From assembly GCA_964270895.1 (NCBI GenBank), contig OZ185441.1: DNA of 64,000 nt. One strand, 5' to 3'. Made by a program: the position numbers and the translations under genes. The DNA is from Podarcis filfolensis (lineage: Eukaryota). Below the pieces are notes generated by a model. The model ran no database searches. It was not told the DNA's origin and worked only from the letters and a program-made list of their open reading frames with translations. Below are positions 1-64,000 of this stretch, piece by piece. Each line of letters starts with the position of its first letter. Positions within the stretch are counted from its first letter, which is position 1.

Positions 1-2
1 AT

Positions 3-2066
3 ATTTTTCATATAACTGTAGAGATCCAAGACATGAATGATCATGCACCACACTTTGTAAATGGGGATATCAAGCTGGAGATAAGTGAATCCTCTTTAAA
101 AGGCACCACATTTCTCCTTGGACAAGCTGAAGATCCTGATCTTGGGGTGAATTCTCTCCAGAATTACCACCTTAGCACAAATCAGTATTTTATTCTGGAA
201 GTGAGAGAAATAGAAGATGGAAAGAAATATGCAGAATTAGTGTTGAATAAACAGTTGGATCGGGAAAGTGAAAGTAGTTTCCAATTAATGCTTACGGCGC
301 AGGATGGAGGGAAGCCTGCCAAAACTGGAACAGCCAAAATATGGATCACCGTCATTGATGCAAATGACAACCCACCAGTCTTCACACAAAAAGTATATGC
401 GGTCAAGCTGAAAGAAAATGCCCCCAAAGGGTCTTCAGTGGTCCAGGTGAAAGCCACAGATAGTGATGACGGTTCTTATGCTCAGATCAACTATAATTTT
501 AGTAACATCCCTGAAAGTGCTCGTCAAAAGTTCCACTTGGGTTCACAAGATGGGACAATAACACTTAAGGAGCCTCTGGACTTTGAGGAAACAGAAGGAT
601 ATGTGATGGCAGTAGAAGCAAGAGATGGAGGTGGATTAGCGGCTCACTGTAAAGTTGAAATTTCACTCCTAGATGAGAATGACAATGCCCCAGAAGTGAT
701 TCTTGCCTCTTTATCCAGCCCCATCCCTGAAGACTCTGCAGTAGGAACCCTGGTAGCCCTTATCAATGTAAATGATAGAGACTCTGGAGACAATGGGAAG
801 ATTGCTTGTGATTTACAACACAATTTGCCATTCAAGATGGTATCAGCCTCCAATAATTATTATAAGCTTCTCACAGATGCCCCCTTGGACAGAGAAAGAA
901 CTCCAGAGTACAATATCACAGTCACAGCCACAGACAAAGGCAACCCCCCTCTTTCCACATACAAAACCATCACATTGCAGATCTCTGACATCAATGACAA
1001 TTGCCCTGCCTTTGAGAAACCCTATTATACTGCCTATGTCCCAGAGAACAACCCTTCAGGCTCCTCCATTTTCAGGGTCAAAGCCTCCGACCCAGATGTG
1101 GACCAGAATGCTCAAGTCACCTACTCCATTCGCAACAGCATCACTGAGGGGCTGCCTCTCTCATCCTTCCTCTCCATTAATTCTGAGACTGGCACTATCT
1201 ATGCTCAGCGCTCCTTTGACTATGAGCAAGTCAGGGAGTTTCAAGTGGAGGTGAGGGCTGAAGATGGAGGCTCCCTCAGCAGCAATGCCACCGTGAGAGT
1301 GTGTATTCTGGACCAGAATGACCAAAGCCCTCAGATTCTTTACCCTTCTCCAGGAGTAGAGGGCTCCTCCTTGTTTGAGATGGTGCCTCGCTCAGCAGAG
1401 GAAGGTTATCTGGTGACAAAGGTGGTGGCTGTGGATGCTGACTCTGGACACAACGCTTGGCTCTCCTACTATCTGCTCCAGGCAACAGAACCTGGGCTGT
1501 TCTCAATTGGTTCCCACACTGGGGAGATCAGGACCTCACGGGCTTTTCTGGAAAGAGATGCTGTGAAGCAGAAGCTCATCATCTTAGTCAAGGATAATGG
1601 GCAGCCACCACTATCCGCTACCGTGAGTCTCAACCTGGTGTTTGCTGAGAACTTCCAGGAGGCACTTCCAGAAATTAGCCACCAGCCCAGTGACTCCGAG
1701 TATCAATCAGATCTGCAGTTCTTCTTGGTGCTGGCCTTAGCTTTGATTTCATTCTTATTCCTCCTGACAGTGATTCTGGCCATTCTCATGAAGATTCGGC
1801 GATCAGGGAACCCCAAATTCCTGCAGTGTTTTGCTCCTGTTCCCCATTCAAACAACACGGTCATTTTCCCACCAAACTATGAAGAAGGAACGTTGCCATA
1901 TTCGTATCAGCTGTGCTTATCGTCTGAGTCCAGGGTACAAGAGTTCACCTTTCCAACACCCAATCTTCAAACTGCAGAAAATATTTCATGCAACGCTAGG
2001 TCTGATGCACCTTTGACTGCTAATGGAGGCCATATCCTAATTTCTGAGATGGATAGAGCTGATATG
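3..2066 (+). CDS. PCDHGB: Protocadherin gamma-B-like variable exon V1 (5'-partial; end of EC1 through EC6, TM, variable cytoplasmic)
   Basis: Frame is open from position 3 (IFHITVEIQDMNDH). Cadherin motifs LDRE, DxNDN and AxDxG are present, as is the gamma-B-type TM/tail ([14 protein letters not shown]; [16 protein letters not shown]). Donor ATG|GTGAGT at 2066/2067, phase 0. Family-level symbol only; orthology cannot be assigned from sequence alone. Confidence 0.93.
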
Positions 2067-2754
2067 GTGAGTTGTTTTTAGCAGTACATGGTGAACTGAT
2101 TCTACATTCCCTGCATATCTATAGAGTACTAATATATTTTAAGCTCACTCATCTCGGAGAGTTTTCTTTTGAGCAGTATTTGCTACTACACAATTGGTGC
2201 AATTTTTTTTTTTGCTGAGATTGAATATTTGAAAGTATATTATAATAATCTGTTTACTCTTTCATCTTCGTATATACAGGTAATATAGCTTAATTAATTA
2301 TTTCATTCCCTCTTATTCCCTTTTGGATATTTGTATTCCCTTTACCCTCTTTCCTTAATCTTGATCTTCATGAATTCAGCTGAATGTCCCTATAGAACCA
2401 ACACAATGCTGCAAATGGTGGGGTCTCTTGGCATATGTAAGGGACGAGGTCCATGAAATTTGTAAGTCTGGAGACTTGCTTCAGTACTTTAGCTGAAATT
2501 TTGGAGGTCTTTACTGAATATTTTTTGTGCTTTGAATGTTACAGAGTAACAAGTGAGGTCTGGTTTCAGCCAGCTTTTTCCATAATATCCCATTCCTCCT
2601 CCTCCCCTGTTTTATATTTTTCTCCTCCAACAGGCATCGAGCATTGTGTTTCTACTGAGCATGCTTTGCTGTCTTTGGTCAGTTTGGGTTTTGCCGCCTT
2701 TTGTTTTTTTGTACTTCTGTAAAACTGGAGGTTCCCTCAAGACTACTGACACTC

Positions 2755-2865
2755 TTGGTCCATCAAGCTCAGTACTGTCCACACTAACTAGCAACAGCTC
2801 TCCAGGTCTTCAGACAGAAGACCTTCGCTTTCCTACCTCAAGATGCTTTTTGAACTGGAAGATCA
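2755..2865 (-). mobile_element. Degenerate squamate SINE-like fragment
   Basis: ggtccatcaagctcagtactgtccacactaactagcaacagctctccagg resembles from memory a common squamate SINE; it appears related to 33706-33830 in the opposite orientation. No database search was run. Confidence 0.5.
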
Positions 2866-3200
2866 CTAGCCCAAAGCTCACGCCTCGGCCTGTCATGAAT
2901 GAATGCATTGTGATAGTCACAGACCATAGCAATGTATTGAGAGTAATGAAAGGAAACTTTTAATATAAGGAAAGGCAAAGTGAATTAGCACTTCCATATA
3001 AAATCCACATACCCCAAGTTGACATAGGGAATGATACAAAACTATAAGGAAATTTAAATAATCTTAAACATAAGATATACCAGTACAACAAAATTAATCA
3101 TACAAGAATAATCTAGAGCATTGGACTATAAATTAAAATCCAGTCAGTCAAATAAGTGTAATTATTCCCTTTTCCAACTAATGTCTTCTTTTGTGCCATA

Positions 3201-3442
3201 CAGTGGTACCTCAGGTTGAGAACATAATTCGTTCCGGAGGTCTGTTCCTAACCTGAAACTGTTCTTAACCTGAAGCACCACTTTAGCTAATAGGGCATCC
3301 TACTGCCGCTGTGCCGCCGCTGCACGATTTCTGTTCTCATCCTGAAGCAAGGTTCTTAAACCGAGGTAATATTTCTGGGTTAGCAGAGTCTGTAACCTGA
3401 AGCGTATGTAACCTGAAGCATCTGTAACCTGAGGTACCACTG
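3201..3442. mobile_element. Tc1/mariner (pogo/Tigger-like) MITE, 242 bp
   Basis: Perfect 17-bp terminal inverted repeats CAGTGGTACCTCAGGTT (3201-3217) and AACCTGAGGTACCACTG (3426-3442), TA duplication on both sides (3199-3200, 3443-3444), internal TAACCTGAA repeats, no ORF. Confidence 0.9.
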
Positions 3443-4151
3443 TAATTTCTACAGCTGGTATAAATGTGACATGCTTTTTGAAGTTCAGGGGACTCAATCA
3501 CAGATAAAGACAAACAGATAAAGACAAAAACCAAAGAAAGTTGGGACTGATAGATCTCTATCTTTGATGAATCAATAATTATCCCCACTATTTACTCATT
3601 TTGGGGTACAAATCCAGGGATTAGTTCAGTATTATTTCTTCTGAAATAGTTGTGCAATAGCTGCAATTCTTGATATGTCCTTTATAGCAAATTTGCTTCC
3701 CATAGGATCTACATAATTCTCTGTTTAACATGGTGTAGCATATAGATTTTGTATAATATGTGGAATTGTATAATGTAGATACTATTTAGCTCTACTTGGG
3801 TCTAGAGCACTGGATACCACCCATGGTATCTAGTGTTTGAGAAGGGGAAACCTTTGTAGCACACAGTAAGTGAATCTAATATTGCCCATGAAATAATGCC
3901 ACGGGGGATCATTAAATCCTGGAAATGATATGTCAAGAAGGCACACTGATTTGTTCTTATCCATAAAATATAGGTGGGGGGAAACTAATGTGCTCTGGTG
4001 TTGGGATGGAGTAGGGAAAGGGGAGAAGGAATGCTGACTGAGGGATACATACCTGTCTTTCAAAGATTTGCTTTAGGATAACGTTGTAACTGCTAGTTGA
4101 CTTGAATATCACAAGGAGCCACAATGTCAGACCACAATGTCAGAAGTGACG

Positions 4152-4838
4152 ATACAAGTACTCTTGAACAAAACAGGTTATCTTGACCCATTTCAATCTG
4201 CTTTCAGGCCTTGGTTATGGGTCTGAATTGACCTTTGTCACTCTGATGGGTGATCTTTACTAGGAGAAGTACAGAGGAAGTATGATGCTGTTAACCTTAC
4301 CTGATTTCTCAGTGGCTTTTGACACAATTACCTTTATATCTTTCTGAACTGACTTAATGGGATGGGTACTGGAGACACTGTTTAACAATGGTTAAACAGA
4401 GTTGGTTTCTGAAAACAGCCTTGGGTGATTGTCTTTGAGCCCGCTGGCAGTTGTGCTGGTGGGTGCCATGGGGTACCATTTTGTCTTCAGTGCTGTTTGA
4501 CATCTACCAGTATATATGAAGCCTCTGGAGACAGTCATTGAGAAATTTGGGGCAATGTGTCATCAGCATGCTGATGATGCTGAGCTCTACTTCTCTGTAA
4601 CTTCTGAATCAGAAGCGGTTGTGCAAGCCCTGGACTAGTGCCTAGGCTTAGTGTTCAGCTGAATGATGGCCAACAAAACTCTGAATCCTGGCAAGACAGA
4701 GGAGCTTGGAGTGGGTCTCCCTGAGGCTGGATAACTGGTCAGTTGTTTGCTTTGGATGGGGTCCTCCTGAAAGAGCAGGTTCATAGTCTGGGAGTGCTAC
4801 TATATCAATATTTGTCACTAGAGGCCCAGGTGACCAGA
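4152..4838 (+). mobile_element. Decayed L2-clade LINE reverse transcriptase fragment
   Basis: Frameshifted remnants translate to YLDPFQSAFRP, DFSVAFDTI and HQHADDAELYFS (degenerate YADD, 4561-4578). Confidence 0.75.
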
Positions 4839-5717
4839 ATTCTACAGTCAAGGAACCCTCCTGTCACCTGCTAACACCTTTTCTTTCTCAAAGCCAATGT
4901 TGTTGTTTTTTAGGAGGAACGAAGAAACTAACAAGAATAGGAGAGCAAAAGCTCTGGTTTCTAATCAAACACTAAAAAACCCTATCTGTGTTTGTTTTGT
5001 TTTCGTTTGACACACTTTGGTTTATGTTTGTGTTCTATAGGACAGCTGAGATCATTGTCAACTCATAGGTTTATTCTGAATTATTTGGGGAAAATATCCC
5101 TTCTAATAAAACTGAAAAAAGCAAGAGATCTGTGGTTGGGTAAACCTATCTGTTACACTTTGAGATTATATCTTTGGCATCAAAGCAGAAATCACAGATA
5201 TCAGCAACAATTGCCCATGTTTCTATCAGGGAAATGCAAAATAAGATCAATGGGATATCAATGCTGGGATATCAGTGCCGTAGTTCTAGTTTCCATTCAT
5301 TCTATGAAGCTTAGTTAAGTTTCTCTTTTAGTACAAATTATTTCCAGACAAAACAGTGCAACAATCACTGTAGTAAAACCCCTTAAAGTAAAAGCCACTG
5401 AAGAGGTAATTCAAAAAGAGAAAGGAAAAAAGAAATGCTGGCGCATTATTTGTGGAAGCAGATCCTTGTATACCAGGAAAATCGCACTTGGAGAAACACA
5501 GAATCATATCAGAGGAGGTTCCCACCCCAGTGCCAAGCCCTGCAGAAAAGAGAGTATCCCCAATATATGACTGTCCAGGCTCTGCTTGAATAACTGCAGC
5601 AAAGCAGCTCCATTGCTGAACAGCTCTTAGCATTGGGATGTTTCTCCTTCACATTCCAAAATATAATACCCAAACTGCTGTTCTATTTTCAACTACAGTA
5701 AATGAGAAAAAATCCCT

Positions 5718-5760
5718 TGTAGTTCTCCATCTGAGCCTCAGGGTGTCACTGTTGGCCAGT
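5718..5760 (+). promoter_or_regulatory. Pcdh promoter CSE / CTCF site of V2 (CACT core)
   Basis: tgtagttctccatctgagcctcagggtgtcactgttggccagt; core at 5747-5750, about 250 bp upstream of the ATG; homologous element precedes every complete exon. Confidence 0.85.
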
Positions 5761-5999
5761 GTGGCAGCCAGACTGATAAGAGAAAAGATCCACGCATGTG
5801 TTTCCTAAGGAGCAACTGTTTAATCATTGCAGCACATCACAAAGACAGAGCAATCCTGCTAGAAAGGAAAAGAAAATTCAACTACTTTCTATAAACATTA
5901 AGAAGAAAGGCAGCTTATTTTTCCTTATGGTGATCCTGCACCTTGATGGGGCTTTGATCTGATCTGCAAAAGGAAGCAGCTAATTTGTTGTAAAGCCAG

Positions 6000-8420
6000 A
6001 TGGACAGAAGACACGAAGACAATGGCAGAGCGTTCAGAAGGCAAGTACTGCTTCTCTTACTTTTGTCGCCTTCCTGCTGGGCTGCCTCAGAGCAGATTCG
6101 TTATTCTATCCCTGAGGAGATGGCAAAGGGTTCGATTGTGGGGAATCTGGCCAAGGATTTGGGACTGAATACAAGAGATCTTGCAAAGCGCAATCTGCAT
6201 GCTGTCTCTGTGAACAAAATGCAGTATTTCAGTATTAATGCAGAGAATGGAAACCTCTATGTAAGTGACAGAATAGATAGGGAGCAGCTATGTGACATAA
6301 CTCCCATTTGCGTAGTAAATTTTGAAGTGGTGGTTGAAAATCCCCTCAGTATCTTCCATTTAACTATAGCAATTCAGGACATTAATGATAATGCACCACT
6401 GTTTCCCAATGACAACATCAACTTGGAGACAAGTGAACTTACTGTACCAGGCGCACGATTTCTCCTTGGGAAAGCTGAAGATCCTGACATTGGGATGAAT
6501 TCCCTCCAGAATTACCAGTTGAGCACCAATCGGTACTTCACTTTGGAAGTTAGAGAAATGGAAGATGGAAGTAAAAATGCAGAACTGGTGTTGCAGAAAT
6601 CTTTGGATCGCGAAAGTGAGCACTCTCTTCACTTGATCCTTACAGCCTTGGATGGGGGGGAACCCAGAAAAACGGGGACTGCCCAGATATGGATTAATGT
6701 CACAGATGCCAATGACAACCCACCAGTTTTCACTCAAGAAGTGTACAAGGTCAGTGTGCATGAAGAAGCTCCTGTTGGGTCCTTTGTGCTCCAAGTTGTA
6801 GCCTCTGACAAAGATGATGGTTTAAACGCCCAGATCAGATATGAATTCAGCAACATTCCAGTGAATGGACAAAAGAAATTTGGCCTGGATCCAGTTGATG
6901 GCATAATCTCACTTCTGCAGATGTTGGATTTTGAGGAAACAAGAAGATATACTATGACAGCAGCAGCAAAGGATGGAGGTGGATTGGTGACACACTGCAA
7001 CATTGAAATAAATGTTCTTGATGGGAATGATAATGCCCCAGAAGTGACGTTAGCCTCCATATTCAGCCCTGTTCCTGAAGATTCGCTGCTGGGAACTGTC
7101 ATTGCTCTGATCAATGTAAATGACAAAGATAGTGGAGATAATGGAAAAGTTACTTGCTACTTACAAGATGATTTACCCTTCAAAATTCTTCCCTCATCTA
7201 ACAATTACTTCAAGCTCCAGACCGACAGTCCTTTGGATAGAGAAATAACTCCTGCATATAATATTACAATCACAGCCACTGATAGAGGAACTCCACCTCT
7301 TTCCACACACAAAACAATCTCACTACAGATCTCAGATATTAATGATAATGCCCCTGCTTTTCAGAGATCAACCTACAGCATCTATGTGCCAGAAAACAAT
7401 CCTTCAGGTGCCTCCATTTTCACCATCAAAGCCTCTGATCCCGATATGGACCAGAACTCACGGATCACATACTCCATCCTCAACAGCAACATCGAGGAGC
7501 TTCCCATCTCCTCCTATATCTCCATTAATTTTGAGACTGGCACCATCTATGCCCAGAGATCCTTTGACTATGAACAATTCAGAGAGTTCCGGCTGCAAGT
7601 GAAGGCCCAAGATGGGGGTTCTCCCCCTCTCAGCAGCAATGTGAGCGTCAGGGTGTTTGTTCTTGACAGGAATGATAACAGCCCTCGTATCCTGTCCCCC
7701 TCACAAGAAGCCAAGGGCTCAGCCTTGTTTGAGATGGTGCCTCGTTCGGCCGAGGCAGATTATCTTGTCACCAAGGTGGTGGCCGTGGATGCAGATTCTG
7801 GACACAACGCCTGGCTCTCCTACCACCTGACTCAGGCCACTGAGCCGGCACTCTTCACGGTTGGTTCTCATACTGGAGAGATCAGGACAGCCAGGGCCTT
7901 TGTGGAGAGAGACGCTGTGAAACAGAGACTGGTCATTATGGTGAAGGATAACGGGCAGCCGTCTCTCTCGGCCACCATGACTCTGAACCTGGTGTTTGCT
8001 GAGAACTTCCAGGAGGCCCTTCCAGAAATGAAGAGCCAACCCAGCAGCTCGGAGTATCAGTCTGACCTGCAGTTCTACTTGGTGCTGGCCTTAGCTGTCA
8101 TCTCCTTCTTGTTCCTCTTGACTGTGATTCTGGCCGTTACAATGAAGCTCCGTCATTCAGGGCATCCCAGGTTCCTACAGTGCTTTGGTCCTGTTCCCCA
8201 TTCCAAGAATGGTGCCATCTTCCCACCCAACTTTGAAGATGGGACTTTGCCCTATTCCTACCAGCTGTGTCTGTCTTCTGAGTCCAGGAAGAATGAGTTT
8301 ACCTTCCTGACACCAAATATACAGATTGCAGAGAATATTCTTAGCAGTGAGAAACCTGATGTGCCTTTTACAGGCAACAGTGGAAACAATTTTCATTCTG
8401 AAAAGGCTAAGGATGAAGAG
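6000..8420 (+). CDS. PCDHGB: Protocadherin gamma-B-like variable exon V2 (807 codons)
   Basis: Signal peptide, [10 protein letters not shown] start of EC1, EC1 Cx5C, six cadherin repeats, [18 protein letters not shown]. Donor GAG|GTAAGC at 8420/8421, phase 0. Confidence 0.95.
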
Positions 8421-8509
8421 GTAAGCTTTATGCTTAGGAAATATTTGTATTGTCCTTTTGATACCCTTCCCCACATTTTTTTAGCAGTTATGGAATAAGA
8501 GGAGATTGG

Positions 8510-9540
8510 TAAGTGGAGTGTAATGAAAAAGTGACGATTCTTCTTATGGAGAGATGTAGAAGGTATAACCTCCAAGAATCAGTATTGAGCTTTTAAACTT
8601 GTTCATAAATGATCTAAAATTAGGAGTGAGCCATGATGTAGCCAGGTTTGCTAATTCCAAATAGTTCAGAGTGGTTAAAACAAGAAGGGGTTGCAAAGAG
8701 CTCGCAAAGGATCTCTCCAAACCACACCGAGTGAATAGGCAGTAAGATGGCAAATGCAATTTAATGTGAACAAGTGTAAAGTGGGCCAAAAGAACTGTTG
8801 TTTCACATATATGCTCATGGAGACTAAACAGGAATGAGACCTTGGGGTCATAGCGAACAGTTTGATGAAGATGTTGACATAGCATGAGGCAGCTGTGAAA
8901 AAAAGAAAATAAATTTTGGAATACTGTGTATAATTCTGGTCAACTTACCTAAAGACAGGTAAGGTGGAGCTGGAACATATGAACCAAAATTGGCAAAGGG
9001 ATGGAGCCATTCACCCTTTTAGTTTACTTAGCTACAGCTTACAGAAAAGGCAATTAAGTGAAGACATGGTATTGGTGTATATAATTATGCGTTGTATGGA
9101 AAGTGTGGATGGATAAGTGCCCCCTTCCCCACATAACAGTAAAACTAAGACACATCCAATGAAGCTGAATGTTGGAAGATTCAGGGCAGACAGCAGAAAA
9201 TACTTCTTCACACAGCACTGAGTTAAACTGCGGAGTTTGTTCCCATGAGAGGTAGTGATGCCCAATAACCTGGGTGGTTTTAAAAGAGAAATGGACACAT
9301 TCATGTACAACATTATTTCATGGCCTGCTAGCAATGGTGTCTAGGTTCTATCTCCATAGTTAGAGACAGTATGTCTCTGAATACCAGTTGTGGGGAATCA
9401 GAAGTGAGGAGAGTGCTGTTGCACTCAGGTCCCACTTTTGGGCTTCCTGTAGGCAACCAGTTAACCGCAAGGAAAATAATATTCTGAACTAAATACGACA
9501 CTGGCCTGATCCAACATGCTCTTCTTATATTTTTATGTTA
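8510..9540 (+). mobile_element. Decayed, internally deleted CR1 LINE 3' portion
   Basis: Remnants of RT motifs (PQGSVL, NLFINDL, WQMQFNVNKCK), the ORF2 end (KLNVGRFRAD..KYFFTQ) and a CR1-type 3' end ggcctgatcc...cttcttatatttttatg. Confidence 0.8.
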
Positions 9541-11307
9541 ATCATGTGCTTCTAATTTATTCTATTTACAGAAGTTCTGTTAGCAAGTGAAGAGACTGTG
9601 GATTTGTCTCTATTTTTTGTCATAGCTATGTTTTGTGTAGATGTCAAGTTTCTGAGGCTAAGAGTTTGGGGCTGAATTCAGCCAAGGAGGTGTGCCAAAT
9701 GCAGGAGGTCTGAATGTGCACACACAGAAATGTTGAGGATGGGACTTGTGTGTGCACCTGCAAACACAAGCATGCACATATATCGTCCCAAACACCTGTG
9801 ATTTTGGTGAAGACTAAGAGCTGTTCCAAAATAGTTACTTTTGTGTTTAATCTTTCTTCCAGTGTAGAAGGAGCTGCATTATATTGCTCAGCTCTCTATC
9901 CTGAGAAAGCTTTTAAATGAAGGCCCCATTCACTGAACGAAGCAATATGTGCATGCACTGTAAAGGTTCTATTTCTGAGGAAGACACACACACTTGAACT
10001 ATGTCACCATATTGTTCAGAATTTCATCAAAAGAATACAATACTGATCTGGAAGTTCAGAAAATAAACACGGATCTTCTAGTCCTCCTCTGAATGTACCA
10101 ATTTACAATGCAAGGGATTAAAACATATATTGCATGCTTTCCTCTTCTACTCATAATAATGTGTTCACATCGGAGCCAAATCTTCTAGACTACATTTTCC
10201 TTCTCTCTACATCATGGGAAGAGTATAGTAAGTGATTTTACAGGACATGTAGGTAGCCATAGCAGTGCTAGATGATGCCTTGTCAAGTGCTGCTTTAGTA
10301 TTCCACAACGTAATCTAGCATTCCACTGTTTAGCATTCTAACCGTGATATTTTATTGATGTGACTCTTACCTTTGTACAATAGACCACATTTCAACCATG
10401 TAAAATTCAGAGGTTTTAATATCTCCACTTCTATAGATCTGTGACTCCTCCAGCCAGGCAAGCAGCAGTATCCTAGTTCAAGGACACATTGCAGCCAGCA
10501 AAAGCTCTTGAGGAGGGCATGGAAGAAGGCCAGTGAGGGGTTGAGGGGTGTGATCTGGGAAGGGAGGGAAGCCTACGGAAAGCCTGAGGGGTGGGGAGAG
10601 AGGACTCACGTTCCCAAGAAAAACTGTAGCATGATCTTGAGTGAGCATTGTACTTTTAGTGCTGTTCTCATTATATGACTGAGTTGCATAAGTTAAGTAA
10701 TGCCTTAAGAGAAGAAAAAGAACTTGCCAAACATTAGGAATTTCTCCAGGTATCCAGAATCACTCACATCACTGTCAACTAACACAGCTACATACATAAC
10801 TGATTAAGTGCATCAACTGGCAAATAGGTGAGGAGACGACTGCCAGCAAGACAGTTGGTACAATAGAAAGTAGAACTGTGGTACCTTAGAGGGGAAATTT
10901 TGTGTGACACAGAGATTCCAAAGGCCTTATTGCACATTTTGGGAAAATAACTTTTAAACTCAGAATTCATTAGGTCTGAGAACCACTTCCTGTGATTAAA
11001 TATTTTGACACATACCTATGTGGATGAACAGTTTCTAACTGTCAGAAAAATACGATTACACAACTGTACTATCAGACAGGGACACTAATCAGTCAGTTCA
11101 GTTTCTCTGAAGCGCACCCCCATGAGCAATGCCAAATGTGCTGCTACGAAAGTGAGTTGTTGCTTATCCTAATGTAAAACACAGAGACCAAACTCTAATT
11201 TTTTTACCATACCACAAAAGATTCTCTACCTGAGAATTATTGTACGTAAGATTAAAAATGGCAAGAAATCCCTTGTATGTTATTTACTTAAAAGAGAAGA
11301 GACATCT

Positions 11308-11350
11308 TGCAGTTCCCCATCTAAGACTCAGAGTGTCACTGTTGGCCAAT
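11308..11350 (+). promoter_or_regulatory. CSE / CTCF site of V3 (CACT core)
   Basis: tgcagttccccatctaagactcagagtgtcactgttggccaat; core 11337-11340; upstream TGCAG module and downstream CCAAT. Confidence 0.85.
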
Positions 11351-11606
11351 ATAGTTCTCATAGAGGAGTGTAGAATCCACTACCAGATGCTTTTGCAATT
11401 TGATTGCTCATGAACAAACTACAGAGCTGGGAAACAGCAGAACACAGGAACAAAACCACTGCAAAGTATAGAAATCCAGCAGCAGCAGCTACTGACTTCG
11501 TTCATGATTCTTTATTGAACACTTCTACAGAGTGAATGGAATTTAATACGCCTCAATTTAACTAATCACAGAAAGAAAGGATAAAGCACATTTCTCTGCA
11601 AGAGTG

Positions 11607-14021
11607 ATGGCCGGCAGACAGAAAGATAACAGCAGATCCCTAAGAAGGCAAGTACCTCTCCTCTTATTATTCTCTCTGTGTGGTCAGATTGCCTCAGAGC
11701 ACATTCATTATTCCATCCCTGAGGAAATGGAAAAGGGCTCCATTGTAGGAAACCTGGCCAAAGACCTGAGCCTGAATAATGGAGAAATAGGAAATTACAA
11801 TCTGCATATCCTTTCCCTAGGTAAAAAGCAATACTTTACTCTCAGTGCAGAAAATGGAAATCTGTATGTAAGGGAAAGGATTGATAGAGAAGAATTATGT
11901 GGTCAAACTGCAATCTGCTCCATCAATTTTGAAGTAGTGGTTGAGAGTCCTATGAATATTTTTCATGTAACTGTAGAGATTCAAGACATTAATGATCATG
12001 CACCACGTTTTGTAAATGGGGATATAAAACTGGAGATAATTGAATCCTCTTTACAAGGCACCACATTTCTCCTTGGACAAGCTGAAGATCCTGATCTTGG
12101 GGTGAATTCTCTCCAGGATTACAACCTTAGCACAAATCCATACTTTATTCTGGAAGTGAGAGAAATAGAAGGCGGAAATAAATATGCAGAATTAGTATTG
12201 AATAAACAGTTGGATCGGGAAAGTGAGAGCAGTTTCCAATTAATCCTTACGGCGCTGGATGGAGGGAAGCCTGCCAAAACTGGAACAGCCAAAATATGGA
12301 TCACCGTCATTGATGCAAATGACAACCCACCAGTCTTCACGCAAAAAGTATACACGGTCAAGCTGAAAGAAAATGCCCCCAAAGGGTCTTCAGTGGTCCA
12401 GGTGAAAGCCACAGATGGAGATGATGGTTCAAATGCCCAGATCAACTATAGTTTTAGTAACATCCCTGAAAGTGCTCGTCAGAAGTTCCACTTGGGTAAA
12501 CAAGATGGAACAATTATAGTTAAGGAGGTTCTGGACTTTGAGGAAACAGAAGGATATGTAATGGCAGTGGAAGCAAGAGATGGAGGTGGATTAGTTGCTC
12601 ACTGTAAAGTTCAAATAACACTCCTAGATGAGAATGACAATGCCCCAGAAGTGATTCTGGCCTCTTTATCCAGCCCCATCCCTGAAGACTCTGCAGTAGG
12701 AACCCTGGTAGCCCTTATCAATGTAAATGATAGAGACTCTGGAGACAATGGGAAGATTGCTTGTGACATACAACACACTTTGCCATTCAAAATGGTATCA
12801 GCCTCCAATAATTATTATAAGCTTCTCACAGATGCCCCCTTGGACAGAGAAAGAACTCCAGAGTACAATATCACAGTCACAGCCACAGACAAAGGCAACC
12901 CTCCTCTTTCCACATACAAAACCATCACACTGCAGATCTCAGACATCAATGACAACTGCCCTGCCTTTGAGAAACCCTATTATACTGCCTATGTCCCAGA
13001 GAACAACCCTTCAGGCTCCTCCATTTTCAGGGTCAAAGCCTCTGACCCAGATGTGGACCAGAATGCTCAAATCACCTACTCCATTCGCAACAGCATCACT
13101 GAGGGGCTGCCTCTCTCATCCTTCCTCTCCATTAATTCTGAGACTGGCACTATCTATGCTCAGCGCTCCTTTGACTATGAGCAAGTCAGGGAGTTTCAAG
13201 TGGAGGTGAGGGCCGAAGATGGAGGCTCCCCCCGCCTCAGCAGCAATGCCACCGTGAGAGTGTGTATTCTGGACCAGAATGACCAAAGCCCTCAGATTCT
13301 TTACCCTTCTCCAGGAGTAGAGGGCTCCTCCTTGTTTGAGATGGTGCCTCGCTCAGCAGAGGAAGGTTATCTGGTGACAAAGGTGGTGGCTGTGGATGCT
13401 GACTCTGGACACAACGCTTGGCTCTCCTACTATCTGCTCCAGGCAACAGAACCTGGGCTGTTCTCAATTGGTTCCCACACTGGGGAGATCAGGACCTCAC
13501 GGGCTTTTCTGGAAAGAGATGCTGTGAAGCAGAAGCTCATCATCTTAGTCAAGGATAATGGGCAGCCACCACTATCCGCTACCGTGAGTCTCAACCTGGT
13601 GTTTGCTGAGAACTTCCAGGAGGCACTTCCAGAAATTAGCCACCAGCCCAGTGACTCCGAGTATCAATCGGATCTACAGTTCTTCTTGGTGCTGGCCTTA
13701 GCTTTGATTTCATTCTTATTCCTCCTGACAGTGATTCTGGCCGTTCTCATGAAGATTCGGCGATCAGGGAACCCCAAATTCCTGCAGTGTTTTGCTCCTG
13801 TTCCCCATTCAAACAACACAGTCATTTTCCCACCAAACTATGAAGAAGGAACATTGCCATATTCCTATCAGCTATGTTTATCTTCTGAGTCCAGGGTACA
13901 GGAGTTCACCTTTCCAACACCCAATGTTCAAACCGCAGAGAATATTTCAAGCAACACTGATGCACCTTTGACTGCCAATGGAGGCAATATCTTGATTTCT
14001 GAGATGGAGAGAACTGATATG
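11607..14021 (+). CDS. PCDHGB: Protocadherin gamma-B-like variable exon V3 (805 codons), close paralog of V1
   Basis: First ATG is at 11607 (the ORF track begins at GTG 11604). Full domain set. Donor ATG|GTGAGT at 14021/14022, phase 0. Confidence 0.95.
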
Positions 14022-14244
14022 GTGAGTTTTAATCTGAGCAGTATCTACATTATACATTCTTGCTGCTTAGAGAATGGAAATTTTTATGAATCTTTGTTGC
14101 TGATTCCGTAATCTTTTTTTATACAACTAATATATTTTAATTTATTGTTTTTCAACCTACCTTTAACCAGCTAATTGGTTCAACTTGATTGAGTCTTTTT
14201 TCAAGTCTGATTGGTTCATAAACTGTTGGAATTGGTTCTTTTAA

Positions 14245-14248
<4 letters not shown>

Positions 14249-14286
<38 letters not shown>
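14249..14286. repeat. (TA)19 microsatellite
   Basis: Uninterrupted TA run read directly from the sequence. Confidence 0.95.
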
Positions 14287-14289
<3 letters not shown>

Positions 14290-15979
14290 TTCATTTTACT
14301 GGAAAATATCTATGTGTTTTCTGTTTTTGTGTGTTTATGAAAATGTGTTGAGTGGAGGAGACATTTTCCAGGAGAAATCAGGCCAAGGTGTTTTCCTGTA
14401 GTTCTTTGGGGCAAAATAAAATGAAAGGGGCTTTGGTAATCTTAAAATTATGAACATGTGGGGCCTTAGAATGAAATCGCTAATTGGATGTTATGAAAGA
14501 GAAAACATCTGATATATTTCTCCCATAGTATCAGTAATTTCCAGAGATTACTTCAAGTATTTAGAACATGTTCACATACATTATCTTAGTCTGTAGTCTG
14601 AAATGTATTTAGTTTTAAACATTTTTATCTGCCTTTCAATTGCAAGAGCAAGCCTGTCAAGTGTGGTCCCAAGTTTTGTCAGAGGCTGCAAGTCAGAGTT
14701 CTAAAGCTGCCTAGTAAATTTGTAACTGAAGAACTAGGAATCTCACAGCTCACACTTCAGCCCCTATATGAATTCTAGTGTATCTTAATTTGGATAGCCA
14801 TTGGCAAAACCAATTTGGAAAGGACAGGAAAGAATAATTTAAATTAAGAAAAATGTAAAAGTAAAGTAGGGCTACCAACACAAAGGTATATACATCCCAT
14901 GTCCAGAGAGAACACAATAGTGCAAAACTATTTGCTGTTTTGAAAAGCCTCTGCCTGGTTATTTTATTTATGATTGTTGGCTATGCCCTCAAAGCAGCTT
15001 GCAATTTAAAAGTCTAAAAATGCAAAAAAAGAGCCCTCAGTGAAATCATATGAATCAGTTCATTAAGATAACAGTAATACTGATAATGTTGTTGATGGTG
15101 ATGATGATATTACTTAAATAACGAAGTACAGCAAAAGCAGAACCACTGCCGTTTCACCTGTCCATAATGTTCTTAATAGCTTCTGATATCAGACAATAAC
15201 GTCCACATCCTATATGCAGTATCCACACATTACAAATGAACAAAATGAAAGTGAAAAAAATAGATGAATACATGGAACTTTGTCATATAAAATCTTGACT
15301 ATAGCTTACAGAAACTGAAAGAAACCAAAAACCTTCAATGAGGTACAACAGTATAATAATTCTCTTCTAAGCAATGGCTTCATTTCTTCCTGAAATTAGT
15401 TTGAGTCTTATACTTTTTGCAGTGGCTCCTCTCTTAGAACTGTGGATCCCAGAATAAAGGTGCAAGACACATAAATGGGATAAACTAAAGCCACAACATT
15501 GTTAGCGACTGATCTGTGTCTTCCATCCCTACTTAGTTGTCTTACTTTCTGTACCTCCAGTGAGGAGTTCTCTTCCACTTAGATGAGACTTTAAGAAACC
15601 ATCTCCTGCTGCCTCCCTTTGACCTGAAGAGCAAGAGTATAATATGTGTTCTTGGCTTTTTATTGCCCTTATATATTAATATTTTGTTGCTAGTGTCACC
15701 CACCTCCAGGCCAGACAGCAGGCTAGCACATGCAACCAGGCCTCAAGATACTCTCAGTCCCAGATCTCCTTTAATCAGTGACCCTTCAATGAATGTTTTG
15801 GGGAAACATCTTTTCACTAACTTGATTTCTCAGTGTGTTCACCAGCCTACTCTCTGCACTCTGCCCTGATCCTGCCTGTTCTACCACCTAGTTAGGACCT
15901 AAGTACCTTGACAAAGTCAGATTGTTAACTTGCCACTCCCAACTTGGCAGTAGATAAAAATTGCCCTGTCAGAGAGCCT

Positions 15980-15982
<3 letters not shown>

Positions 15983-16033
<51 letters not shown>
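15983..16033. repeat. (TAA)17 microsatellite
   Basis: Uninterrupted TAA run; it explains the poly-Leu stretch in the 15917-16225 minus-strand ORF. Confidence 0.95.
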
Positions 16034-16034
<1 letters not shown>

Positions 16035-16659
16035 CCTACATAGCCCCAGCAGGGACCGATCATGCCTGTAATATCTTCAGAAGAGTGGGAGAGCACAAGT
16101 GCTGCCAGCTGCACAGGGATTCCCTTCATTGGCTGGGATGAGACATCTTTGGAGTCCCTTTGGAGAATTCTTCTCCCTCGCTCATCAAGCCTTTCTCCTA
16201 AGGAAGGAGTGGGAAAGTTCTGCAAGAGATCTGTGGTTGGGCGGAAATTGTTTTTATTGTTTCGACATTATCATGGAAATATAGTAAACTCCCCAAGATA
16301 TATATTTTTTTAGTGGAAACAGGAGATTAAAAATATATATATAACCCGAGATGACAATGTTGAGACTGTTGAGATTCTGGCGCTCAGGATTGTAACTTTG
16401 ATAATATTATTTCCAAGATTCCAAGAAAAGAATCCTTTGTTACATTGCAAGCCATTTACCCAGGCAAATGGAAAGGTTTGAAGTGTTATTGATTCCAAAA
16501 CCAAAACAAAGATTCCCAAATATTCAGCTGAAGTCAAAATTCAATAGAAATAGCTCCTGTGTAAACTTCCAGTTGCATGTTTTCCCTACTGTATAAAACT
16601 ATAATTACGTTACATCCACGTTGCATTGTCTCTTAAACTGAAAGGTTGAAAACATCCCT

Positions 16660-16701
16660 TGCAGTTCTCCTGCTGAACCTCACAGTGCCGCTGTTGGCCA
16701 A
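16660..16701 (+). promoter_or_regulatory. CSE / CTCF site of V4 (CGCT core retained)
   Basis: tgcagttctcctgctgaacctcacagtgccgctgttggccaa; CGCT at 16689-16692. Confidence 0.88.
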
Positions 16702-16944
16702 TCTAGTAGCCATACAGTGATGGAAATACACTGATCCTTTCTACCGTGAGCTTACTTCTTTAGTGCTGTGCAGATCAGGGAACAGAGAGAAGGCATTGCT
16801 GCTGACATAAAGAAAATACAAAAATAATTTTTACAAATTAAAGAGAAACACAGTTTATTCTTTTTTATGGAGACTTAGTGCATACTGGTGAAAATTTGAT
16901 TTGGTTCTTAAAAAAAGGAAACAGCTGATTTTTCACAGAGCCAA

Positions 16945-19365
16945 ATGGAGAGAAGACACAACAAGAATGGCAGGGCATTCACAAGGCAAGTACAGCTTCT
17001 CTTAATATTCTTGCCCTCCTGCTGGGCTGCTTCAGAGCAGATTCATTATTCAATTCCTGAGGAAATGGCTAAGGGTTCAGTTGTGGGGAATATTGCCAAG
17101 GATTTGGGACTAAATGCCAAAGAACTAGGGAAACGCAACATGCATGCTGTCTCAGTGGATGAAATGAAATATTTCACTATGAATGCAGAGAATGGAAACC
17201 TCTATGTAAATGACAGGATAGACCGGGAGGGAATATGTGGCAAAAATCCACTTTGCTTTATTAATTTTGAGATGGTAATTGAAAGCCCCTTGAATATTTT
17301 CCACATAACAATAGCAATCCAGGACATTAATGATAATGCACCACAGTTTTTCAATGGAAAAATCAACTTGGAGACAAGTGAACTTACTGTACCAGGCACA
17401 CGATTTCTCCTTGGAGAAGCTGAAGATTCTGACATTGGGACAAATTCTCTTCAGAATTACCATCTCAGCCCCAATCCATATTTCAGCCTTGATCTTAAAG
17501 AGAGTCAGGAGGGAAATAAATTTGCAGACTTGGTGCTTCAGAAACCACTAGATCGGGAAAGTGAACAGACCATTCACTTGATCCTCACAGCCTTGGATGG
17601 TGGTGAACCTAGGAAGACTGGAACTGCCCAGATATGGATTAATGTCACAGATGCTAATGACAACCCACCTATCTTCACCCAAGAGGTTTACAAGGTCAGT
17701 CTGAAGGAAAATGCTCCTGTTGGCTCCCTTGTGCTCCAGATTTTAGCCTCTGATAAAGATGAAGGTACAAATGCCAAAATTAGTTACCACTTCAGCAACA
17801 TACAAAAAAGTGCTCAACGGAAATTCAACTTGCATTCTGGTAATGGCACAATCACTCTTACGAGCCCATTAGACTTTGAGGAAACCAGAGAATATACTAT
17901 GACAGTCGCAGCAAAAGATGGAGGTGGATTAGTAACATACTGTAAAGTAGAAATACAAGTTCTTGATGAGAATGACAATTACCCAGAGGTAACTCTGGTT
18001 TCCTTGTTTAGTCCAGTCCCAGAAGATTCTGTGTCTGGAACCTTAATTGCTCTGATCAATGTAAAAGACAAAGACACTGGTGAGAATGGAAAGGTTATCT
18101 GTTATTTGAAAAACGATCAGCCCTTCAAGATTGTCCCCTCATCTAACAATTACTTCAAACTCCAGACAGAAAGTCTCCTGGACAGAGAAATAGCTCCTGC
18201 ATATAATATTACAATCACAGCCACTGATAGAGGAACTCCACCTCTTTCCACACACAAAACAATCTCACTACGGATTTCGGATATCAATGATAATGCCCCT
18301 TCCTTTCAGAAATCTTCATATGTTATTTATGTGCCAGAAAACAATCCTTCAGGTGCCTCCATTTTCACCATCAAAGCTTCTGATCCCGATATGGATCAGA
18401 ACTCACGGATCACATACTCCATCCTCAACAGCAACATTGAGGAGCTTCCCATCTCCTCCTATATCTCCATTAATTCAGAGACTGGCACCATCTATGCCCA
18501 GAGATCCTTTGACTATGAACAATTCAGAGAGTTCCATCTGCAAGTGAAGGCCCAAGATGGGGGTTCTCCCCCTCTCAGCAGCAATGTGAGCGTCAGGGTG
18601 TTTGTTCTTGACAGGAATGATAACAGCCCTCGTATCCTGTCCCCCTCACAAGAAGCCAAGGGCTCAGCCTTGTTTGAGATGGTGCCTCGTTCGGCCGAGG
18701 CAGATTATCTTGTCACCAAGGTGGTGGCCGTGGATGCAGATTCTGGACACAACGCCTGGCTCTCCTACCACCTGACTCAGGCCACTGAGCCGGCACTCTT
18801 CACGGTTGGTTCTCATACTGGAGAGATCAGGACAGCCAGGGCCTTTGTGGAGAGAGACGCTGTGAAACAGAGACTGGTCATTATGGTGAAGGATAACGGG
18901 CAGCCGTGTCTCTCGGCCACCATGACTCTGAACCTGGTGTTTGCTGAGAACTTTCAGGAGGCCCTTCCGGAAATGAAGAGCCAACCCAGCAGCTCGGAGT
19001 ATCAGTCTGACCTGCAGTTCTACTTGGTGCTGGCCTTAGCTGTGATCTCCTTCTTGTTCCTCTTGACTGTGATTCTGGCCGTTACAATGAAGCTCCGTCA
19101 ATCAGGGCATCCCAGGTTCCTACAGTGCTTTGGTCCTGTTCCCCATTCCAAGAATGGTGCCATCTTCCCACCCAACTTTGAAGATGGGACTTTGCCCTAT
19201 TCCTACCAGCTGTGTCTGTCTTCTGAGTCCAGGAAGAATGAGTTTACCTTCCTGACACCCAATGTTCAGATGGTAGACAATATTGTTAGCAGTGAGAAAC
19301 CTAGTGTTCCTTTTACAGGCAATGAAGGAAACAATTTACATCCTGAGATGGAGAATATTGACAAG
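16945..19365 (+). CDS. PCDHGB: Protocadherin gamma-B-like variable exon V4 (807 codons)
   Basis: Full domain set; 3' half near-identical to V2/V7/V10. Donor AAG|GTAAAA at 19365/19366, phase 0. Confidence 0.94.
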
Positions 19366-22248
19366 GTAAAAATTATTTTCATTGCACATCTCATAAACAT
19401 TTTTATTGTATTGGTCATATTTATGCATATATGGGCCCCTCTGACTTAAGTGGGCCTTTTTGCAGTCACTTACTGAGATTTCAGTCTGACATATCTGTGA
19501 CTCAAGTCTCATCTGTCAGCAATTATGAACACTTTCCTGAAAAATAGGCACACCTAACACTGTGTTATGTCTCTTTTATATCATGATAACTTACCACTTA
19601 CTTTGTGGCTTTCAACTTTTCACTAGCCTTCACCTTTTTTGTTAGTAAAGTGCAATGTGTCTCAAGTAGTTATGAAATTCTGTAGTTTGGCAAGTTCTTT
19701 TTAATAAGAGAAAAACTCATGTGTTGCATTTTCCCCCTTTAAGATGTGATCAGTGATTTTCAGGTTTCTTCTGTACTCCGTGTTTCAATCTCTGATTTAG
19801 AGTTCTTTATTCCTTTCTGTAGAAAGGCAATGACTCTTCTCCTTTCTAAAACCCACAAGCTTAAATAGTGTTGTTTCCCCCTTCCAGCCCATTTGCATAT
19901 TAAGCCTCCTCTACTTCCTCTCTCTCCATCCTCACTGCTTTCCAGAACTTTGAAGTTGTGTCACTCACAGCCCTGATATTACTTCTCTCCCACTTTGCTG
20001 TTTTGTGTTCCTTCCTCGCTATGGTAAAGGTTACCAAATGCTTTTCTCAGTAGACTGCTGACAATCCCAGTAATAAGGCTGTTGGTAACCTTGCTGGCTA
20101 TACAGTGGTGAGGGTATAGCCAACAGTCCCAGCACCAGGCCACATTTAACTGTTGCCACAGACAATCCAATTATTTTTTAAAAATGTTGTCAGTGACCCA
20201 TTTGCAATATCTCAGTGAACCATTTGTAATATTAAACCTCCATCTGGAAGCACCCAAAGGCTCCAATTCTGTACATACTCTCCAAGGAGTAAGTCCCTCG
20301 GGTAAGCTCCAGGTAAACATTCATTTGGATCATGCTGTTAATGATGTTAAAACTATGAAGAGGACACATTAAATGGCCTTTGAACGATTGTTCTAACTAT
20401 AGATGTTAAAATGGAACAGTCCAGGTTGCAATACAATTCAACATGTTACTATTCCCTTCTAGTCAAAGAAAGCTACAATGCATGCTTTCTCAGATGCATG
20501 CTCCAAACTCCCTTAGGCTGTAAACCTTTTGTTTATCAATATTTTTATGCTTAGAGACTTTTTGCAGATGTCCTCCGGCACTCATTGGTGAAACTGATGT
20601 CTTGTGTTATACTATTTACGAACAATTTGCAAACATTCTTAAGTTTTGTGGTTAGTTGGATATGTTTCAGAATCAGATGCCTTTAGAGCTCATGCATTCA
20701 GAAGACATTCATAAGTTCTTCCCTTGGTGCATTAGACTAGAACGGACAAATGAAGGGTGAAATAAATCGCAGTTCCTCTCTTGCTGCTTCCTTTATCGTG
20801 TGATGCCACCTGGAGACCAATGCATAGATGAGAGTGCTTTGACGAAGTATGTGATCTGCATAGAATTGTTGTTGATTCACCATCAGGGTACATGGTACTC
20901 TACAGAGATGCCCAATATCTGCAAAACCACTTTCTTCCATATCAGTCTGCCCATGCTTTAGCAGATGAGGCCCTCTTGGTGGTCTCTAAACAGGATGGTG
21001 CAAGGGCCAGGGGAGGGCAGTGTCAGTGGTGGCTCCTCACATGTGAAACTCCCTCCCTTCTAAGGTGCATCTAGTCCCATATCAATATAATTTTAGGTGG
21101 CTAGTTAAGGCAAACTTTTTTTCAGGTGATGTTTGGAGAAGGAGAGACTTGATTAGAAAAAAAAGTGTTTAGTTTGCTGTTGCTATTAGGAAATTGCTAC
21201 TTAGTTGAATTGTTATGAGTTGCCATGTTTTCCATTTAAAAATTTGTACTAGTCTATGGATTTTATATATTGATTGTATTTTATTTTATTTTATTTTATC
21301 TGATTGTAAACCTGTGGCTTGAAGAGTAGTGTATAAATCAAGTAGATAAATAAGCAAAAAATAGACAAATCTCTTCCTCCAAGGAGCAAGTTGTCTGACG
21401 TGCACAAGGGGTGGGGAATGGAATGATTAAAGATGAATGGTAATAAACACATTTTTACATGTGCTTAATTACCATGTTACTCTATCAAACTTTTGAATCC
21501 ACGAATATGTATCCATGCATAGTTTCTGGAGCCTGGAAAATAAGTGCCCTAAAATGTGAATTATAACAAAATTCTGTATCCGTCATCTTGTATATTCATA
21601 TAATTTTATCATTTATATTCACACTTCTGTGATCACACATATGTAAGTTTCAACATTGTACTGAGCAGTTCATTTCTGGAGTGATCCAGCTCTCTGTTTG
21701 TTCAAACTGAAGGTAGGACATAGAGGCATCCATGGATCTTTACAGGCCCTGGGCTCCAGGTATGGATGCCAGGAACAATATTATCCTGTATCTGGGGACC
21801 AAATCTGTATGAGGACAGCACTATGGGCATGTCAAGTGTCAAGATGCATGGTGTGGTTAAAGGAGGGTCTTTTCTAGAGCATTCAACACTGCAAACACCA
21901 TCTGGCACAGACACTCGGAATGCTTACTGACAGTCAGTTTGCCTGGGCCAGGAAGAGCAACCTGCAAGGATAGAGTGACTGATGAATGAGATGGGCGGGC
22001 AAGGTGGGTCTCCAAAGCTCATACAAAAACAAGTTTTATATATGTAGAGGTCTCAGACTGTGAATCCAACTAGAGTCCAATTCTCATGGCACACTCAATC
22101 CCATGAATCAGGTGGCAATGGTTATGATCTGGTGCTGAGGTCTTTCTGCTGCTTTCAGTCTTTTAAATGAAGATGCACAACTATTTCAGCTATGATCCTA
22201 GAACTGTGCAGCTAGAATATAAACATTAATAGTACTGCAGTATTGTCA

Positions 22249-22395
22249 GCCTGGATAGCTCAGTTGGTTAGAGTATGATGCTGATAATGCCAAGGCTGTA
22301 GGTTCTATTCCTGTATGGGACAGCTGCATATTCCTGCATTGCAAGGGATTGGACTAGATGATCCTCAGAGTCCTTTCCAACTCTACGATTCTATG
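22249..22395 (+). mobile_element. tRNA-derived SINE with CR1-like 3' tail
   Basis: Pol III A-box (tagctcagttgg), degenerate B-box (ggttctattcc), then ggactagatgatcctcagagtcctttccaactctacgattctatg, a CR1-type tail. No complete tRNA cloverleaf. Confidence 0.8.
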
Positions 22396-23476
22396 TCACA
22401 ACAGTATTTGAGGATACATTGACAAACAGTTCAAACTTTGGCCAAGCTGTTATTTAGCACTCATGTATGCCATTATGTATTCACCTTAAACCCAGGCCAG
22501 CATTTTAGTAAGAAATGATGACAAAGTTAACTCTTTTTAAAGGCCTCTGTTTTATTCCTCTCTCTGTATTTTGTACCCTGTGTGGCATGCATAAAATGAA
22601 TTAGAAAAATAACCATCAGTGCGGTTTCACAAGTGTTTGTGCAAGCGTTTGGAGAAGAGTTTGGAGTAAGTAGCAAGCACTTCTTTAGTCCTCTGTTGTA
22701 AGTGGTCCCAGGAGACCTGAGATTCTGCAGACCTTCGCCTTTGAGCAGAGAAGGTTATCTAACAGCAGAGAGGAAGCTCCACTGGAGAGGTCATTCCTTG
22801 ACCAGTGACAGAACACTCCGTTGCCATGGCTGTATTGCAGGCAGTGCTTTATGGGTGGAAGAGGCAAGAAGGGGGTGCTCTAGGGAGACTTTAGATTCCC
22901 TTGTTTCCCAGACCTACTCAAGGATGGAATAGGGGGGAAACTACACCAGCCCTGGAGTTATTTTCCTTCCCTGTGGAACCATATTTTTTTTACAAGAAAG
23001 AAAATGGGGAAAGTAAAAAAGCCACCTCATATCTTGTGCCCTACTCATCACTTGGTTCCTCTGCCACAATTATCTCTGCCATCCAAGCCGCCTGTCCAAC
23101 CTCCATAGGGTTGCTCTGTTAGTTGCTCACCTTTTCATTAAAAATAGTAATATCGCTGAATTTTATTAAATGTATTGTTTTACAGAGGAGAGCTGGACAT
23201 AGAAGTTGCATTAACGGGCTACAAAATGTTGTTGAATGCTAACAATCTCTTCCATCAGTTATCTGTGGAAGTACAGAGGGAAGATGGAAAATTTGAGGGA
23301 TGGGAAGGTTGTTGCATCTCTAAAGCACTTGAAATATATTTCCATTTCCTGCTACTGTAAAAGCAAAACACCAGAAAGTAGTTACAAATCAAGAAAACCT
23401 TCTCATACTGCATTTGAAAATAGATTGCTCTTGTATTCTACATCTAAGCACTAGAGGAAGGGGGGAAAGCAGCACA

Positions 23477-23519
23477 TGAAGTTCTCCATCTCAGACTCAG
23501 AGTGTCGCTGTTGGCTAAT
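23477..23519 (+). promoter_or_regulatory. CSE / CTCF site of V5 (CGCT core retained)
   Basis: tgaagttctccatctcagactcagagtgtcgctgttggctaat; CGCT at 23506-23509. Confidence 0.88.
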
Positions 23520-23794
23520 GTGCTGCATCTCATGGTGCTGCATGGAATCTGCTAAGCGATGCTTCCTGCAGTGCCATTGTTCAGCCACAGACTGCAGAAC
23601 TGGGAGATAGTAGAACACAGGGACATTAAAACACTTTTGCTGAGGAAATAAAACACACTGCAACATATAGAAAGAGACAGTGACTGCTTTTATACCTCCT
23701 TATTGTGGATTTGTGGGACCTGATGGGAACTTGAGAATCTCCATCTAATGAAAATATGCAAGAAAAGAATAAAGCAATTGTCTCACCAAATCAG

Positions 23795-26215
23795 ATGGAC
23801 AACAGGCACAAAGAGAAAAATGGGTCGGTAAAAAGGCAAGTACCACTCCTCTTGTTATTGTCCTTGTTGTGCCAGACTGCCTCAGAGCACGTTCAGTATT
23901 CTATTGCTGAGGAAATGGAAAAAGGCTCCATTGTAGGAAATCTTGCCAAAGATTTGGAGCTGAATGCTGGAGAAATAGCAAATCGCAATCTGCATATCCT
24001 TTCCCTAGGTAAAAAGCAATATTTCTCTCTCAGTGCAGAAAATGGGAATCTATATGTAAATGACAGGATAGACAGAGAAGGAATATGTGGAAGCAATGCA
24101 TTTTGCCTCATTAGTTTTGAAGCGATGGTTGAAAATCCTATGAATATTTTTCATGTTACTGTACAGATCCAGGATATCAATGATAATGCACCACATTTTG
24201 TGAATGAGAATATCAAACTAGAGACAAGTGAACTCACTTTGCCAGGAGCCCGATTTGTGCTTGGGTTTGCTGAAGATCCAGATGTTGGAATAAATTCTCT
24301 CCAGAATTACCACCTTATGCCCAATCAGTATTTCATAGTAGAAGCTAGAGAGAGAGAAGATGGGAAGAAATATGCAGAATTAGTACTGAATAAACAGTTG
24401 GATCGAGAAAGTGAAAGCAGTTTCCATTTAATTCTTATGGCTCTGGATGGAGGGAAGCCTGCCAAAACTGGTACAGCCAAAATATGGATCAGTGTCATTG
24501 ATGTAAATGATAATTCACCAATCTTTACACAAGAAGTGTACAAGGTCTGTCTTAAAGAGAATACCCCAAAAGGATCTTCAGTAATACAAGTGAAAGCCAC
24601 AGATAGAGATGAAGGCTCAAATGGTCATATCATGTATAGTTTTAGCAACATCCCTGAAAACACTCACAAAAAATTCTTCCTAAATCCCCAAAATGGGACA
24701 ATTACAGTTAAGGAGTTGTTGGACTACGAAGAAGCAGAGAAATATGCAATGACAGTAGAAGCAAGAGACGGAGGTGGATTAGTGACTCATTGCAGTGTTG
24801 AAATAAAGCTATTAGATGAGAATGACAATGCCCCAGAAGTGATCCTGGCTTCCTTATCCAGCCCAATTCCTGAAGATTCTGCAATAGGAACCCTGGTAGC
24901 CCTTATCAATGTAAACGATAAAGATTCTGAAGACAATGGGAACATTACTTGTCATTTACAAAGTCAGTGGCAATTTAGAATAATTGCTACATCCAATAAC
25001 TTCTATAAGTTGGTTACAGATGCCCCCTTGGACAGAGAAAGCACTCCAGAATACAATATCACAATTACAGCCACAGACAAAGGTGCACCACCTCTTTCCA
25101 CCCACAGAACCATCTCCCTGCAGATTTCAGATATCAATGATAACCCCCCAGCTTTTGAAAAATCTTCCTATGTCACCTATTTGTCAGAGAACAATCCAGC
25201 CGGAACTTCCATTTTCCGTGTAAAGGCTACAGATGCAGATCTAGAGTACAACTCGCAAATCACTTATTCTCTGCTCAATAGTATTATGGAGAACCTGCCT
25301 CTGTCCTCTTATATCTCCATTAACTCAGAAAATGGCATGATCTATGCCCAACGCTCCTTTGACTATGAACAAATCAAGGAGTTTCAGTTCCAAGTGAAAG
25401 CACAAGATGGTGGCTCCCCACCACTCAGCAGAAACACCACAGTGAAAGTGTTCATTGTGGATCAGAATGATAACAATCCTCAAATCCTCTACCCTTCGCA
25501 GGAAGTCAAGGGTTCATCCTTGTTTGAGATGGTGCCTCGCTCAGCAGAAGAAGATTATCTGGTGACCAAGGTAGTGGCAGTAGATGCTGATTCTGGACAT
25601 AATGCCTGGCTCTCTTACCACCTGCTTCAAGCTACAGAGCCAGCATTGTTCAGAATTGGGTCCCACACTGGGGAAATCAGGACCTCACGGGCTTTTCTGG
25701 AAAGAGATGCTGTGAAGCAGAAGCTCATCATCTTAGTCAAGGATAATGGGCAGCCGCCACTATCCGCTACCGTGAGTCTCAACCTGGTGTTTGCTGAGAA
25801 CTTCCAAGAAGCACTCCCAGAAGTGAGCAGCGAAAGTATTGATTCACATAATCAATCTGACCTACAGTTTTATTTAGTATTAACTTTAGCTGTGATTTCA
25901 TTCTTATTTCTCCTTACGGTGATTCTGGCAGTTGTTACGAAGCTTCGCACATCAAGCAGTCCTCAGTTCCTTCAGTGCTTTGGTCCTGCTCCTTTTTCAA
26001 AGGCTGGTACCGTATTCCCACCAAATTTTGAAGAAGGGACTTTACCCCACACCTACCAGCTCTGTCTGTCCTCAGAGACCAGGAAAAATGAGTTTGCATT
26101 CCTGACACCTAACGTTCAGATTGCAGACAATGTTATCTGTGATGACAAAACTGCTCCACCTTTTACAGGCAGCAGAGAAAACCATTTTAATTCTGAGATG
26201 GATAATACAAACATG
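23795..26215 (+). CDS. PCDHGB: Protocadherin gamma-B-like variable exon V5 (807 codons from ATG 23795; in-frame upstream ATG at 23756)
   Basis: MDNRHKEKNG aligns with the starts of paralogs. Full domain set. Donor ATG|GTGAGT at 26215/26216, phase 0. Confidence 0.93.
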
Positions 26216-27476
26216 GTGAGTTTTCATTCTAGATATTATTCACATCTACTGCACTACTTTTAAACTGTGTCTATATATGAAGAACTATATTGTAGATAGT
26301 GGATGTATCTTCCAATAGATTCATAATGATGTACAGACTGAGGAAAAGAAATATAATTTCTTTTATAACAGATGCTAAATAGTCCTTGTTTTTCTAGTTG
26401 CTTCAACTTTAATGAAGCAATCATTTTATCTATATTAATTCTGACTAATCCTACTGTCATTATAGACGTGCTCTGCAGTTACTTATTTACAGATCTATAT
26501 ATTGCCATCTATATGGATACTTAATAAGATGGATAAATGTGCATATATGTCACAGTCTGGAAGTGACGGGAGTGGAGAAGGAGGAAGGAAGAGGAAGCGA
26601 TAAATAATTTTGGATCCCACCCACTTAGTTCACATCTTATGATATCATTTCATAGCACCCCTGTGTGCAATGAAAATTGGGGTGCTTTACAATGTCTGCC
26701 ATTTGATACTGCAATATTCTTTCACCTTTAATTGCAATGAATACTAGAGGAATTATTTATACACCTAATAGTCAGATAATTAGCAATCTCTTCAGTTTTC
26801 ATTTGTTCTTACAGCTTGTCACTACCTGCTCAAATTCCCAATCCTCAACTTAGAATTGAAACAATCAGCACCCTTCTGTGATCTTGGGCTGTGCCATTTA
26901 AGATTTTGGATAGAGGAATCTAATATTTGAAGATTCCACACATTAACCAAATAACTTCCTACCCAAACAAAATGATCAGGTGAGGAAAGAGGCAAAAACT
27001 AACTTAGCACTGACAAGCTAGGGTGGGCATTCAGGTTCAGATCCAGTTATCTGTGTGTGGATACTTTGTTGCTGGATGAGGGTGGATGCATATTCCAAAC
27101 ATTCGGCAAAGCATTTTTCTTAACTTATTTCAGAGATAGGGTGGTGGTAATTTTCTCCATATTTTTGAATTAGTTTGGTCACTCATTTCGAATCATTTGC
27201 TATAATTCTACACTTTTATGATTTTTTTAAAAAAAAGGAAAAAAGAATCAGTTTTCAAACCAGTTTAGAAAGAAAGAGATGATAAAGATTTCAGAGAAGC
27301 AGAGAATTTGAGAATACTTGATGCTGTTTTATGTGACAAAATCAGAACTGGATAATTCATGTCATGCTTAGCATCACAACACAGTATAAGATAAATTGTT
27401 TTTTCCCCTAAACACTTGACAGAATCACATTGCTACAGACATGCTTGATGTCACATGAAGCTCCTAGAAATGTAGT

Positions 27477-27770
27477 TGTTATGTACTGAAGTTCTCACCC
27501 TGAGCCAGCAGGCGGACACTGTAGATAGTTATGCAAATGAAAGATCGAAAGTGACGTTCAGTGGTTGGATAGTTTGTATGCAAATAAAGGATCGAAAGTG
27601 ACGTTCAGTGATTGGACAGTTTTAGAAAGTTGCTACAGTAACGTTGTACTGGAGCTCTATATAAGCAGGCTGACTGAGCTCTTCAGTTCAGTTCTGTTCT
27701 GGCCTCGGAATAAACAAGAGCTGTTTGAAGAATCGCTGTGTCGTCTGATATGTTCACCCACAACTTAACA
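27477..27770 (+). mobile_element. Solo LTR (294 bp) of an LTR retrotransposon
   Basis: TGTTA...TAACA inverted termini, exact 5-bp target duplication GTAGT (27472-27476 and 27771-27775), TATA (27658-27664), AATAAA (27709-27714), internal 47-bp-period duplication. Confidence 0.9.
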
Positions 27771-28197
27771 GTAGTGCTTATAGAAAGAAAGTTCTTGTGG
27801 TATAGCAGTTTGACTTTTGAACTAGGGGCCCCTTGAGACAACCTGTTTATTGAGAAGTTATTCTGATTTACTTGCACAAAGCTTACTGGGAAGGTTAGAC
27901 TATATCTTTCTTGCACGCTTGTTCTGATTTGTTTGCAGGGAGGTTCTGTGACAATGAGCATGGATCCTGATTTGTTTCTGCAGCATTTATACATCTTCCC
28001 ATGAATCATTCATTCACCTCACTCTTTCCAGTGCATTTCCCTAGCACTTGCCTAACCACAAAAGTCCCATTTTTTACAAACAGATTTATTGTGCAGTGAC
28101 AGCAAAGCACTTCAGTCCAATTTAATTGTGTGCTTGAATCCCTCCCACAAAATTCTGAAAGTTTGGAGGTGAAAGGATTGGGGAGATAAAGGTTAAC

Positions 28198-28336
28198 ATC
28201 CTCACTCAGCCATGAAGCTCACCGGGTGAACTTGAGCCTGTCACTGACCTATCAACCTAACCAACATCATTTCTATTGTGAAGAGAAAAGAGGGGTGGGG
28301 GCCATGTAAGCTCATTGGAGGAAAGGCAAAATATAA
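28198..28336 (+). mobile_element. Degenerate SINE fragment (same family as 33426-33630)
   Basis: catgaagctcaccgggtgaacttgagcctgtcact...ttggaggaaagg is homologous to the element at 33426. Confidence 0.55.
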
Positions 28337-28486
28337 TTATAATACAAAAAATATTAGGAGTCCTTTAAAATCCATTTTTGTATTTATTTGTAGTGCTCTG
28401 CCCTGTTTGAGACTGCATGTAAACATTTCAATCAGAAAAACACTATTGTTTAAAATAGGATTCAGCAATTCTTAGGATTCAGGATT

Positions 28487-28501
28487 CTCTCTCTCTCTCT
28501 A

Positions 28502-28534
<33 letters not shown>

Positions 28535-28554
28535 CTACACATACACACACACAC
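28487..28554. repeat. Compound microsatellite (CT)7-(GT)14-(AC)9 imperfect
   Basis: Read directly from the sequence. Confidence 0.9.
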
Positions 28555-29516
28555 TCCTATGCTTGAACGCAGTGGATCTTCTGAGAGATAAACTACTTGT
28601 TACATAGGAGCTCTGCATTTGGTGATCCTGATATAATTTTCTTCTTTGTAGAAGGAGTCGTGAAGGTTTTCTAATTTTGATCAGGGCCACAACATGAGAA
28701 TGGGCGGGTCTAATGTTTTTCTCTGTGCCATAACCTCAGTGCAGATCACCCAAAGCAACATGTTGGGGGGAAATGAGGCCCAATTAGGTACCCCCTGCAT
28801 CACGGCACTGATCCAAGTCACAGGGTCCACACATACTATTTTAATGCACCGGTACCATGTATTCGGCCTTGAGTTAATGTGCATATGAATGTGTATGTTA
28901 TGGGCACAACCCTTCCTGTTACCTTATCCTTATATTTATTGAGATAAAGTTGCCCTGAGCAAATCTGGGGGCATGGGTGGCATAAACATTTTTAAAATAA
29001 ATATTTTGGAAACATATTTTATCATTATTTTATTCCCATAATTTAAGAGTTATCTATTTTTATAAGAGAGTTGGTTTAAATTCTAGATAGCACAGAAAAG
29101 ATTTATGATCACATGTGTGCATGTATATATACACATGAGTTTCTAGCTGGATTCCACATTATTTAAAATCCGAACAGAAAAAATGCTTATTAAAGTACCA
29201 GAAAATATCAGGGAAACATATTTCATGATATTTCAGACAAGATCGTCACAGTGTCTACCATAGTCCAACTTCCAAGAGACTGTGTGGAGAGTAACAGCCT
29301 ACGATAGCAGGATAATGATTATAAGCAGAGAACAATCAGTTTCCATGGTCAGAAATGCGATTCAATCATGAACCTGGATTGCTACAAAATGTCACACAAA
29401 TGGAGTGGGAGTTTTTATCTAGTCATCTACTGTACTTGCAGCTGATGTATCAGGATGAGAAATGGAAGAATGATGTATCAGGAAGGAAAATGGCATTTCA
29501 GAAAGCACCAAGAAGA

Positions 29517-29558
29517 TGAAGTTATCGTTTTAGGACTCTGGGTGTCGCTGTTTACCAA
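29517..29558 (+). promoter_or_regulatory. CSE / CTCF site of gamma-A-like V6 (CGCT core retained)
   Basis: tgaagttatcgttttaggactctgggtgtcgctgtttaccaa; CGCT at 29546-29549, about 280 bp upstream of the ATG. Confidence 0.88.
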
Positions 29559-29828
29559 CCAAGGCTGAACAATTTAGTAAGAGATTCAACTTTCCCATCC
29601 AACCGCTTCATTGCAGAAAATGCAGAAAGAGAGATCACACGTACGGAATCTGAACAACTGGAGGATCTTATATTAAATCAAATCTGTATTTTAAATACAG
29701 GCAATAGAGATATCTGTGTTGTCTGTGTGTATATATTAAGAATTTCAGTCACATACAGACAAATCTAAAATATAGCCACTCTGTCAAAGAAGTAGGATCT
29801 TCACCTTGGCACAGAAGTACAACTGGCA

Positions 29829-32243
29829 ATGGAAACCTTTTTCCAGGATTGCAGAAGGAGAGCTGTCTTTTGTTTCATTCTGGTTCATGTTTGGCAAGCT
29901 GTTACAGGGCAGATTCATTATTCCATCCCTGAAGAAGCAGAAAAAGGTTCTTTCGTGGGGCCCATCGCAAAAGACCTGAAGCTGGAATTAAAAGAGCTTT
30001 CACTCCGTGGAGTCCGCATTGTTTCTCGAGGTAGGACACAGTATTTTGCTTTGAATTATAAGAGTGGTCATTTGTACGTCACAGAGAGAATAGACAGAGA
30101 GGTGCTCTGTGGACAAGTGGAAAAGTGTGTCTTGAATTTTGATACCATAGTGGGGGATTCAATGAAAGTATATGGTGCTGAAGTGGAAATCACAGATATT
30201 AATGACAACGCTCCCACCTTCCATTCAGAGAAACTGGAGCTCAAAATGAGTGAACTCACAGCACCCGGAACCCACTTTCCCCTCGATGAAGCTCAGGATC
30301 TAGATTTGGGCACCAATACCCTTCAAGGATACAAACTCAGCAACAGTAGCCATTTCTCCCTAAATGTGCAAGAGGCAGTTGATGGTAGACAATACACTGA
30401 ATTGGTACTGGAAAGGCCTTTGGACCGTGAAGAGGAAGCTATTCATAATCTGGTCCTCACAGCATATGATGGGGGAGATCCAGTCAGGACAGGAACTGTA
30501 CAGATTCAAGTGACAGTTTTAGATGCTAATGACAATGCACCAGTTTTTAGCCATCATAGCTATGAAGTAAGCGTTAGGGAAGATACTCCTGTTGGTACCA
30601 CAGTGGTTATATTAAAAGCCATTGACCTGGATGAAGGTGTCAACAAGGAACTGAAATATTCATTCAGAAAGATCACAGAAAGGGCTTCACAAATATTCCA
30701 TTTGAATTCACAAACTGGGGTAATTACGCTTGCAAGAGGCTTAGACTACGAGGAGTCTACACTTCATGAAATTGAGGTCCAGGTCCATGATGGTGGTGAA
30801 CTCTTTGACAAGTCTAAACTTTTGATATTTGTTACTGATGTAAATGACAATGCACCCAAACTGGAAATAACTTCACTTATCAGCTCCATCCCTGAGAACT
30901 CTCCACCAGCGACTGCAATAGCCCTTTTGAATGTGCAAGATGAGGATTCGGCAGAGAATGCAGAAGTCACGTGCTCTATCCCCAGCAACCTCCCCTTTCT
31001 ACTGACAAAAGCCTATGGCAACTACTACAGTTTGGTGACAGCAAGAGCCCTGGACAGAGAGCAGGTGGCAGCCTACAACATCACTGTCACAGTCACGGAT
31101 CACGGGACCCCTCCACTTTCCACATCGATTGTTATTCCACTTGAGATTTTAGACACAAACGACAACCCTCCACACTTCCTGCAATCCATTTATACTTCTT
31201 ATTTAATGGAGAACAACCCAAGAGGGGCCTCCATATTTTCCTTGAAGGCTGATGATCCAGACTGTGGAGAGAACTCCAGAGTCACTTATTCCATCATTGA
31301 GCACAACATCAGTGACTCCCCAGTATCTTCCTTCCTCTCCATTAACTCTGAGACTGGGATTGTCTATGGCCTGATCTCTTTTGATTATGAGGAGATGAGG
31401 GAGATTAAGTTCTTGGTCAAGGCCAGGGACGGAGGTTCTCCACCACTCAGCTCCAACGTCTCAGTGACTCTCTTCATCCTGGACCAGAATGACAACGCTC
31501 CCCAAATCCTATACCCCTCCCCTCCCACTGATGGCTCCACAGGGATAGAGCTGGCCCCTTGCTCCTCAGAGCCAGCCTACCTGGTCACTAAGGTGGTGGC
31601 CGTGGATGCGGACTCTGGCCAGAATGCCTGGCTCTCCTACCAGCTGATCAAGGCCACCGAGCCAGGGCTCTTCACTCTGGGGTTGCACACGGGAGAGATC
31701 AGGACAGCCCGCTTCTTTCTGGAGAAAGATGCCCTCAAGCAAAGCCTGGTGGTTTTAGTGAAGGACAATGGGCAGCCACCTCTCTCTGCTTCAGCCACTC
31801 TGACTGTGGTGCTGGCTGACGCCATCCCTGCAGTCCTCTCAGACCTGAGCAGCATCTCAGCTCCTGTAGAGCCTCCATCTGACCTCACCTTCTACCTGGT
31901 CCTTGCAGTGGCTTTTGTTTCCTGCTTGTTCTTCACTTTCCTCCTTGTGTTACTGGCCATCAAGTTGCACAGGTGGAGAAATTCTCAAATGTTTGAGTCG
32001 GGGAGTGTGAATTTCAGTGGGGCTCCCGTCTCGCAGTTTGTGGGAATTGATGGAGTCCGAGCATTTCTGCACTCCTACTGCCAGGAGGTTTCACTCACCA
32101 CAGACTCAAGGAAAAGTCAGTTTAATATTTCTAAGGCAAATTATTCCAATACGCTGAGCAATAAAGATACATGTGAAATAAAGGATCCCTTCCTCATTGC
32201 TGAAGATACTAATAGCAGTAATGGAGATTCAGCCAATACGCAG
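29829..32243 (+). CDS. PCDHGA: Protocadherin gamma-A-like variable exon V6 (805 codons)
   Basis: Gamma-A hallmarks: [16 protein letters not shown] in EC1, [19 protein letters not shown], and tail [27 protein letters not shown]. Donor CAG|GTGAGC at 32243/32244, phase 0. Confidence 0.93.
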
Positions 32244-33425
32244 GTGAGCTATCCCTTTCAGATCTGGGGTCTGAGGTTTTAAATATAATGTCTGCTATTA
32301 ATTGTTATGTGCTTTTATGAAGAGGGGGTTGGAAGAACATTCTTCCACTCATATTATTTTATCTTTACCAGAAACTTATAGTTTTTGGTATTTGAAAATA
32401 CCTATGCCACACATACAACAAGCACACCACTTTTCCCCATAAAAACTAGACTTCTCTTGGTCAAAAGAAGTATTTGTCAGAGTCCCCCAGGAAAGAAAGA
32501 ATCAGAGTGAATGTTTGCTTACTCTCTTTGACAAGAAAAACTATTTCATAGTTGTTATATAAGTAGATTTGAGATCAAAACAATATTATGCATTTATTTG
32601 CCTTGTTCGAAGTATAATGTATGCCTAGTTCTTAGATGACACACACTTCTAAGTGAGGACCATACCCAGGTTTTATCACTCACCACTCTTGTGGATGGGG
32701 AAATTCATTTCTAACCCCACATATGGTGACAGACCCATAATATGATCAAAACTCATCAGCTGTATTTTCCCAATGGAAGCCTGAGACAGTTCAGGAGTTT
32801 GAGATGATTGGGAAGCTTTAGAACATGCTAAATTAAAACATTACAGTCATTATACAACAACTGCATTAATCGAATCTTATTGAGAAGTATGCAAACCTTT
32901 GGAGTTAATTATGTGCTTTCACACCTTGAGTATAAAATCTAGGGCTAGTTCATGTGAACAACTACATCACTTGTTAACTGTGTGAACACAGTTTGATCAC
33001 TTGGCAGCTGAACTGATATGCTGGATTTGTTTCAGAACATTCAGCCATTTTATTTGTGGTGTGACATCTGTGTTCACACTAGATGCTGCAGTCATCAAAT
33101 GATAAATATGCACATGTGAACCGGGACCTACTGTCATCTGTTTGTAAACCAATTTCATTGCAGTCTTTGATTCTCCATAATATTAAATATTTAGTTATAG
33201 GAATTTGGCTTTATGTGACAGAGTATATTATCTTTAACCAGCAGTCTATGCATAGTGATTTCAGTTTATGTTTTTACCAGTTTAGGAGAAAGAAAAGAAT
33301 GAGAAATATCTAGAAAAAGTATCTCAAGTATGAACAGAATATGTTTCACATAAGTAGACGTTTTAATAATAAGTGTATTGTGTCAATGCTTAAGTATGAC
33401 AGCTTTGAGAGGTTCTATATTTGAA

Positions 33426-33630
33426 GCCTGTGGTGCAATGGACAGAATGTTGAACCATGGAATCTTGAGTTCAAATAATTACTCATCCAAAAAGAAGCTC
33501 ACTGGGCAGCGCTGGTCACATCTCTCTCAGCCTGGCCTTTCTCCAGGGTTGTTGAGAAGATAAAATGGAATGATCCCACACTCACATACCTCTAAGCTGC
33601 CCTGAACTTCTTGGAGGAAAAGTGGGATAA
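33426..33630 (+). mobile_element. Degenerate tRNA-derived SINE, near full length
   Basis: tRNA-like head (gtggtgcaatggacagaatgttg...gagttcaaat), body ...ctctctcagcctggcc...gggttgttg.gaagataaaatg..., end ttggaggaaaagtgggataa. Confidence 0.6.
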
Positions 33631-33705
33631 ACAGGTGACCAATAATAATCTCTACTCCCCCACATTTGGAATTCTATAGCTGAGTGGTGGAATTCTATAG
33701 TTTGT

Positions 33706-33830
33706 TGTACTCAGAAGGTCCCAGATTCAATTCTTACCCTCTCCAGCTAAAGGATCTCCAGGAACATAGCTGGGAACGATCTCTCCATGAGACCGAGAAG
33801 AGCCACTTGATGGAAAATGTGGTCTTCTCT
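33706..33830 (+). mobile_element. Degenerate squamate SINE-like fragment
   Basis: cagaaggtcccagattcaattc...ctccagg...agctgggaacgatctctcc resembles from memory a common squamate SINE; related to 2755-2865. Confidence 0.45.
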
Positions 33831-34802
33831 GGTGTCTCATCTTAGAACTGTACAGCAGCATAGTTTTTAGGATGTCTGGATTGCTCATGATCCTCCATAA
33901 TGCTAAGGTGGCAAAGCCAGGGGAACATTGCAGCCTGTATGTATGATATGCAGACAATGTCACTGACACAAGTATTTGGTAAGGTCACAAAGTAAGAGAA
34001 GTACATACATGGGTGGTTGGGTTTATTGGCTGCTTGTCCCACTAGCATTAGAACCTGCCTTGCCCTCAATGCCCATCTGAGACAGTCCTGTGCAGAAGGA
34101 TATATGCCAATGCCAAAAGCAGCAACCCCACATCTCCTTTTCTCTAATCTGTAACATCTAGTCAATCTTGTTGCAATTTTCCTCACTTCATTGGTTGCCA
34201 CATGCATGGGTGGTGAAGCTTTGAAAGCAATGGCATCATGTTACACCTTTTGTTTTACTTTGAGTTCTTTTGGTGAGAGAGGGAGACACAGAACTGCTGC
34301 TTTTGATGCCAGCCACACATCCTTTGAAAGAACATCTAGTTCCAGCCTTAACGCTATTCATTTCCCCAAAAAAGGTTACACAGAGACATCTCTGGTCAGG
34401 CAGAAGTGTCCAAATAAAGTATGAGCTTCTGACTGAGAAAATATAAATACTTCTGCAAACTGAATTGTAAAAGTACTACATCTCTGGAAATTTCTGGTAT
34501 GACAATTTCAGGAGCTAGAATTCGTGGCATTTTTGTTGGCAATAACGAAGGTATTGCCTGACCATGGAGTTTGAAAGTTCTCTTCATAGTCACAGTAGCA
34601 GTTCCAAGACATTAAAAGTCACTGGCCAGAATGAAAGAATCTAAAAAGTGAGTCTAAAAAGCAACGAAGTATTAATTCCAAAAGAGCCAAAGGAGGGCAT
34701 TCTCAAATATCTGGCTCTTTCAGTTGTCCTTTTTCCTGGAACACAAAGATATGATCATACTGGTAGTATTTCTGCTTTTTATTTTCATAACAAAACAACA
34801 TT

Positions 34803-34844
34803 TGCAATTCTCTCTCTGAGCCTCAGAGTGTCACTGTTGGCCAG
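34803..34844 (+). promoter_or_regulatory. CSE / CTCF site of V7 (CACT core)
   Basis: tgcaattctctctctgagcctcagagtgtcactgttggccag; core 34832-34835. Confidence 0.85.
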
Positions 34845-35108
34845 TGTGGTGCCAGAAAAAAGGATAGAGATCTAGCTATGCTTCTCCTCCAAAGTGAGTG
34901 TTTCATCAGTTCTATACAGACTGGGCAAAGAGAAAAACACAAAGGCGTTGCAGTCTGCCTGAAAAAAAGGAAAAGGCTCCCAATCCTCACAATCTAAGAA
35001 GGAAGGCAGTTTATATTTACTTACAGAGATTTCCTCTGTGCTATTGAGAAACTGAACTGGTCACTACAAGCTGCAGAAAAGGAGGCAGAAAATTTCTCAG
35101 TGATCTGG

Positions 35109-37529
35109 ATGGACAAAAGGCAGGAAGAGGATGGCAGAACACTCAGAAGGCAAGTACTGCTTCTCTTATTTTTGCCTTTCTCCTGCTGGGCTGCCTCAGA
35201 GCAGATTCGCTATTCTATCCCTGAGGAGATGGCAAAGGGTTCGATTGTGGGGAATCTTGCCAAAGATTTGGGACTGAATGCCAGAGATCTAGGAAGGCGC
35301 AATCTGCATGCTGCCTCTGTGAACAAAATGCAGTATTTCAGTATAAGTGCAGACAATGGAAACCTTTATGTGAATGACAGAATTGATAGGGAGGAAATAT
35401 GTGGCACAACTCTACTCTGCCTTATAAATTTTGAAGTGGTGATGGAAAATCCTTTAAATGTTTTCCATATAACAATAGTTATACAGGATATTAATGATAA
35501 TGCACCACAGTTCCTCAGTGATATAACCAACTTGGAGATTGTAGAATCAACTGTTCTAGGAACCAGATTTCTCCTTGGGAAAGCAGAAGATCCTGATATT
35601 GGGTTGAACTCTCTCCAGAATTACCAGCTGAGCTCCAACCAGTACTTCACCTTGGAAGTAAGGGAGAGAAAAGATGGAAATAAATATGCAGAATTAGTGC
35701 TAAGTAAAGTTATGGATCGAGAAAGTGAACAGACTATTCACTTGATCCTTACAGCCTTGGATGGCGGCGAACCAAGAAAAACTGGGACTGTCCAGATACG
35801 GATTAATGTCACAGATGCCAATGACAACCCACCTGTTTTCACTCAGGAGGTGTACAAAGTCAATTTACCTGAAAATGTTCCTGTTGGGTCACTTGTGCTC
35901 CAGGTTGTAGCCTCAGATAAGGACGAAAGCTCTTATGCTCAGATAAGGTATCAATTCAGCAACATAGCAGCAAACACCCACAAGAAATTCAGTTTGGATC
36001 CAATTAATGGCATAGTCACTCTTACGGGACTGCTCAACTTTGAGGAAACTAAAGAATATACCATGACAGTAGAAGCCAAAGATGGTGGTGGATTGGTGGC
36101 ACAATCCAACATTGAAATAACTGTGCTTGATGAGAATGATAATGCCCCAGAGGTGACCTTAGCCTCCATGTTCAGCCCTGTTCCTGAAGATTCTCTGCCA
36201 GGAACTGTTATTGCTCTGATCAATGTAAATGACAGAGATAGTGGAGATAATGGAAAGGTCACTTGCTATTTACAGGATGATTTACCCTTCAAAATTCTTC
36301 CCTCATCTAACAATTACTTCAAACTCCAGACAGACAGTCTCCTGGACAGAGAAAGAGCTCCTGCATATAATATTACAATCACAGCCACTGATAGAGGAAC
36401 TCCAACTCTTTCCACACACAAAACAATCTCACTACAGATCTCAGATATCAATGATAATGCCCCTGCTTTTCAGAGATCAACCTACAGCATCTATGTGCCA
36501 GAAAACAATCCTTCAGGTGCCTCCATTTTCACCATCAAAGCCTCTGATCCCGATATGGATCAGAACTCACGGATCACATACTCCATCCTCAACAGCAACA
36601 TTGAGGAGCTTCCCATCTCCTCCTATATCTCCATTAATTCTGAGACCGGCACCATCTATGCCCAGAGATCCTTTGACTATGAACAATTCAGAGAGTTCCG
36701 GCTGCAAGTGAAGGCCCAAGATGGGGGTTCTCCCCCTCTCAGCAGCAATGTGACCGTCAGGGTGTTTGTTCTTGACAGGAATGATAACAGTCCTCGTATC
36801 CTGTCCCCCTCACAAGAGGCCAAGGGCTCAGCCTTGTTTGAGATGGTGCCTCGTTCGGCCGAGGCAGATTATCTTGTCACCAAGGTGGTGGCCGTGGATG
36901 CAGATTCTGGACACAACGCCTGGCTCTCCTACCACCTGACTCAGGCCACTGAGCCAGCACTCTTCACGGTTGGTTCTCATACTGGAGAGATCAGGACAGC
37001 CAGGGCCTTTGTGGAGAGAGACGCTGTGAAACAGAGACTGGTCATTATGGTGAAGGATAACGGGCAGCCGTCTCTCTCGGCCACCATTACTCTGAACCTG
37101 GTGTTTGCTGAGAACTTTCAGGAGGCCCTTCCAGAAATGAAGAGCCAACCCAGCAGCTCAGAGTATCAGTCTGACCTGCAGTTCTACTTGGTCCTGGCCT
37201 TAGCTGTGATCTCCTTCTTGTTCCTCTTGACTGTGATTCTGGCCGTTACAATGAAGCTCCGTCAATCAGGGCATCCCAGGTTCCTACAGTGCTTTGGTCC
37301 TGTTCCCCATTCCAAGAATGGTGCCATCTTCCCACCCAACTTTGAAGATGGGACTTTGCCCTATTCCTACCAGCTGTGTCTGTCTTCTGAGTCCAGGAAG
37401 AATGAGTTTACCTTCCTGACACCAAATATACAGATTGCAGAGAATATTCTTAGCAGTGAGAAACCTGCTGTGCCTTTTACAGGCAATGTAGGAAACAATT
37501 TTGATTCTGCAGTAGATAATGGAGAACAG
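35109..37529 (+). CDS. PCDHGB: Protocadherin gamma-B-like variable exon V7 (807 codons)
   Basis: First ATG at 35109 (the ORF track begins at GTG 35100). Full domain set. Donor CAG|GTAAGG at 37529/37530, phase 0. Confidence 0.95.
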
Positions 37530-39022
37530 GTAAGGTTTGTTTTCTGAAATTAAATGCCATTATCCATCATTCTTTGCCATTAGTGACATTGTCACAGTGC
37601 TTTTTATCCAGCTAATGTGACTGCCTTTTTGTTTTTCATCATATAAATGAATAGTTTGGCTCTTACATCATTTGGCTTTCATGAATCAGGATGCGTCCTT
37701 TTCACTCCATGGGGAAGCTACACATCCATACGGAAGCTTCAAGCCATGCCCTTGAAACTATCTGGTAGAACTTATCTTGTTGTCATTTGAACAACTAGTA
37801 TTTTGAGGAGTTGACCTTCAACTACTTTCATTAACTTAAATAAAGTGAGGGAAAGAACTTCGTTTTTCACATTACTTGGCTTTGGGGGGGGCAGCAATTT
37901 TGGCTTTAGAATCAAAGGAGGGCACCTTGCTATATAGCAGAAAATACTATCACTGTTATTAGTATTACTAGCAAAAAATTTTAAGCAATAGATTTTAAAG
38001 ACATACACTTTTGAGAGGTTTCTGTAAATTATGCTTTATTTCCTTCTCCATTTTACATTGCCTGTAAAATTAATAGGCATGTGTGTTCTTGCATGAGTGA
38101 TGTAAAAAAAAGTCAAGTCAAGACTGACTGATTGACTGACTGACTGACTGGCCTTCTAGAGTAGATTGTGGATATTTCCAGCCCCCATATTCCTTTAAGT
38201 GAAACCACATTGCATTAAAGCTCTTTCTAAACAACTGTCTGAAAGGCGGACAGATAATGTGGGATATTTTGTTAAAGACATGAATTGTGCATTTATTTAT
38301 TTTTTAAATTTATTTAAAACAAAAATGAAACAACTACATACAGCCAGAGAGTTATCTTCAAATACTCCACAGAGCTTTGCTAAAGTGTATATTCTAAAAT
38401 CATTTCAATCTTAACAAAAACAAAATGGTACGTAATAACCTCCATCTCTTTGACTGTTGTCCACAACTATAAACATATATTGTATCAGCAGCAGTGCTGG
38501 TCTGCAGGGATTATACAAAGGCAAGGAGGAAGGAGGAAAAATAAAATAAAATATGTGCTTCATGCACACCAAACTGTGCTAGGCCAAGGCACATAGCTGT
38601 CAACGTTTCCCTTTTTTCAAGAGAAATTCCCTTATTCCAAATAGGATTCCTCGCAAGCAAAGGGGAAAGTTGACAGCTATGCCAAGGCACCGTTCTGCCA
38701 CAGGCCTCATTGTTTGTATAATCTATAAAGTCATCCAAGACTGCATAAAAGTTATGATATTTCCCCTGGCCTCTTGCTGTCTTCAATTTCCATGTCAGTT
38801 TTTTCAATAATGCTACCTGCCAGAATGCACTGCCTGCGTCATGTATGTCTGCCTCATGATTTAGACAATAATAATGATAGTTACCGTGTATATAATATTT
38901 ATATGTTTCAAAGGGTATTGCATATAATGGGTCAGATTCAGAATTAGTTATCCTTGGACCAAGTTAGTCAAGCAAGACTAATTTAAGTCAAATTTGTTTA
39001 AGTGGGGCTACTCTAAGTATGA

Positions 39023-39380
39023 AGCGGGACGCGGGTGGCAGTGTGAGTTAAACCACGGACCCTTGGACTTGCCGATCAGAAGGTCGGCGGTTCGAATCCC
39101 CGCAACAGGGTGAGCTTCTGTTGCTCGGTCCCTGCTCCTGCCAACCTAGCAGTTTGAAAACATGTCAAAGTGCAAGTAGATAAATAGGTACTGCTCCGGT
39201 GGGAAGGTAAACGGCGTTTCCGTGCGCTGCTCTGGTTCGTCAGAAGCAGCTTAGTCATGCTGACCACATGACCCGGAAGCTGTACGCCGGCTCCCTCGGC
39301 CAGTGAAACAAGATGAGCGCCGCAACCCCAGAGTCGGTCACTACTGGACCTAATGTTTAGGGGTCCCTTTACCTTTACCT
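39023..39380 (+). mobile_element. Full-length Sauria SINE (lacertid-type)
   Basis: 5' GGGACGCGGGTGGC, B-box GGTTCGAATCCC, 3' GGGGTCCCTTTACCTTTACCT tail; 14-bp TSD TACTCTAAGTATGA (39009-39022, 39381-39394); empty sites at 45492 and 57009. Confidence 0.93.
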
Positions 39381-40715
39381 TACTCTAAGTATGATGAAGT
39401 CTGGATTTGACACATTATCTTATAATTCTTATATAAGTGAGTTCCTGTCAGAGGCAAAATTCATACCATGAAATTCCTGGTTCACAGTTTTGTTCTTTAC
39501 ATGAGACCAGCTCAATATACATGAAGCATGTTGAATTCTTGAACTGCTCTACCAACATGTTAGCTATGCTGCTTACATGACATGAATGCATGAATCGATG
39601 GATAACTGTATTTCTGATCATAGCATTGTGGGATATCTTAGCAGGTACTTGAGTCATTTAAGCCTGCAATGAACCACCCCCTCCAACTCCCTGCTGGGCT
39701 CATGGCCAGTAGGGCAGATGTGAGGATGGAGGAGTGTTCTTGCCAGGGTTGGTGCTAGCTGTTGGAAGGATTTAGGGGACAGGACCATGACTGACAATTG
39801 CAGTGTGCTCAGCTACCACGTAAACATAGAAAAAGAAGTTTTAAAATGGAGGGGAAAGCTCAGAACATTTGAGGTTCAGCATATAACACCCAGGGCTTAT
39901 TTATGTAGTTTTGTTCCTTGATTAAATGAAGTTGCATTAACAGCTGGAGACGATATGTAGCTTCCTAAAATACTGAAAGGACCGTAGTGATTTCTGAGTA
40001 GCTTTCTGGTTGTCCTGTCCCACCCCAACTCCCCGCCGGCAAAATAGGGGTCTCCATATTGTTTGCATATGTAGAGGGGATGACCCATATCTGTGATATT
40101 GTGAAGTAACTGGGGTGTTGTGTAAGGTAAAAAGCACACAACACAAAGTAAATGAAATCAGCAAAGTGTCTATCGTAACTGGACAAAAGGGCAGGTGGGG
40201 GAAATGGCAAAGGTAAATACTGACACAGTACATCTGTTGAAGGAGAAAGCTACACAAACAGACCAGAAATCGTGTGGGCATAAGGTGACAAAATAGGACT
40301 TGAGATGTGGCACTATTTTCAGTGAAATTATGTAAAGATAAACACAATTTTCAGACACATCCTTAGGCTTTCCACACACAGTCTAAGATGCCTGTAAATA
40401 CCTAATACAATATTTTTCTAATTTGTTTTAAAGTCTTTTATTATAAACAACAATATCATTCTCATACTGCTGTCTGCTATTCTGATTTTTTCTAAAGAAA
40501 TAGTGGAAATAGTGCTATAAATTCATCACTGCATTTTCTTTGCTGCAAATATTAATTTGAAGCTGGTTCCTTTTAACCTATTGTAATGGTGAACAGATAA
40601 CACTTTCTAACAGGCATATTCAGAAAACCTGTATGAGAATATGGTCTGAGTCATTACTTTAAAATACCACCATGCCATGTCATGAATTAGGGAAGAAAAA
40701 TCACTGGGAAAAGAT

Positions 40716-40757
40716 TGCAGTTCTCTGCTTCAGACTCACAGTGTCACTGTTGGACAA
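40716..40757 (+). promoter_or_regulatory. CSE / CTCF site of V8 (CACT core)
   Basis: tgcagttctctgcttcagactcacagtgtcactgttggacaa; core 40745-40748. Confidence 0.85.
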
Positions 40758-40993
40758 GGCGGCAATCGAAGGGCAGCTGAAGTTCCACTGATGCTTTCTG
40801 CAGAGAGATCTCTTTGTCCCAAACTGCACTTCGGGAATACCAGCAGACGCTGGAACAAACGTTTCAGCTGGAAAAAAGAAAACACTGCAGCATATACAAA
40901 TTAAACCAAAGGATCCAGTTCTTTTTTTACTGGGGAAAATCTCCTGTTTTCGTGGAAATCTGAAATCCTGTGCTCATCAAAGAGAAGAGGAAA

Positions 40994-43423
40994 ATGAAGG
41001 TGAGAGGAATCCTTCATGGAGAGAGCTTTCAAACACCAGGAAGGCATATAACACTTCTGATATTTTCATCTTTGTTCTGTAGAGCAGTTTTGGAAGAGGT
41101 TCACTATTCCATCCCTGAGGAGATGGCAAGGGGGTCTTTGGTGGGAAATCTTGCCAAGGATCTGGGACTGAATGCCAGAGAACTGAAGAGCAGAAACCTG
41201 CATATCATTTCTGAAGGTAAAAAGCCATATTTCACTATCAATGCTGAAAATGGAAACCTGTATGTGAATGAGAGGATTGATCGTGAGGGAATGTGTAGAG
41301 AGAGCACACACTGCATTATTGATTTTGAAGCTGTGGTGGAAAAGCCATTGAATGTTTTCCATGTAAGTGTAGCAATTCAGGACATTAATGATAATGCCCC
41401 ACAATTCTTAGAAGCCAATATTAGACTGGAAATAATTGAGTCCACATTGCCAGGTGCTAGATTTCTCCTTGGGAAAGCTGAAGATCCTGATATTGGGATT
41501 AATTCTCTTCAAAACTACCAGTTAAACATAAATCAGTTCTTTGTATTAGAAATTAAACACAGTCTAGATGGCCATAAAAATGCAGAGTTGGTCCTGCAAA
41601 AACCTTTGGATCGGGAAAGTGAGCACTCGCTTCAGTTGATCCTTACAGCTCTTGATGGAGGTGAACCCAAAAAAACTGGGACTGCCCAGATATGGATTAA
41701 CATCACAGATGCCAATGACAACCCACCAGTCTTCACTCAAGAGGTTTATACAGTTAGCCTGAGGGAAAATTCCCCTGTGGGGTCCCCAATACTCCAAGTA
41801 AAAGCCTCTGATAGGGATGAAGGTTCAAATAGTCAGATCCATTACACATTCAGTAAAGTCCCAGAAAAAGTCTATGAAAAATTTAGACTAGATCCACAAA
41901 GTGGAACAATTACAATTAAGGAGACCCTTGACTTTGAGGAAACAGAGAAGTACACTATGGCAGTTGAAGCAAGAGATGGAGGTGGATTAGTGGCTCACTG
42001 TAATGTTGATATAAAGATTATAGATGAGAATGATAATGCTCCAGAAATTATTCTAGCCTCCTTATCTTCTCCAATTCCCGAAGATTTTGTTTCTGGAACA
42101 GTAATAGCTCTCATCAACGTAAAGGATAGGGATTCAAGAGAAAATGGAAAGATCACCTGCCACTTACAAAGTAATGTACCATTTAAAATAGTGTCAACAT
42201 CTAAGAACTACTACAAAATCCTTACAGACAGTCCTTTGGACAGAGAAAAAGCCTCAGGATACAACATCACAATCACGGCCACCGACAAAGGTAGCCCCCC
42301 TCTCTCCTCCAACAAAACTATCTCCCTGCAGATTTCAGATATCAATGACAACCCCCCTGCCTTTGAAAAATCAACTTACAGTGTCTTTGTGCCTGAAAAC
42401 AATCCCTCAGGTGCCTCCATTTTTGCCCTCAAAGCCTCGGACCTGGATCTGGACCACAACTCACGTATCACTTACTCCATCCTCAACAGCAACATGGAGG
42501 AGCTGCCTCTCTCCTCTTATGTCTCCATCAACTCTGAGACGGGAACTATCTATGCACAGCGCTCCTTTGACTATGAGCAATTCAGGGAGTTTCAGATCCA
42601 AGTGAAGGCCCAAGATGGCGGCTCTCCCTCTCTCAGCAACAACACCACCGTGTGGGTGTACATTTTGGATCAGAACGATAACAACCCTCGCATTCTGTAT
42701 CCTGTCCCGGGTGCTGAGGGCTCTGCCTTGTTTGAGATGGTTCCTCATTCAGCAGAGCCAGGCTACCTAGTGACCAAAGTGGTGGCTGTGGACGCGGACT
42801 CTGGGCACAATGCCTGGCTCTCCTACCAAGTGCTTCAGGCCACAGAGCCGGCCCTCTTCACCATTGGGACCCACACGGGAGAGATCAGGACGTCACGAGC
42901 CCTTCTGGAGAAAGATGCTGTGAAACAGAAGCTGGTCATCTTGGTGAAGGACAATGGGAAGGCTCCGCTCTCAGCTACTGTGGTCCTCAACCTCGTGGTT
43001 GCTGAGAACTTCCAAGAGGCACTTCCAGAAATGACTAGGCAATCCAGTGACACAGAGCATCATTCTGACCTCCAGTTTTACTTGGTGCTGGCTTTGGCAT
43101 TGATCTCATTTTTATTCCTCCTGACGGTGATACTGGTCATTGTCATGAAACTTCGACAATCAGGAAATCCCAAATTATTCCAATGCTTTGAACCTAATGC
43201 TTTTTCTAAGGCACAGGTCATATTTCCACCAAACTATGAAGAAGGAACTTTACCTTATTCCTACCAACTCTGCCTATCGTCAGAGATGGGGAAAGAGCAG
43301 ATCTCTTTCCCGAAATCCCATATCCAGGTGGCAGAAAACTTGCTATGCAATGATAGCTCTCAGGTGGTTCTTGTGGATGGCAACTGTGGAGATGCCAATG
43401 CCAAAGAGGAGGTTGGTGAGCAG
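40994..43423 (+). CDS. PCDHGB: Protocadherin gamma-B-like variable exon V8 (810 codons)
   Basis: First ATG at 40994 (the ORF track begins at GTG 40970). Full domain set. Donor CAG|GTAAGC at 43423/43424, phase 0. Confidence 0.95.
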
Positions 43424-43944
43424 GTAAGCTTTGCTTTCAGAAACAGCCTTACCTTATAGCAATAAAACTAATATTTTTATTTTGTTTTACTATATAAGGG
43501 GCCAGGAAAATTAAATTACAGTGTTAACAGCAGTTGTTCTGATTGTGAAGAACTTTCCCTACACATAGAAATGCTAGATGCAGCATAAATTCTGAGGCAT
43601 ACAATAATGTCAGAGTGAGTCTTCATCTCTGGAATTAAAGGAAATGTAGGCATGCATACAGCTTGAGTGTTCAATCTTCCTGTGGGGTATTATCCCTTAT
43701 CAATTAAAAATAAGGATTTGTACTTTTTCACTCACACAAAGCACAGTTTATTTGTCCTGTTATGATCAACTTAACTGAAGAATGCATAAAACATGAATGC
43801 TTCCTATTTATTTGTTGTATAATTTTGGGCGGTGTGTGGCTTCTCTGGAGGATTCATAAAAAGAAGTTGTGTGAAATACAGCAACCACAGAAAAAGGCAT
43901 CCCAAATGATCCATGGGTGCAACAACTTCTGTAGGGATACTTAG

Positions 43945-45075
43945 TTTAGATAAAATACAAGAAGGGAAGTGAGACAGCTGTATAGAATTATGAACGAGGT
44001 TGAGAAAATGAATAGAGAGATCCCCCTGCCCCATATTACTGGAGCCTGTGGCCATTGGGTGAAGCTGAATATTGGGAGATTCAGAACAGATAAAAGGAAA
44101 ACCTTCTTCATACAATACATAGTTAAACTATGGAATTCCTTGTTGACAACTAATTGCAACAACAGATCAGTGAAAATGGATATGGCAGCAAACAATTAGT
44201 GTGACTCTTAAGGAACACTTGTATAAGTTTGTTTTTTGATGGTACATGATACTTCTGGGCTTCGTCACATTTATAGAACAGGAAATAAATATGTTGGAAG
44301 TACAATTCAACCAATGCTAGGGTGCAATATATTTGGGAGACATGTCCCTAAATTAAGAATTTGTGGGTGGACATGATAAGGGAAATTGAAAGAATAAGAG
44401 GATACACTTTGCCAATGGATCCTTCCATTTTCTTATATGATTACTTTAAGGATTTAGAACAACAGAAGACAGATAATTACTCCAACAGTTACTGTCTGTG
44501 GCCAGAGCAACTTTTTTTATAACTGAGGGCAGGGGCTAAGAACACCAGCTTTAGGGGAATGGATTACTACAGCATGGAATATTTTATCAATGGTTCAACT
44601 AATTAATACAGTAAGAATCAGAGAGGGGAGGCAGTCTGATAACTTTCTGTGTGTTTTTTCATAATTTATTGGTGCAATGAAGTTCAAGATAATGCAGACC
44701 CACATATTTTATTTGGACCTTTATGAAGGCCATATGCTTTATTTGAGCTCATAATAGGAATTTAATGATAATTGTATACCCAGCCATTTGGTTTTTATAT
44801 AAACCATTATTAAATAATTTACTTATTTAAACAAACAAACAATGGAAATCACTACCACAAGATGCAATGATGGTCACCTACTTGGGTGGTTTTAAAGGGG
44901 GGTTAGAAAAAAATCATTGTCATGTTGGCTATATTATGTCTAGTAGCAGACACCTCTGACTGTGGACCAAGGGCAGAGCTTTTGAGAGGCATCTGGTTGG
45001 CCACAGTGGGAGAAAGGATGTTGGACTCAATAGAGCTCTGGCCTGATCCAGCAGGGCTTTTCTTATGTTTTTATG
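43945..45075 (+). mobile_element. CR1 3' fragment, split by a nested L1-like insertion (44143-44840)
   Basis: CR1 ORF2 end (KLNIGRFRTDKRKTFFIQ.IVKLWNSL) resumes at 44841 and ends in ggcctgatccagcagggcttttcttatgtttttatg. Confidence 0.82.
44143..44840 (+). mobile_element. L1-clade LINE 3' fragment with (AAAC)n tail
   Basis: Remnants resembling the L1 ORF2 C-terminus (CWKY...IWETCP.IKNLW, GYTLPMDP, PALGEWITTAWNILSM); flanked by a degenerate duplication atggaattcct / atggaaatcac. Confidence 0.65.
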
Positions 45076-46826
45076 AAATAGAATTGTGTGCAATGTTTCT
45101 GTGTGATAGACTAGCAGATGAAAATAGGATTCCTCGCAAGCAAAGGGGAAAGTTGACAGCTATGCCAAGGCACCGTTCTGCCACAGGCCTCATTGTTTGT
45201 ATAATCTATAAAGTCATCCAAGACTGCATAAAAGTTATGATATTTCCCCTGGCCTCTTGCTGTCTTCAATTTCCATGTCAGTTTTTTCAATAATGCTACC
45301 TGCCAGATTGCACTGCCTGCGTCATGTATGTCTGCCTCATGATTTAGACAATAATAATGATAGTTACCGTGTATATAATATTTATATGTTTCAAAGGGCA
45401 TTGCATATAATGGGTCAGATTCAGAATTAGTTATCCTTGGACCAAGTTAGTCAAGCAAGACTAATTTAAGTCAATTTTATTTAAGTCGGGCTACTTTAAG
45501 TATGATGAAGTCTGGATTTGACACATTATCTTATAATTCTTATATAAGTGAGTTCCTGTCAGAGGCAAAATTAATACCATGGAATTCCTGGTTCACAGTT
45601 TTGTTCTTTACATGAGACCAGCTCAATATACATGAAGCATGTTGAATTCTTGAACTGCTCTACCAACATGTTAGCTATGCTGCTTACATGACATGAATGC
45701 ATGAATCGATGGATAACTGTATTTCTGATCATAGCATTGTGGGATATCTTAGCAGGTACTTGAGTCATTTAAGCCTGCAATGAACCACCCCCTCCAACTC
45801 CCTGCTGGGCTCATGGCCAGTAGGGCAGATGTGAGGATGGAGGAGTGTTCTTGCCAGGGTTGGTGCTAGCTGTTGGAAGGAATTAGGGGACAGGACCATG
45901 ACTGACAATTGCAGTGTGCTCAGCTACCACGTAAACATAGAAAAAGAAGTTTTAAAATGGAGGGGAAAGCTCAGAACATTTGAGGTTCAGCATATAACAC
46001 CCAGGGCTTATTTATGTAGTTTTGTTCCTTGATTAAATGAAGTTGCATTAACAGCTGGAGACAATATGCAGCTTCCTAAAATACTGAAAGGACCATAGTG
46101 ATTTCTGAGTAGCTTTCTGGTTGTCCTGTCCCACCCCCACTCCCCGCCGGCAAAATAGGGGTCTCCATATTGTTTGCATATGTAGAGGGGATGACCCATA
46201 TCTGTGATATTGTGAAGTAACTGGGGTGTTGTGTAAGGTAAAAAGCACACAACACAAAGTAAATGAAATCAGCAAAGTGTCTATCGTAACTGGACAAAAG
46301 GGCAGGTGGGGGAAATGGCAAAGGTAAATACTGACACAGTACATCTGTTGAAGGAGAAAGCTACACAAACAGACCAGAAATCGTGTGGGCATAAGGTGAC
46401 AAAATAGGACTTGAGATGTGGCACTATTTTCAGTGAAATTATGTAAGGATAAACACAATTTTCAGATACATCCTTAGGCTTTCCACACACAGTCTAAGAA
46501 GCCTGTAAATACCTAATACAATATTTTTCTAATTTATTTAAAAGTCTTTTATTATAAACAACAATATCATTCCCATACTGCAGTCTGCTATTCTGATTTT
46601 TTCTAAAGAAATAGTGGAAATAGTGCTATAAATTCATTACTGCTTTTTCTTTGCTGCAAATATTAATTTGAAGCTGATTCCTTTTAACCTATTGTAATGG
46701 TGAACAGATAACACTTTCCAACAGGCATATTCAGAAAACCTGTATGAGAATATGGTCTGAGTCATTACTTAAAATTACTACTATGTAATGTCATGAATTA
46801 GGGAAGAAAAATCACTGGGAAAAGAT

Positions 46827-46868
46827 TGCAGTTCTCTGCTTCAGACTCACAGTGTCACTGTTGGACAA
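46827..46868 (+). promoter_or_regulatory. CSE / CTCF site of V9 (CACT core)
   Basis: tgcagttctctgcttcagactcacagtgtcactgttggacaa; core 46856-46859; identical to the V8 element. Confidence 0.85.
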
Positions 46869-47110
46869 GGCGGCAATCCAAGGGCAGCTGAAGTTCCACT
46901 GATGCTTTCTGCAGAGAGATCTCTTTGTCCCAAACTGCACATCGGGAAAACCAGCAGACGCTGCAACAAACGTTTCAGCTGGAAAACAAGAAAACACTGC
47001 AGCATATACAAATTAAGCCAAAGGATCCAGTTCTTTTTTTACTGGCCAAAAAAATATCTCCTGTCTTGGTGGAAATCTGAAATCCTGTGCTCATCAAAGA
47101 GAAGAGGAAA

Positions 47111-49540
47111 ATGAAGAGAAGAGGAATCCTTCATGGAGAGAGCTTTCAAACATCAGGAAGGCATATTACCCTTCTGATATTTTCATCTTTGTTCTGTGGA
47201 GCAGTTTTGGAAGAGGTTCACTATTCCATCCCTGAGGAGATGGCAAAGGGATCTTTGGTGGGAAATCTTGCCAAGGATCTAGGATTGAATGCCAGAGACC
47301 TGAAGAACAGAAACCTGCATATCCTTTCTGAAGGTAAAAAGCCATATTTCACTATCAATGCTGAAAATGGAAACCTATATGTGAATGAGAGGATAGATCG
47401 TGAGAGGATGTGTAGAGAGAGCACACACTGCATTATTGATTTTGAAGCTGTGGTCGAAAATCCATTGAATGTTTTCCATGTAACTCTAGCAATCCAAGAC
47501 ATTAATGATAATGCCCCACAATTCTTAGAAGCCAATATTAGACTTGAAATAATTGAATCCACATTGCTAGGTGCCAGATTTCATATTGGGAAAGCTGAAG
47601 ATCCTGATATTGGGATTAATTCTCTCCAAAATTATCAGTTAAGCCTAAATCAGTTCTTTATATTAGAAATTAAGCATAATCTGGATGGCCATAAATCTGC
47701 AGAATTGGTGCTGCAGAAACCTTTGGATCGGGAAAGCGAACACTCCCTTCAGTTGATCCTTACGGCCCTTGATGGAGGTGAACCCAGAAAAACTGGGACT
47801 GCCCAGATATGGATTAACATCACAGATGCCAATGACAACCCACCAGTTTTCACTCAAGAAGTTTATACAGTTAGCCTGAGGGAAAATTCCCCTGCGGGGT
47901 CCCCCATACTCCAAGTAAAAGCCTCTGATAGGGATGAAGGTTCAAATAGTCAGATCAGTTACACATTCAGTAAAGTCCCAGAAAAAGTCTATGAGAAATT
48001 TAGTCTAGATCCACAAAGTGGAATAATTATAATTAAGAAAGCTCTTGATTTTGAGGAAACAGAGAAATACACTATGACAGTTGAAGCAAAAGATGGAGGA
48101 GGTTTAGTGGCTCACTGTAATGTTGAAATAAAGATTCTAGATGAGAATGACAATGCTCCAGAGATCATCGTGGCCTCCTTATCCACCCCAGTATCAGAAA
48201 ACTCTGTTTCTGGAACAATAATTGCTCTCATCAATGTAAAGGATAGGGATTCTGGAGAAAATGGAAGAATTACATGCCATCTACAAAGTAATGTACCATT
48301 TAAAATAGCATCAATATCTAAGAACAACTACAAAATCCTTACAGACAGTCCTTTGGACAGAGAAAAAGCCTCAGGATACAACATCACAATCACGGCCACT
48401 GACAAAGGTAGCCCCCCTCTCTCCTCCAACAAAACCATCTCCCTGCAGATTTCAGACATCAATGACAACCCCCCTGCCTTTGAAAAATCAACCTACAGTG
48501 TCTTTGTACCAGAAAACAATCCCTCAGGTGCCTCCATTTTCTCCATCAAAGCCTTGGACCCAGATCTGGACCGCAACTCACGTATCACTTACTCCATCCT
48601 CAACAGCAACATGGAGGAGCTGCCTCTCTCCTCTTACGTCTCCATCAACTCTGAGACGGGAACTATCTATGCACAGCGCTCCTTTGACTATGAGCAATTC
48701 AGGGAGTTTCAGATCCAAGTGAAGGCCCAAGATGGCGGCTCTCCCTCTCTCAGCAACAACGCCACCGTGTGGGTGTACATTTTGGACCAGAATGATAACA
48801 GCCCCCGCGTTCTGTATCCTGTCCCGGGTGTTGAGGGCTCTGGTTTGTTTGAGATGGTTCCTCACTCGGCAGAGCCAGGCTACCTAGTGACCAAAGTGGT
48901 GGCTGTGGACGCGGACTCTGGGCACAATGCCTGGCTCTCCTACCAAGTGCTGCAGGCCACGGAGCCGGCCCTCTTCACCATTGGGACCCACACAGGAGAG
49001 ATCAGGACGTCACGAGCCCTTCTGGAGAAGGATGCTGTGAAACAGAAGCTGGTGATCTTGGTGAAGGACAATGGGAAGGCTCCGCTCTCAGCTACTGTGG
49101 TCCTCAACCTCGTGGTTGCTGAGAACTTCCAAGAGGCACTTCCAGAAATGACTAGGCAATCCAGTGACACAGAGCATCATTCAGACCTCCAGTTTTACTT
49201 GGTGCTGGCTTTGGCATTGATCTCATTTTTATTCCTCCTGACGGTGATACTGGTCATTGTCATGAAACTTCGACAATCAGGAAATCCCAAATTATTCCAA
49301 TGCTTTGAACCTAATGCTTTTTCTAAGGCGCAGGTCATATTTCCACCAAACTATGAAGAAGGAACTTTACCTTATTCCTACCAACTCTGCCTATCGTCAG
49401 AGATGAGGAAAGAGCAGATCTCTTTCCCGAAATCCCATATCCAGGTGGCAGAAAACTTGCTATGCAATGATAGCTCTCAGGTGGTTCTTGTGGATGGCAA
49501 CTGTGGGGATGCCAGTGCCAAAGAGGAGGTTGGTGAGCAG
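47111..49540 (+). CDS. PCDHGB: Protocadherin gamma-B-like variable exon V9 (810 codons)
   Basis: ATG at 47111. Full domain set. Donor CAG|GTAAGC at 49540/49541, phase 0. Confidence 0.95.
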
Positions 49541-50099
49541 GTAAGCTTTGCTTTCAGAAACAGCCTTACCTTATAGGAATACAACTCATATTTTTATTTC
49601 ATTTTACTATATAAAGGGGTCAGGAAAATGAAATTACAGTGTTAGCAACCGTTGTCCTGATTGTGAAGAACTTTCCCTACACATAGCTTTTAAGTTGCAA
49701 TGCTAGACGCAGCATAAATTCTGAGGTGTGCAATAATGGCAGAGTGAGTCTTCATCTCTGGAATTAAAGGAAATGTAAGCATGCATGCACGGAGTGTTCA
49801 ATCTTCCTGTGGGGTATTAGCGTGTCACCATAAATATATAGTTATTTATACATCCCTCATCAATTAAAAATAAGGATTTGTACTTTTTCACTCACACAAA
49901 GCACAGTTTATTTGTCCTGTTATGATCAACTTAACTGAAGAAAGCATAAAACATGAATGCTTCCTATTTATTTGTAGTATAATTTTGGGCTGTGTGTGGC
50001 TTCTCTGGAGGATTCATAAAAAGTTGTGTGAAATAACAGCAAGCACAGAAAAAGGCATCCCAAATGATTAATGGGTGCAACAACTTCTGTAGGGAAATT

Positions 50100-51183
50100 T
50101 AGTTTAGATAAAATACAAGAATGGAAGTGAGACAGCTGTATCGAATTATGAATGATGTTGAGAAAATGAATAGAAAGATCCCCCTCCCCCATATTACTGG
50201 AGCCTGTGGCCATTGGGTGAAGCTGAACATTGGGAGATTTAGAACAGATAAAAGGAAGACCTTCTTCATACAATGCATAGTTAAACTATGGAATTCCCTG
50301 TTCACAACTAATTGCAACAACAGATCAGTGAAACAATTAGTGTGACTCTTAAGGAACACTTGTATAAGTTTGTTTCTTCATGGTACATGACACTTCTGTG
50401 GCTTCGTCACATTTATCAAACAGGAAATAAATGTGTTGGAAGTACAATTCAACCAATGCTAGGATGCAATATACTTGGGAGGCATGTCCCTAAATTAAGA
50501 ATTTGTGGGCGGACACGATAAGGGAAATTGAAAGAATAAGAGGATACACTTTGCCATTGGATCCTTCCATTGTCTTATATGATTACTTTAAGGATTTAGA
50601 ACAACAGAAGACAGAGAATTACTCCAACAGTTACTGTCTGTGGCCAGAGCAACTATTTGGGGGCAGGGCTAAGAACACTAACTTTAGGGGAATGGATTAC
50701 TACAGCATGGAATATTTTATCAATGGTTCAACTAATTAATACAGTAAGAATCAGAGAGGGGAGGCAGTCTGATAACTTTCTGCGTTTATTTTCATAATTT
50801 ATTGGTACAATGAAGTTCAAGATAATGCAGACCCACATACTTTATTTGGATCTTTGTGAAGGCTATATACTTTATTTGAGTTCATAATAGGAATTTAATT
50901 ATAATTGTATACCCAATACAAATAATTTACCTATTTAAACAAACAAACAATGTAAATCACTATCACAAGATTCAGTGATGGTCACCTACTTGGGTGGTTT
51001 TAAAGGGGGATTAGAAAAAAATCATTGTCATGTTGGCTATATTACGTCCAGTAGCAGACACCTCTGACTGTGGACCAAGGGCAGAGCTTTTGAGGGGCAT
51101 CTGGTTGGCCACAGTGGGAGAAAGGATGCTGGACTCAGTAGAGCTCTGGCCTGATCCAGCAGGGCACTTCTTACGTTTTTATG
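50100..51183 (+). mobile_element. Second copy of the CR1 fragment with nested L1-like insert (50301-50948)
   Basis: Paralogous to 43945-45075. Confidence 0.8.
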
Positions 51184-51489
51184 AATAGAATTGTGTGCAG
51201 TGTTTCTGTGTGATAGACTAGCAGATGAAAAACTAGAAGCATGTTGAAAATTAGGCAGCACTCTGGTTGTGATCACTTGGAAATGTCAATTCCGTTCAGT
51301 GGGGTTCCAGTTTCAAGGGGATATATGGCAGGCAAAAATATTTTCTAAAAAAAAAATATTTTCTAAAATTATTTTCTAATAAGACCTCTATCATATACTC
51401 TTTCAATTAGACACAACTGATTTCTTCTAACACCTCTTGTCTCTCCACTGTTCTCGGTTCCCAAACTTCATGATGCTATTATCATAATA

Positions 51490-51831
51490 ATAATTTTTTA
51501 TTAATAATAATAATTTACTATTTGTACCCCGCCCATCTGGCTGGGTTTCCCCAGCCACTCTGGGCGGCTTCCACAGAAACCAAAAATACACTAAAATCAC
51601 ACATTAAAAACTTCCCTGAACAGGGCTGCCTTAAGATGTCTTCTGAATGTCAGGTAGTTGTTTATCGCTTTGACATCTGATGGGAGGGTGTTCCACAGGG
51701 CGGGCACCGAGAAGGCCCTCTGCCTGGTTCCCTGTAGCTTTGCTTCTCGCAATGAGGGAACCACCAGAAGGCCCTCGGTGCTGGATCGCAGTGTCCGGGC
51801 TGAACGATGGAGGTGGAGACCCTCCTTCAGG
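51490..51831 (-). mobile_element. 5'-truncated L2-clade LINE 3' end
   Basis: AAT-rich tail at the left end, terminal stem-loop ccgccca-tc-tggctggg-tttc-cccagcca-ctc-tgggcgg, 10-bp TSD TATCATAATA (51480-51489, 51832-51841); empty site at about 63195-63204. Confidence 0.85.
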
Positions 51832-51903
51832 TATCATAATATGAAATCATGTGTAAAGTGCCAACAAACATTTTATCCTGTTGGATCATGCCTAGCTTGC
51901 GTC

Positions 51904-52070
51904 AAGGTGTTCCGTTGTGCCAAAAGCGGTATAGTCATGCTGGCCACATGACCCGGAAAGCTGTCTGTGGACAAATGCCGGCTCCCTCAGCCTGAAAGAG
52001 AGATGAGCGCTGCCACCCCATAGTCGTCTTTGACTGAACTTAACTATCCAGGGCTCCTTTACCCTTTTTT
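51904..52070 (+). mobile_element. 5'-truncated Sauria SINE (older subtype)
   Basis: agtcatgctggccacatgacccggaaagctg...gagatgagcgctgccacccc...cctttacc, homologous to the 3' half of 39023-39380. Confidence 0.85.
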
Positions 52071-52809
52071 ACTGCTGGTAGAGCAACTACAGCCATTGGT
52101 CCTGCACTTGTGCTGTGTTCCTGCTTTGATCACAGGGAACAACTGCTAAGCAAGGACATTTGTGTGGCACCAGCAGGTAGGAGGCAGGTGGCAGAGTCTG
52201 ATGTAGAACCAATACCAGCGAACACACTTTTATCACCTAGTGCAGTCTAGACAGAAGCTACATGTGTTGCATCTTATCTTACCCTCAACAGACAGAGAGA
52301 GAACTCTTGGAATAGTAAGTTACTCTTGGAATTCCTACCCAACATTGAAAAGAACTTGTGCTCTGTTCCATAAATGTTGATAGACATCCAACAACATAGA
52401 AGAGATAAAAAAGAGAATAATTTCAGTAGGTTGTTTATATTAATTCTATTTAAGAAAAAAATACAATAGACTTACAGCTCTTGTGCTACTACAGCATAAC
52501 TATTATCGTAATACATTAATTTTAAGAAAATGTTTTAATATGTAACTGGATATTTATATATTAATGTTTACATATTTCCAATAAAAAAGAAGATGTGAAT
52601 AACCTTAATGTAATTGCAGTATTAGATACGACCCCAATTTTCACAGTACTGAAGAGCCACGGACATAAATGAGGTTAGCTGTACACTAAGAAAGAACACC
52701 AAGGAAAAGCCTTCTCAAATGCTCCACTCAGTGAGCAGAAAGGAAGGTATAGTATGTGCTGGAGAAATATCTGCATTTATTCACCTCTGTCTATTTTCAT
52801 AGAACAAAA

Positions 52810-52851
52810 TGCAGTTCCTTGAGTGGTCCTCTAAGTGTCAGTGTTGGCCAG
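52810..52851 (+). promoter_or_regulatory. CSE / CTCF site of V10 (divergent CAGT core)
   Basis: tgcagttccttgagtggtcctctaagtgtcagtgttggccag; core 52839-52842; the most degenerate of the ten. Confidence 0.75.
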
Positions 52852-53122
52852 TATGAGAGCCAGAGAGAGGATAGAGATCCAGTGATGCTTCCTGGACTGC
52901 AGTAACTCCCATCACTGTTGTTCAGATCAGACCAACTGAAGAGCACAGAGACAGGGAACTCTTGCAGAGAAGGAAAAATCTCTTTTGCTTTGCACACATA
53001 TGAGAACAAGGACAGTTTATTCTTCTTCAGTGATACCTCATGTTGTTTCCTTCATCACTGTGAGAGCTTGAGCATAGGAAACTGAGAAAAGGAAGCAGCC
53101 TGTTTTTGAGAGAACCAGCCAG

Positions 53123-55543
53123 ATGGAGAGAAGGCACCCAGGGAATGGCAGGGCGCTCACAAGGCAAGTACTGCTTCTCTCTCTATTGTCTTTTACCTGT
53201 TGGGCTGCATCAGAGCAGATTCATTATTCAACCCCTGAGGAGATGGCAAAGGGTTCCGTTGTGGGGAACCTCGCCAAGGACCTGGGACTGAGCACCAAAG
53301 AACTAAAACATCGCAATCTGCACACTGTGTCTGTGGCTAAAATGCAGCATTTCAGTATCAATGCAGAGAATGGAAACCTCTATGTAAATGACAGGATTGA
53401 TAGGGAGGGGATATGTGGCAAAAATCCAAATTGCTTTGTTAATTTTGAAGTTGTGGTGGAAAACCCTTTGAATATTTTTCATGTACTAGTGGAAATACAG
53501 GATGTTAATGATAATGCACCCCAATTCCTCAATGATAATATCAGCTTGCAGACAGGTGAGCAAACTTTGCCAGGCACTCGATTTCTCCTTGGGAAAGCAG
53601 AAGATCCTGACATTGGGATGAACTCTCTCCAGGATTACCAGCTGAGCTCCAATCAGTACTTCAGTTTGGAAATTAGAGAGAGAAAGGATGGAAATAAATA
53701 TGCAGAACTGGTGCTACAGAACCCTCTTGATCGAGAACGTGAACAAACCCTTCACTTGGTTCTTACCGCTATGGATGGGGGTGAGCCTAGGAAAACTGGG
53801 ACGGCCCAGATACAGATTAATGTCACAGATGCCAATGACAACCCACCTGTTTTCAGTCAAGAGGTATACAAGGTCAGTTTATCTGAAAATGTTCCTGTTG
53901 GGTCACTTGTGCTCCAGGTTGCAGCCTCTGATAAAGATGAAGGTTTATATGCCCAAATCGGGTATCATTTTAGCAACATACCAGCAACTGCCGAACTGAA
54001 ATTCAAGCTGGATCCCATCAGCGGCCAAATCACACTACTGGAGCAACTGGATTTTGAGGACAATGATGAATATACGATGACAGTTGCTGCAAAAGATGGA
54101 GGTGGGTTGATGACACATTCTAACATTGAGCTAAGGGTTCATGATGAGAATGATAATGCCCCGGATGTGACCTTAGCCTCCATGTTCAGCCCTGTTCCTG
54201 AAGATTCTCTGCCAGGGACAGTTATTGCTCTGATCAATGTAAATGACAGAGATAGTGGAGATAATGGGAAGGTCACTTGCTATTTACAGGATGATTTACC
54301 CTTCAAAATTCTTCCCTCATCTAACAATTACTTCAAGCTCCAGACAGACAGTCTCCTGGACAGAGAAATAGCTCCTGCATATAATATTACAATCACAGCC
54401 ACTGATAAAGGAACTCCACCTCTTTCCACACACAAAACAATCTCACTACAGATCTCAGATATCAATGATAATGCCCCTGCTTTTCAGAGATCAACCTACA
54501 GCATCTATGTGCCAGAAAACAATCCTTCAGGTGCCTCCATTTTCACCATCAAAGCCTCTGATTCCGATGTGGACCAGAACTCACGGATCACATACTCCAT
54601 CCTCAACAGCAACATTGAGGAGCTTCCCATCTCCTCCTATATCTCCATTAATTCAGAGACTGGCACCATCTATGCCCAGAGATCCTTTGACTATGAACAA
54701 TTCAGAGAGTTCCGGCTGCAAGTGAAGGCCCAAGATGGGGGTTCTCCCCCTCTCAGCAGCAATGTGAGCGTCAGGGTGTTTGTTCTTGACAGGAATGATA
54801 ACAGCCCTCGTATCCTGTCCCCCTCACAAGAAGCCAAGGGCTCAGCCTTGTTTGAGATGGTGCCTCGTTCGGCAGAGGCAGATTATCTTGTCACCAAGGT
54901 GGTGGCCGTGGATGCAGATTCTGGACACAACGCCTGGCTCTCCTACCACCTGACTCAGGCCACTGAGCCGGCACTCTTCACGGTTGGTTCTCATACTGGA
55001 GAGATCAGGACAGCCAGGGCCTTTGTGGAGAGAGACGCTGTGAAACAGAGACTGGTCATTATGGTGAAGGATAACGGGCAGCCGTCTCTCTCGGCCACCA
55101 TGACTCTGAACCTGGTGTTTGCTGAGAACTTTCAGGAGGCCCTTCCAGAAATGAAGAGCCAACCCAGCAGCTCGGAGTATCAGTCTGACCTGCAGTTCTA
55201 CTTGGTGCTGGCCTTAGCTGTGATCTCCTTCTTGTTCCTCTTGACTGTGATTCTGGCCGTTACAATGAAGCTCCGTCAGTCAGGGCATCCCAGGTTCCTA
55301 CAGTGCTTTGGTCCTGTTCCCCATTCCAAGAATGGTGCCATCTTCCCACCCAACTTTGAAGATGGGACTTTGCCCTATTCCTACCAGCTGTGCCTGTCTT
55401 CTGAGTCCAGGAAGAATGAGTTTACCTTCCTGACACCAAATATACAGATTGCAGAGAATATTCTTAGCAGTGAGAAACCTGCTGTGCCTTTTACAGGCAA
55501 TGTAGGAAACAATTTTGATTCTGCAGTAGATAATGGAGAACAG
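53123..55543 (+). CDS. PCDHGB: Protocadherin gamma-B-like variable exon V10 (807 codons; own EC1-EC3, V7-type EC4 to donor)
   Basis: Full domain set. Donor CAG|GTAAGG at 55543/55544, phase 0. Confidence 0.95.
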
Positions 55544-58341
55544 GTAAGGTTTGTTTTCTGAAATTAAATGCCATTATCCATCATTCTTTGCCATTAGTGA
55601 CATTGTCACAGTGCTTTTTATCCAGCTAATGTGACTGCCTTTTTGTTTTTCATCATATAAATGAATAGTTTGGCTCTTACATCATTTGGCTTTCATGAAT
55701 CAGGATGCGTCCTTTTCACTCCATGGGGAAGCTACACATCCATACGGAAGCTTCGAGCCATGCCCTTGAAACCATCTGGTAGAACTTATCTTGTTGTCAT
55801 TTGAACAACTAGTATTTTGAGGAGTTGACCTTCAACTACTTTCATTAACTTAAATAAAGTGAGGGAAAGAACTTTGTTTTTCACATTACTTGGCTTTCGG
55901 GGGCAGCAATTTTGGCTTTAGAATCAAAGGAGGGCACCTTGCTGTATAGCAGAAAATACTATCACTGTTATTAGTATTACTAGCAAAAAATTTTAAGCAA
56001 TAGATTTTAAAGACATACACTTTTGAGAGGTTTCTGTAAATTATGCTTTATTTCCTTCTCCATTTTACATTGCCTGTAAAATTAATAGGCATGTGTGTTC
56101 TTGCATGAGTGATGTAAAAAAACGTCAAGTCAAGACTGACTGATTGACTGGCCTTCTAGAGTAGATTGTGGATATTTCCAGCCCCCATATTCCTTTAAGT
56201 GAAACCACATTGCATTAAAGCTCTTTATAAACAACTGTCTGAAAGGCGGACAGATAATGTGGGATATTTTGTTAAAGACATGCATCGTGCATTTATTTAT
56301 TTTTAAAATTTATTTAAAACAAAAATGAAACAACTACATACAGCCAGAGAGTTATCTTCAAATACTCCACAGAGCTTTGCTAAAGTGTATATTCTAAAAT
56401 CATTTCAATCTTAACAAAAGCAAAATGGTACGTAATAACCTCCATCTCTTTGACTGTTGTCCACAACTACAAACATATATTGTATCAGCAGCAGTGCTGG
56501 TCTGCAGGAATTATACAAAGGCAAGGAGGAAGGAGGAAAAATAAAATAAAATATGTGCTTCATGCACACCAAACTGTCCTAGGCCAAGGCACATAGCTGT
56601 CAACGTTTCCCTTTTTTCAAGAGAAATTCCCTTATTCCAAATAGGATTCCTCGCAAGCAAAGGGGAAAGTTGACAGCTATGCCAAGGCACCGTTCTGCCA
56701 CAGGCCTCATTGTTTGTATAATCTATAAAGTCATCCAAGACTGCATAAAAGTTATCATATTTCCCCTGGCCTCTTGCTGTCTTCAATTTCCATGTCAGTT
56801 TTTTCAATAATGCTACCTGCCAGATTGCACTGCCTGCGTCATGTATGTCTGCCTCATGATTTAGACAATAATAATGATAGTTACCGTGTATATAATATTT
56901 ATATGTTTCAAAGGGCATTGCATATAATGGGTCAGATTCAGAATTAGTTATCCTTGGACCAAGTTAGTCAAGCAAGACTAATTTAAGTCAATTTTATTTA
57001 AGTCGGGCTACTTTAAGTATGATGAAGTCTGGATTTGACACATTATCTTATAATTCTTATATAAGTGAGTTCCTGTCAGAGGCAAAATTCATACCATGAA
57101 ATTCCTGGTTCACAGTTTTGTTCTTTACATGAGACCAGCTCAATATACATGAAGCATGTTGAATTCTTGAACTGCTCTACCAACATGTTAGCTATGCTGC
57201 TTACATGACATGAATGCATGAATCGATGGATAACTGTATTTCTGATCATAGTATTGTGGGATATCTTAGCACGTACTTGAGTTACGTAAGCATGCAATGA
57301 ACCACCCCCTCCAACTCCCTGCTGGGCTCATGGCCAGTAGGGCAGATGTGAGGATGGAGGAGTGTTCTTGCCAGGGTTGGTGCTAGCTGTTGGAAGGAAT
57401 TAGGGGACAGGACCATGACTGACAATTGCAGTGTGCTCAGCTACCACGTAAACATAGAAAAAGAAGTTTAAAAATGGAGGGGAAAGCTCAGAACATTTGA
57501 GGTCCAGCATATAACACCCAGGGCTTATTTATGTAGTTTTGTTCCTTGATTAAATGAAGTTGCATTAATAGCTGGAGACAATATGTAGCTTCCTAAAATA
57601 CTGAAAGGACTGTAGAGATTTCTGAGTAGCTTTCTGGTTGTCCTGTCCCACCCCAACTCCCCGCCGGCAAAATAGGGGTCTCCATATTGTTTGCATATGT
57701 AGAGGGGATGACCCATATCTGTGATATTGTGAAGTAGCTGGGGTGTTGTGTAAGGTCAAAAGCACACACCACAAAGTAAATGAAATCAGCAAAGTGTCTA
57801 TTGTAACTGGACAAAAGGGCAGGTGGGGGAAATGGCAAAGGTAAATAATGACAAAGTACATCTGTTGAAGGAGAAAGCTATACAAACAGACCAGAAATCG
57901 TGTGGGCATAAGGTGACAGAATAGGACTTGAGATGTGGCACTATTTTCAGTGAAATTATGTAAGGATAAACACAATTTTCAGACACGTCCTTAGGCTTCC
58001 CACACACAGTTTAAGATGCCTGTAAATACCTAATACAATATTTTTCTAATTTATTTAAAAGTCTTTTATTATAAACAACAATATCATTCCCATACTGCAG
58101 TCTGCTATTCTGATTTTTTCTAAAGAAATAGTGGAAATAGTGCTATAAATTCATCACTGCTTTTTCTTTGCTGTAAATATTAATTTGAAGCTGATTCCTT
58201 TTAACCTATTGTAATGGTGAACAGATAACACTTTCCAACAGGCATATTCAAATAACCTGTATGAGAATATGGTCTGAGTCATTACTTAAAAATGACTATG
58301 TAATGTAATGAATTAGGGAAGAAAAATCACTGGGAAAAGAT

Positions 58342-58383
58342 TGCAGTTCTCGGCTTCAGACTCACAGTGTCACTGTTGGACAA
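58342..58383 (+). promoter_or_regulatory. CSE / CTCF site of V11 (CACT core)
   Basis: tgcagttctcggcttcagactcacagtgtcactgttggacaa; core 58371-58374. Confidence 0.85.
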
Positions 58384-58621
58384 GGCGGCAATCCAAGGGC
58401 AGCTGAAGTTCCACTGATGCTTTCTGCAGAGAGATCTCTTTGTCCCAAACTGCACATCGGGAAAACCAGCAGACGCTGCAAATACGTTTCAGCTGGAAAA
58501 CAAGAAAACACTGCAGCATATACAAATTAAGCCAAAGGATCCAGTTCTTTGTTTACTGGGGGGAAACCCTCCTGTCTTGGTGGAAATCTGAAATACTGTG
58601 CTCATCAAAGAGAAGAGGAAA

Positions 58622-61051
58622 ATGAAGAGAAGAGGAATCCTTCATGGAGAGAGCTTTCAAACATCAGGAAGGCATATTACCCTTCTGATATTTTCATCTT
58701 TGTTCTGTGGAGCAGTTTTGGAAGAGGTTCACTATTCCATCCCTGAGGAGATGACAAAGGGGTCTTTGGTGGGAAATCTTGCCAAGGATCTGGGACTGAA
58801 TGCCAGAGACCTGAAGAGCAGAAACCTGCATATCCTTTCTGAAGGTAAAAAGCCATATTTCACTATCAATGCTGAAAATGGAAACCTATATGTGAATGAG
58901 AGGATAGATCGTGAGGGGATGTGTAGAGAGAGCACACATTGCATTATTGATTTTGAAGCGATGGTTGAAAAGCCATTGAATGTTTTCCATGTAAGTTTAG
59001 CAATTCAGGACATTAATGATAATGCCCCACAATTCCTAGAATCCAATATTAGACTAGATATAATTGAATCCACATTGCCGGGTGCCAGATTTCATATTGG
59101 GAAAGCTGAAGATCCTGATATTGGGATTAATTCTCTCCAGAATTATCAGTTAAGCCTAAATCAGTTCTTTATATTAGAAATTAAGCATAGTCTGGACGGC
59201 CATAAATATGCAGAATTGGTGCTGCAGAAACCTTTGGATCGGGAAAGTGAGCACTCACTTCAGTTGATCCTTACGGCCCTGGATGCGGGTGAACCCAGAA
59301 AAACTGGGACTGCCCAGATATGGATTAACATCACAGATGCCAATGACAACCCACCAGTTTTCACTCAAGAAGTTTATACAGTTAGCCTGAGGGAAAATTC
59401 CCCTCTGGGGTCCTCCATACTCCAAGTAAAAGCCTCTGATAGGGATGAAGGTTCAAATAGTCAGATCAGTTACACATTCAGTAAAGTCCCAGAAAAAGTC
59501 TATGAGAAATTTAGACTAGATCCACAAAGTGGAACAATTACAATTAAGGAGACCCTTGACTTTGAGGAAACAGAGAAGTACACTATGACAGTTGAAGCAA
59601 GAGATGGAGGAGGATTAGTGGCTCACTGTAATGTTGATATCAAGATTATAGATGAGAATGACAATGCTCCAGAGATCATCGTGGCCTCCTTATCTAGTCC
59701 AGTTCCTGAAGACTCTGCTTCTGGAACACTAATTGCTCTCATCAACGTAAAGGATAAAGATTCTGGAGAAAATGGAAAAATTACATGCCATCTACAAGGT
59801 AATGTACCATTTCAAATAGTGTCAACTTCAAAGAACTACTATAAAATCCTCACCGACAGTCCTTTGGACAGAGAAAAAGCCTCAGGATACAACATCACAA
59901 TCACGGCCACCGACAAAGGTAGCCCCCCTCTCTCCTCCAACAAAACTATCTCCCTGCAGATTTCAGATATCAATGACAACCCCCCTGCCTTTGAAAAATC
60001 AACCTACAGTGTCTTTGTTCCTGAAAACAATCCCTCAGGTGCCTCCATTTTTGCCCTCAAAGCCTCGGACCCAGATCTGGACCGCAACTCACGTATCACT
60101 TATTCCATCCTCAACAGCAACATGGAGGAGCTGCCTCTCTCCTCTTACGTCTCCATCAACTCTGAGACGGGAACTATCTATGCACAGCGCTCCTTTGACT
60201 ATGAGCAATTCAGGGAGTTTCAGATCCAAGTGAAGGCCCAAGATGGCGGCTCTCCCTCTCTCAGCAACAACGCCACCGTGTGGGTGTACATTTTGGATCA
60301 GAACGATAACAGCCCTCGCATTCTGTATCCTGTCCCGGGTGTTGAGGGCTCTGCTTTGTTTGAGATGGTTCCTCACTCGGCAGAGCCAGGCTACCTAGTG
60401 ACCAAAGTGGTGGCTGTGGACGCGGACTCTGGGCACAATGCCTGGCTCTCCTACCAAGTGCTGCAGGCCACAGAGCCGGCCCTCTTCACCATTGGGACCC
60501 ACACGGGAGAGATCAGGACATCAAGAGCCCTTCTGGAGAAAGATGCTGTGAAACAGAAGCTGGTCATCTTGGTGAAGGACAATGGGAAGGCTCCGCTCTC
60601 AGCTACTGTGGTCCTCAACCTCGTGGTTGCCGAGAACTTCCAAGAGGCACTTCCAGAAATGACTAGGCAATCCAGTGACACAGAGCATCATTCTGACCTC
60701 CAGTTTTACTTGGTGCTGGCTTTGGCATTGATCTCATTTTTATTCCTCCTGACGGTGATACTGGTCATTGTCATGAAACTTCGACAATCAGGAAATCCCA
60801 AATTATTCCACTGCTTTGAACCTAATGCTTTTTCTAAGGCACAGGTTATATTTCCACCAAACTATGAAGAAGGAACTTTACCTTATTCCTACCAACTCTG
60901 TCTATCGTCAGAGATGAGGAAAGAGCAGATCTCTTTCCCGAAATCCCATATCCAGGTGGCAGAAAACTTGCTATGCAATGATAGCTCTCAGGTGGTTCTT
61001 GTGGATGGCAACTGTGGGGATGCCAGTGCCAAAGAGGAGGTTGGTGAGCAG
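58622..61051 (+). CDS. PCDHGB: Protocadherin gamma-B-like variable exon V11 (810 codons)
   Basis: ATG at 58622. Full domain set. Donor CAG|GTAAGC at 61051/61052, phase 0. Confidence 0.95.
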
Positions 61052-61554
61052 GTAAGCTTTGCTTTTAGAATCAGCCTTACCTTATAGGAATAAAACTAAT
61101 ATTTTTATTTTGTTTTACTATATAAGGGGGTCAGGAAAATGAAATTACAGTGTTAGCAGCAATTGTTCTGATTGTGGAGAACTTTCCCTACACATAGAAA
61201 TGCTAGACGCAGTATAAATTCTGAATCATACAATAATGGCAGAGTGAGTCTTCATCTCAGGAATTAAAGGAAATGTAAGCATGCATACAGCTTGAGTGTT
61301 CAATCTTCCTGTGGGGTATTAGCATGTCACCATAAATATATAGTTATTTATACACCCCTCATTAATTAAAAATAAGGATCAACTTAACTGAAGAATGCAT
61401 AAAAAATGAATACTTCCTGTTTATTTGTAGTATAATTTTGGACTCTGTGTGGCTTTTCTGGAGGATTCATAAAAAGAAGTTGTGTGAAATACAGCAAGCA
61501 CAGAAAAGGCATCCCAAATGATCAATGGGTGCAACAACTTCTGTAGGGATATTT

Positions 61555-62822
61555 ATTTTGGATAAAAGACAAGAAGGGAAGTGAGACAGCTGTATAGAAT
61601 TATGAACGAGGTTGAGACAATGAATAGAGAGATCCCCCTCCCCCATATTACTGGAGCCTGCAGCCATCAGATGAATCTGAACATTGGGAGATTCAGAACA
61701 GATAAAAGGAAGTACTTCTTTATACAATGCATAGATAAACTATGGAATTCCTTGTTGACAACTAAATGCAACAAAGTAATTGCCAGAGAAGTCTGGGACA
61801 TCGGATCAGTGAAAATGGATGTGGCAGCAAACAATTAGTGTGAATCTTAAGAAACACTTGTATACGTTTATTTTTTGATGGTACATGACACTGCTGTGGC
61901 TTCGTCACATTTTAGTTGTTGTTGTTTATTTGTTTAGTTGTGTCTGACTCTTCGTGACCCCATGGACAGAGCACGCCAGGCACTCCTGTCTTCCACTGCC
62001 TCTCACAGTTTGGTCAAATTATAGTACAGCAAATAATTACATTGGAAGTACAATTCAACCAATGCTAGGATGCAACATATTTGGGAGGCATGTCCCTAAA
62101 TTAAGAATTTGTGGGTGGATATAATAAGAGAAAATGAAATAATGACAGGATGCACTTTCCCAATGGATCTTCTCATTGGTTTATCTAGTTATTTTAAGGA
62201 TTAAGTATAACAGAAGACAGAGAATTACTCCAACAGTTACTGTCTGTGGCCAAAGCAACTTTTTTTATAACTGAGGGCAGGGGCTAAGAACACCAGCTTT
62301 AGGGGAATGGATTACTACAGCATGGAATATTTTATCAATGGTTCAAATAATTAATACAGTAAGAATCAGAGAGGGGAGGCAGTCTGATAACTTTCAGTGT
62401 GTTTTTCATAATTTTTTGGTGCAATGAAGTTCAAGATAACGCAGACCCACATACTCTATTCAGATCTTTATGAAGGCTATATACTTTATTTGAGTTCATA
62501 ATAAAAATTTAAAGATAATTGTGTACCCAAACATTTGGTTTTTATATAAACCATTATTAAATAATTTACTTATTTAAACAAACAAACAATGGAAATCACT
62601 ATCACAAGATGCAATGATGGTCACCTACTTGGGTGGTTTTAAAGGGGGGTTAGAAAAAAATCATTGTCATGTTGGCTATATTACGTCTAGTAGCAGACAC
62701 CTCTGACTGTGGACCAAGGGCAGAGCTTTTGAGGGGCATCTGGTTGGCCACAGTGGGAGAAAGAATGCTGGACTCAGTAGAGCTCTGGCCTGATCCAGCA
62801 GGGCTCTTCTTATGTTTTTATG
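61555..62822 (+). mobile_element. Third copy of the CR1 fragment with nested L1-like insert (61755-62587)
   Basis: Paralogous to 43945-45075 and 50100-51183. Confidence 0.8.
61914..62018 (-). mobile_element. RTE/BovB-like LINE 3' end fragment, about 105 bp
   Basis: gttgttgttgttt (reverse CAA tail) followed by gtgtctgactcttcgtgaccccatggacagagcacgccaggc, a BovB-like 3' end recognised from memory; absent from the two paralogous copies. Confidence 0.75.
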
Positions 62823-63267
62823 AATAGAATTGTGTGCAGTGTTTCTGTGTGATAGACTAGCAGATGAAAAACTAGAAGCATGTTGAAAATTAGGCAGCAC
62901 TCTGGTTGTGATCACTTGGAAATGTCAATTCCGTTCAGTGGGGTTCCAGTTTCAAGGGGATATACGGCAGGCAAAAATATTTGAATAGCATACACATCTC
63001 CAGATTGGGTTTATGGTCCTCTAGGCTGTTCTGTTCTGAGCTATTACCTTTAATGCGTACAAACTGAAAGTAAATTACTTTAGTTATTTTCTAATAAAAC
63101 CTCTATCATATACTCTTTCAATTAGACACTATTGATTTCTTCTAACACCTCTTGTCTGTCCACTGTTCTCAGTTCCCAAACTTCATGATGCTATTATCAT
63201 AATATGAAATAATGTGTAAAGTATCCAACAAACATTTTATCCTGTTGGATCATGCCTAGCTTCCGTC

Positions 63268-63434
63268 AAGGTGTTCCGTTGTGCCAAAAGCTGTTTAGTC
63301 ATTCTGGCCACATGACCTGGAAAGCTGTCTGTGGACCAATGCTGACTCCCTCGGCCTGAAAGAGAGATGAGCGCCACCACCCCATAGTCGCCTTTGACTG
63401 AACTTAACTATCCAGGGGTCCTTTACCCTTTTTT
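63268..63434 (+). mobile_element. 5'-truncated Sauria SINE, paralog of 51904-52070
   Basis: Same position and truncation point within spacer Y. Confidence 0.85.
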
Positions 63435-64000
63435 ACTGCTGGTAGAGCAGCTACAGCCATTGGTCCTGCACTTGTGCTGTGTTCCTGCTTTGATCACAGG
63501 GAACAACTGCTAAGCAAGGACATTTGTGTGGCACCAGCAGGTAGAAGGCAGGTGGCAGAGTCTGATGTAGAACCAATACCAGCGAACACACTTTTATCAC
63601 CTAGTGCTGTCTAGACAGAAGCTGCAAGTGTTGCATCTTATCTTATCCTCAACAGACAGAGAGAGAACTCTTGGAATAGTAAGTTACTCTTGGAATTCCT
63701 ACCCAACATTGAGAAGAACTTGTGCTCTGTTCCATAAATGTTGATAGACATCCAACAACTTAGGATAGATAAAAAAGGAGAATAATTTCAAGAGGGTGTT
63801 TATATTCTATTTAAGCAACAACAACAAAAATACATTAGACTTACAGCTCTTGTGCTACTATAGCATAACTATTATCGTAATACATTAATTTTAAGATAAA
63901 GTTTTACTCTGTAACTGGATATTTTTATATTAATAATAATGTTTCCATATTTCCAATAAAAAATGAAGATGTGCATAACCTTAATGTAATTGCAGTATTA

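Follow-up and report, generated by a model that had tools for sequence, protein, structure and literature searches.

A CpG-poor squamate protocadherin-gamma array in which most predicted CTCF promoter elements lack the core CpG

For methylation-gated CTCF binding, the mammalian protocadherin array is the textbook example. In the self-identity model for mammals, a neuron picks protocadherin promoters at random, and methylation of the CSE promoter element and of the CpG island decides whether CTCF gains access. The mammalian CSE, like the lizard element described here, is found in forward orientation in front of every variable exon, some 250 nt from the ATG. In vitro, CTCF is reported to bind a probe of the gamma-a2 promoter; in vivo, it has been reported on the promoter of each human Pcdh gene. 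According to a review, a methylated CpG in the CGCT box disturbs the contact of zinc finger 3 with the box, and this methylation is reported to block CTCF in mammals (PMC7811963). In vitro and structural work describes CTCF binding as unaffected by methylation of C12, and the strand opposite core position 13 as accepting T, 5mC or C (PMC10484683). For the mammalian side of the CSE comparison we draw on reviews and the tree-shrew locus.

The window, a 64-kb stretch of Podarcis filfolensis DNA (GCA_964270895.1, contig OZ185441.1), contains 11 tandem open reading frames on the + strand, ten of which are complete variable exons. They have the make-up of a protocadherin-gamma array: tandem single-exon reading frames of about 800 amino acids with six cadherin repeats, a transmembrane segment and a short tail. 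The domains Cadherin_2, Cadherin and Cadherin_C_2 were detected, and the best protein matches, at 97% identity to Podarcis raffonei, are named protocadherin gamma-B5-like. In a tree obtained by a quick IQ-TREE run, nine of the ten exons were placed in the gamma-B clade and V6 in the gamma-A clade (100* support); the V6 protein shares 65% identity with a gamma-A6 protein and 49% with gamma-B5-like. The first-pass annotation had called the array gamma-B, a label that suits nine exons and has to be amended for V6. V8, V9 and V11 are near-identical copies from one recent triplication, as seen in the tree and in the comparison with Lacerta. The variable exon reading frames are:

6000..8498, + strand, V2, gamma-B type; given up to the first stop, beyond the presumed splice donor
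11607..14111, + strand, V3, gamma-B type, with RNA reads and contigs
16945..19449, + strand, V4, gamma-B type
23756..26263, + strand, V5, gamma-B type
29829..32282, + strand, V6, gamma-A type
35109..37547, + strand, V7, gamma-B type
40994..43459, + strand, V8, gamma-B type
47111..49576, + strand, V9, gamma-B type
53123..55561, + strand, V10, gamma-B type
58622..61087, + strand, V11, gamma-B type

One copy of the pattern GTG[CT]C[AG][CG]TGTT was found before each of these exons, 249-284 nt before the first ATG, with starts at 5743, 11333, 16685, 23502, 29542, 34828, 40741, 46852, 52835 and 58367. The longer pattern TGCAGTTCY-N16-GTGYCRSTGTT, searched with up to two mismatches, matched each of the ten promoters once, always on the + strand, with 0 expected from 100 shuffles; the first match begins at 5718, the start given in the first-pass annotation. 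A CSE is recognised as a conserved stretch of about 22 nt some 200 nt ahead of the ATG of each variable exon; all ten promoters carry such an element, and the upstream motif keeps an invariant spacing to the core. The pattern search confirmed the previously listed core states in all ten cases, namely CGCT in V4-V6, CAGT in V10 and CACT in the remaining six (V2, V3, V7, V8, V9 and V11). The CGCT box is thus confined to V4, V5 and V6, while the other parts of the element are intact. The promoter elements are:

5718..5753, + strand, V2 element: TGTAGTTCT as upstream motif, then 16 nt and the core GTGTCACTGTT, with CACT at 5747-5750
11308..11343, + strand, V3 element: CACT at 11337-11340; the P. 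raffonei ortholog is likewise CACT
16660..16695, + strand, V4 element: CGCT at 16689-16692
23477..23512, + strand, V5 element: CGCT at 23506-23509
29517..29552, + strand, V6 (gamma-A type) element: CGCT at 29546-29549
34803..34838, + strand, V7 element: CACT at 34832-34835; 0 CpG within 100 nt on both sides
40716..40751, + strand, V8 element: CACT at 40745-40748; the Lacerta ortholog is CGCT
46827..46862, + strand, V9 element: CACT at 46856-46859; recent copy of V8
52810..52845, + strand, V10 element: CAGT at 52839-52842; 0 CpG from element to ATG and within 100 nt on either side
58342..58377, + strand, V11 element: CACT at 58371-58374; recent copy of V8/V9

Because CpG has become CpA in seven of ten cores, these cores offer no site to the methylation switch that has been proposed for mammals, and in V7 and V10 CpG methylation could act hardly anywhere in the promoter. 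This supports the earlier proposal of a methylation-independent choice to the extent that CpG methylation has no target in the CA cores. The CpG counts on which that proposal was based are exact (1 in 5701-5999, 2 in 11281-11606, 1 in 34801-35108 and 0 in 52801-53122), and the description of the CA promoters as nearly CpG-free fits V2, V3, V7 and V10, with 0-2 CpG, but not V8, V9 and V11, with 4-6. For the observed/expected CpG ratio (o/e), promoters of the window reach 0.21, intergenic DNA 0.20 and exons 0.25. The ten promoters together contain 30 CpG versus 26.2 expected from intergenic DNA, and none falls below the intergenic expectation, the lowest single P among the ten being 0.06 (V10). 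With a CpG island defined by o/e > 0.6 and G+C > 0.5 over at least 200 nt, none of the ten promoters or exons reached island-level values in 200-nt windows. The 200-nt windows that satisfy this definition number 19 of 3190 in Podarcis, compared with 198 of 1666 for the tree shrew and 106 of 1154 for the turtle. The top-ranked ones of the Podarcis stretch belong to a SINE-like insert near 39000; an Rfam scan of 37500-41000 gave no match.

The comparison was extended to ten further squamate loci and to turtle, pigeon and tree shrew, with 1-4 promoters per species outside the window and without the reading frames that cross runs of N (L007, L008, L010 and L012). CA cores and CpG poverty recur at the ten further squamate loci, where the cores are mixed. 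Locus-wide o/e was 0.12-0.30 in the ten other squamates, 0.52 in turtle, 0.49 in tree shrew and 0.65 in pigeon, and the CpG loss is common to all ten squamate species sampled. The cores of 32 squamate promoters, the ten of the window included, comprise 15 CGCT, 13 CACT, 3 CAGT and 1 TGCT; their variation is concentrated at the G/A position (50%) and the Y position (34%), with 0-9% at the remaining ones. In turtle, pigeon and tree shrew, by comparison, the locus is rich in CpG and the clear elements are CGCT. The true contrast is that between squamates and turtle, bird and mammal, rather than that between CGCT and CACT promoters within the array. The published paper on the anole cluster makes no statement on CSE or CpG.

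Core states change between close relatives. V3 carries CACT and its sister paralog in the tree CGCT, and V8, V9 and V11 carry CACT versus CGCT in their Lacerta ortholog, the element being kept while the flanks diverged; since these three are recent copies, their CACT counts as one event. CAGT is common to V10 and its Lacerta ortholog. About seven independent CG>CA changes can be placed on the tree versus one CG>TG, a difference of marginal significance (binomial P = 0.035). Gene conversion among paralogs could reduce the number of independent events. The first-pass annotation was right to call CG>CA the deamination signature. Taken as sequence patterns, these flips point to drift between equivalent states rather than to two maintained classes. 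The description of the isoforms as intact and maintained was borne out: the reading frames are complete, the element is conserved, and V3, a CACT promoter, is transcribed, with thin read support in the form of sense-strand RNA reads (12 raw reads) and exon-limited contigs from runs assumed to be RNA; a second raw RNA run (X24) gave a single read, and the raw runs are too shallow for mapping a transcription start site.

The lizard element is a predicted CTCF site. A canonical CTCF matrix aligns in a single consistent register with CGCT on C-R-S-Y, in agreement with the review that places zinc finger 3 at the CGCT box (PMC7811963), so that CA would still lie within the CTCF consensus, as the first-pass annotation had argued. 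It could nevertheless be that another factor binds the element, which would make the CpG loss irrelevant to CTCF and to methylation gating. The canonical core indeed scores weakly, at -4.5 to +7.4 of 26 with an approximate 19-position core matrix, values too low to speak for or against binding, its 5' half (ACTCAGA) does not fit CCASYAG, and the three strong canonical CTCF motifs of the window (20801 -, 21004 + and 51758 +) are not at promoters. We consider a different factor improbable, because tree-shrew gamma promoters have an equally weak core in the same layout, CTCF is reported at mammalian promoters in vitro and in vivo, and the tolerated changes track the CTCF consensus (R at 13, S at 14, C12 kept). 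In addition, the upstream motif, a CTGCAGTTCC-like sequence, matches the published CTCF motif for zinc fingers 9-11 at an allowed spacing, the linker being 2-7 nt (PMC12885311). Two further candidates were rejected: a reverse-strand CTCF register (TGGCCAACAG...) misfits at positions 11 and 13-16, and the literature describes promoter CSEs as forward sites; for ZNF143 as binder of the upstream motif, a preprint reports neither a ZNF143 motif at CSEs nor direct binding.

The most probable explanation, to which we assign a probability of about 0.6, is CpG decay at a CTCF position that tolerates A or G, with CACT, CAGT and CGCT as equivalent variants of one promoter type. Each variable exon would carry a two-part CTCF-type site, consisting of TGCAGTTCY, 16 nt and the core GTGYC(G/A)CTGTT. 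The lack of island character in all ten squamate species sampled suggests that germline methylation of the array resembles that of bulk DNA, and its CpGs would then decay at the usual high rate. The CSE CpG would occupy CTCF core positions 12-13. Antisense-strand deamination (CG>CA) would be tolerated, and fixed repeatedly, because position 13 takes G or A, and sense-strand deamination (CG>TG) would rarely be retained, as it destroys the near-invariant C12. Owing to the tolerance at position 13, the three core states would be functionally equivalent, and promoters of all three kinds would still be under purifying selection and transcribed. The first-pass annotation had instead suggested two regulatory classes in one array, in which selection would maintain CGCT promoters gated by CpG methylation and CACT/CAGT promoters chosen independently of it. 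The core CpG is present in three promoters and missing in seven, mammalian CGCT methylation is reported to block CTCF (PMC7811963), and CAGT has been kept between V10 and its Lacerta ortholog, all of which would suit such classes. We regard them as very unlikely, since the CGCT promoters hold just 1-4 CpGs besides the core, as the CA promoters do (means of 2.67 and 2.71), no promoter or exon is island-like, the core flips between close paralogs and orthologs, C12 methylation is without effect on CTCF binding in vitro and structurally (PMC10484683), and one of the three CGCT promoters, V6, belongs to the gamma-A subfamily.

Alternatively, choice in squamates may depend on another epigenetic mark (methylation of the few CpGs of the 5' exon, CAC methylation of the core in neurons, histone marks or antisense transcription), or CTCF may bind CA promoters constitutively, with the choice made at the enhancer or cohesin step. 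In CACT cores C12 stands in a CAC context, the preferred neuronal context of non-CpG methylation. The first 500 nt of each exon retain 1-9 CpGs, and the expression of mammalian alpha isoforms correlates with first-exon methylation (cited in PMC3333863). The exon CpG ratio, however, is at background, and the sequence favours no particular alternative mark, so we hold this explanation to be unlikely, though less so than two selected classes or a factor other than CTCF.

The likeness to mammals is close in layout. Tree-shrew gamma-B promoters share with the lizard the core GTGYCRCTGTTGGCCAA and the upstream TGCAGTTCC-N16 arrangement at identical spacing. The two differ in CpG: tree-shrew promoters and exons are CpG-rich (o/e 0.6-0.8), while none of the ten lizard promoters is island-like, and the CGCT box is highly conserved in mammals in all but four promoters, while seven of ten lizard cores have no CpG. 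Since reviews describe mammals as keeping CGCT, the proposal of the first-pass annotation is not refuted by its own criterion, CACT cores being common in mammalian gamma-B promoters. It is conceivable, and we put it forward tentatively, that squamates gave up CpG-methylation gating of protocadherin-gamma choice, the islands having been lost after the split from turtles and archosaurs and about half of the cores being without CpG, with the isoform repertoire retained and still expressed. Lizards and snakes would in that case make their stochastic choice independently of methylation, or by way of non-CpG methylation, and within the mammalian model DNA methylation would be an expendable layer and not the core. 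The significance would be smaller if the few remaining CpGs control the lizard promoters. Squamate loci offer a natural test of the need for CpG methylation in stochastic choice, in that genes and element have been retained and at least one transcript is still made, and their loss of core CpGs agrees with the in vitro finding that methylation at position 12 does not block CTCF.

Earlier reports of non-mammalian vertebrate CSEs without CGCT likewise describe a CSE that is kept and a CGCT that is lost; they concern alpha clusters or a general weakening, and do not describe a recurrent change of the specific type CG>CA, nor its polarity or a clade-wide loss of islands. Where core position 13 of a CTCF site, R in the consensus, is A, the opposite T is taken by Ser364 of zinc finger 4 like 5mC (PMC10484683). 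The lizard array differs from such ordinary sites in that G and A alternate among paralogous promoters of one array.

Alignment of the regions upstream of the ten complete protocadherin-gamma variable exons of the window (V2-V11) revealed a single strongly conserved block, and the pattern GTG[CT]C[AG][CG]TGTT matched once in each of the ten promoters, 249-284 nt 5' of the first ATG. When up to two mismatches were allowed, the longer pattern TGCAGTTCY-N16-GTGYCRSTGTT gave 10 matches, all on the + strand and one per promoter, and none in 100 shuffles; the element is real. The first of these matches starts where the first-pass annotation had opened its span, and the pattern search reproduced exactly the cores it had assigned to all ten promoters. 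TGCAGTTCY precedes GTGYC by exactly 16 nt in 10/10 window promoters and in a tree-shrew gamma-B promoter.

Core of the conserved promoter element (CSE) in the window
CGCT: V4, V5, V6
CACT: V2, V3, V7, V8, V9, V11
CAGT: V10

In the seven promoters with CACT or CAGT (CA promoters), the sequence itself places the core beyond CpG methylation, as had been proposed. Most of the promoters had also been called nearly CpG-free, and the four counts behind that description (1, 2, 1 and 0) were exact on recount.

CpG observed/expected ratio (o/e) in the window
Ten promoters: 0.21
Intergenic DNA: 0.20
Variable exons: 0.25
Whole window: 0.22

The ten promoters contain 30 CpGs versus 26.2 predicted from intergenic density, and none is significantly low in CpG when tested singly, the lowest being V10 (0 CpG, P = 0.06). 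Of 3190 segments of 200 nt, only 19 are CpG-island-like, and those ranked highest fall near 39000, inside a single SINE-like insertion; promoters and exons do not attain island values. The low counts thus stand, but because the promoters match intergenic density and neither they nor the exons carry islands, they reflect the background of the locus and hold equally for the CGCT promoters. Non-core CpGs number 3, 1 and 4 in the CGCT promoters (mean 2.67) and 1, 2, 1, 6, 4, 0 and 5 in the CA promoters (mean 2.71); in V7 and V10, no CpG lies closer than 100 nt to the element. The core dinucleotide alone separates the two sets.

The sole CpG-rich spot found in the window, 39012-39390 (o/e ~0.9, G+C 0.54), coincides with a SINE-like insertion, ~350 nt long, that carries a box B of tRNA type, GGTTCGAATCC, and has direct repeats, ACTCTAAGTATGA, on its flanks. 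It had no Rfam match and is probably young, which would be why its CpGs have not yet decayed.

The array comprises 11 tandem + strand ORFs of ~810-835 aa, of which the first is truncated at the window start. In a protein database search, V2 was 97% identical to a Podarcis raffonei protocadherin gamma-B5-like protein, and gamma-B-like proteins of squamates, in their hundreds, came next among its matches, which points to a lacertid lizard near Podarcis as the source. A 32-exon tree of variable exons placed nine window exons in a gamma-B clade with a turtle exon at its root and V6 in a separate clade (support 100) with a tree-shrew exon and gecko and Lacerta exons; V6 shares 65% identity with a Zootoca gamma-A6 protein versus 49% with gamma-B5-like. 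Since both results agree, V6 (29829-32282) is of gamma-A type, interleaved among gamma-B exons, and the gamma-B label originally given to the array applies to nine exons but not to V6. The V6 promoter element, TTAGGACTCTGGGTGTCGCTGTTTACCAA, is closer to tree-shrew gamma-A elements than to its gamma-B neighbours, and CGCT is kept in 5/5 gamma-A-like promoters sampled. V8, V9 and V11 (40560-43459, 46670-49576 and 58185-61087) arose by a very recent triplication, their promoters and 5' ends being nearly identical; V10, which is unrelated to them, lies between V9 and V11, and therefore unequal crossing-over or duplication of a two-gene unit is suggested.

The genomic surroundings of single-exon relatives were searched with the same element finder, its four core positions neutralised, in squamates (Podarcis raffonei, Lacerta agilis, Rhineura, Tiliqua, Eublepharis, Gekko japonicus, Candoia, Protobothrops, Phrynosoma) and in outgroups.

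CpG o/e and cores in the compared loci
Squamates, 10 loci outside the window: locus 0.12-0.30, promoters and exons at background
Turtle (Trachemys): locus 0.52, promoters 0.71, exons 0.65; clear elements all CGCT
Tree shrew (Tupaia): locus 0.49, promoters 0.67, exons 0.62; clear elements all CGCT, extra CpGs frequent
Pigeon (Columba): locus 0.65, exons up to 1.15; single clear element CGCT

By parsimony, the CpG-rich state is ancestral for amniotes and was lost on the squamate stem, or possibly earlier, along the lepidosaur stem, since tuatara is outside the sample. CpG-less cores recur in squamates: the 32 squamate promoters, including the window's ten, carry CGCT (15), CACT (13), CAGT (3) or TGCT (1). 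The state flips between close relatives. V8, V9 and V11 have one common CACT and their Lacerta relative CGCT; CACT occurs in V3 and its P. raffonei ortholog, and V3's closest paralog, which in P. raffonei lies two genes upstream of the window's start, is CGCT; a Eublepharis CACT pairs with a Gekko CGCT; and one snake subclade contains CGCT, CACT and TGCT. CAGT is common to V10 and its Lacerta ortholog. With CGCT taken as ancestral, as in turtle, the tree implies ~7 CG>CA changes versus 1 CG>TG (one-sided binomial P = 0.035).

Across the 32 sites, the G/A position is off-majority in 50%, versus 0-9% at the other GTGYC-CTGTT positions except Y (34%). When V8/V9/V11 are aligned with the Lacerta promoter, free divergence of the flanks leaves the stretch from TTGCAGTTCT to CTGTTGG as a footprint that differs only by G>A and two other changes. 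The element is thus under purifying selection, with this one G/A position alone free.

A few promoters depart further. The sole TGCT core seen belongs to the pit viper Protobothrops (fetched locus, 9743; GTGCTGCTGTTGCCC), and two Phrynosoma promoters (fetched locus, 9655 and 25660) have CACT and one extra base following CTGTT (CACTGTTAAGCCAG). All three are candidate sites of weakened or altered function. The P. raffonei ortholog of the truncated V1 has CAGT in a more degraded element (fetched locus, 9727; GGATGTCAGTGTCAGCCAG), which may be a second origin or an older one common with V10.

Reviews describe the CSE as a forward CTCF site and report that methylation of the CGCT-box CpG precludes CTCF binding by interfering with zinc finger 3 at the box (reviews, including PMC7811963). 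In a scan with an approximate 19-position CTCF matrix, lizard and tree shrew agreed on a single consistent register, which placed C-G-C-T at matrix positions 15-18, that is C12-R13-S14-Y15 of the 15-nt CTCF core. In that register, this approximate matrix charges ~0.45 bit for G>A, ~0.65 bit for C>G at the S position and ~3.4 bits for C>T at C12, costs that agree with the spectrum seen, in which CACT is frequent, CAGT less so and TGCT almost absent. On the same approximate scale, absolute scores are weak (-4.5 to +7.4 of 26), tree-shrew gamma promoters score no higher, and the core match by itself is no proof of a CTCF site. The earlier statement that CA fits the CTCF consensus agrees with this register, A being allowed at R13. 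CACT is an allowed CTCF variant, because T, 5mC or C is accepted on the strand opposite position 13 (PMC10484683). In-vitro and structural work also finds CTCF binding unaffected by methylation at C12 (PMC10484683).

The upstream half is more telling than the core. Zinc fingers 9-11 of CTCF bind a CTGCAGTTCC-like upstream motif 2-7 nt from the core (PMC12885311); TGCAGTTCY agrees with that published motif, and 6 nt separate it from the TGG-like triplet that precedes the core in 10/10 promoters. These agreements suggest that lizard CTCF binds the elements. TGCAGTTCY probably belongs to the 'specific sequence element' reported next to the CSE by Golan-Mashiach et al.

Strong canonical CTCF core matches number only three in the 64 kb, all intergenic and scoring 11-14 of 26 (approximate matrix), two of them forming a divergent pair ~2.8 kb upstream of V5:
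20801, - strand
21004, + strand
51758, + strand

RNA reads and contigs were mapped to 11250-17249, which spans the V3 promoter and exon, intergenic DNA and the V4 start. From a closely related organism, one stranded raw RNA-seq run yielded 12 reads, each within the V3 exon and each with its first mate on the - strand, the orientation of a sense transcript in most stranded libraries. Contigs from two studies covered V3's exon as well as V4 at its 5' end, with none in 14050-16649; their label as RNA is our guess, and their coverage pattern excludes whole-genome DNA. Given reads and exon-limited contigs on V3, this CACT gene is transcribed, at least as visibly as V4 (CGCT), the data being too thin for levels to be compared or a transcription start site to be placed.

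The first-pass annotation had proposed two regulatory classes of promoter in one array. This division is unsupported, because CGCT and CA promoters are alike in all else, the state flips between relatives, and one of the three CGCT promoters (V6) belongs to another subfamily. Better supported is the picture in which a conserved CTCF-type site has a degenerate position where a methylated CpG decays, as observed across all squamate species sampled. Squamates may still choose promoters by methylation, whether of CpGs in the exons, of the few CpGs left in the promoters or of non-CpG sites, or may not use it at all.

Neither promoters nor CpG are a subject of the anole cluster paper, and our literature search, which covered few subscription journals, returned no account of squamate-wide loss of CpG-island character in the gamma array, nor of CG>CA recurring or of the polarity of this change; this silence is not proof of novelty. 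In other vertebrates, the CGCT box is lost in Xenopus and zebrafish alpha promoters, and Xenopus gamma promoters show weaker conservation (PMC4978886). The lizard array resembles mammalian ones in that a gamma-A exon is interleaved among gamma-B exons, and its promoters have the same TGCAGTTCC-N16 layout as the tree-shrew gamma-B promoter.

Follow-up and report, generated by a model that had tools for sequence, protein, structure and literature searches.

A hybrid protocadherin gamma-B variable exon in Podarcis lizards, probably formed by unequal exchange between two paralogous exons

The variable exon V10 of a Podarcis filfolensis protocadherin array very likely arose as a hybrid through unequal exchange between two paralogous exons, V7 and Z, which left a tandem duplication of ∼11.5 kb whose copies then evolved in concert. 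Orthology to the Zootoca vivipara locus, diagnostic sites, and trees agree that V10 is a true chimera, with a 5′ part from Z and a 3′ part from V7, and that the arrangement found here is derived. The analysis covers a 64-kb (64,000-nucleotide) stretch of contig OZ185441.1 (GenBank assembly GCA_964270895.1), referred to as the window, and the corresponding loci of Z. vivipara and Podarcis lilfordi.

The window covers part of a protocadherin-gamma array of B-type variable exons from a Podarcis-like lacertid lizard and is free of N runs. It contains 11 large protocadherin open reading frames (ORFs) on the + strand, whose closest named matches are protocadherin gamma-B1/B4/B5/B6-like proteins of lacertids and other squamates. 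Those ORFs that were read to their ends stop at or near a GT donor. V7, V10, and V11 were scanned against Pfam, and each was found to possess Cadherin_2, five Cadherin repeats, and Cadherin_C_2. The V10 reading frame is open over 807 codons, with five D.ND..P linkers and no indel across the exon, and position 55543 is followed by a putative 5′ splice donor (CAG/GTAAGG). A conserved promoter element precedes each ORF, and the CSE block could be aligned in all ten promoters. Z-type CSEs are GTGTCAGTGTTGGCC-like, and the V10 CSE, at 52835 to 52851 and thus some 200 to 300 bp ahead of the ATG, has CAGT where CGCT would be expected. Protein searches with V10 and V7 returned no match at or near 100% identity, and the best EC1-3 match to V10 was 87% identical. 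At the DNA level, single-copy sequence of the window is 96 to 97.5% identical to that of P. lilfordi. Lacertid homologs of 941 amino acids were observed to carry a Cadherin_tail. The features on which the argument depends, all on the + strand, are as follows.

35109 to 37529, + strand: V7, the upstream parent exon, of gamma-B type, with six EC repeats, TM, and a variable cytoplasmic domain
37530 to 39022, + strand: intron I, copy 1, 3′ of V7; orthologous to the DNA downstream of V7 in Zootoca and P. lilfordi
39023 to 39381, + strand: tRNA-derived SINE with a target-site duplication of ∼13 to 14 bp; lineage-specific, and breaking the collinearity of the V7 and V10 copies
39382 to 45124, + strand: B8 unit (V8 exon, 40994 to 43420, and flanks)
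45122 to 51343, + strand: B9 unit (V9 exon, 47111 to 49537), an extra tandem copy with a 6.1-kb period and a junction at ∼45122 to 45124
51832 to 52624, + strand: spacer Y, copy 1, leading into V10; orthologous to the Zootoca Y upstream of Z
52625 to 53122, + strand: V10 promoter, Z type, with the CSE inside
53123 to 54141, + strand: V10 5′ part (signal peptide and EC1 to EC3), from the downstream parent Z
54142 to 55543, + strand: V10 3′ part (EC4 to EC6, TM, and cytoplasmic tail), in the homogenized zone, where the crossover would lie somewhere between 54142 and 55480
53123 to 55543, + strand: the whole V10 exon, a hybrid
55544 to 57022, + strand: intron I, copy 2, 3′ of V10 and of V7 origin
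57009 to 62982, + strand: B11 unit (V11 exon, 58622 to 61048), the second copy of the duplicated B unit
63195 to 64000, + strand: spacer Y, copy 2, truncated by the window end at the position matching 52624

V7 and V10 change abruptly from divergent to nearly identical. Their promoters are ∼56% identical and thus effectively unalignable, and identity is 811/1,019 (79.6%) over the signal peptide and EC1 to EC3 (53123 to 54141) and 1,378/1,402 (98.3%) over the remainder of the exon (54142 to 55543). A 20-mer, GATGAGAATGATAATGCCCC, occurs only twice, at 36129 and 54143; it encodes DENDNAP (residues 341 to 347), the third of the five linkers, which is the EC3/EC4 junction. Maximum chi-square analysis located the switch between 54141 and 54142, with a chi2 of 124.7 that was reached in 0 of 2,000 permutations. 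Past the donor, introns 55544 to 57022 and 37530 to 39022 are 98.6% identical over ∼1.48 kb (21 mismatches and 14 gap columns), and collinearity runs on through the V8 and V11 units. These values bear out the preliminary description of this DNA, which had reported that the promoter, signal peptide, and EC1 to EC3 of the two exons differ, that near identity begins at 36129/54143, and that it extends past the donor into the intron. Because dS between V7 and V10 drops as well, from 0.50 to 0.76 in EC1-3 to 0.04 to 0.07 from EC4 through the cytoplasmic part, the step is historical and is not explained by selection or constraint on the protein. In V2 and V4, high identity is confined to the exon, from ∼54500 to 55400, and the intron is not alike.

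The identity step lies at the meeting point of two direct repeats. The interval 36128 to 52624, in which the SINE and the additional B9 unit lie, aligns collinearly with 54142 to 64000, and the repeats abut at V10. The V7 copy is interrupted by a 360-bp insertion, beyond which the V8 and V11 units are collinear at 91 to 100% identity per 200 bp; the V8, V9, and V11 units are roughly equidistant from one another (2 to 5% mismatches). The two copies of spacer Y are 92.7% identical in an alignment that reaches base 64000. The equivalence of 64000 with 52624, proposed earlier, is correct in that the spacers align to the last base, but they are not identical, with 5 mismatches and 14 gap columns in the last 100 bases. 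The B9 extra copy is absent from the P. lilfordi and Zootoca loci, and the SINE is absent from the same site in P. lilfordi; since P. lilfordi lacks both, the extra V8/V9 copy and the SINE are younger. ARAGORN predicted no tRNA in the SINE (39023 to 39381), in which a tRNA-like box was seen by eye only.

The polarity of the rearrangement is given by the outgroup. The Zootoca vivipara locus, reached via the V7 ortholog P0123, comprises 29.3 kb with one 200-N gap and is ordered V5 tail, V6, V7, intron I, one B exon, Y, Z, intron J, B′. It is collinear with the window at 87 to 93%, noncoding DNA included. Zootoca Z is followed by 2.8 kb of intron J, which is unrelated to intron I; B′ resembles B only from the promoter onward, and a V10-type hybrid is absent. 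The unduplicated order V7-I-B-Y-Z-J-B′ is thus the outgroup state for the tandem duplication. V7 itself has orthologs in Zootoca, Lacerta, and P. lilfordi, and its EC2-3 is 95% identical to that of P0123. The L. agilis sequence covered ends inside the homogenized zone.

Comparison to Zootoca assigns the two parts of V10 to different sources. Zootoca Z is the ortholog of the V10 spacer, promoter, and EC1-3 (80 to 99%), whereas the exon tail and intron are orthologous to the DNA downstream of Zootoca V7 (0.86 to 0.98) and unrelated to the DNA that follows Z. Diagnostic sites, 297 in all, were those at which the two V7 orthologs share a base that Zootoca Z lacks; V10 nearly always has the Z state from 53007 to 54141 and nearly always the V7 state from 54142 to 55699. 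Within the 5′ part (53123 to 54141), 163/193 informative sites are Z-like. The preliminary description had suggested domain-wise trees, and these gave the same division. In the tree of the 5′ part, V10 forms a clade with the P. lilfordi exons X and A0 (94/99) within the Z family (100/100); in the tree of the last 141 nucleotides of the exon and 100 nucleotides of intron, V10 groups with the V7 types (split of 100/100).

Both the hybrid and its downstream parent are present in the congener. The P. lilfordi chromosome was examined in two stretches of 28 and 50 kb, with the 2.2 kb between them left out, and the order is V6, V7, I, B, Y, X, I, B, Y, A0, J, B1, A1, J, B2, V6-like exon, A2, B3. X is the V10 ortholog; it matches window positions 51832 to 59442 at 94.1% over 7.6 kb and combines a Z-type promoter and 5′ half with a V7-type tail and intron I. 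A0 follows the second Y, and its spacer, promoter, and EC1 are 97 to 100% identical to those of X, while its tail, NNFHSEMANGEE, and intron J are its own and like those of Zootoca Z. P. lilfordi therefore has a hybrid (X) plus a separate Z (A0), one exon pair more than Zootoca, and the complete set of upstream parent, hybrid, and downstream parent is found in an independent assembly. X is annotated as a 772-amino-acid product.

These loci also bear on what had been predicted to lie just past the window. A second V10-like promoter and exon were expected after the repeated spacer, and such an exon, A0, exists in P. lilfordi. The CSE was expected ∼215 bp beyond the window end; the V10 CSE lies 211 to 227 bp after 52624, so the equivalent position had been given correctly. 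The expectation that EC1 to EC3 would be nearly identical is borne out only roughly: between X and A0, EC1 is 98 to 100% identical, and identity in patches of EC2-3 is 86 to 97%. A candidate reading in which the window species is distant from Podarcis was rejected: spacers in the P. lilfordi region from A0 onward are ∼70% identical to the window, and these spacers come from the region beyond the window.

The occurrence of V10 and X in two species suggests that the duplication is not recent but older than the divergence of the two Podarcis species, independent origin being the less likely reading of the sequences. If the same V7 × Z unequal exchange had instead taken place separately in P. filfolensis and P. 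lilfordi after their split, copies should group within species, and they do so across I, B, and Y: quartet site counts supporting within-species grouping are 27:4:1 for intron I, 26-28:1-2:4 upstream of B, and 20:6:0 for Y. The substrate is also inviting, with 1.3 kb at ≥95% identity in paralogs 11.5 kb apart, and P. lilfordi has further units of the same kind (A0-J-B1 and A1-J-B2). We nevertheless regard such recurrence as unlikely. Some paralog divergences exceed the species divergence of 2.7% (6.3% for Y9/Y11 and 5.5% for the two P. lilfordi B units), four clustered sites at 56992 to 57013 are common to V10 and X against both V7 copies, and a few ortholog-type sites occur within the exon.

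Within-species grouping of sites fits concerted evolution, and independent duplications would fit it too. To judge from the site counts, and from the divergence of V7 and V10 in intron I (1.4%, against 2.7% for single-copy DNA between the species), the 10-kb tandem units, introns included, evolve in concert. Because the duplication probably predates the Podarcis split, the 98 to 99% identity of V7 and V10 would be the result of later gene conversion. V10 and X are both intact, with a dN/dS of ∼0.1 to 0.25, and the V10 exon is therefore probably in use.

Gene conversion alone could in principle account for the hybrid, if V10 were simply Z with its 3′ half and intron overwritten by V7, with no crossover and no extra exon copy. 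Conversion is active in this array: V2, V4, V7, and V10 are mutually 98 to 100% alike in EC5-EC6, V7 and V10 resemble each other (98.6% in intron I) more than either resembles its P. lilfordi ortholog (∼95%), and short V7-like patches occur in V10 EC2-3 at 53734 to 53758 and 53822 to 53849. However, the V7-like DNA continues for ∼10 kb past V10 to take in a whole B unit and a second Y, which is far beyond a conversion tract, and part of it is without a homolog downstream of Zootoca Z, which leaves no homology in which a tract could end. The presence of both X and A0 in P. lilfordi, one exon pair above Zootoca, also runs counter to overwriting without duplication, which we consider improbable and a weaker candidate than recurrence.

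Arrays of 98 to 99% identical exons are hard to assemble, none of the contigs listed bridges 54142, and at seven V10 positions the letter is seen in the window alone (52920, 52931, 53012, 53155, 53672, 54022, and 54106). Even so, a misjoin via the near-identical 3′ halves, or a false haplotype duplication, is scarcely credible as the source of V10 and the repeats, because the hybrid exon also appears, with the same surroundings, in the separate assembly of a second species, the copies differ by 1.4 to 6% (too far for alleles and not identical, as a false duplication would be), and the junction is in frame in an intact exon.

The position of the exchange within V10 requires separate consideration. 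The preliminary description had placed the crossover at the EC3/EC4 boundary, and the sequences do not demonstrate this placement: the boundary is the 5′ limit of the homogenized zone, and the crossover would fall within an interval of ∼1.3 kb, 54142 to 55480. Zootoca Z and V7 are 90 to 99% alike from the EC3/EC4 linker onward, and X is an even mosaic from 54142 to 55480, with V7-type identity unambiguous only from ∼55482. The EC3/EC4 linker is therefore the 5′ edge of a long-standing homogenized zone. With A0 as a Podarcis proxy for Z, V10 switches between 54166 and 54172, and the interval 54172 to 55400 has 12 Z-like versus 30 V7-like sites; the V10 tail is unambiguously of V7 type from ∼55406. 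By these site patterns, the sharp edge in P. filfolensis V10 marks the 5′ limit of later V7/V10 conversion.

Under the preferred model of unequal exchange, the ancestral order would have been V7, intron I, B exon, spacer Y, exon Z, intron J, B′, as kept in Zootoca. V7 and Z are members of a single exon subfamily in which gene conversion keeps the 3′ halves, from EC4/5 through TM, near-identical. In a common ancestor of P. filfolensis and P. lilfordi that lived after Zootoca had diverged, the V7 3′ half of one chromatid probably misaligned and exchanged, in register and by homology, with the Z 3′ half of the other. Such an exchange would yield a tandem copy of the ∼11.5-kb segment between V7 and Z, with V10 as the junction exon. 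V10 would have received its spacer, promoter, signal peptide, and EC1-3 (the trans-recognition part) from Z and its cytoplasmic tail, splice donor, and downstream intron from V7, followed by the second B unit and the second Y. The intact parent Z should then come just past the window in P. filfolensis. Subsequent evolution of the two repeat units in concert would have kept V7 and V10 98 to 99% alike from the EC3/EC4 linker through the 1.5-kb intron, and the V8/V9 B duplication and the SINE would be later gains of the P. filfolensis lineage.

The preliminary description had already proposed a crossover in the homogenized 3′ halves of exons ∼11.5 kb apart that duplicated the intervening unit and built a hybrid, and the Zootoca outgroup, the trees, and the P. 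lilfordi A0 exon support it. A tandem product whose junction lies in register within a tract of ∼1.3 kb that two paralogs 11.5 kb distant share at ≥95% identity is the signature of unequal homologous exchange. A homology-guided replication switch would be expected to give the same product. We infer a crossover, rather than a replication-based template switch, as the mechanism, just as we infer where exactly the exchange fell and that the P. filfolensis genome has a Z exon.

In clustered protocadherins, EC1-4 form the trans dimer and EC5-6 form the cis interface. The event therefore copied a recognition module together with its promoter and joined it to the tail of another exon. The domain shuffling that had been proposed is modest at the protein level, since the parents were already nearly identical over the segment exchanged, apart from the cytoplasmic tail and a few EC4 residues.

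Hybrid genes are well known at unequal crossovers in tandem arrays, including the anti-Lepore-type globin duplications, the red/green opsin hybrids, and the CYP21A2/CYP21A1P chimeras. V10 resembles them in that paralogs in a direct-repeat array exchanged in register, leaving a junction gene that takes its 5′ part from the downstream parent and its 3′ part from the upstream one and, as with X in P. lilfordi, lies between the two. Unlike in those hybrids, the V10 junction lies inside one large variable first exon of an alternative-promoter array. Because the junction is within a single variable exon, V10 joins the promoter and recognition domains of one exon to the tail, donor, and intron of another. 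V10 also differs in being fixed and conserved in at least two species, whereas the globin, opsin, and CYP21 hybrids are disease or polymorphic alleles.

That protocadherin clusters undergo tandem duplication by unequal crossover, as well as regional conversion of EC4-6, is established (PMC2764143, PMC4978886, PMC4151104). In regional conversion, as related by the papers that cite the original study, EC4-6 of the variable exons are homogenized, EC2-3 remain diverse, and dS is lowest in EC5/6 (Noonan et al. 2004, cited in PMC2764143 and PMC4978886). V7 and V10 follow this pattern in their homogenized 3′ ectodomains and diverse EC2-3, but the homogenization in the lizards also spans the 1.5-kb intron and much of the 10-kb unit; it reaches that far because the flanks are themselves duplicates. 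In the anole, little conversion was found in gamma-b, with a high/low dS ratio of 2.25 to 3.4 for gamma-b and two other subgroups (PMC2764143). The corresponding ratio for V2, V4, and V7 is ∼20, which indicates strong regional conversion in lacertid gamma-B, unlike in the anole report.

Lineage-specific tandem duplication is likewise documented, in the anole gamma-b expansion (PMC2764143) and in a review of duplications and copy number variants (PMC4151104). As in the anole, the array described here grew as variable exons were duplicated in tandem, a process ascribed to unequal crossover. The protocadherin papers infer duplication from trees and copy numbers, whereas in the lizards one can see directly the junction exon, its two parents, and an outgroup that lacks the duplication. 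Our literature search, incomplete in coverage, returned no paper on a hybrid protocadherin variable exon or on the lacertid cluster. V10 is a worked example of a known route of array growth, not a new mechanism.

Neurons owe their surface identity to clustered protocadherins, whose exon numbers differ greatly from one vertebrate to another. Array expansion is usually inferred from trees blurred by conversion; here, one event is directly legible in the Zootoca state, V10 and X, the parents, and the later homogenization. The conserved cis-interaction half supplied the homology for array growth, and the trans-recognition half, promoter included, was copied whole. Z and the hybrid derived from it form a natural pair that started with the same EC1-3 and has since diverged in patches of EC2-3, and this pair could be used to probe the origin of a new homophilic specificity.

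A broader proposition can be advanced, though only tentatively. Homogenized 3′ halves in lacertid gamma-B arrays may act as standing substrates, such that homogenization repeatedly drives expansion by two exons (A plus B, ∼11 to 12 kb) and the resulting hybrids re-pair a promoter and EC1-3 with another tail and intron; the 10-kb units would then evolve in concert, and patchy conversion in EC2-3 could give each new copy its own specificity. Short Logan contigs from conspecifics or close relatives contain further V10-like 5′ sequences at ≥90% identity that are not assignable to Z. A “second version” over the V10 5′ half, seen in organism A, is unassignable to Z because it partly carries P. lilfordi A1 states.

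Features of note in the window's protocadherin-gamma B-type array are as follows.

V2, 6000-8420; V4, 16945-19365; V7, 35109-37529; V10, 53123-55543: exons with strong regional homogenisation
39023-39381: tRNA-derived SINE in the intron downstream of V7
39382-51343: further tandem duplication comprising V8 and V9, with a period of 6.1 kb and a junction at ~45122-45124
51700-52081: interspersed repeat in spacer Y, the spacer that precedes V10
56475-56856: interspersed repeat in intron I, the intron that follows V10

Among V2, V4, V7, and the hybrid exon V10, synonymous divergence (dS) is 0.02-0.06 in cadherin repeat EC6 and 0.06-0.16 in EC5, compared to 0.36-1.0 in EC1-3, a ratio of ~20; regional homogenisation of the four exons is strong. 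For the green anole, by contrast, little conversion has been reported in gamma-b, with ratios of 2.25-3.4 for this subgroup and two others (PMC2764143).

V1 (1-2086, its 5′ part lost at the window start) and V3 (11956-14043) are 95.3% identical across the exon's final 2.1 kb, with the resemblance ending where the exon ends. Offsets of ~11-12 kb also separate the V2/V4 (85%) and V3/V5 (76%) repeats, which suggests earlier rounds of the same two-exon-unit duplication. A further Z-type unit, named for exon Z of Zootoca, the counterpart of V10's downstream parent, was located in Podarcis lilfordi:

OX395132.1, ~84.68-84.63 Mb (locus stretches L006/L002/L003): A1-J-B2, in which a second exon of Z type is followed by a J-type intron and then by a B exon

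This unit sits ~11.9 kb beyond A0-J-B1, which includes the Z-type parent exon A0 and whose intron contains an insertion of ~1.4 kb. A1 and A0 are 97-99% identical in the promoter and EC1 but only 83-90% identical in EC2-4.

The V8/V9 duplication is present in neither P. lilfordi nor Zootoca. The stub of intron I that precedes V9 (45122-45492) carries, at the positions equivalent to 56992-57013, the V10-side markers rather than those of the V7 side; the V10/V11 unit therefore either was the template from which the V9 unit was copied or converted it. The SINE downstream of V7, recognized by its GGTTCGAATCC box, is flanked by a target-site duplication of ~13-14 bp, ACTCTAAGTATGA; it is not present at the equivalent site in P. 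lilfordi, and relatives with 76-91% identity occur elsewhere within the P. lilfordi cluster.

The two interspersed repeats flanking V10 were identified by their very high contig depth, seen in all four public runs. Contigs of organism A connect V10-like 5′ sequence at 53714 to the high-copy repeat at 56592, hinting at another V10-like copy that is interrupted. The bases of V10 at 52920, 52931, 53012, 53155, 53672, 54022, and 54106 are absent from all four public runs compared with V10, as well as from the P. lilfordi exons X (the V10 ortholog), A0, and A1 and from Zootoca Z; these seven are either private substitutions, of the individual or the lineage, or consensus errors.

In Lacerta agilis, one further feature lies between a V10-type exon and a B exon:

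L001, 15129-16243: V6-like exon fragments

With ≤91% identity to window positions 31611-32046, they look like a decayed variable exon. Two predicted P. muralis proteins in UniProt (P0042 and P0052) fuse a V10-type EC1 to a B-type EC2-through-cytoplasmic part; most likely, they are gene-model artefacts in which adjacent variable exons were spliced together, rather than true hybrids. The promoter element of the V10/Z family, GTGTCAGTGTTGG (52835-52851 in V10), reads CAGT at a position that is CGCT or CACT in the window's other exons, and this variant is kept in three lacertids (V10, P. lilfordi X and A0, and Zootoca Z).
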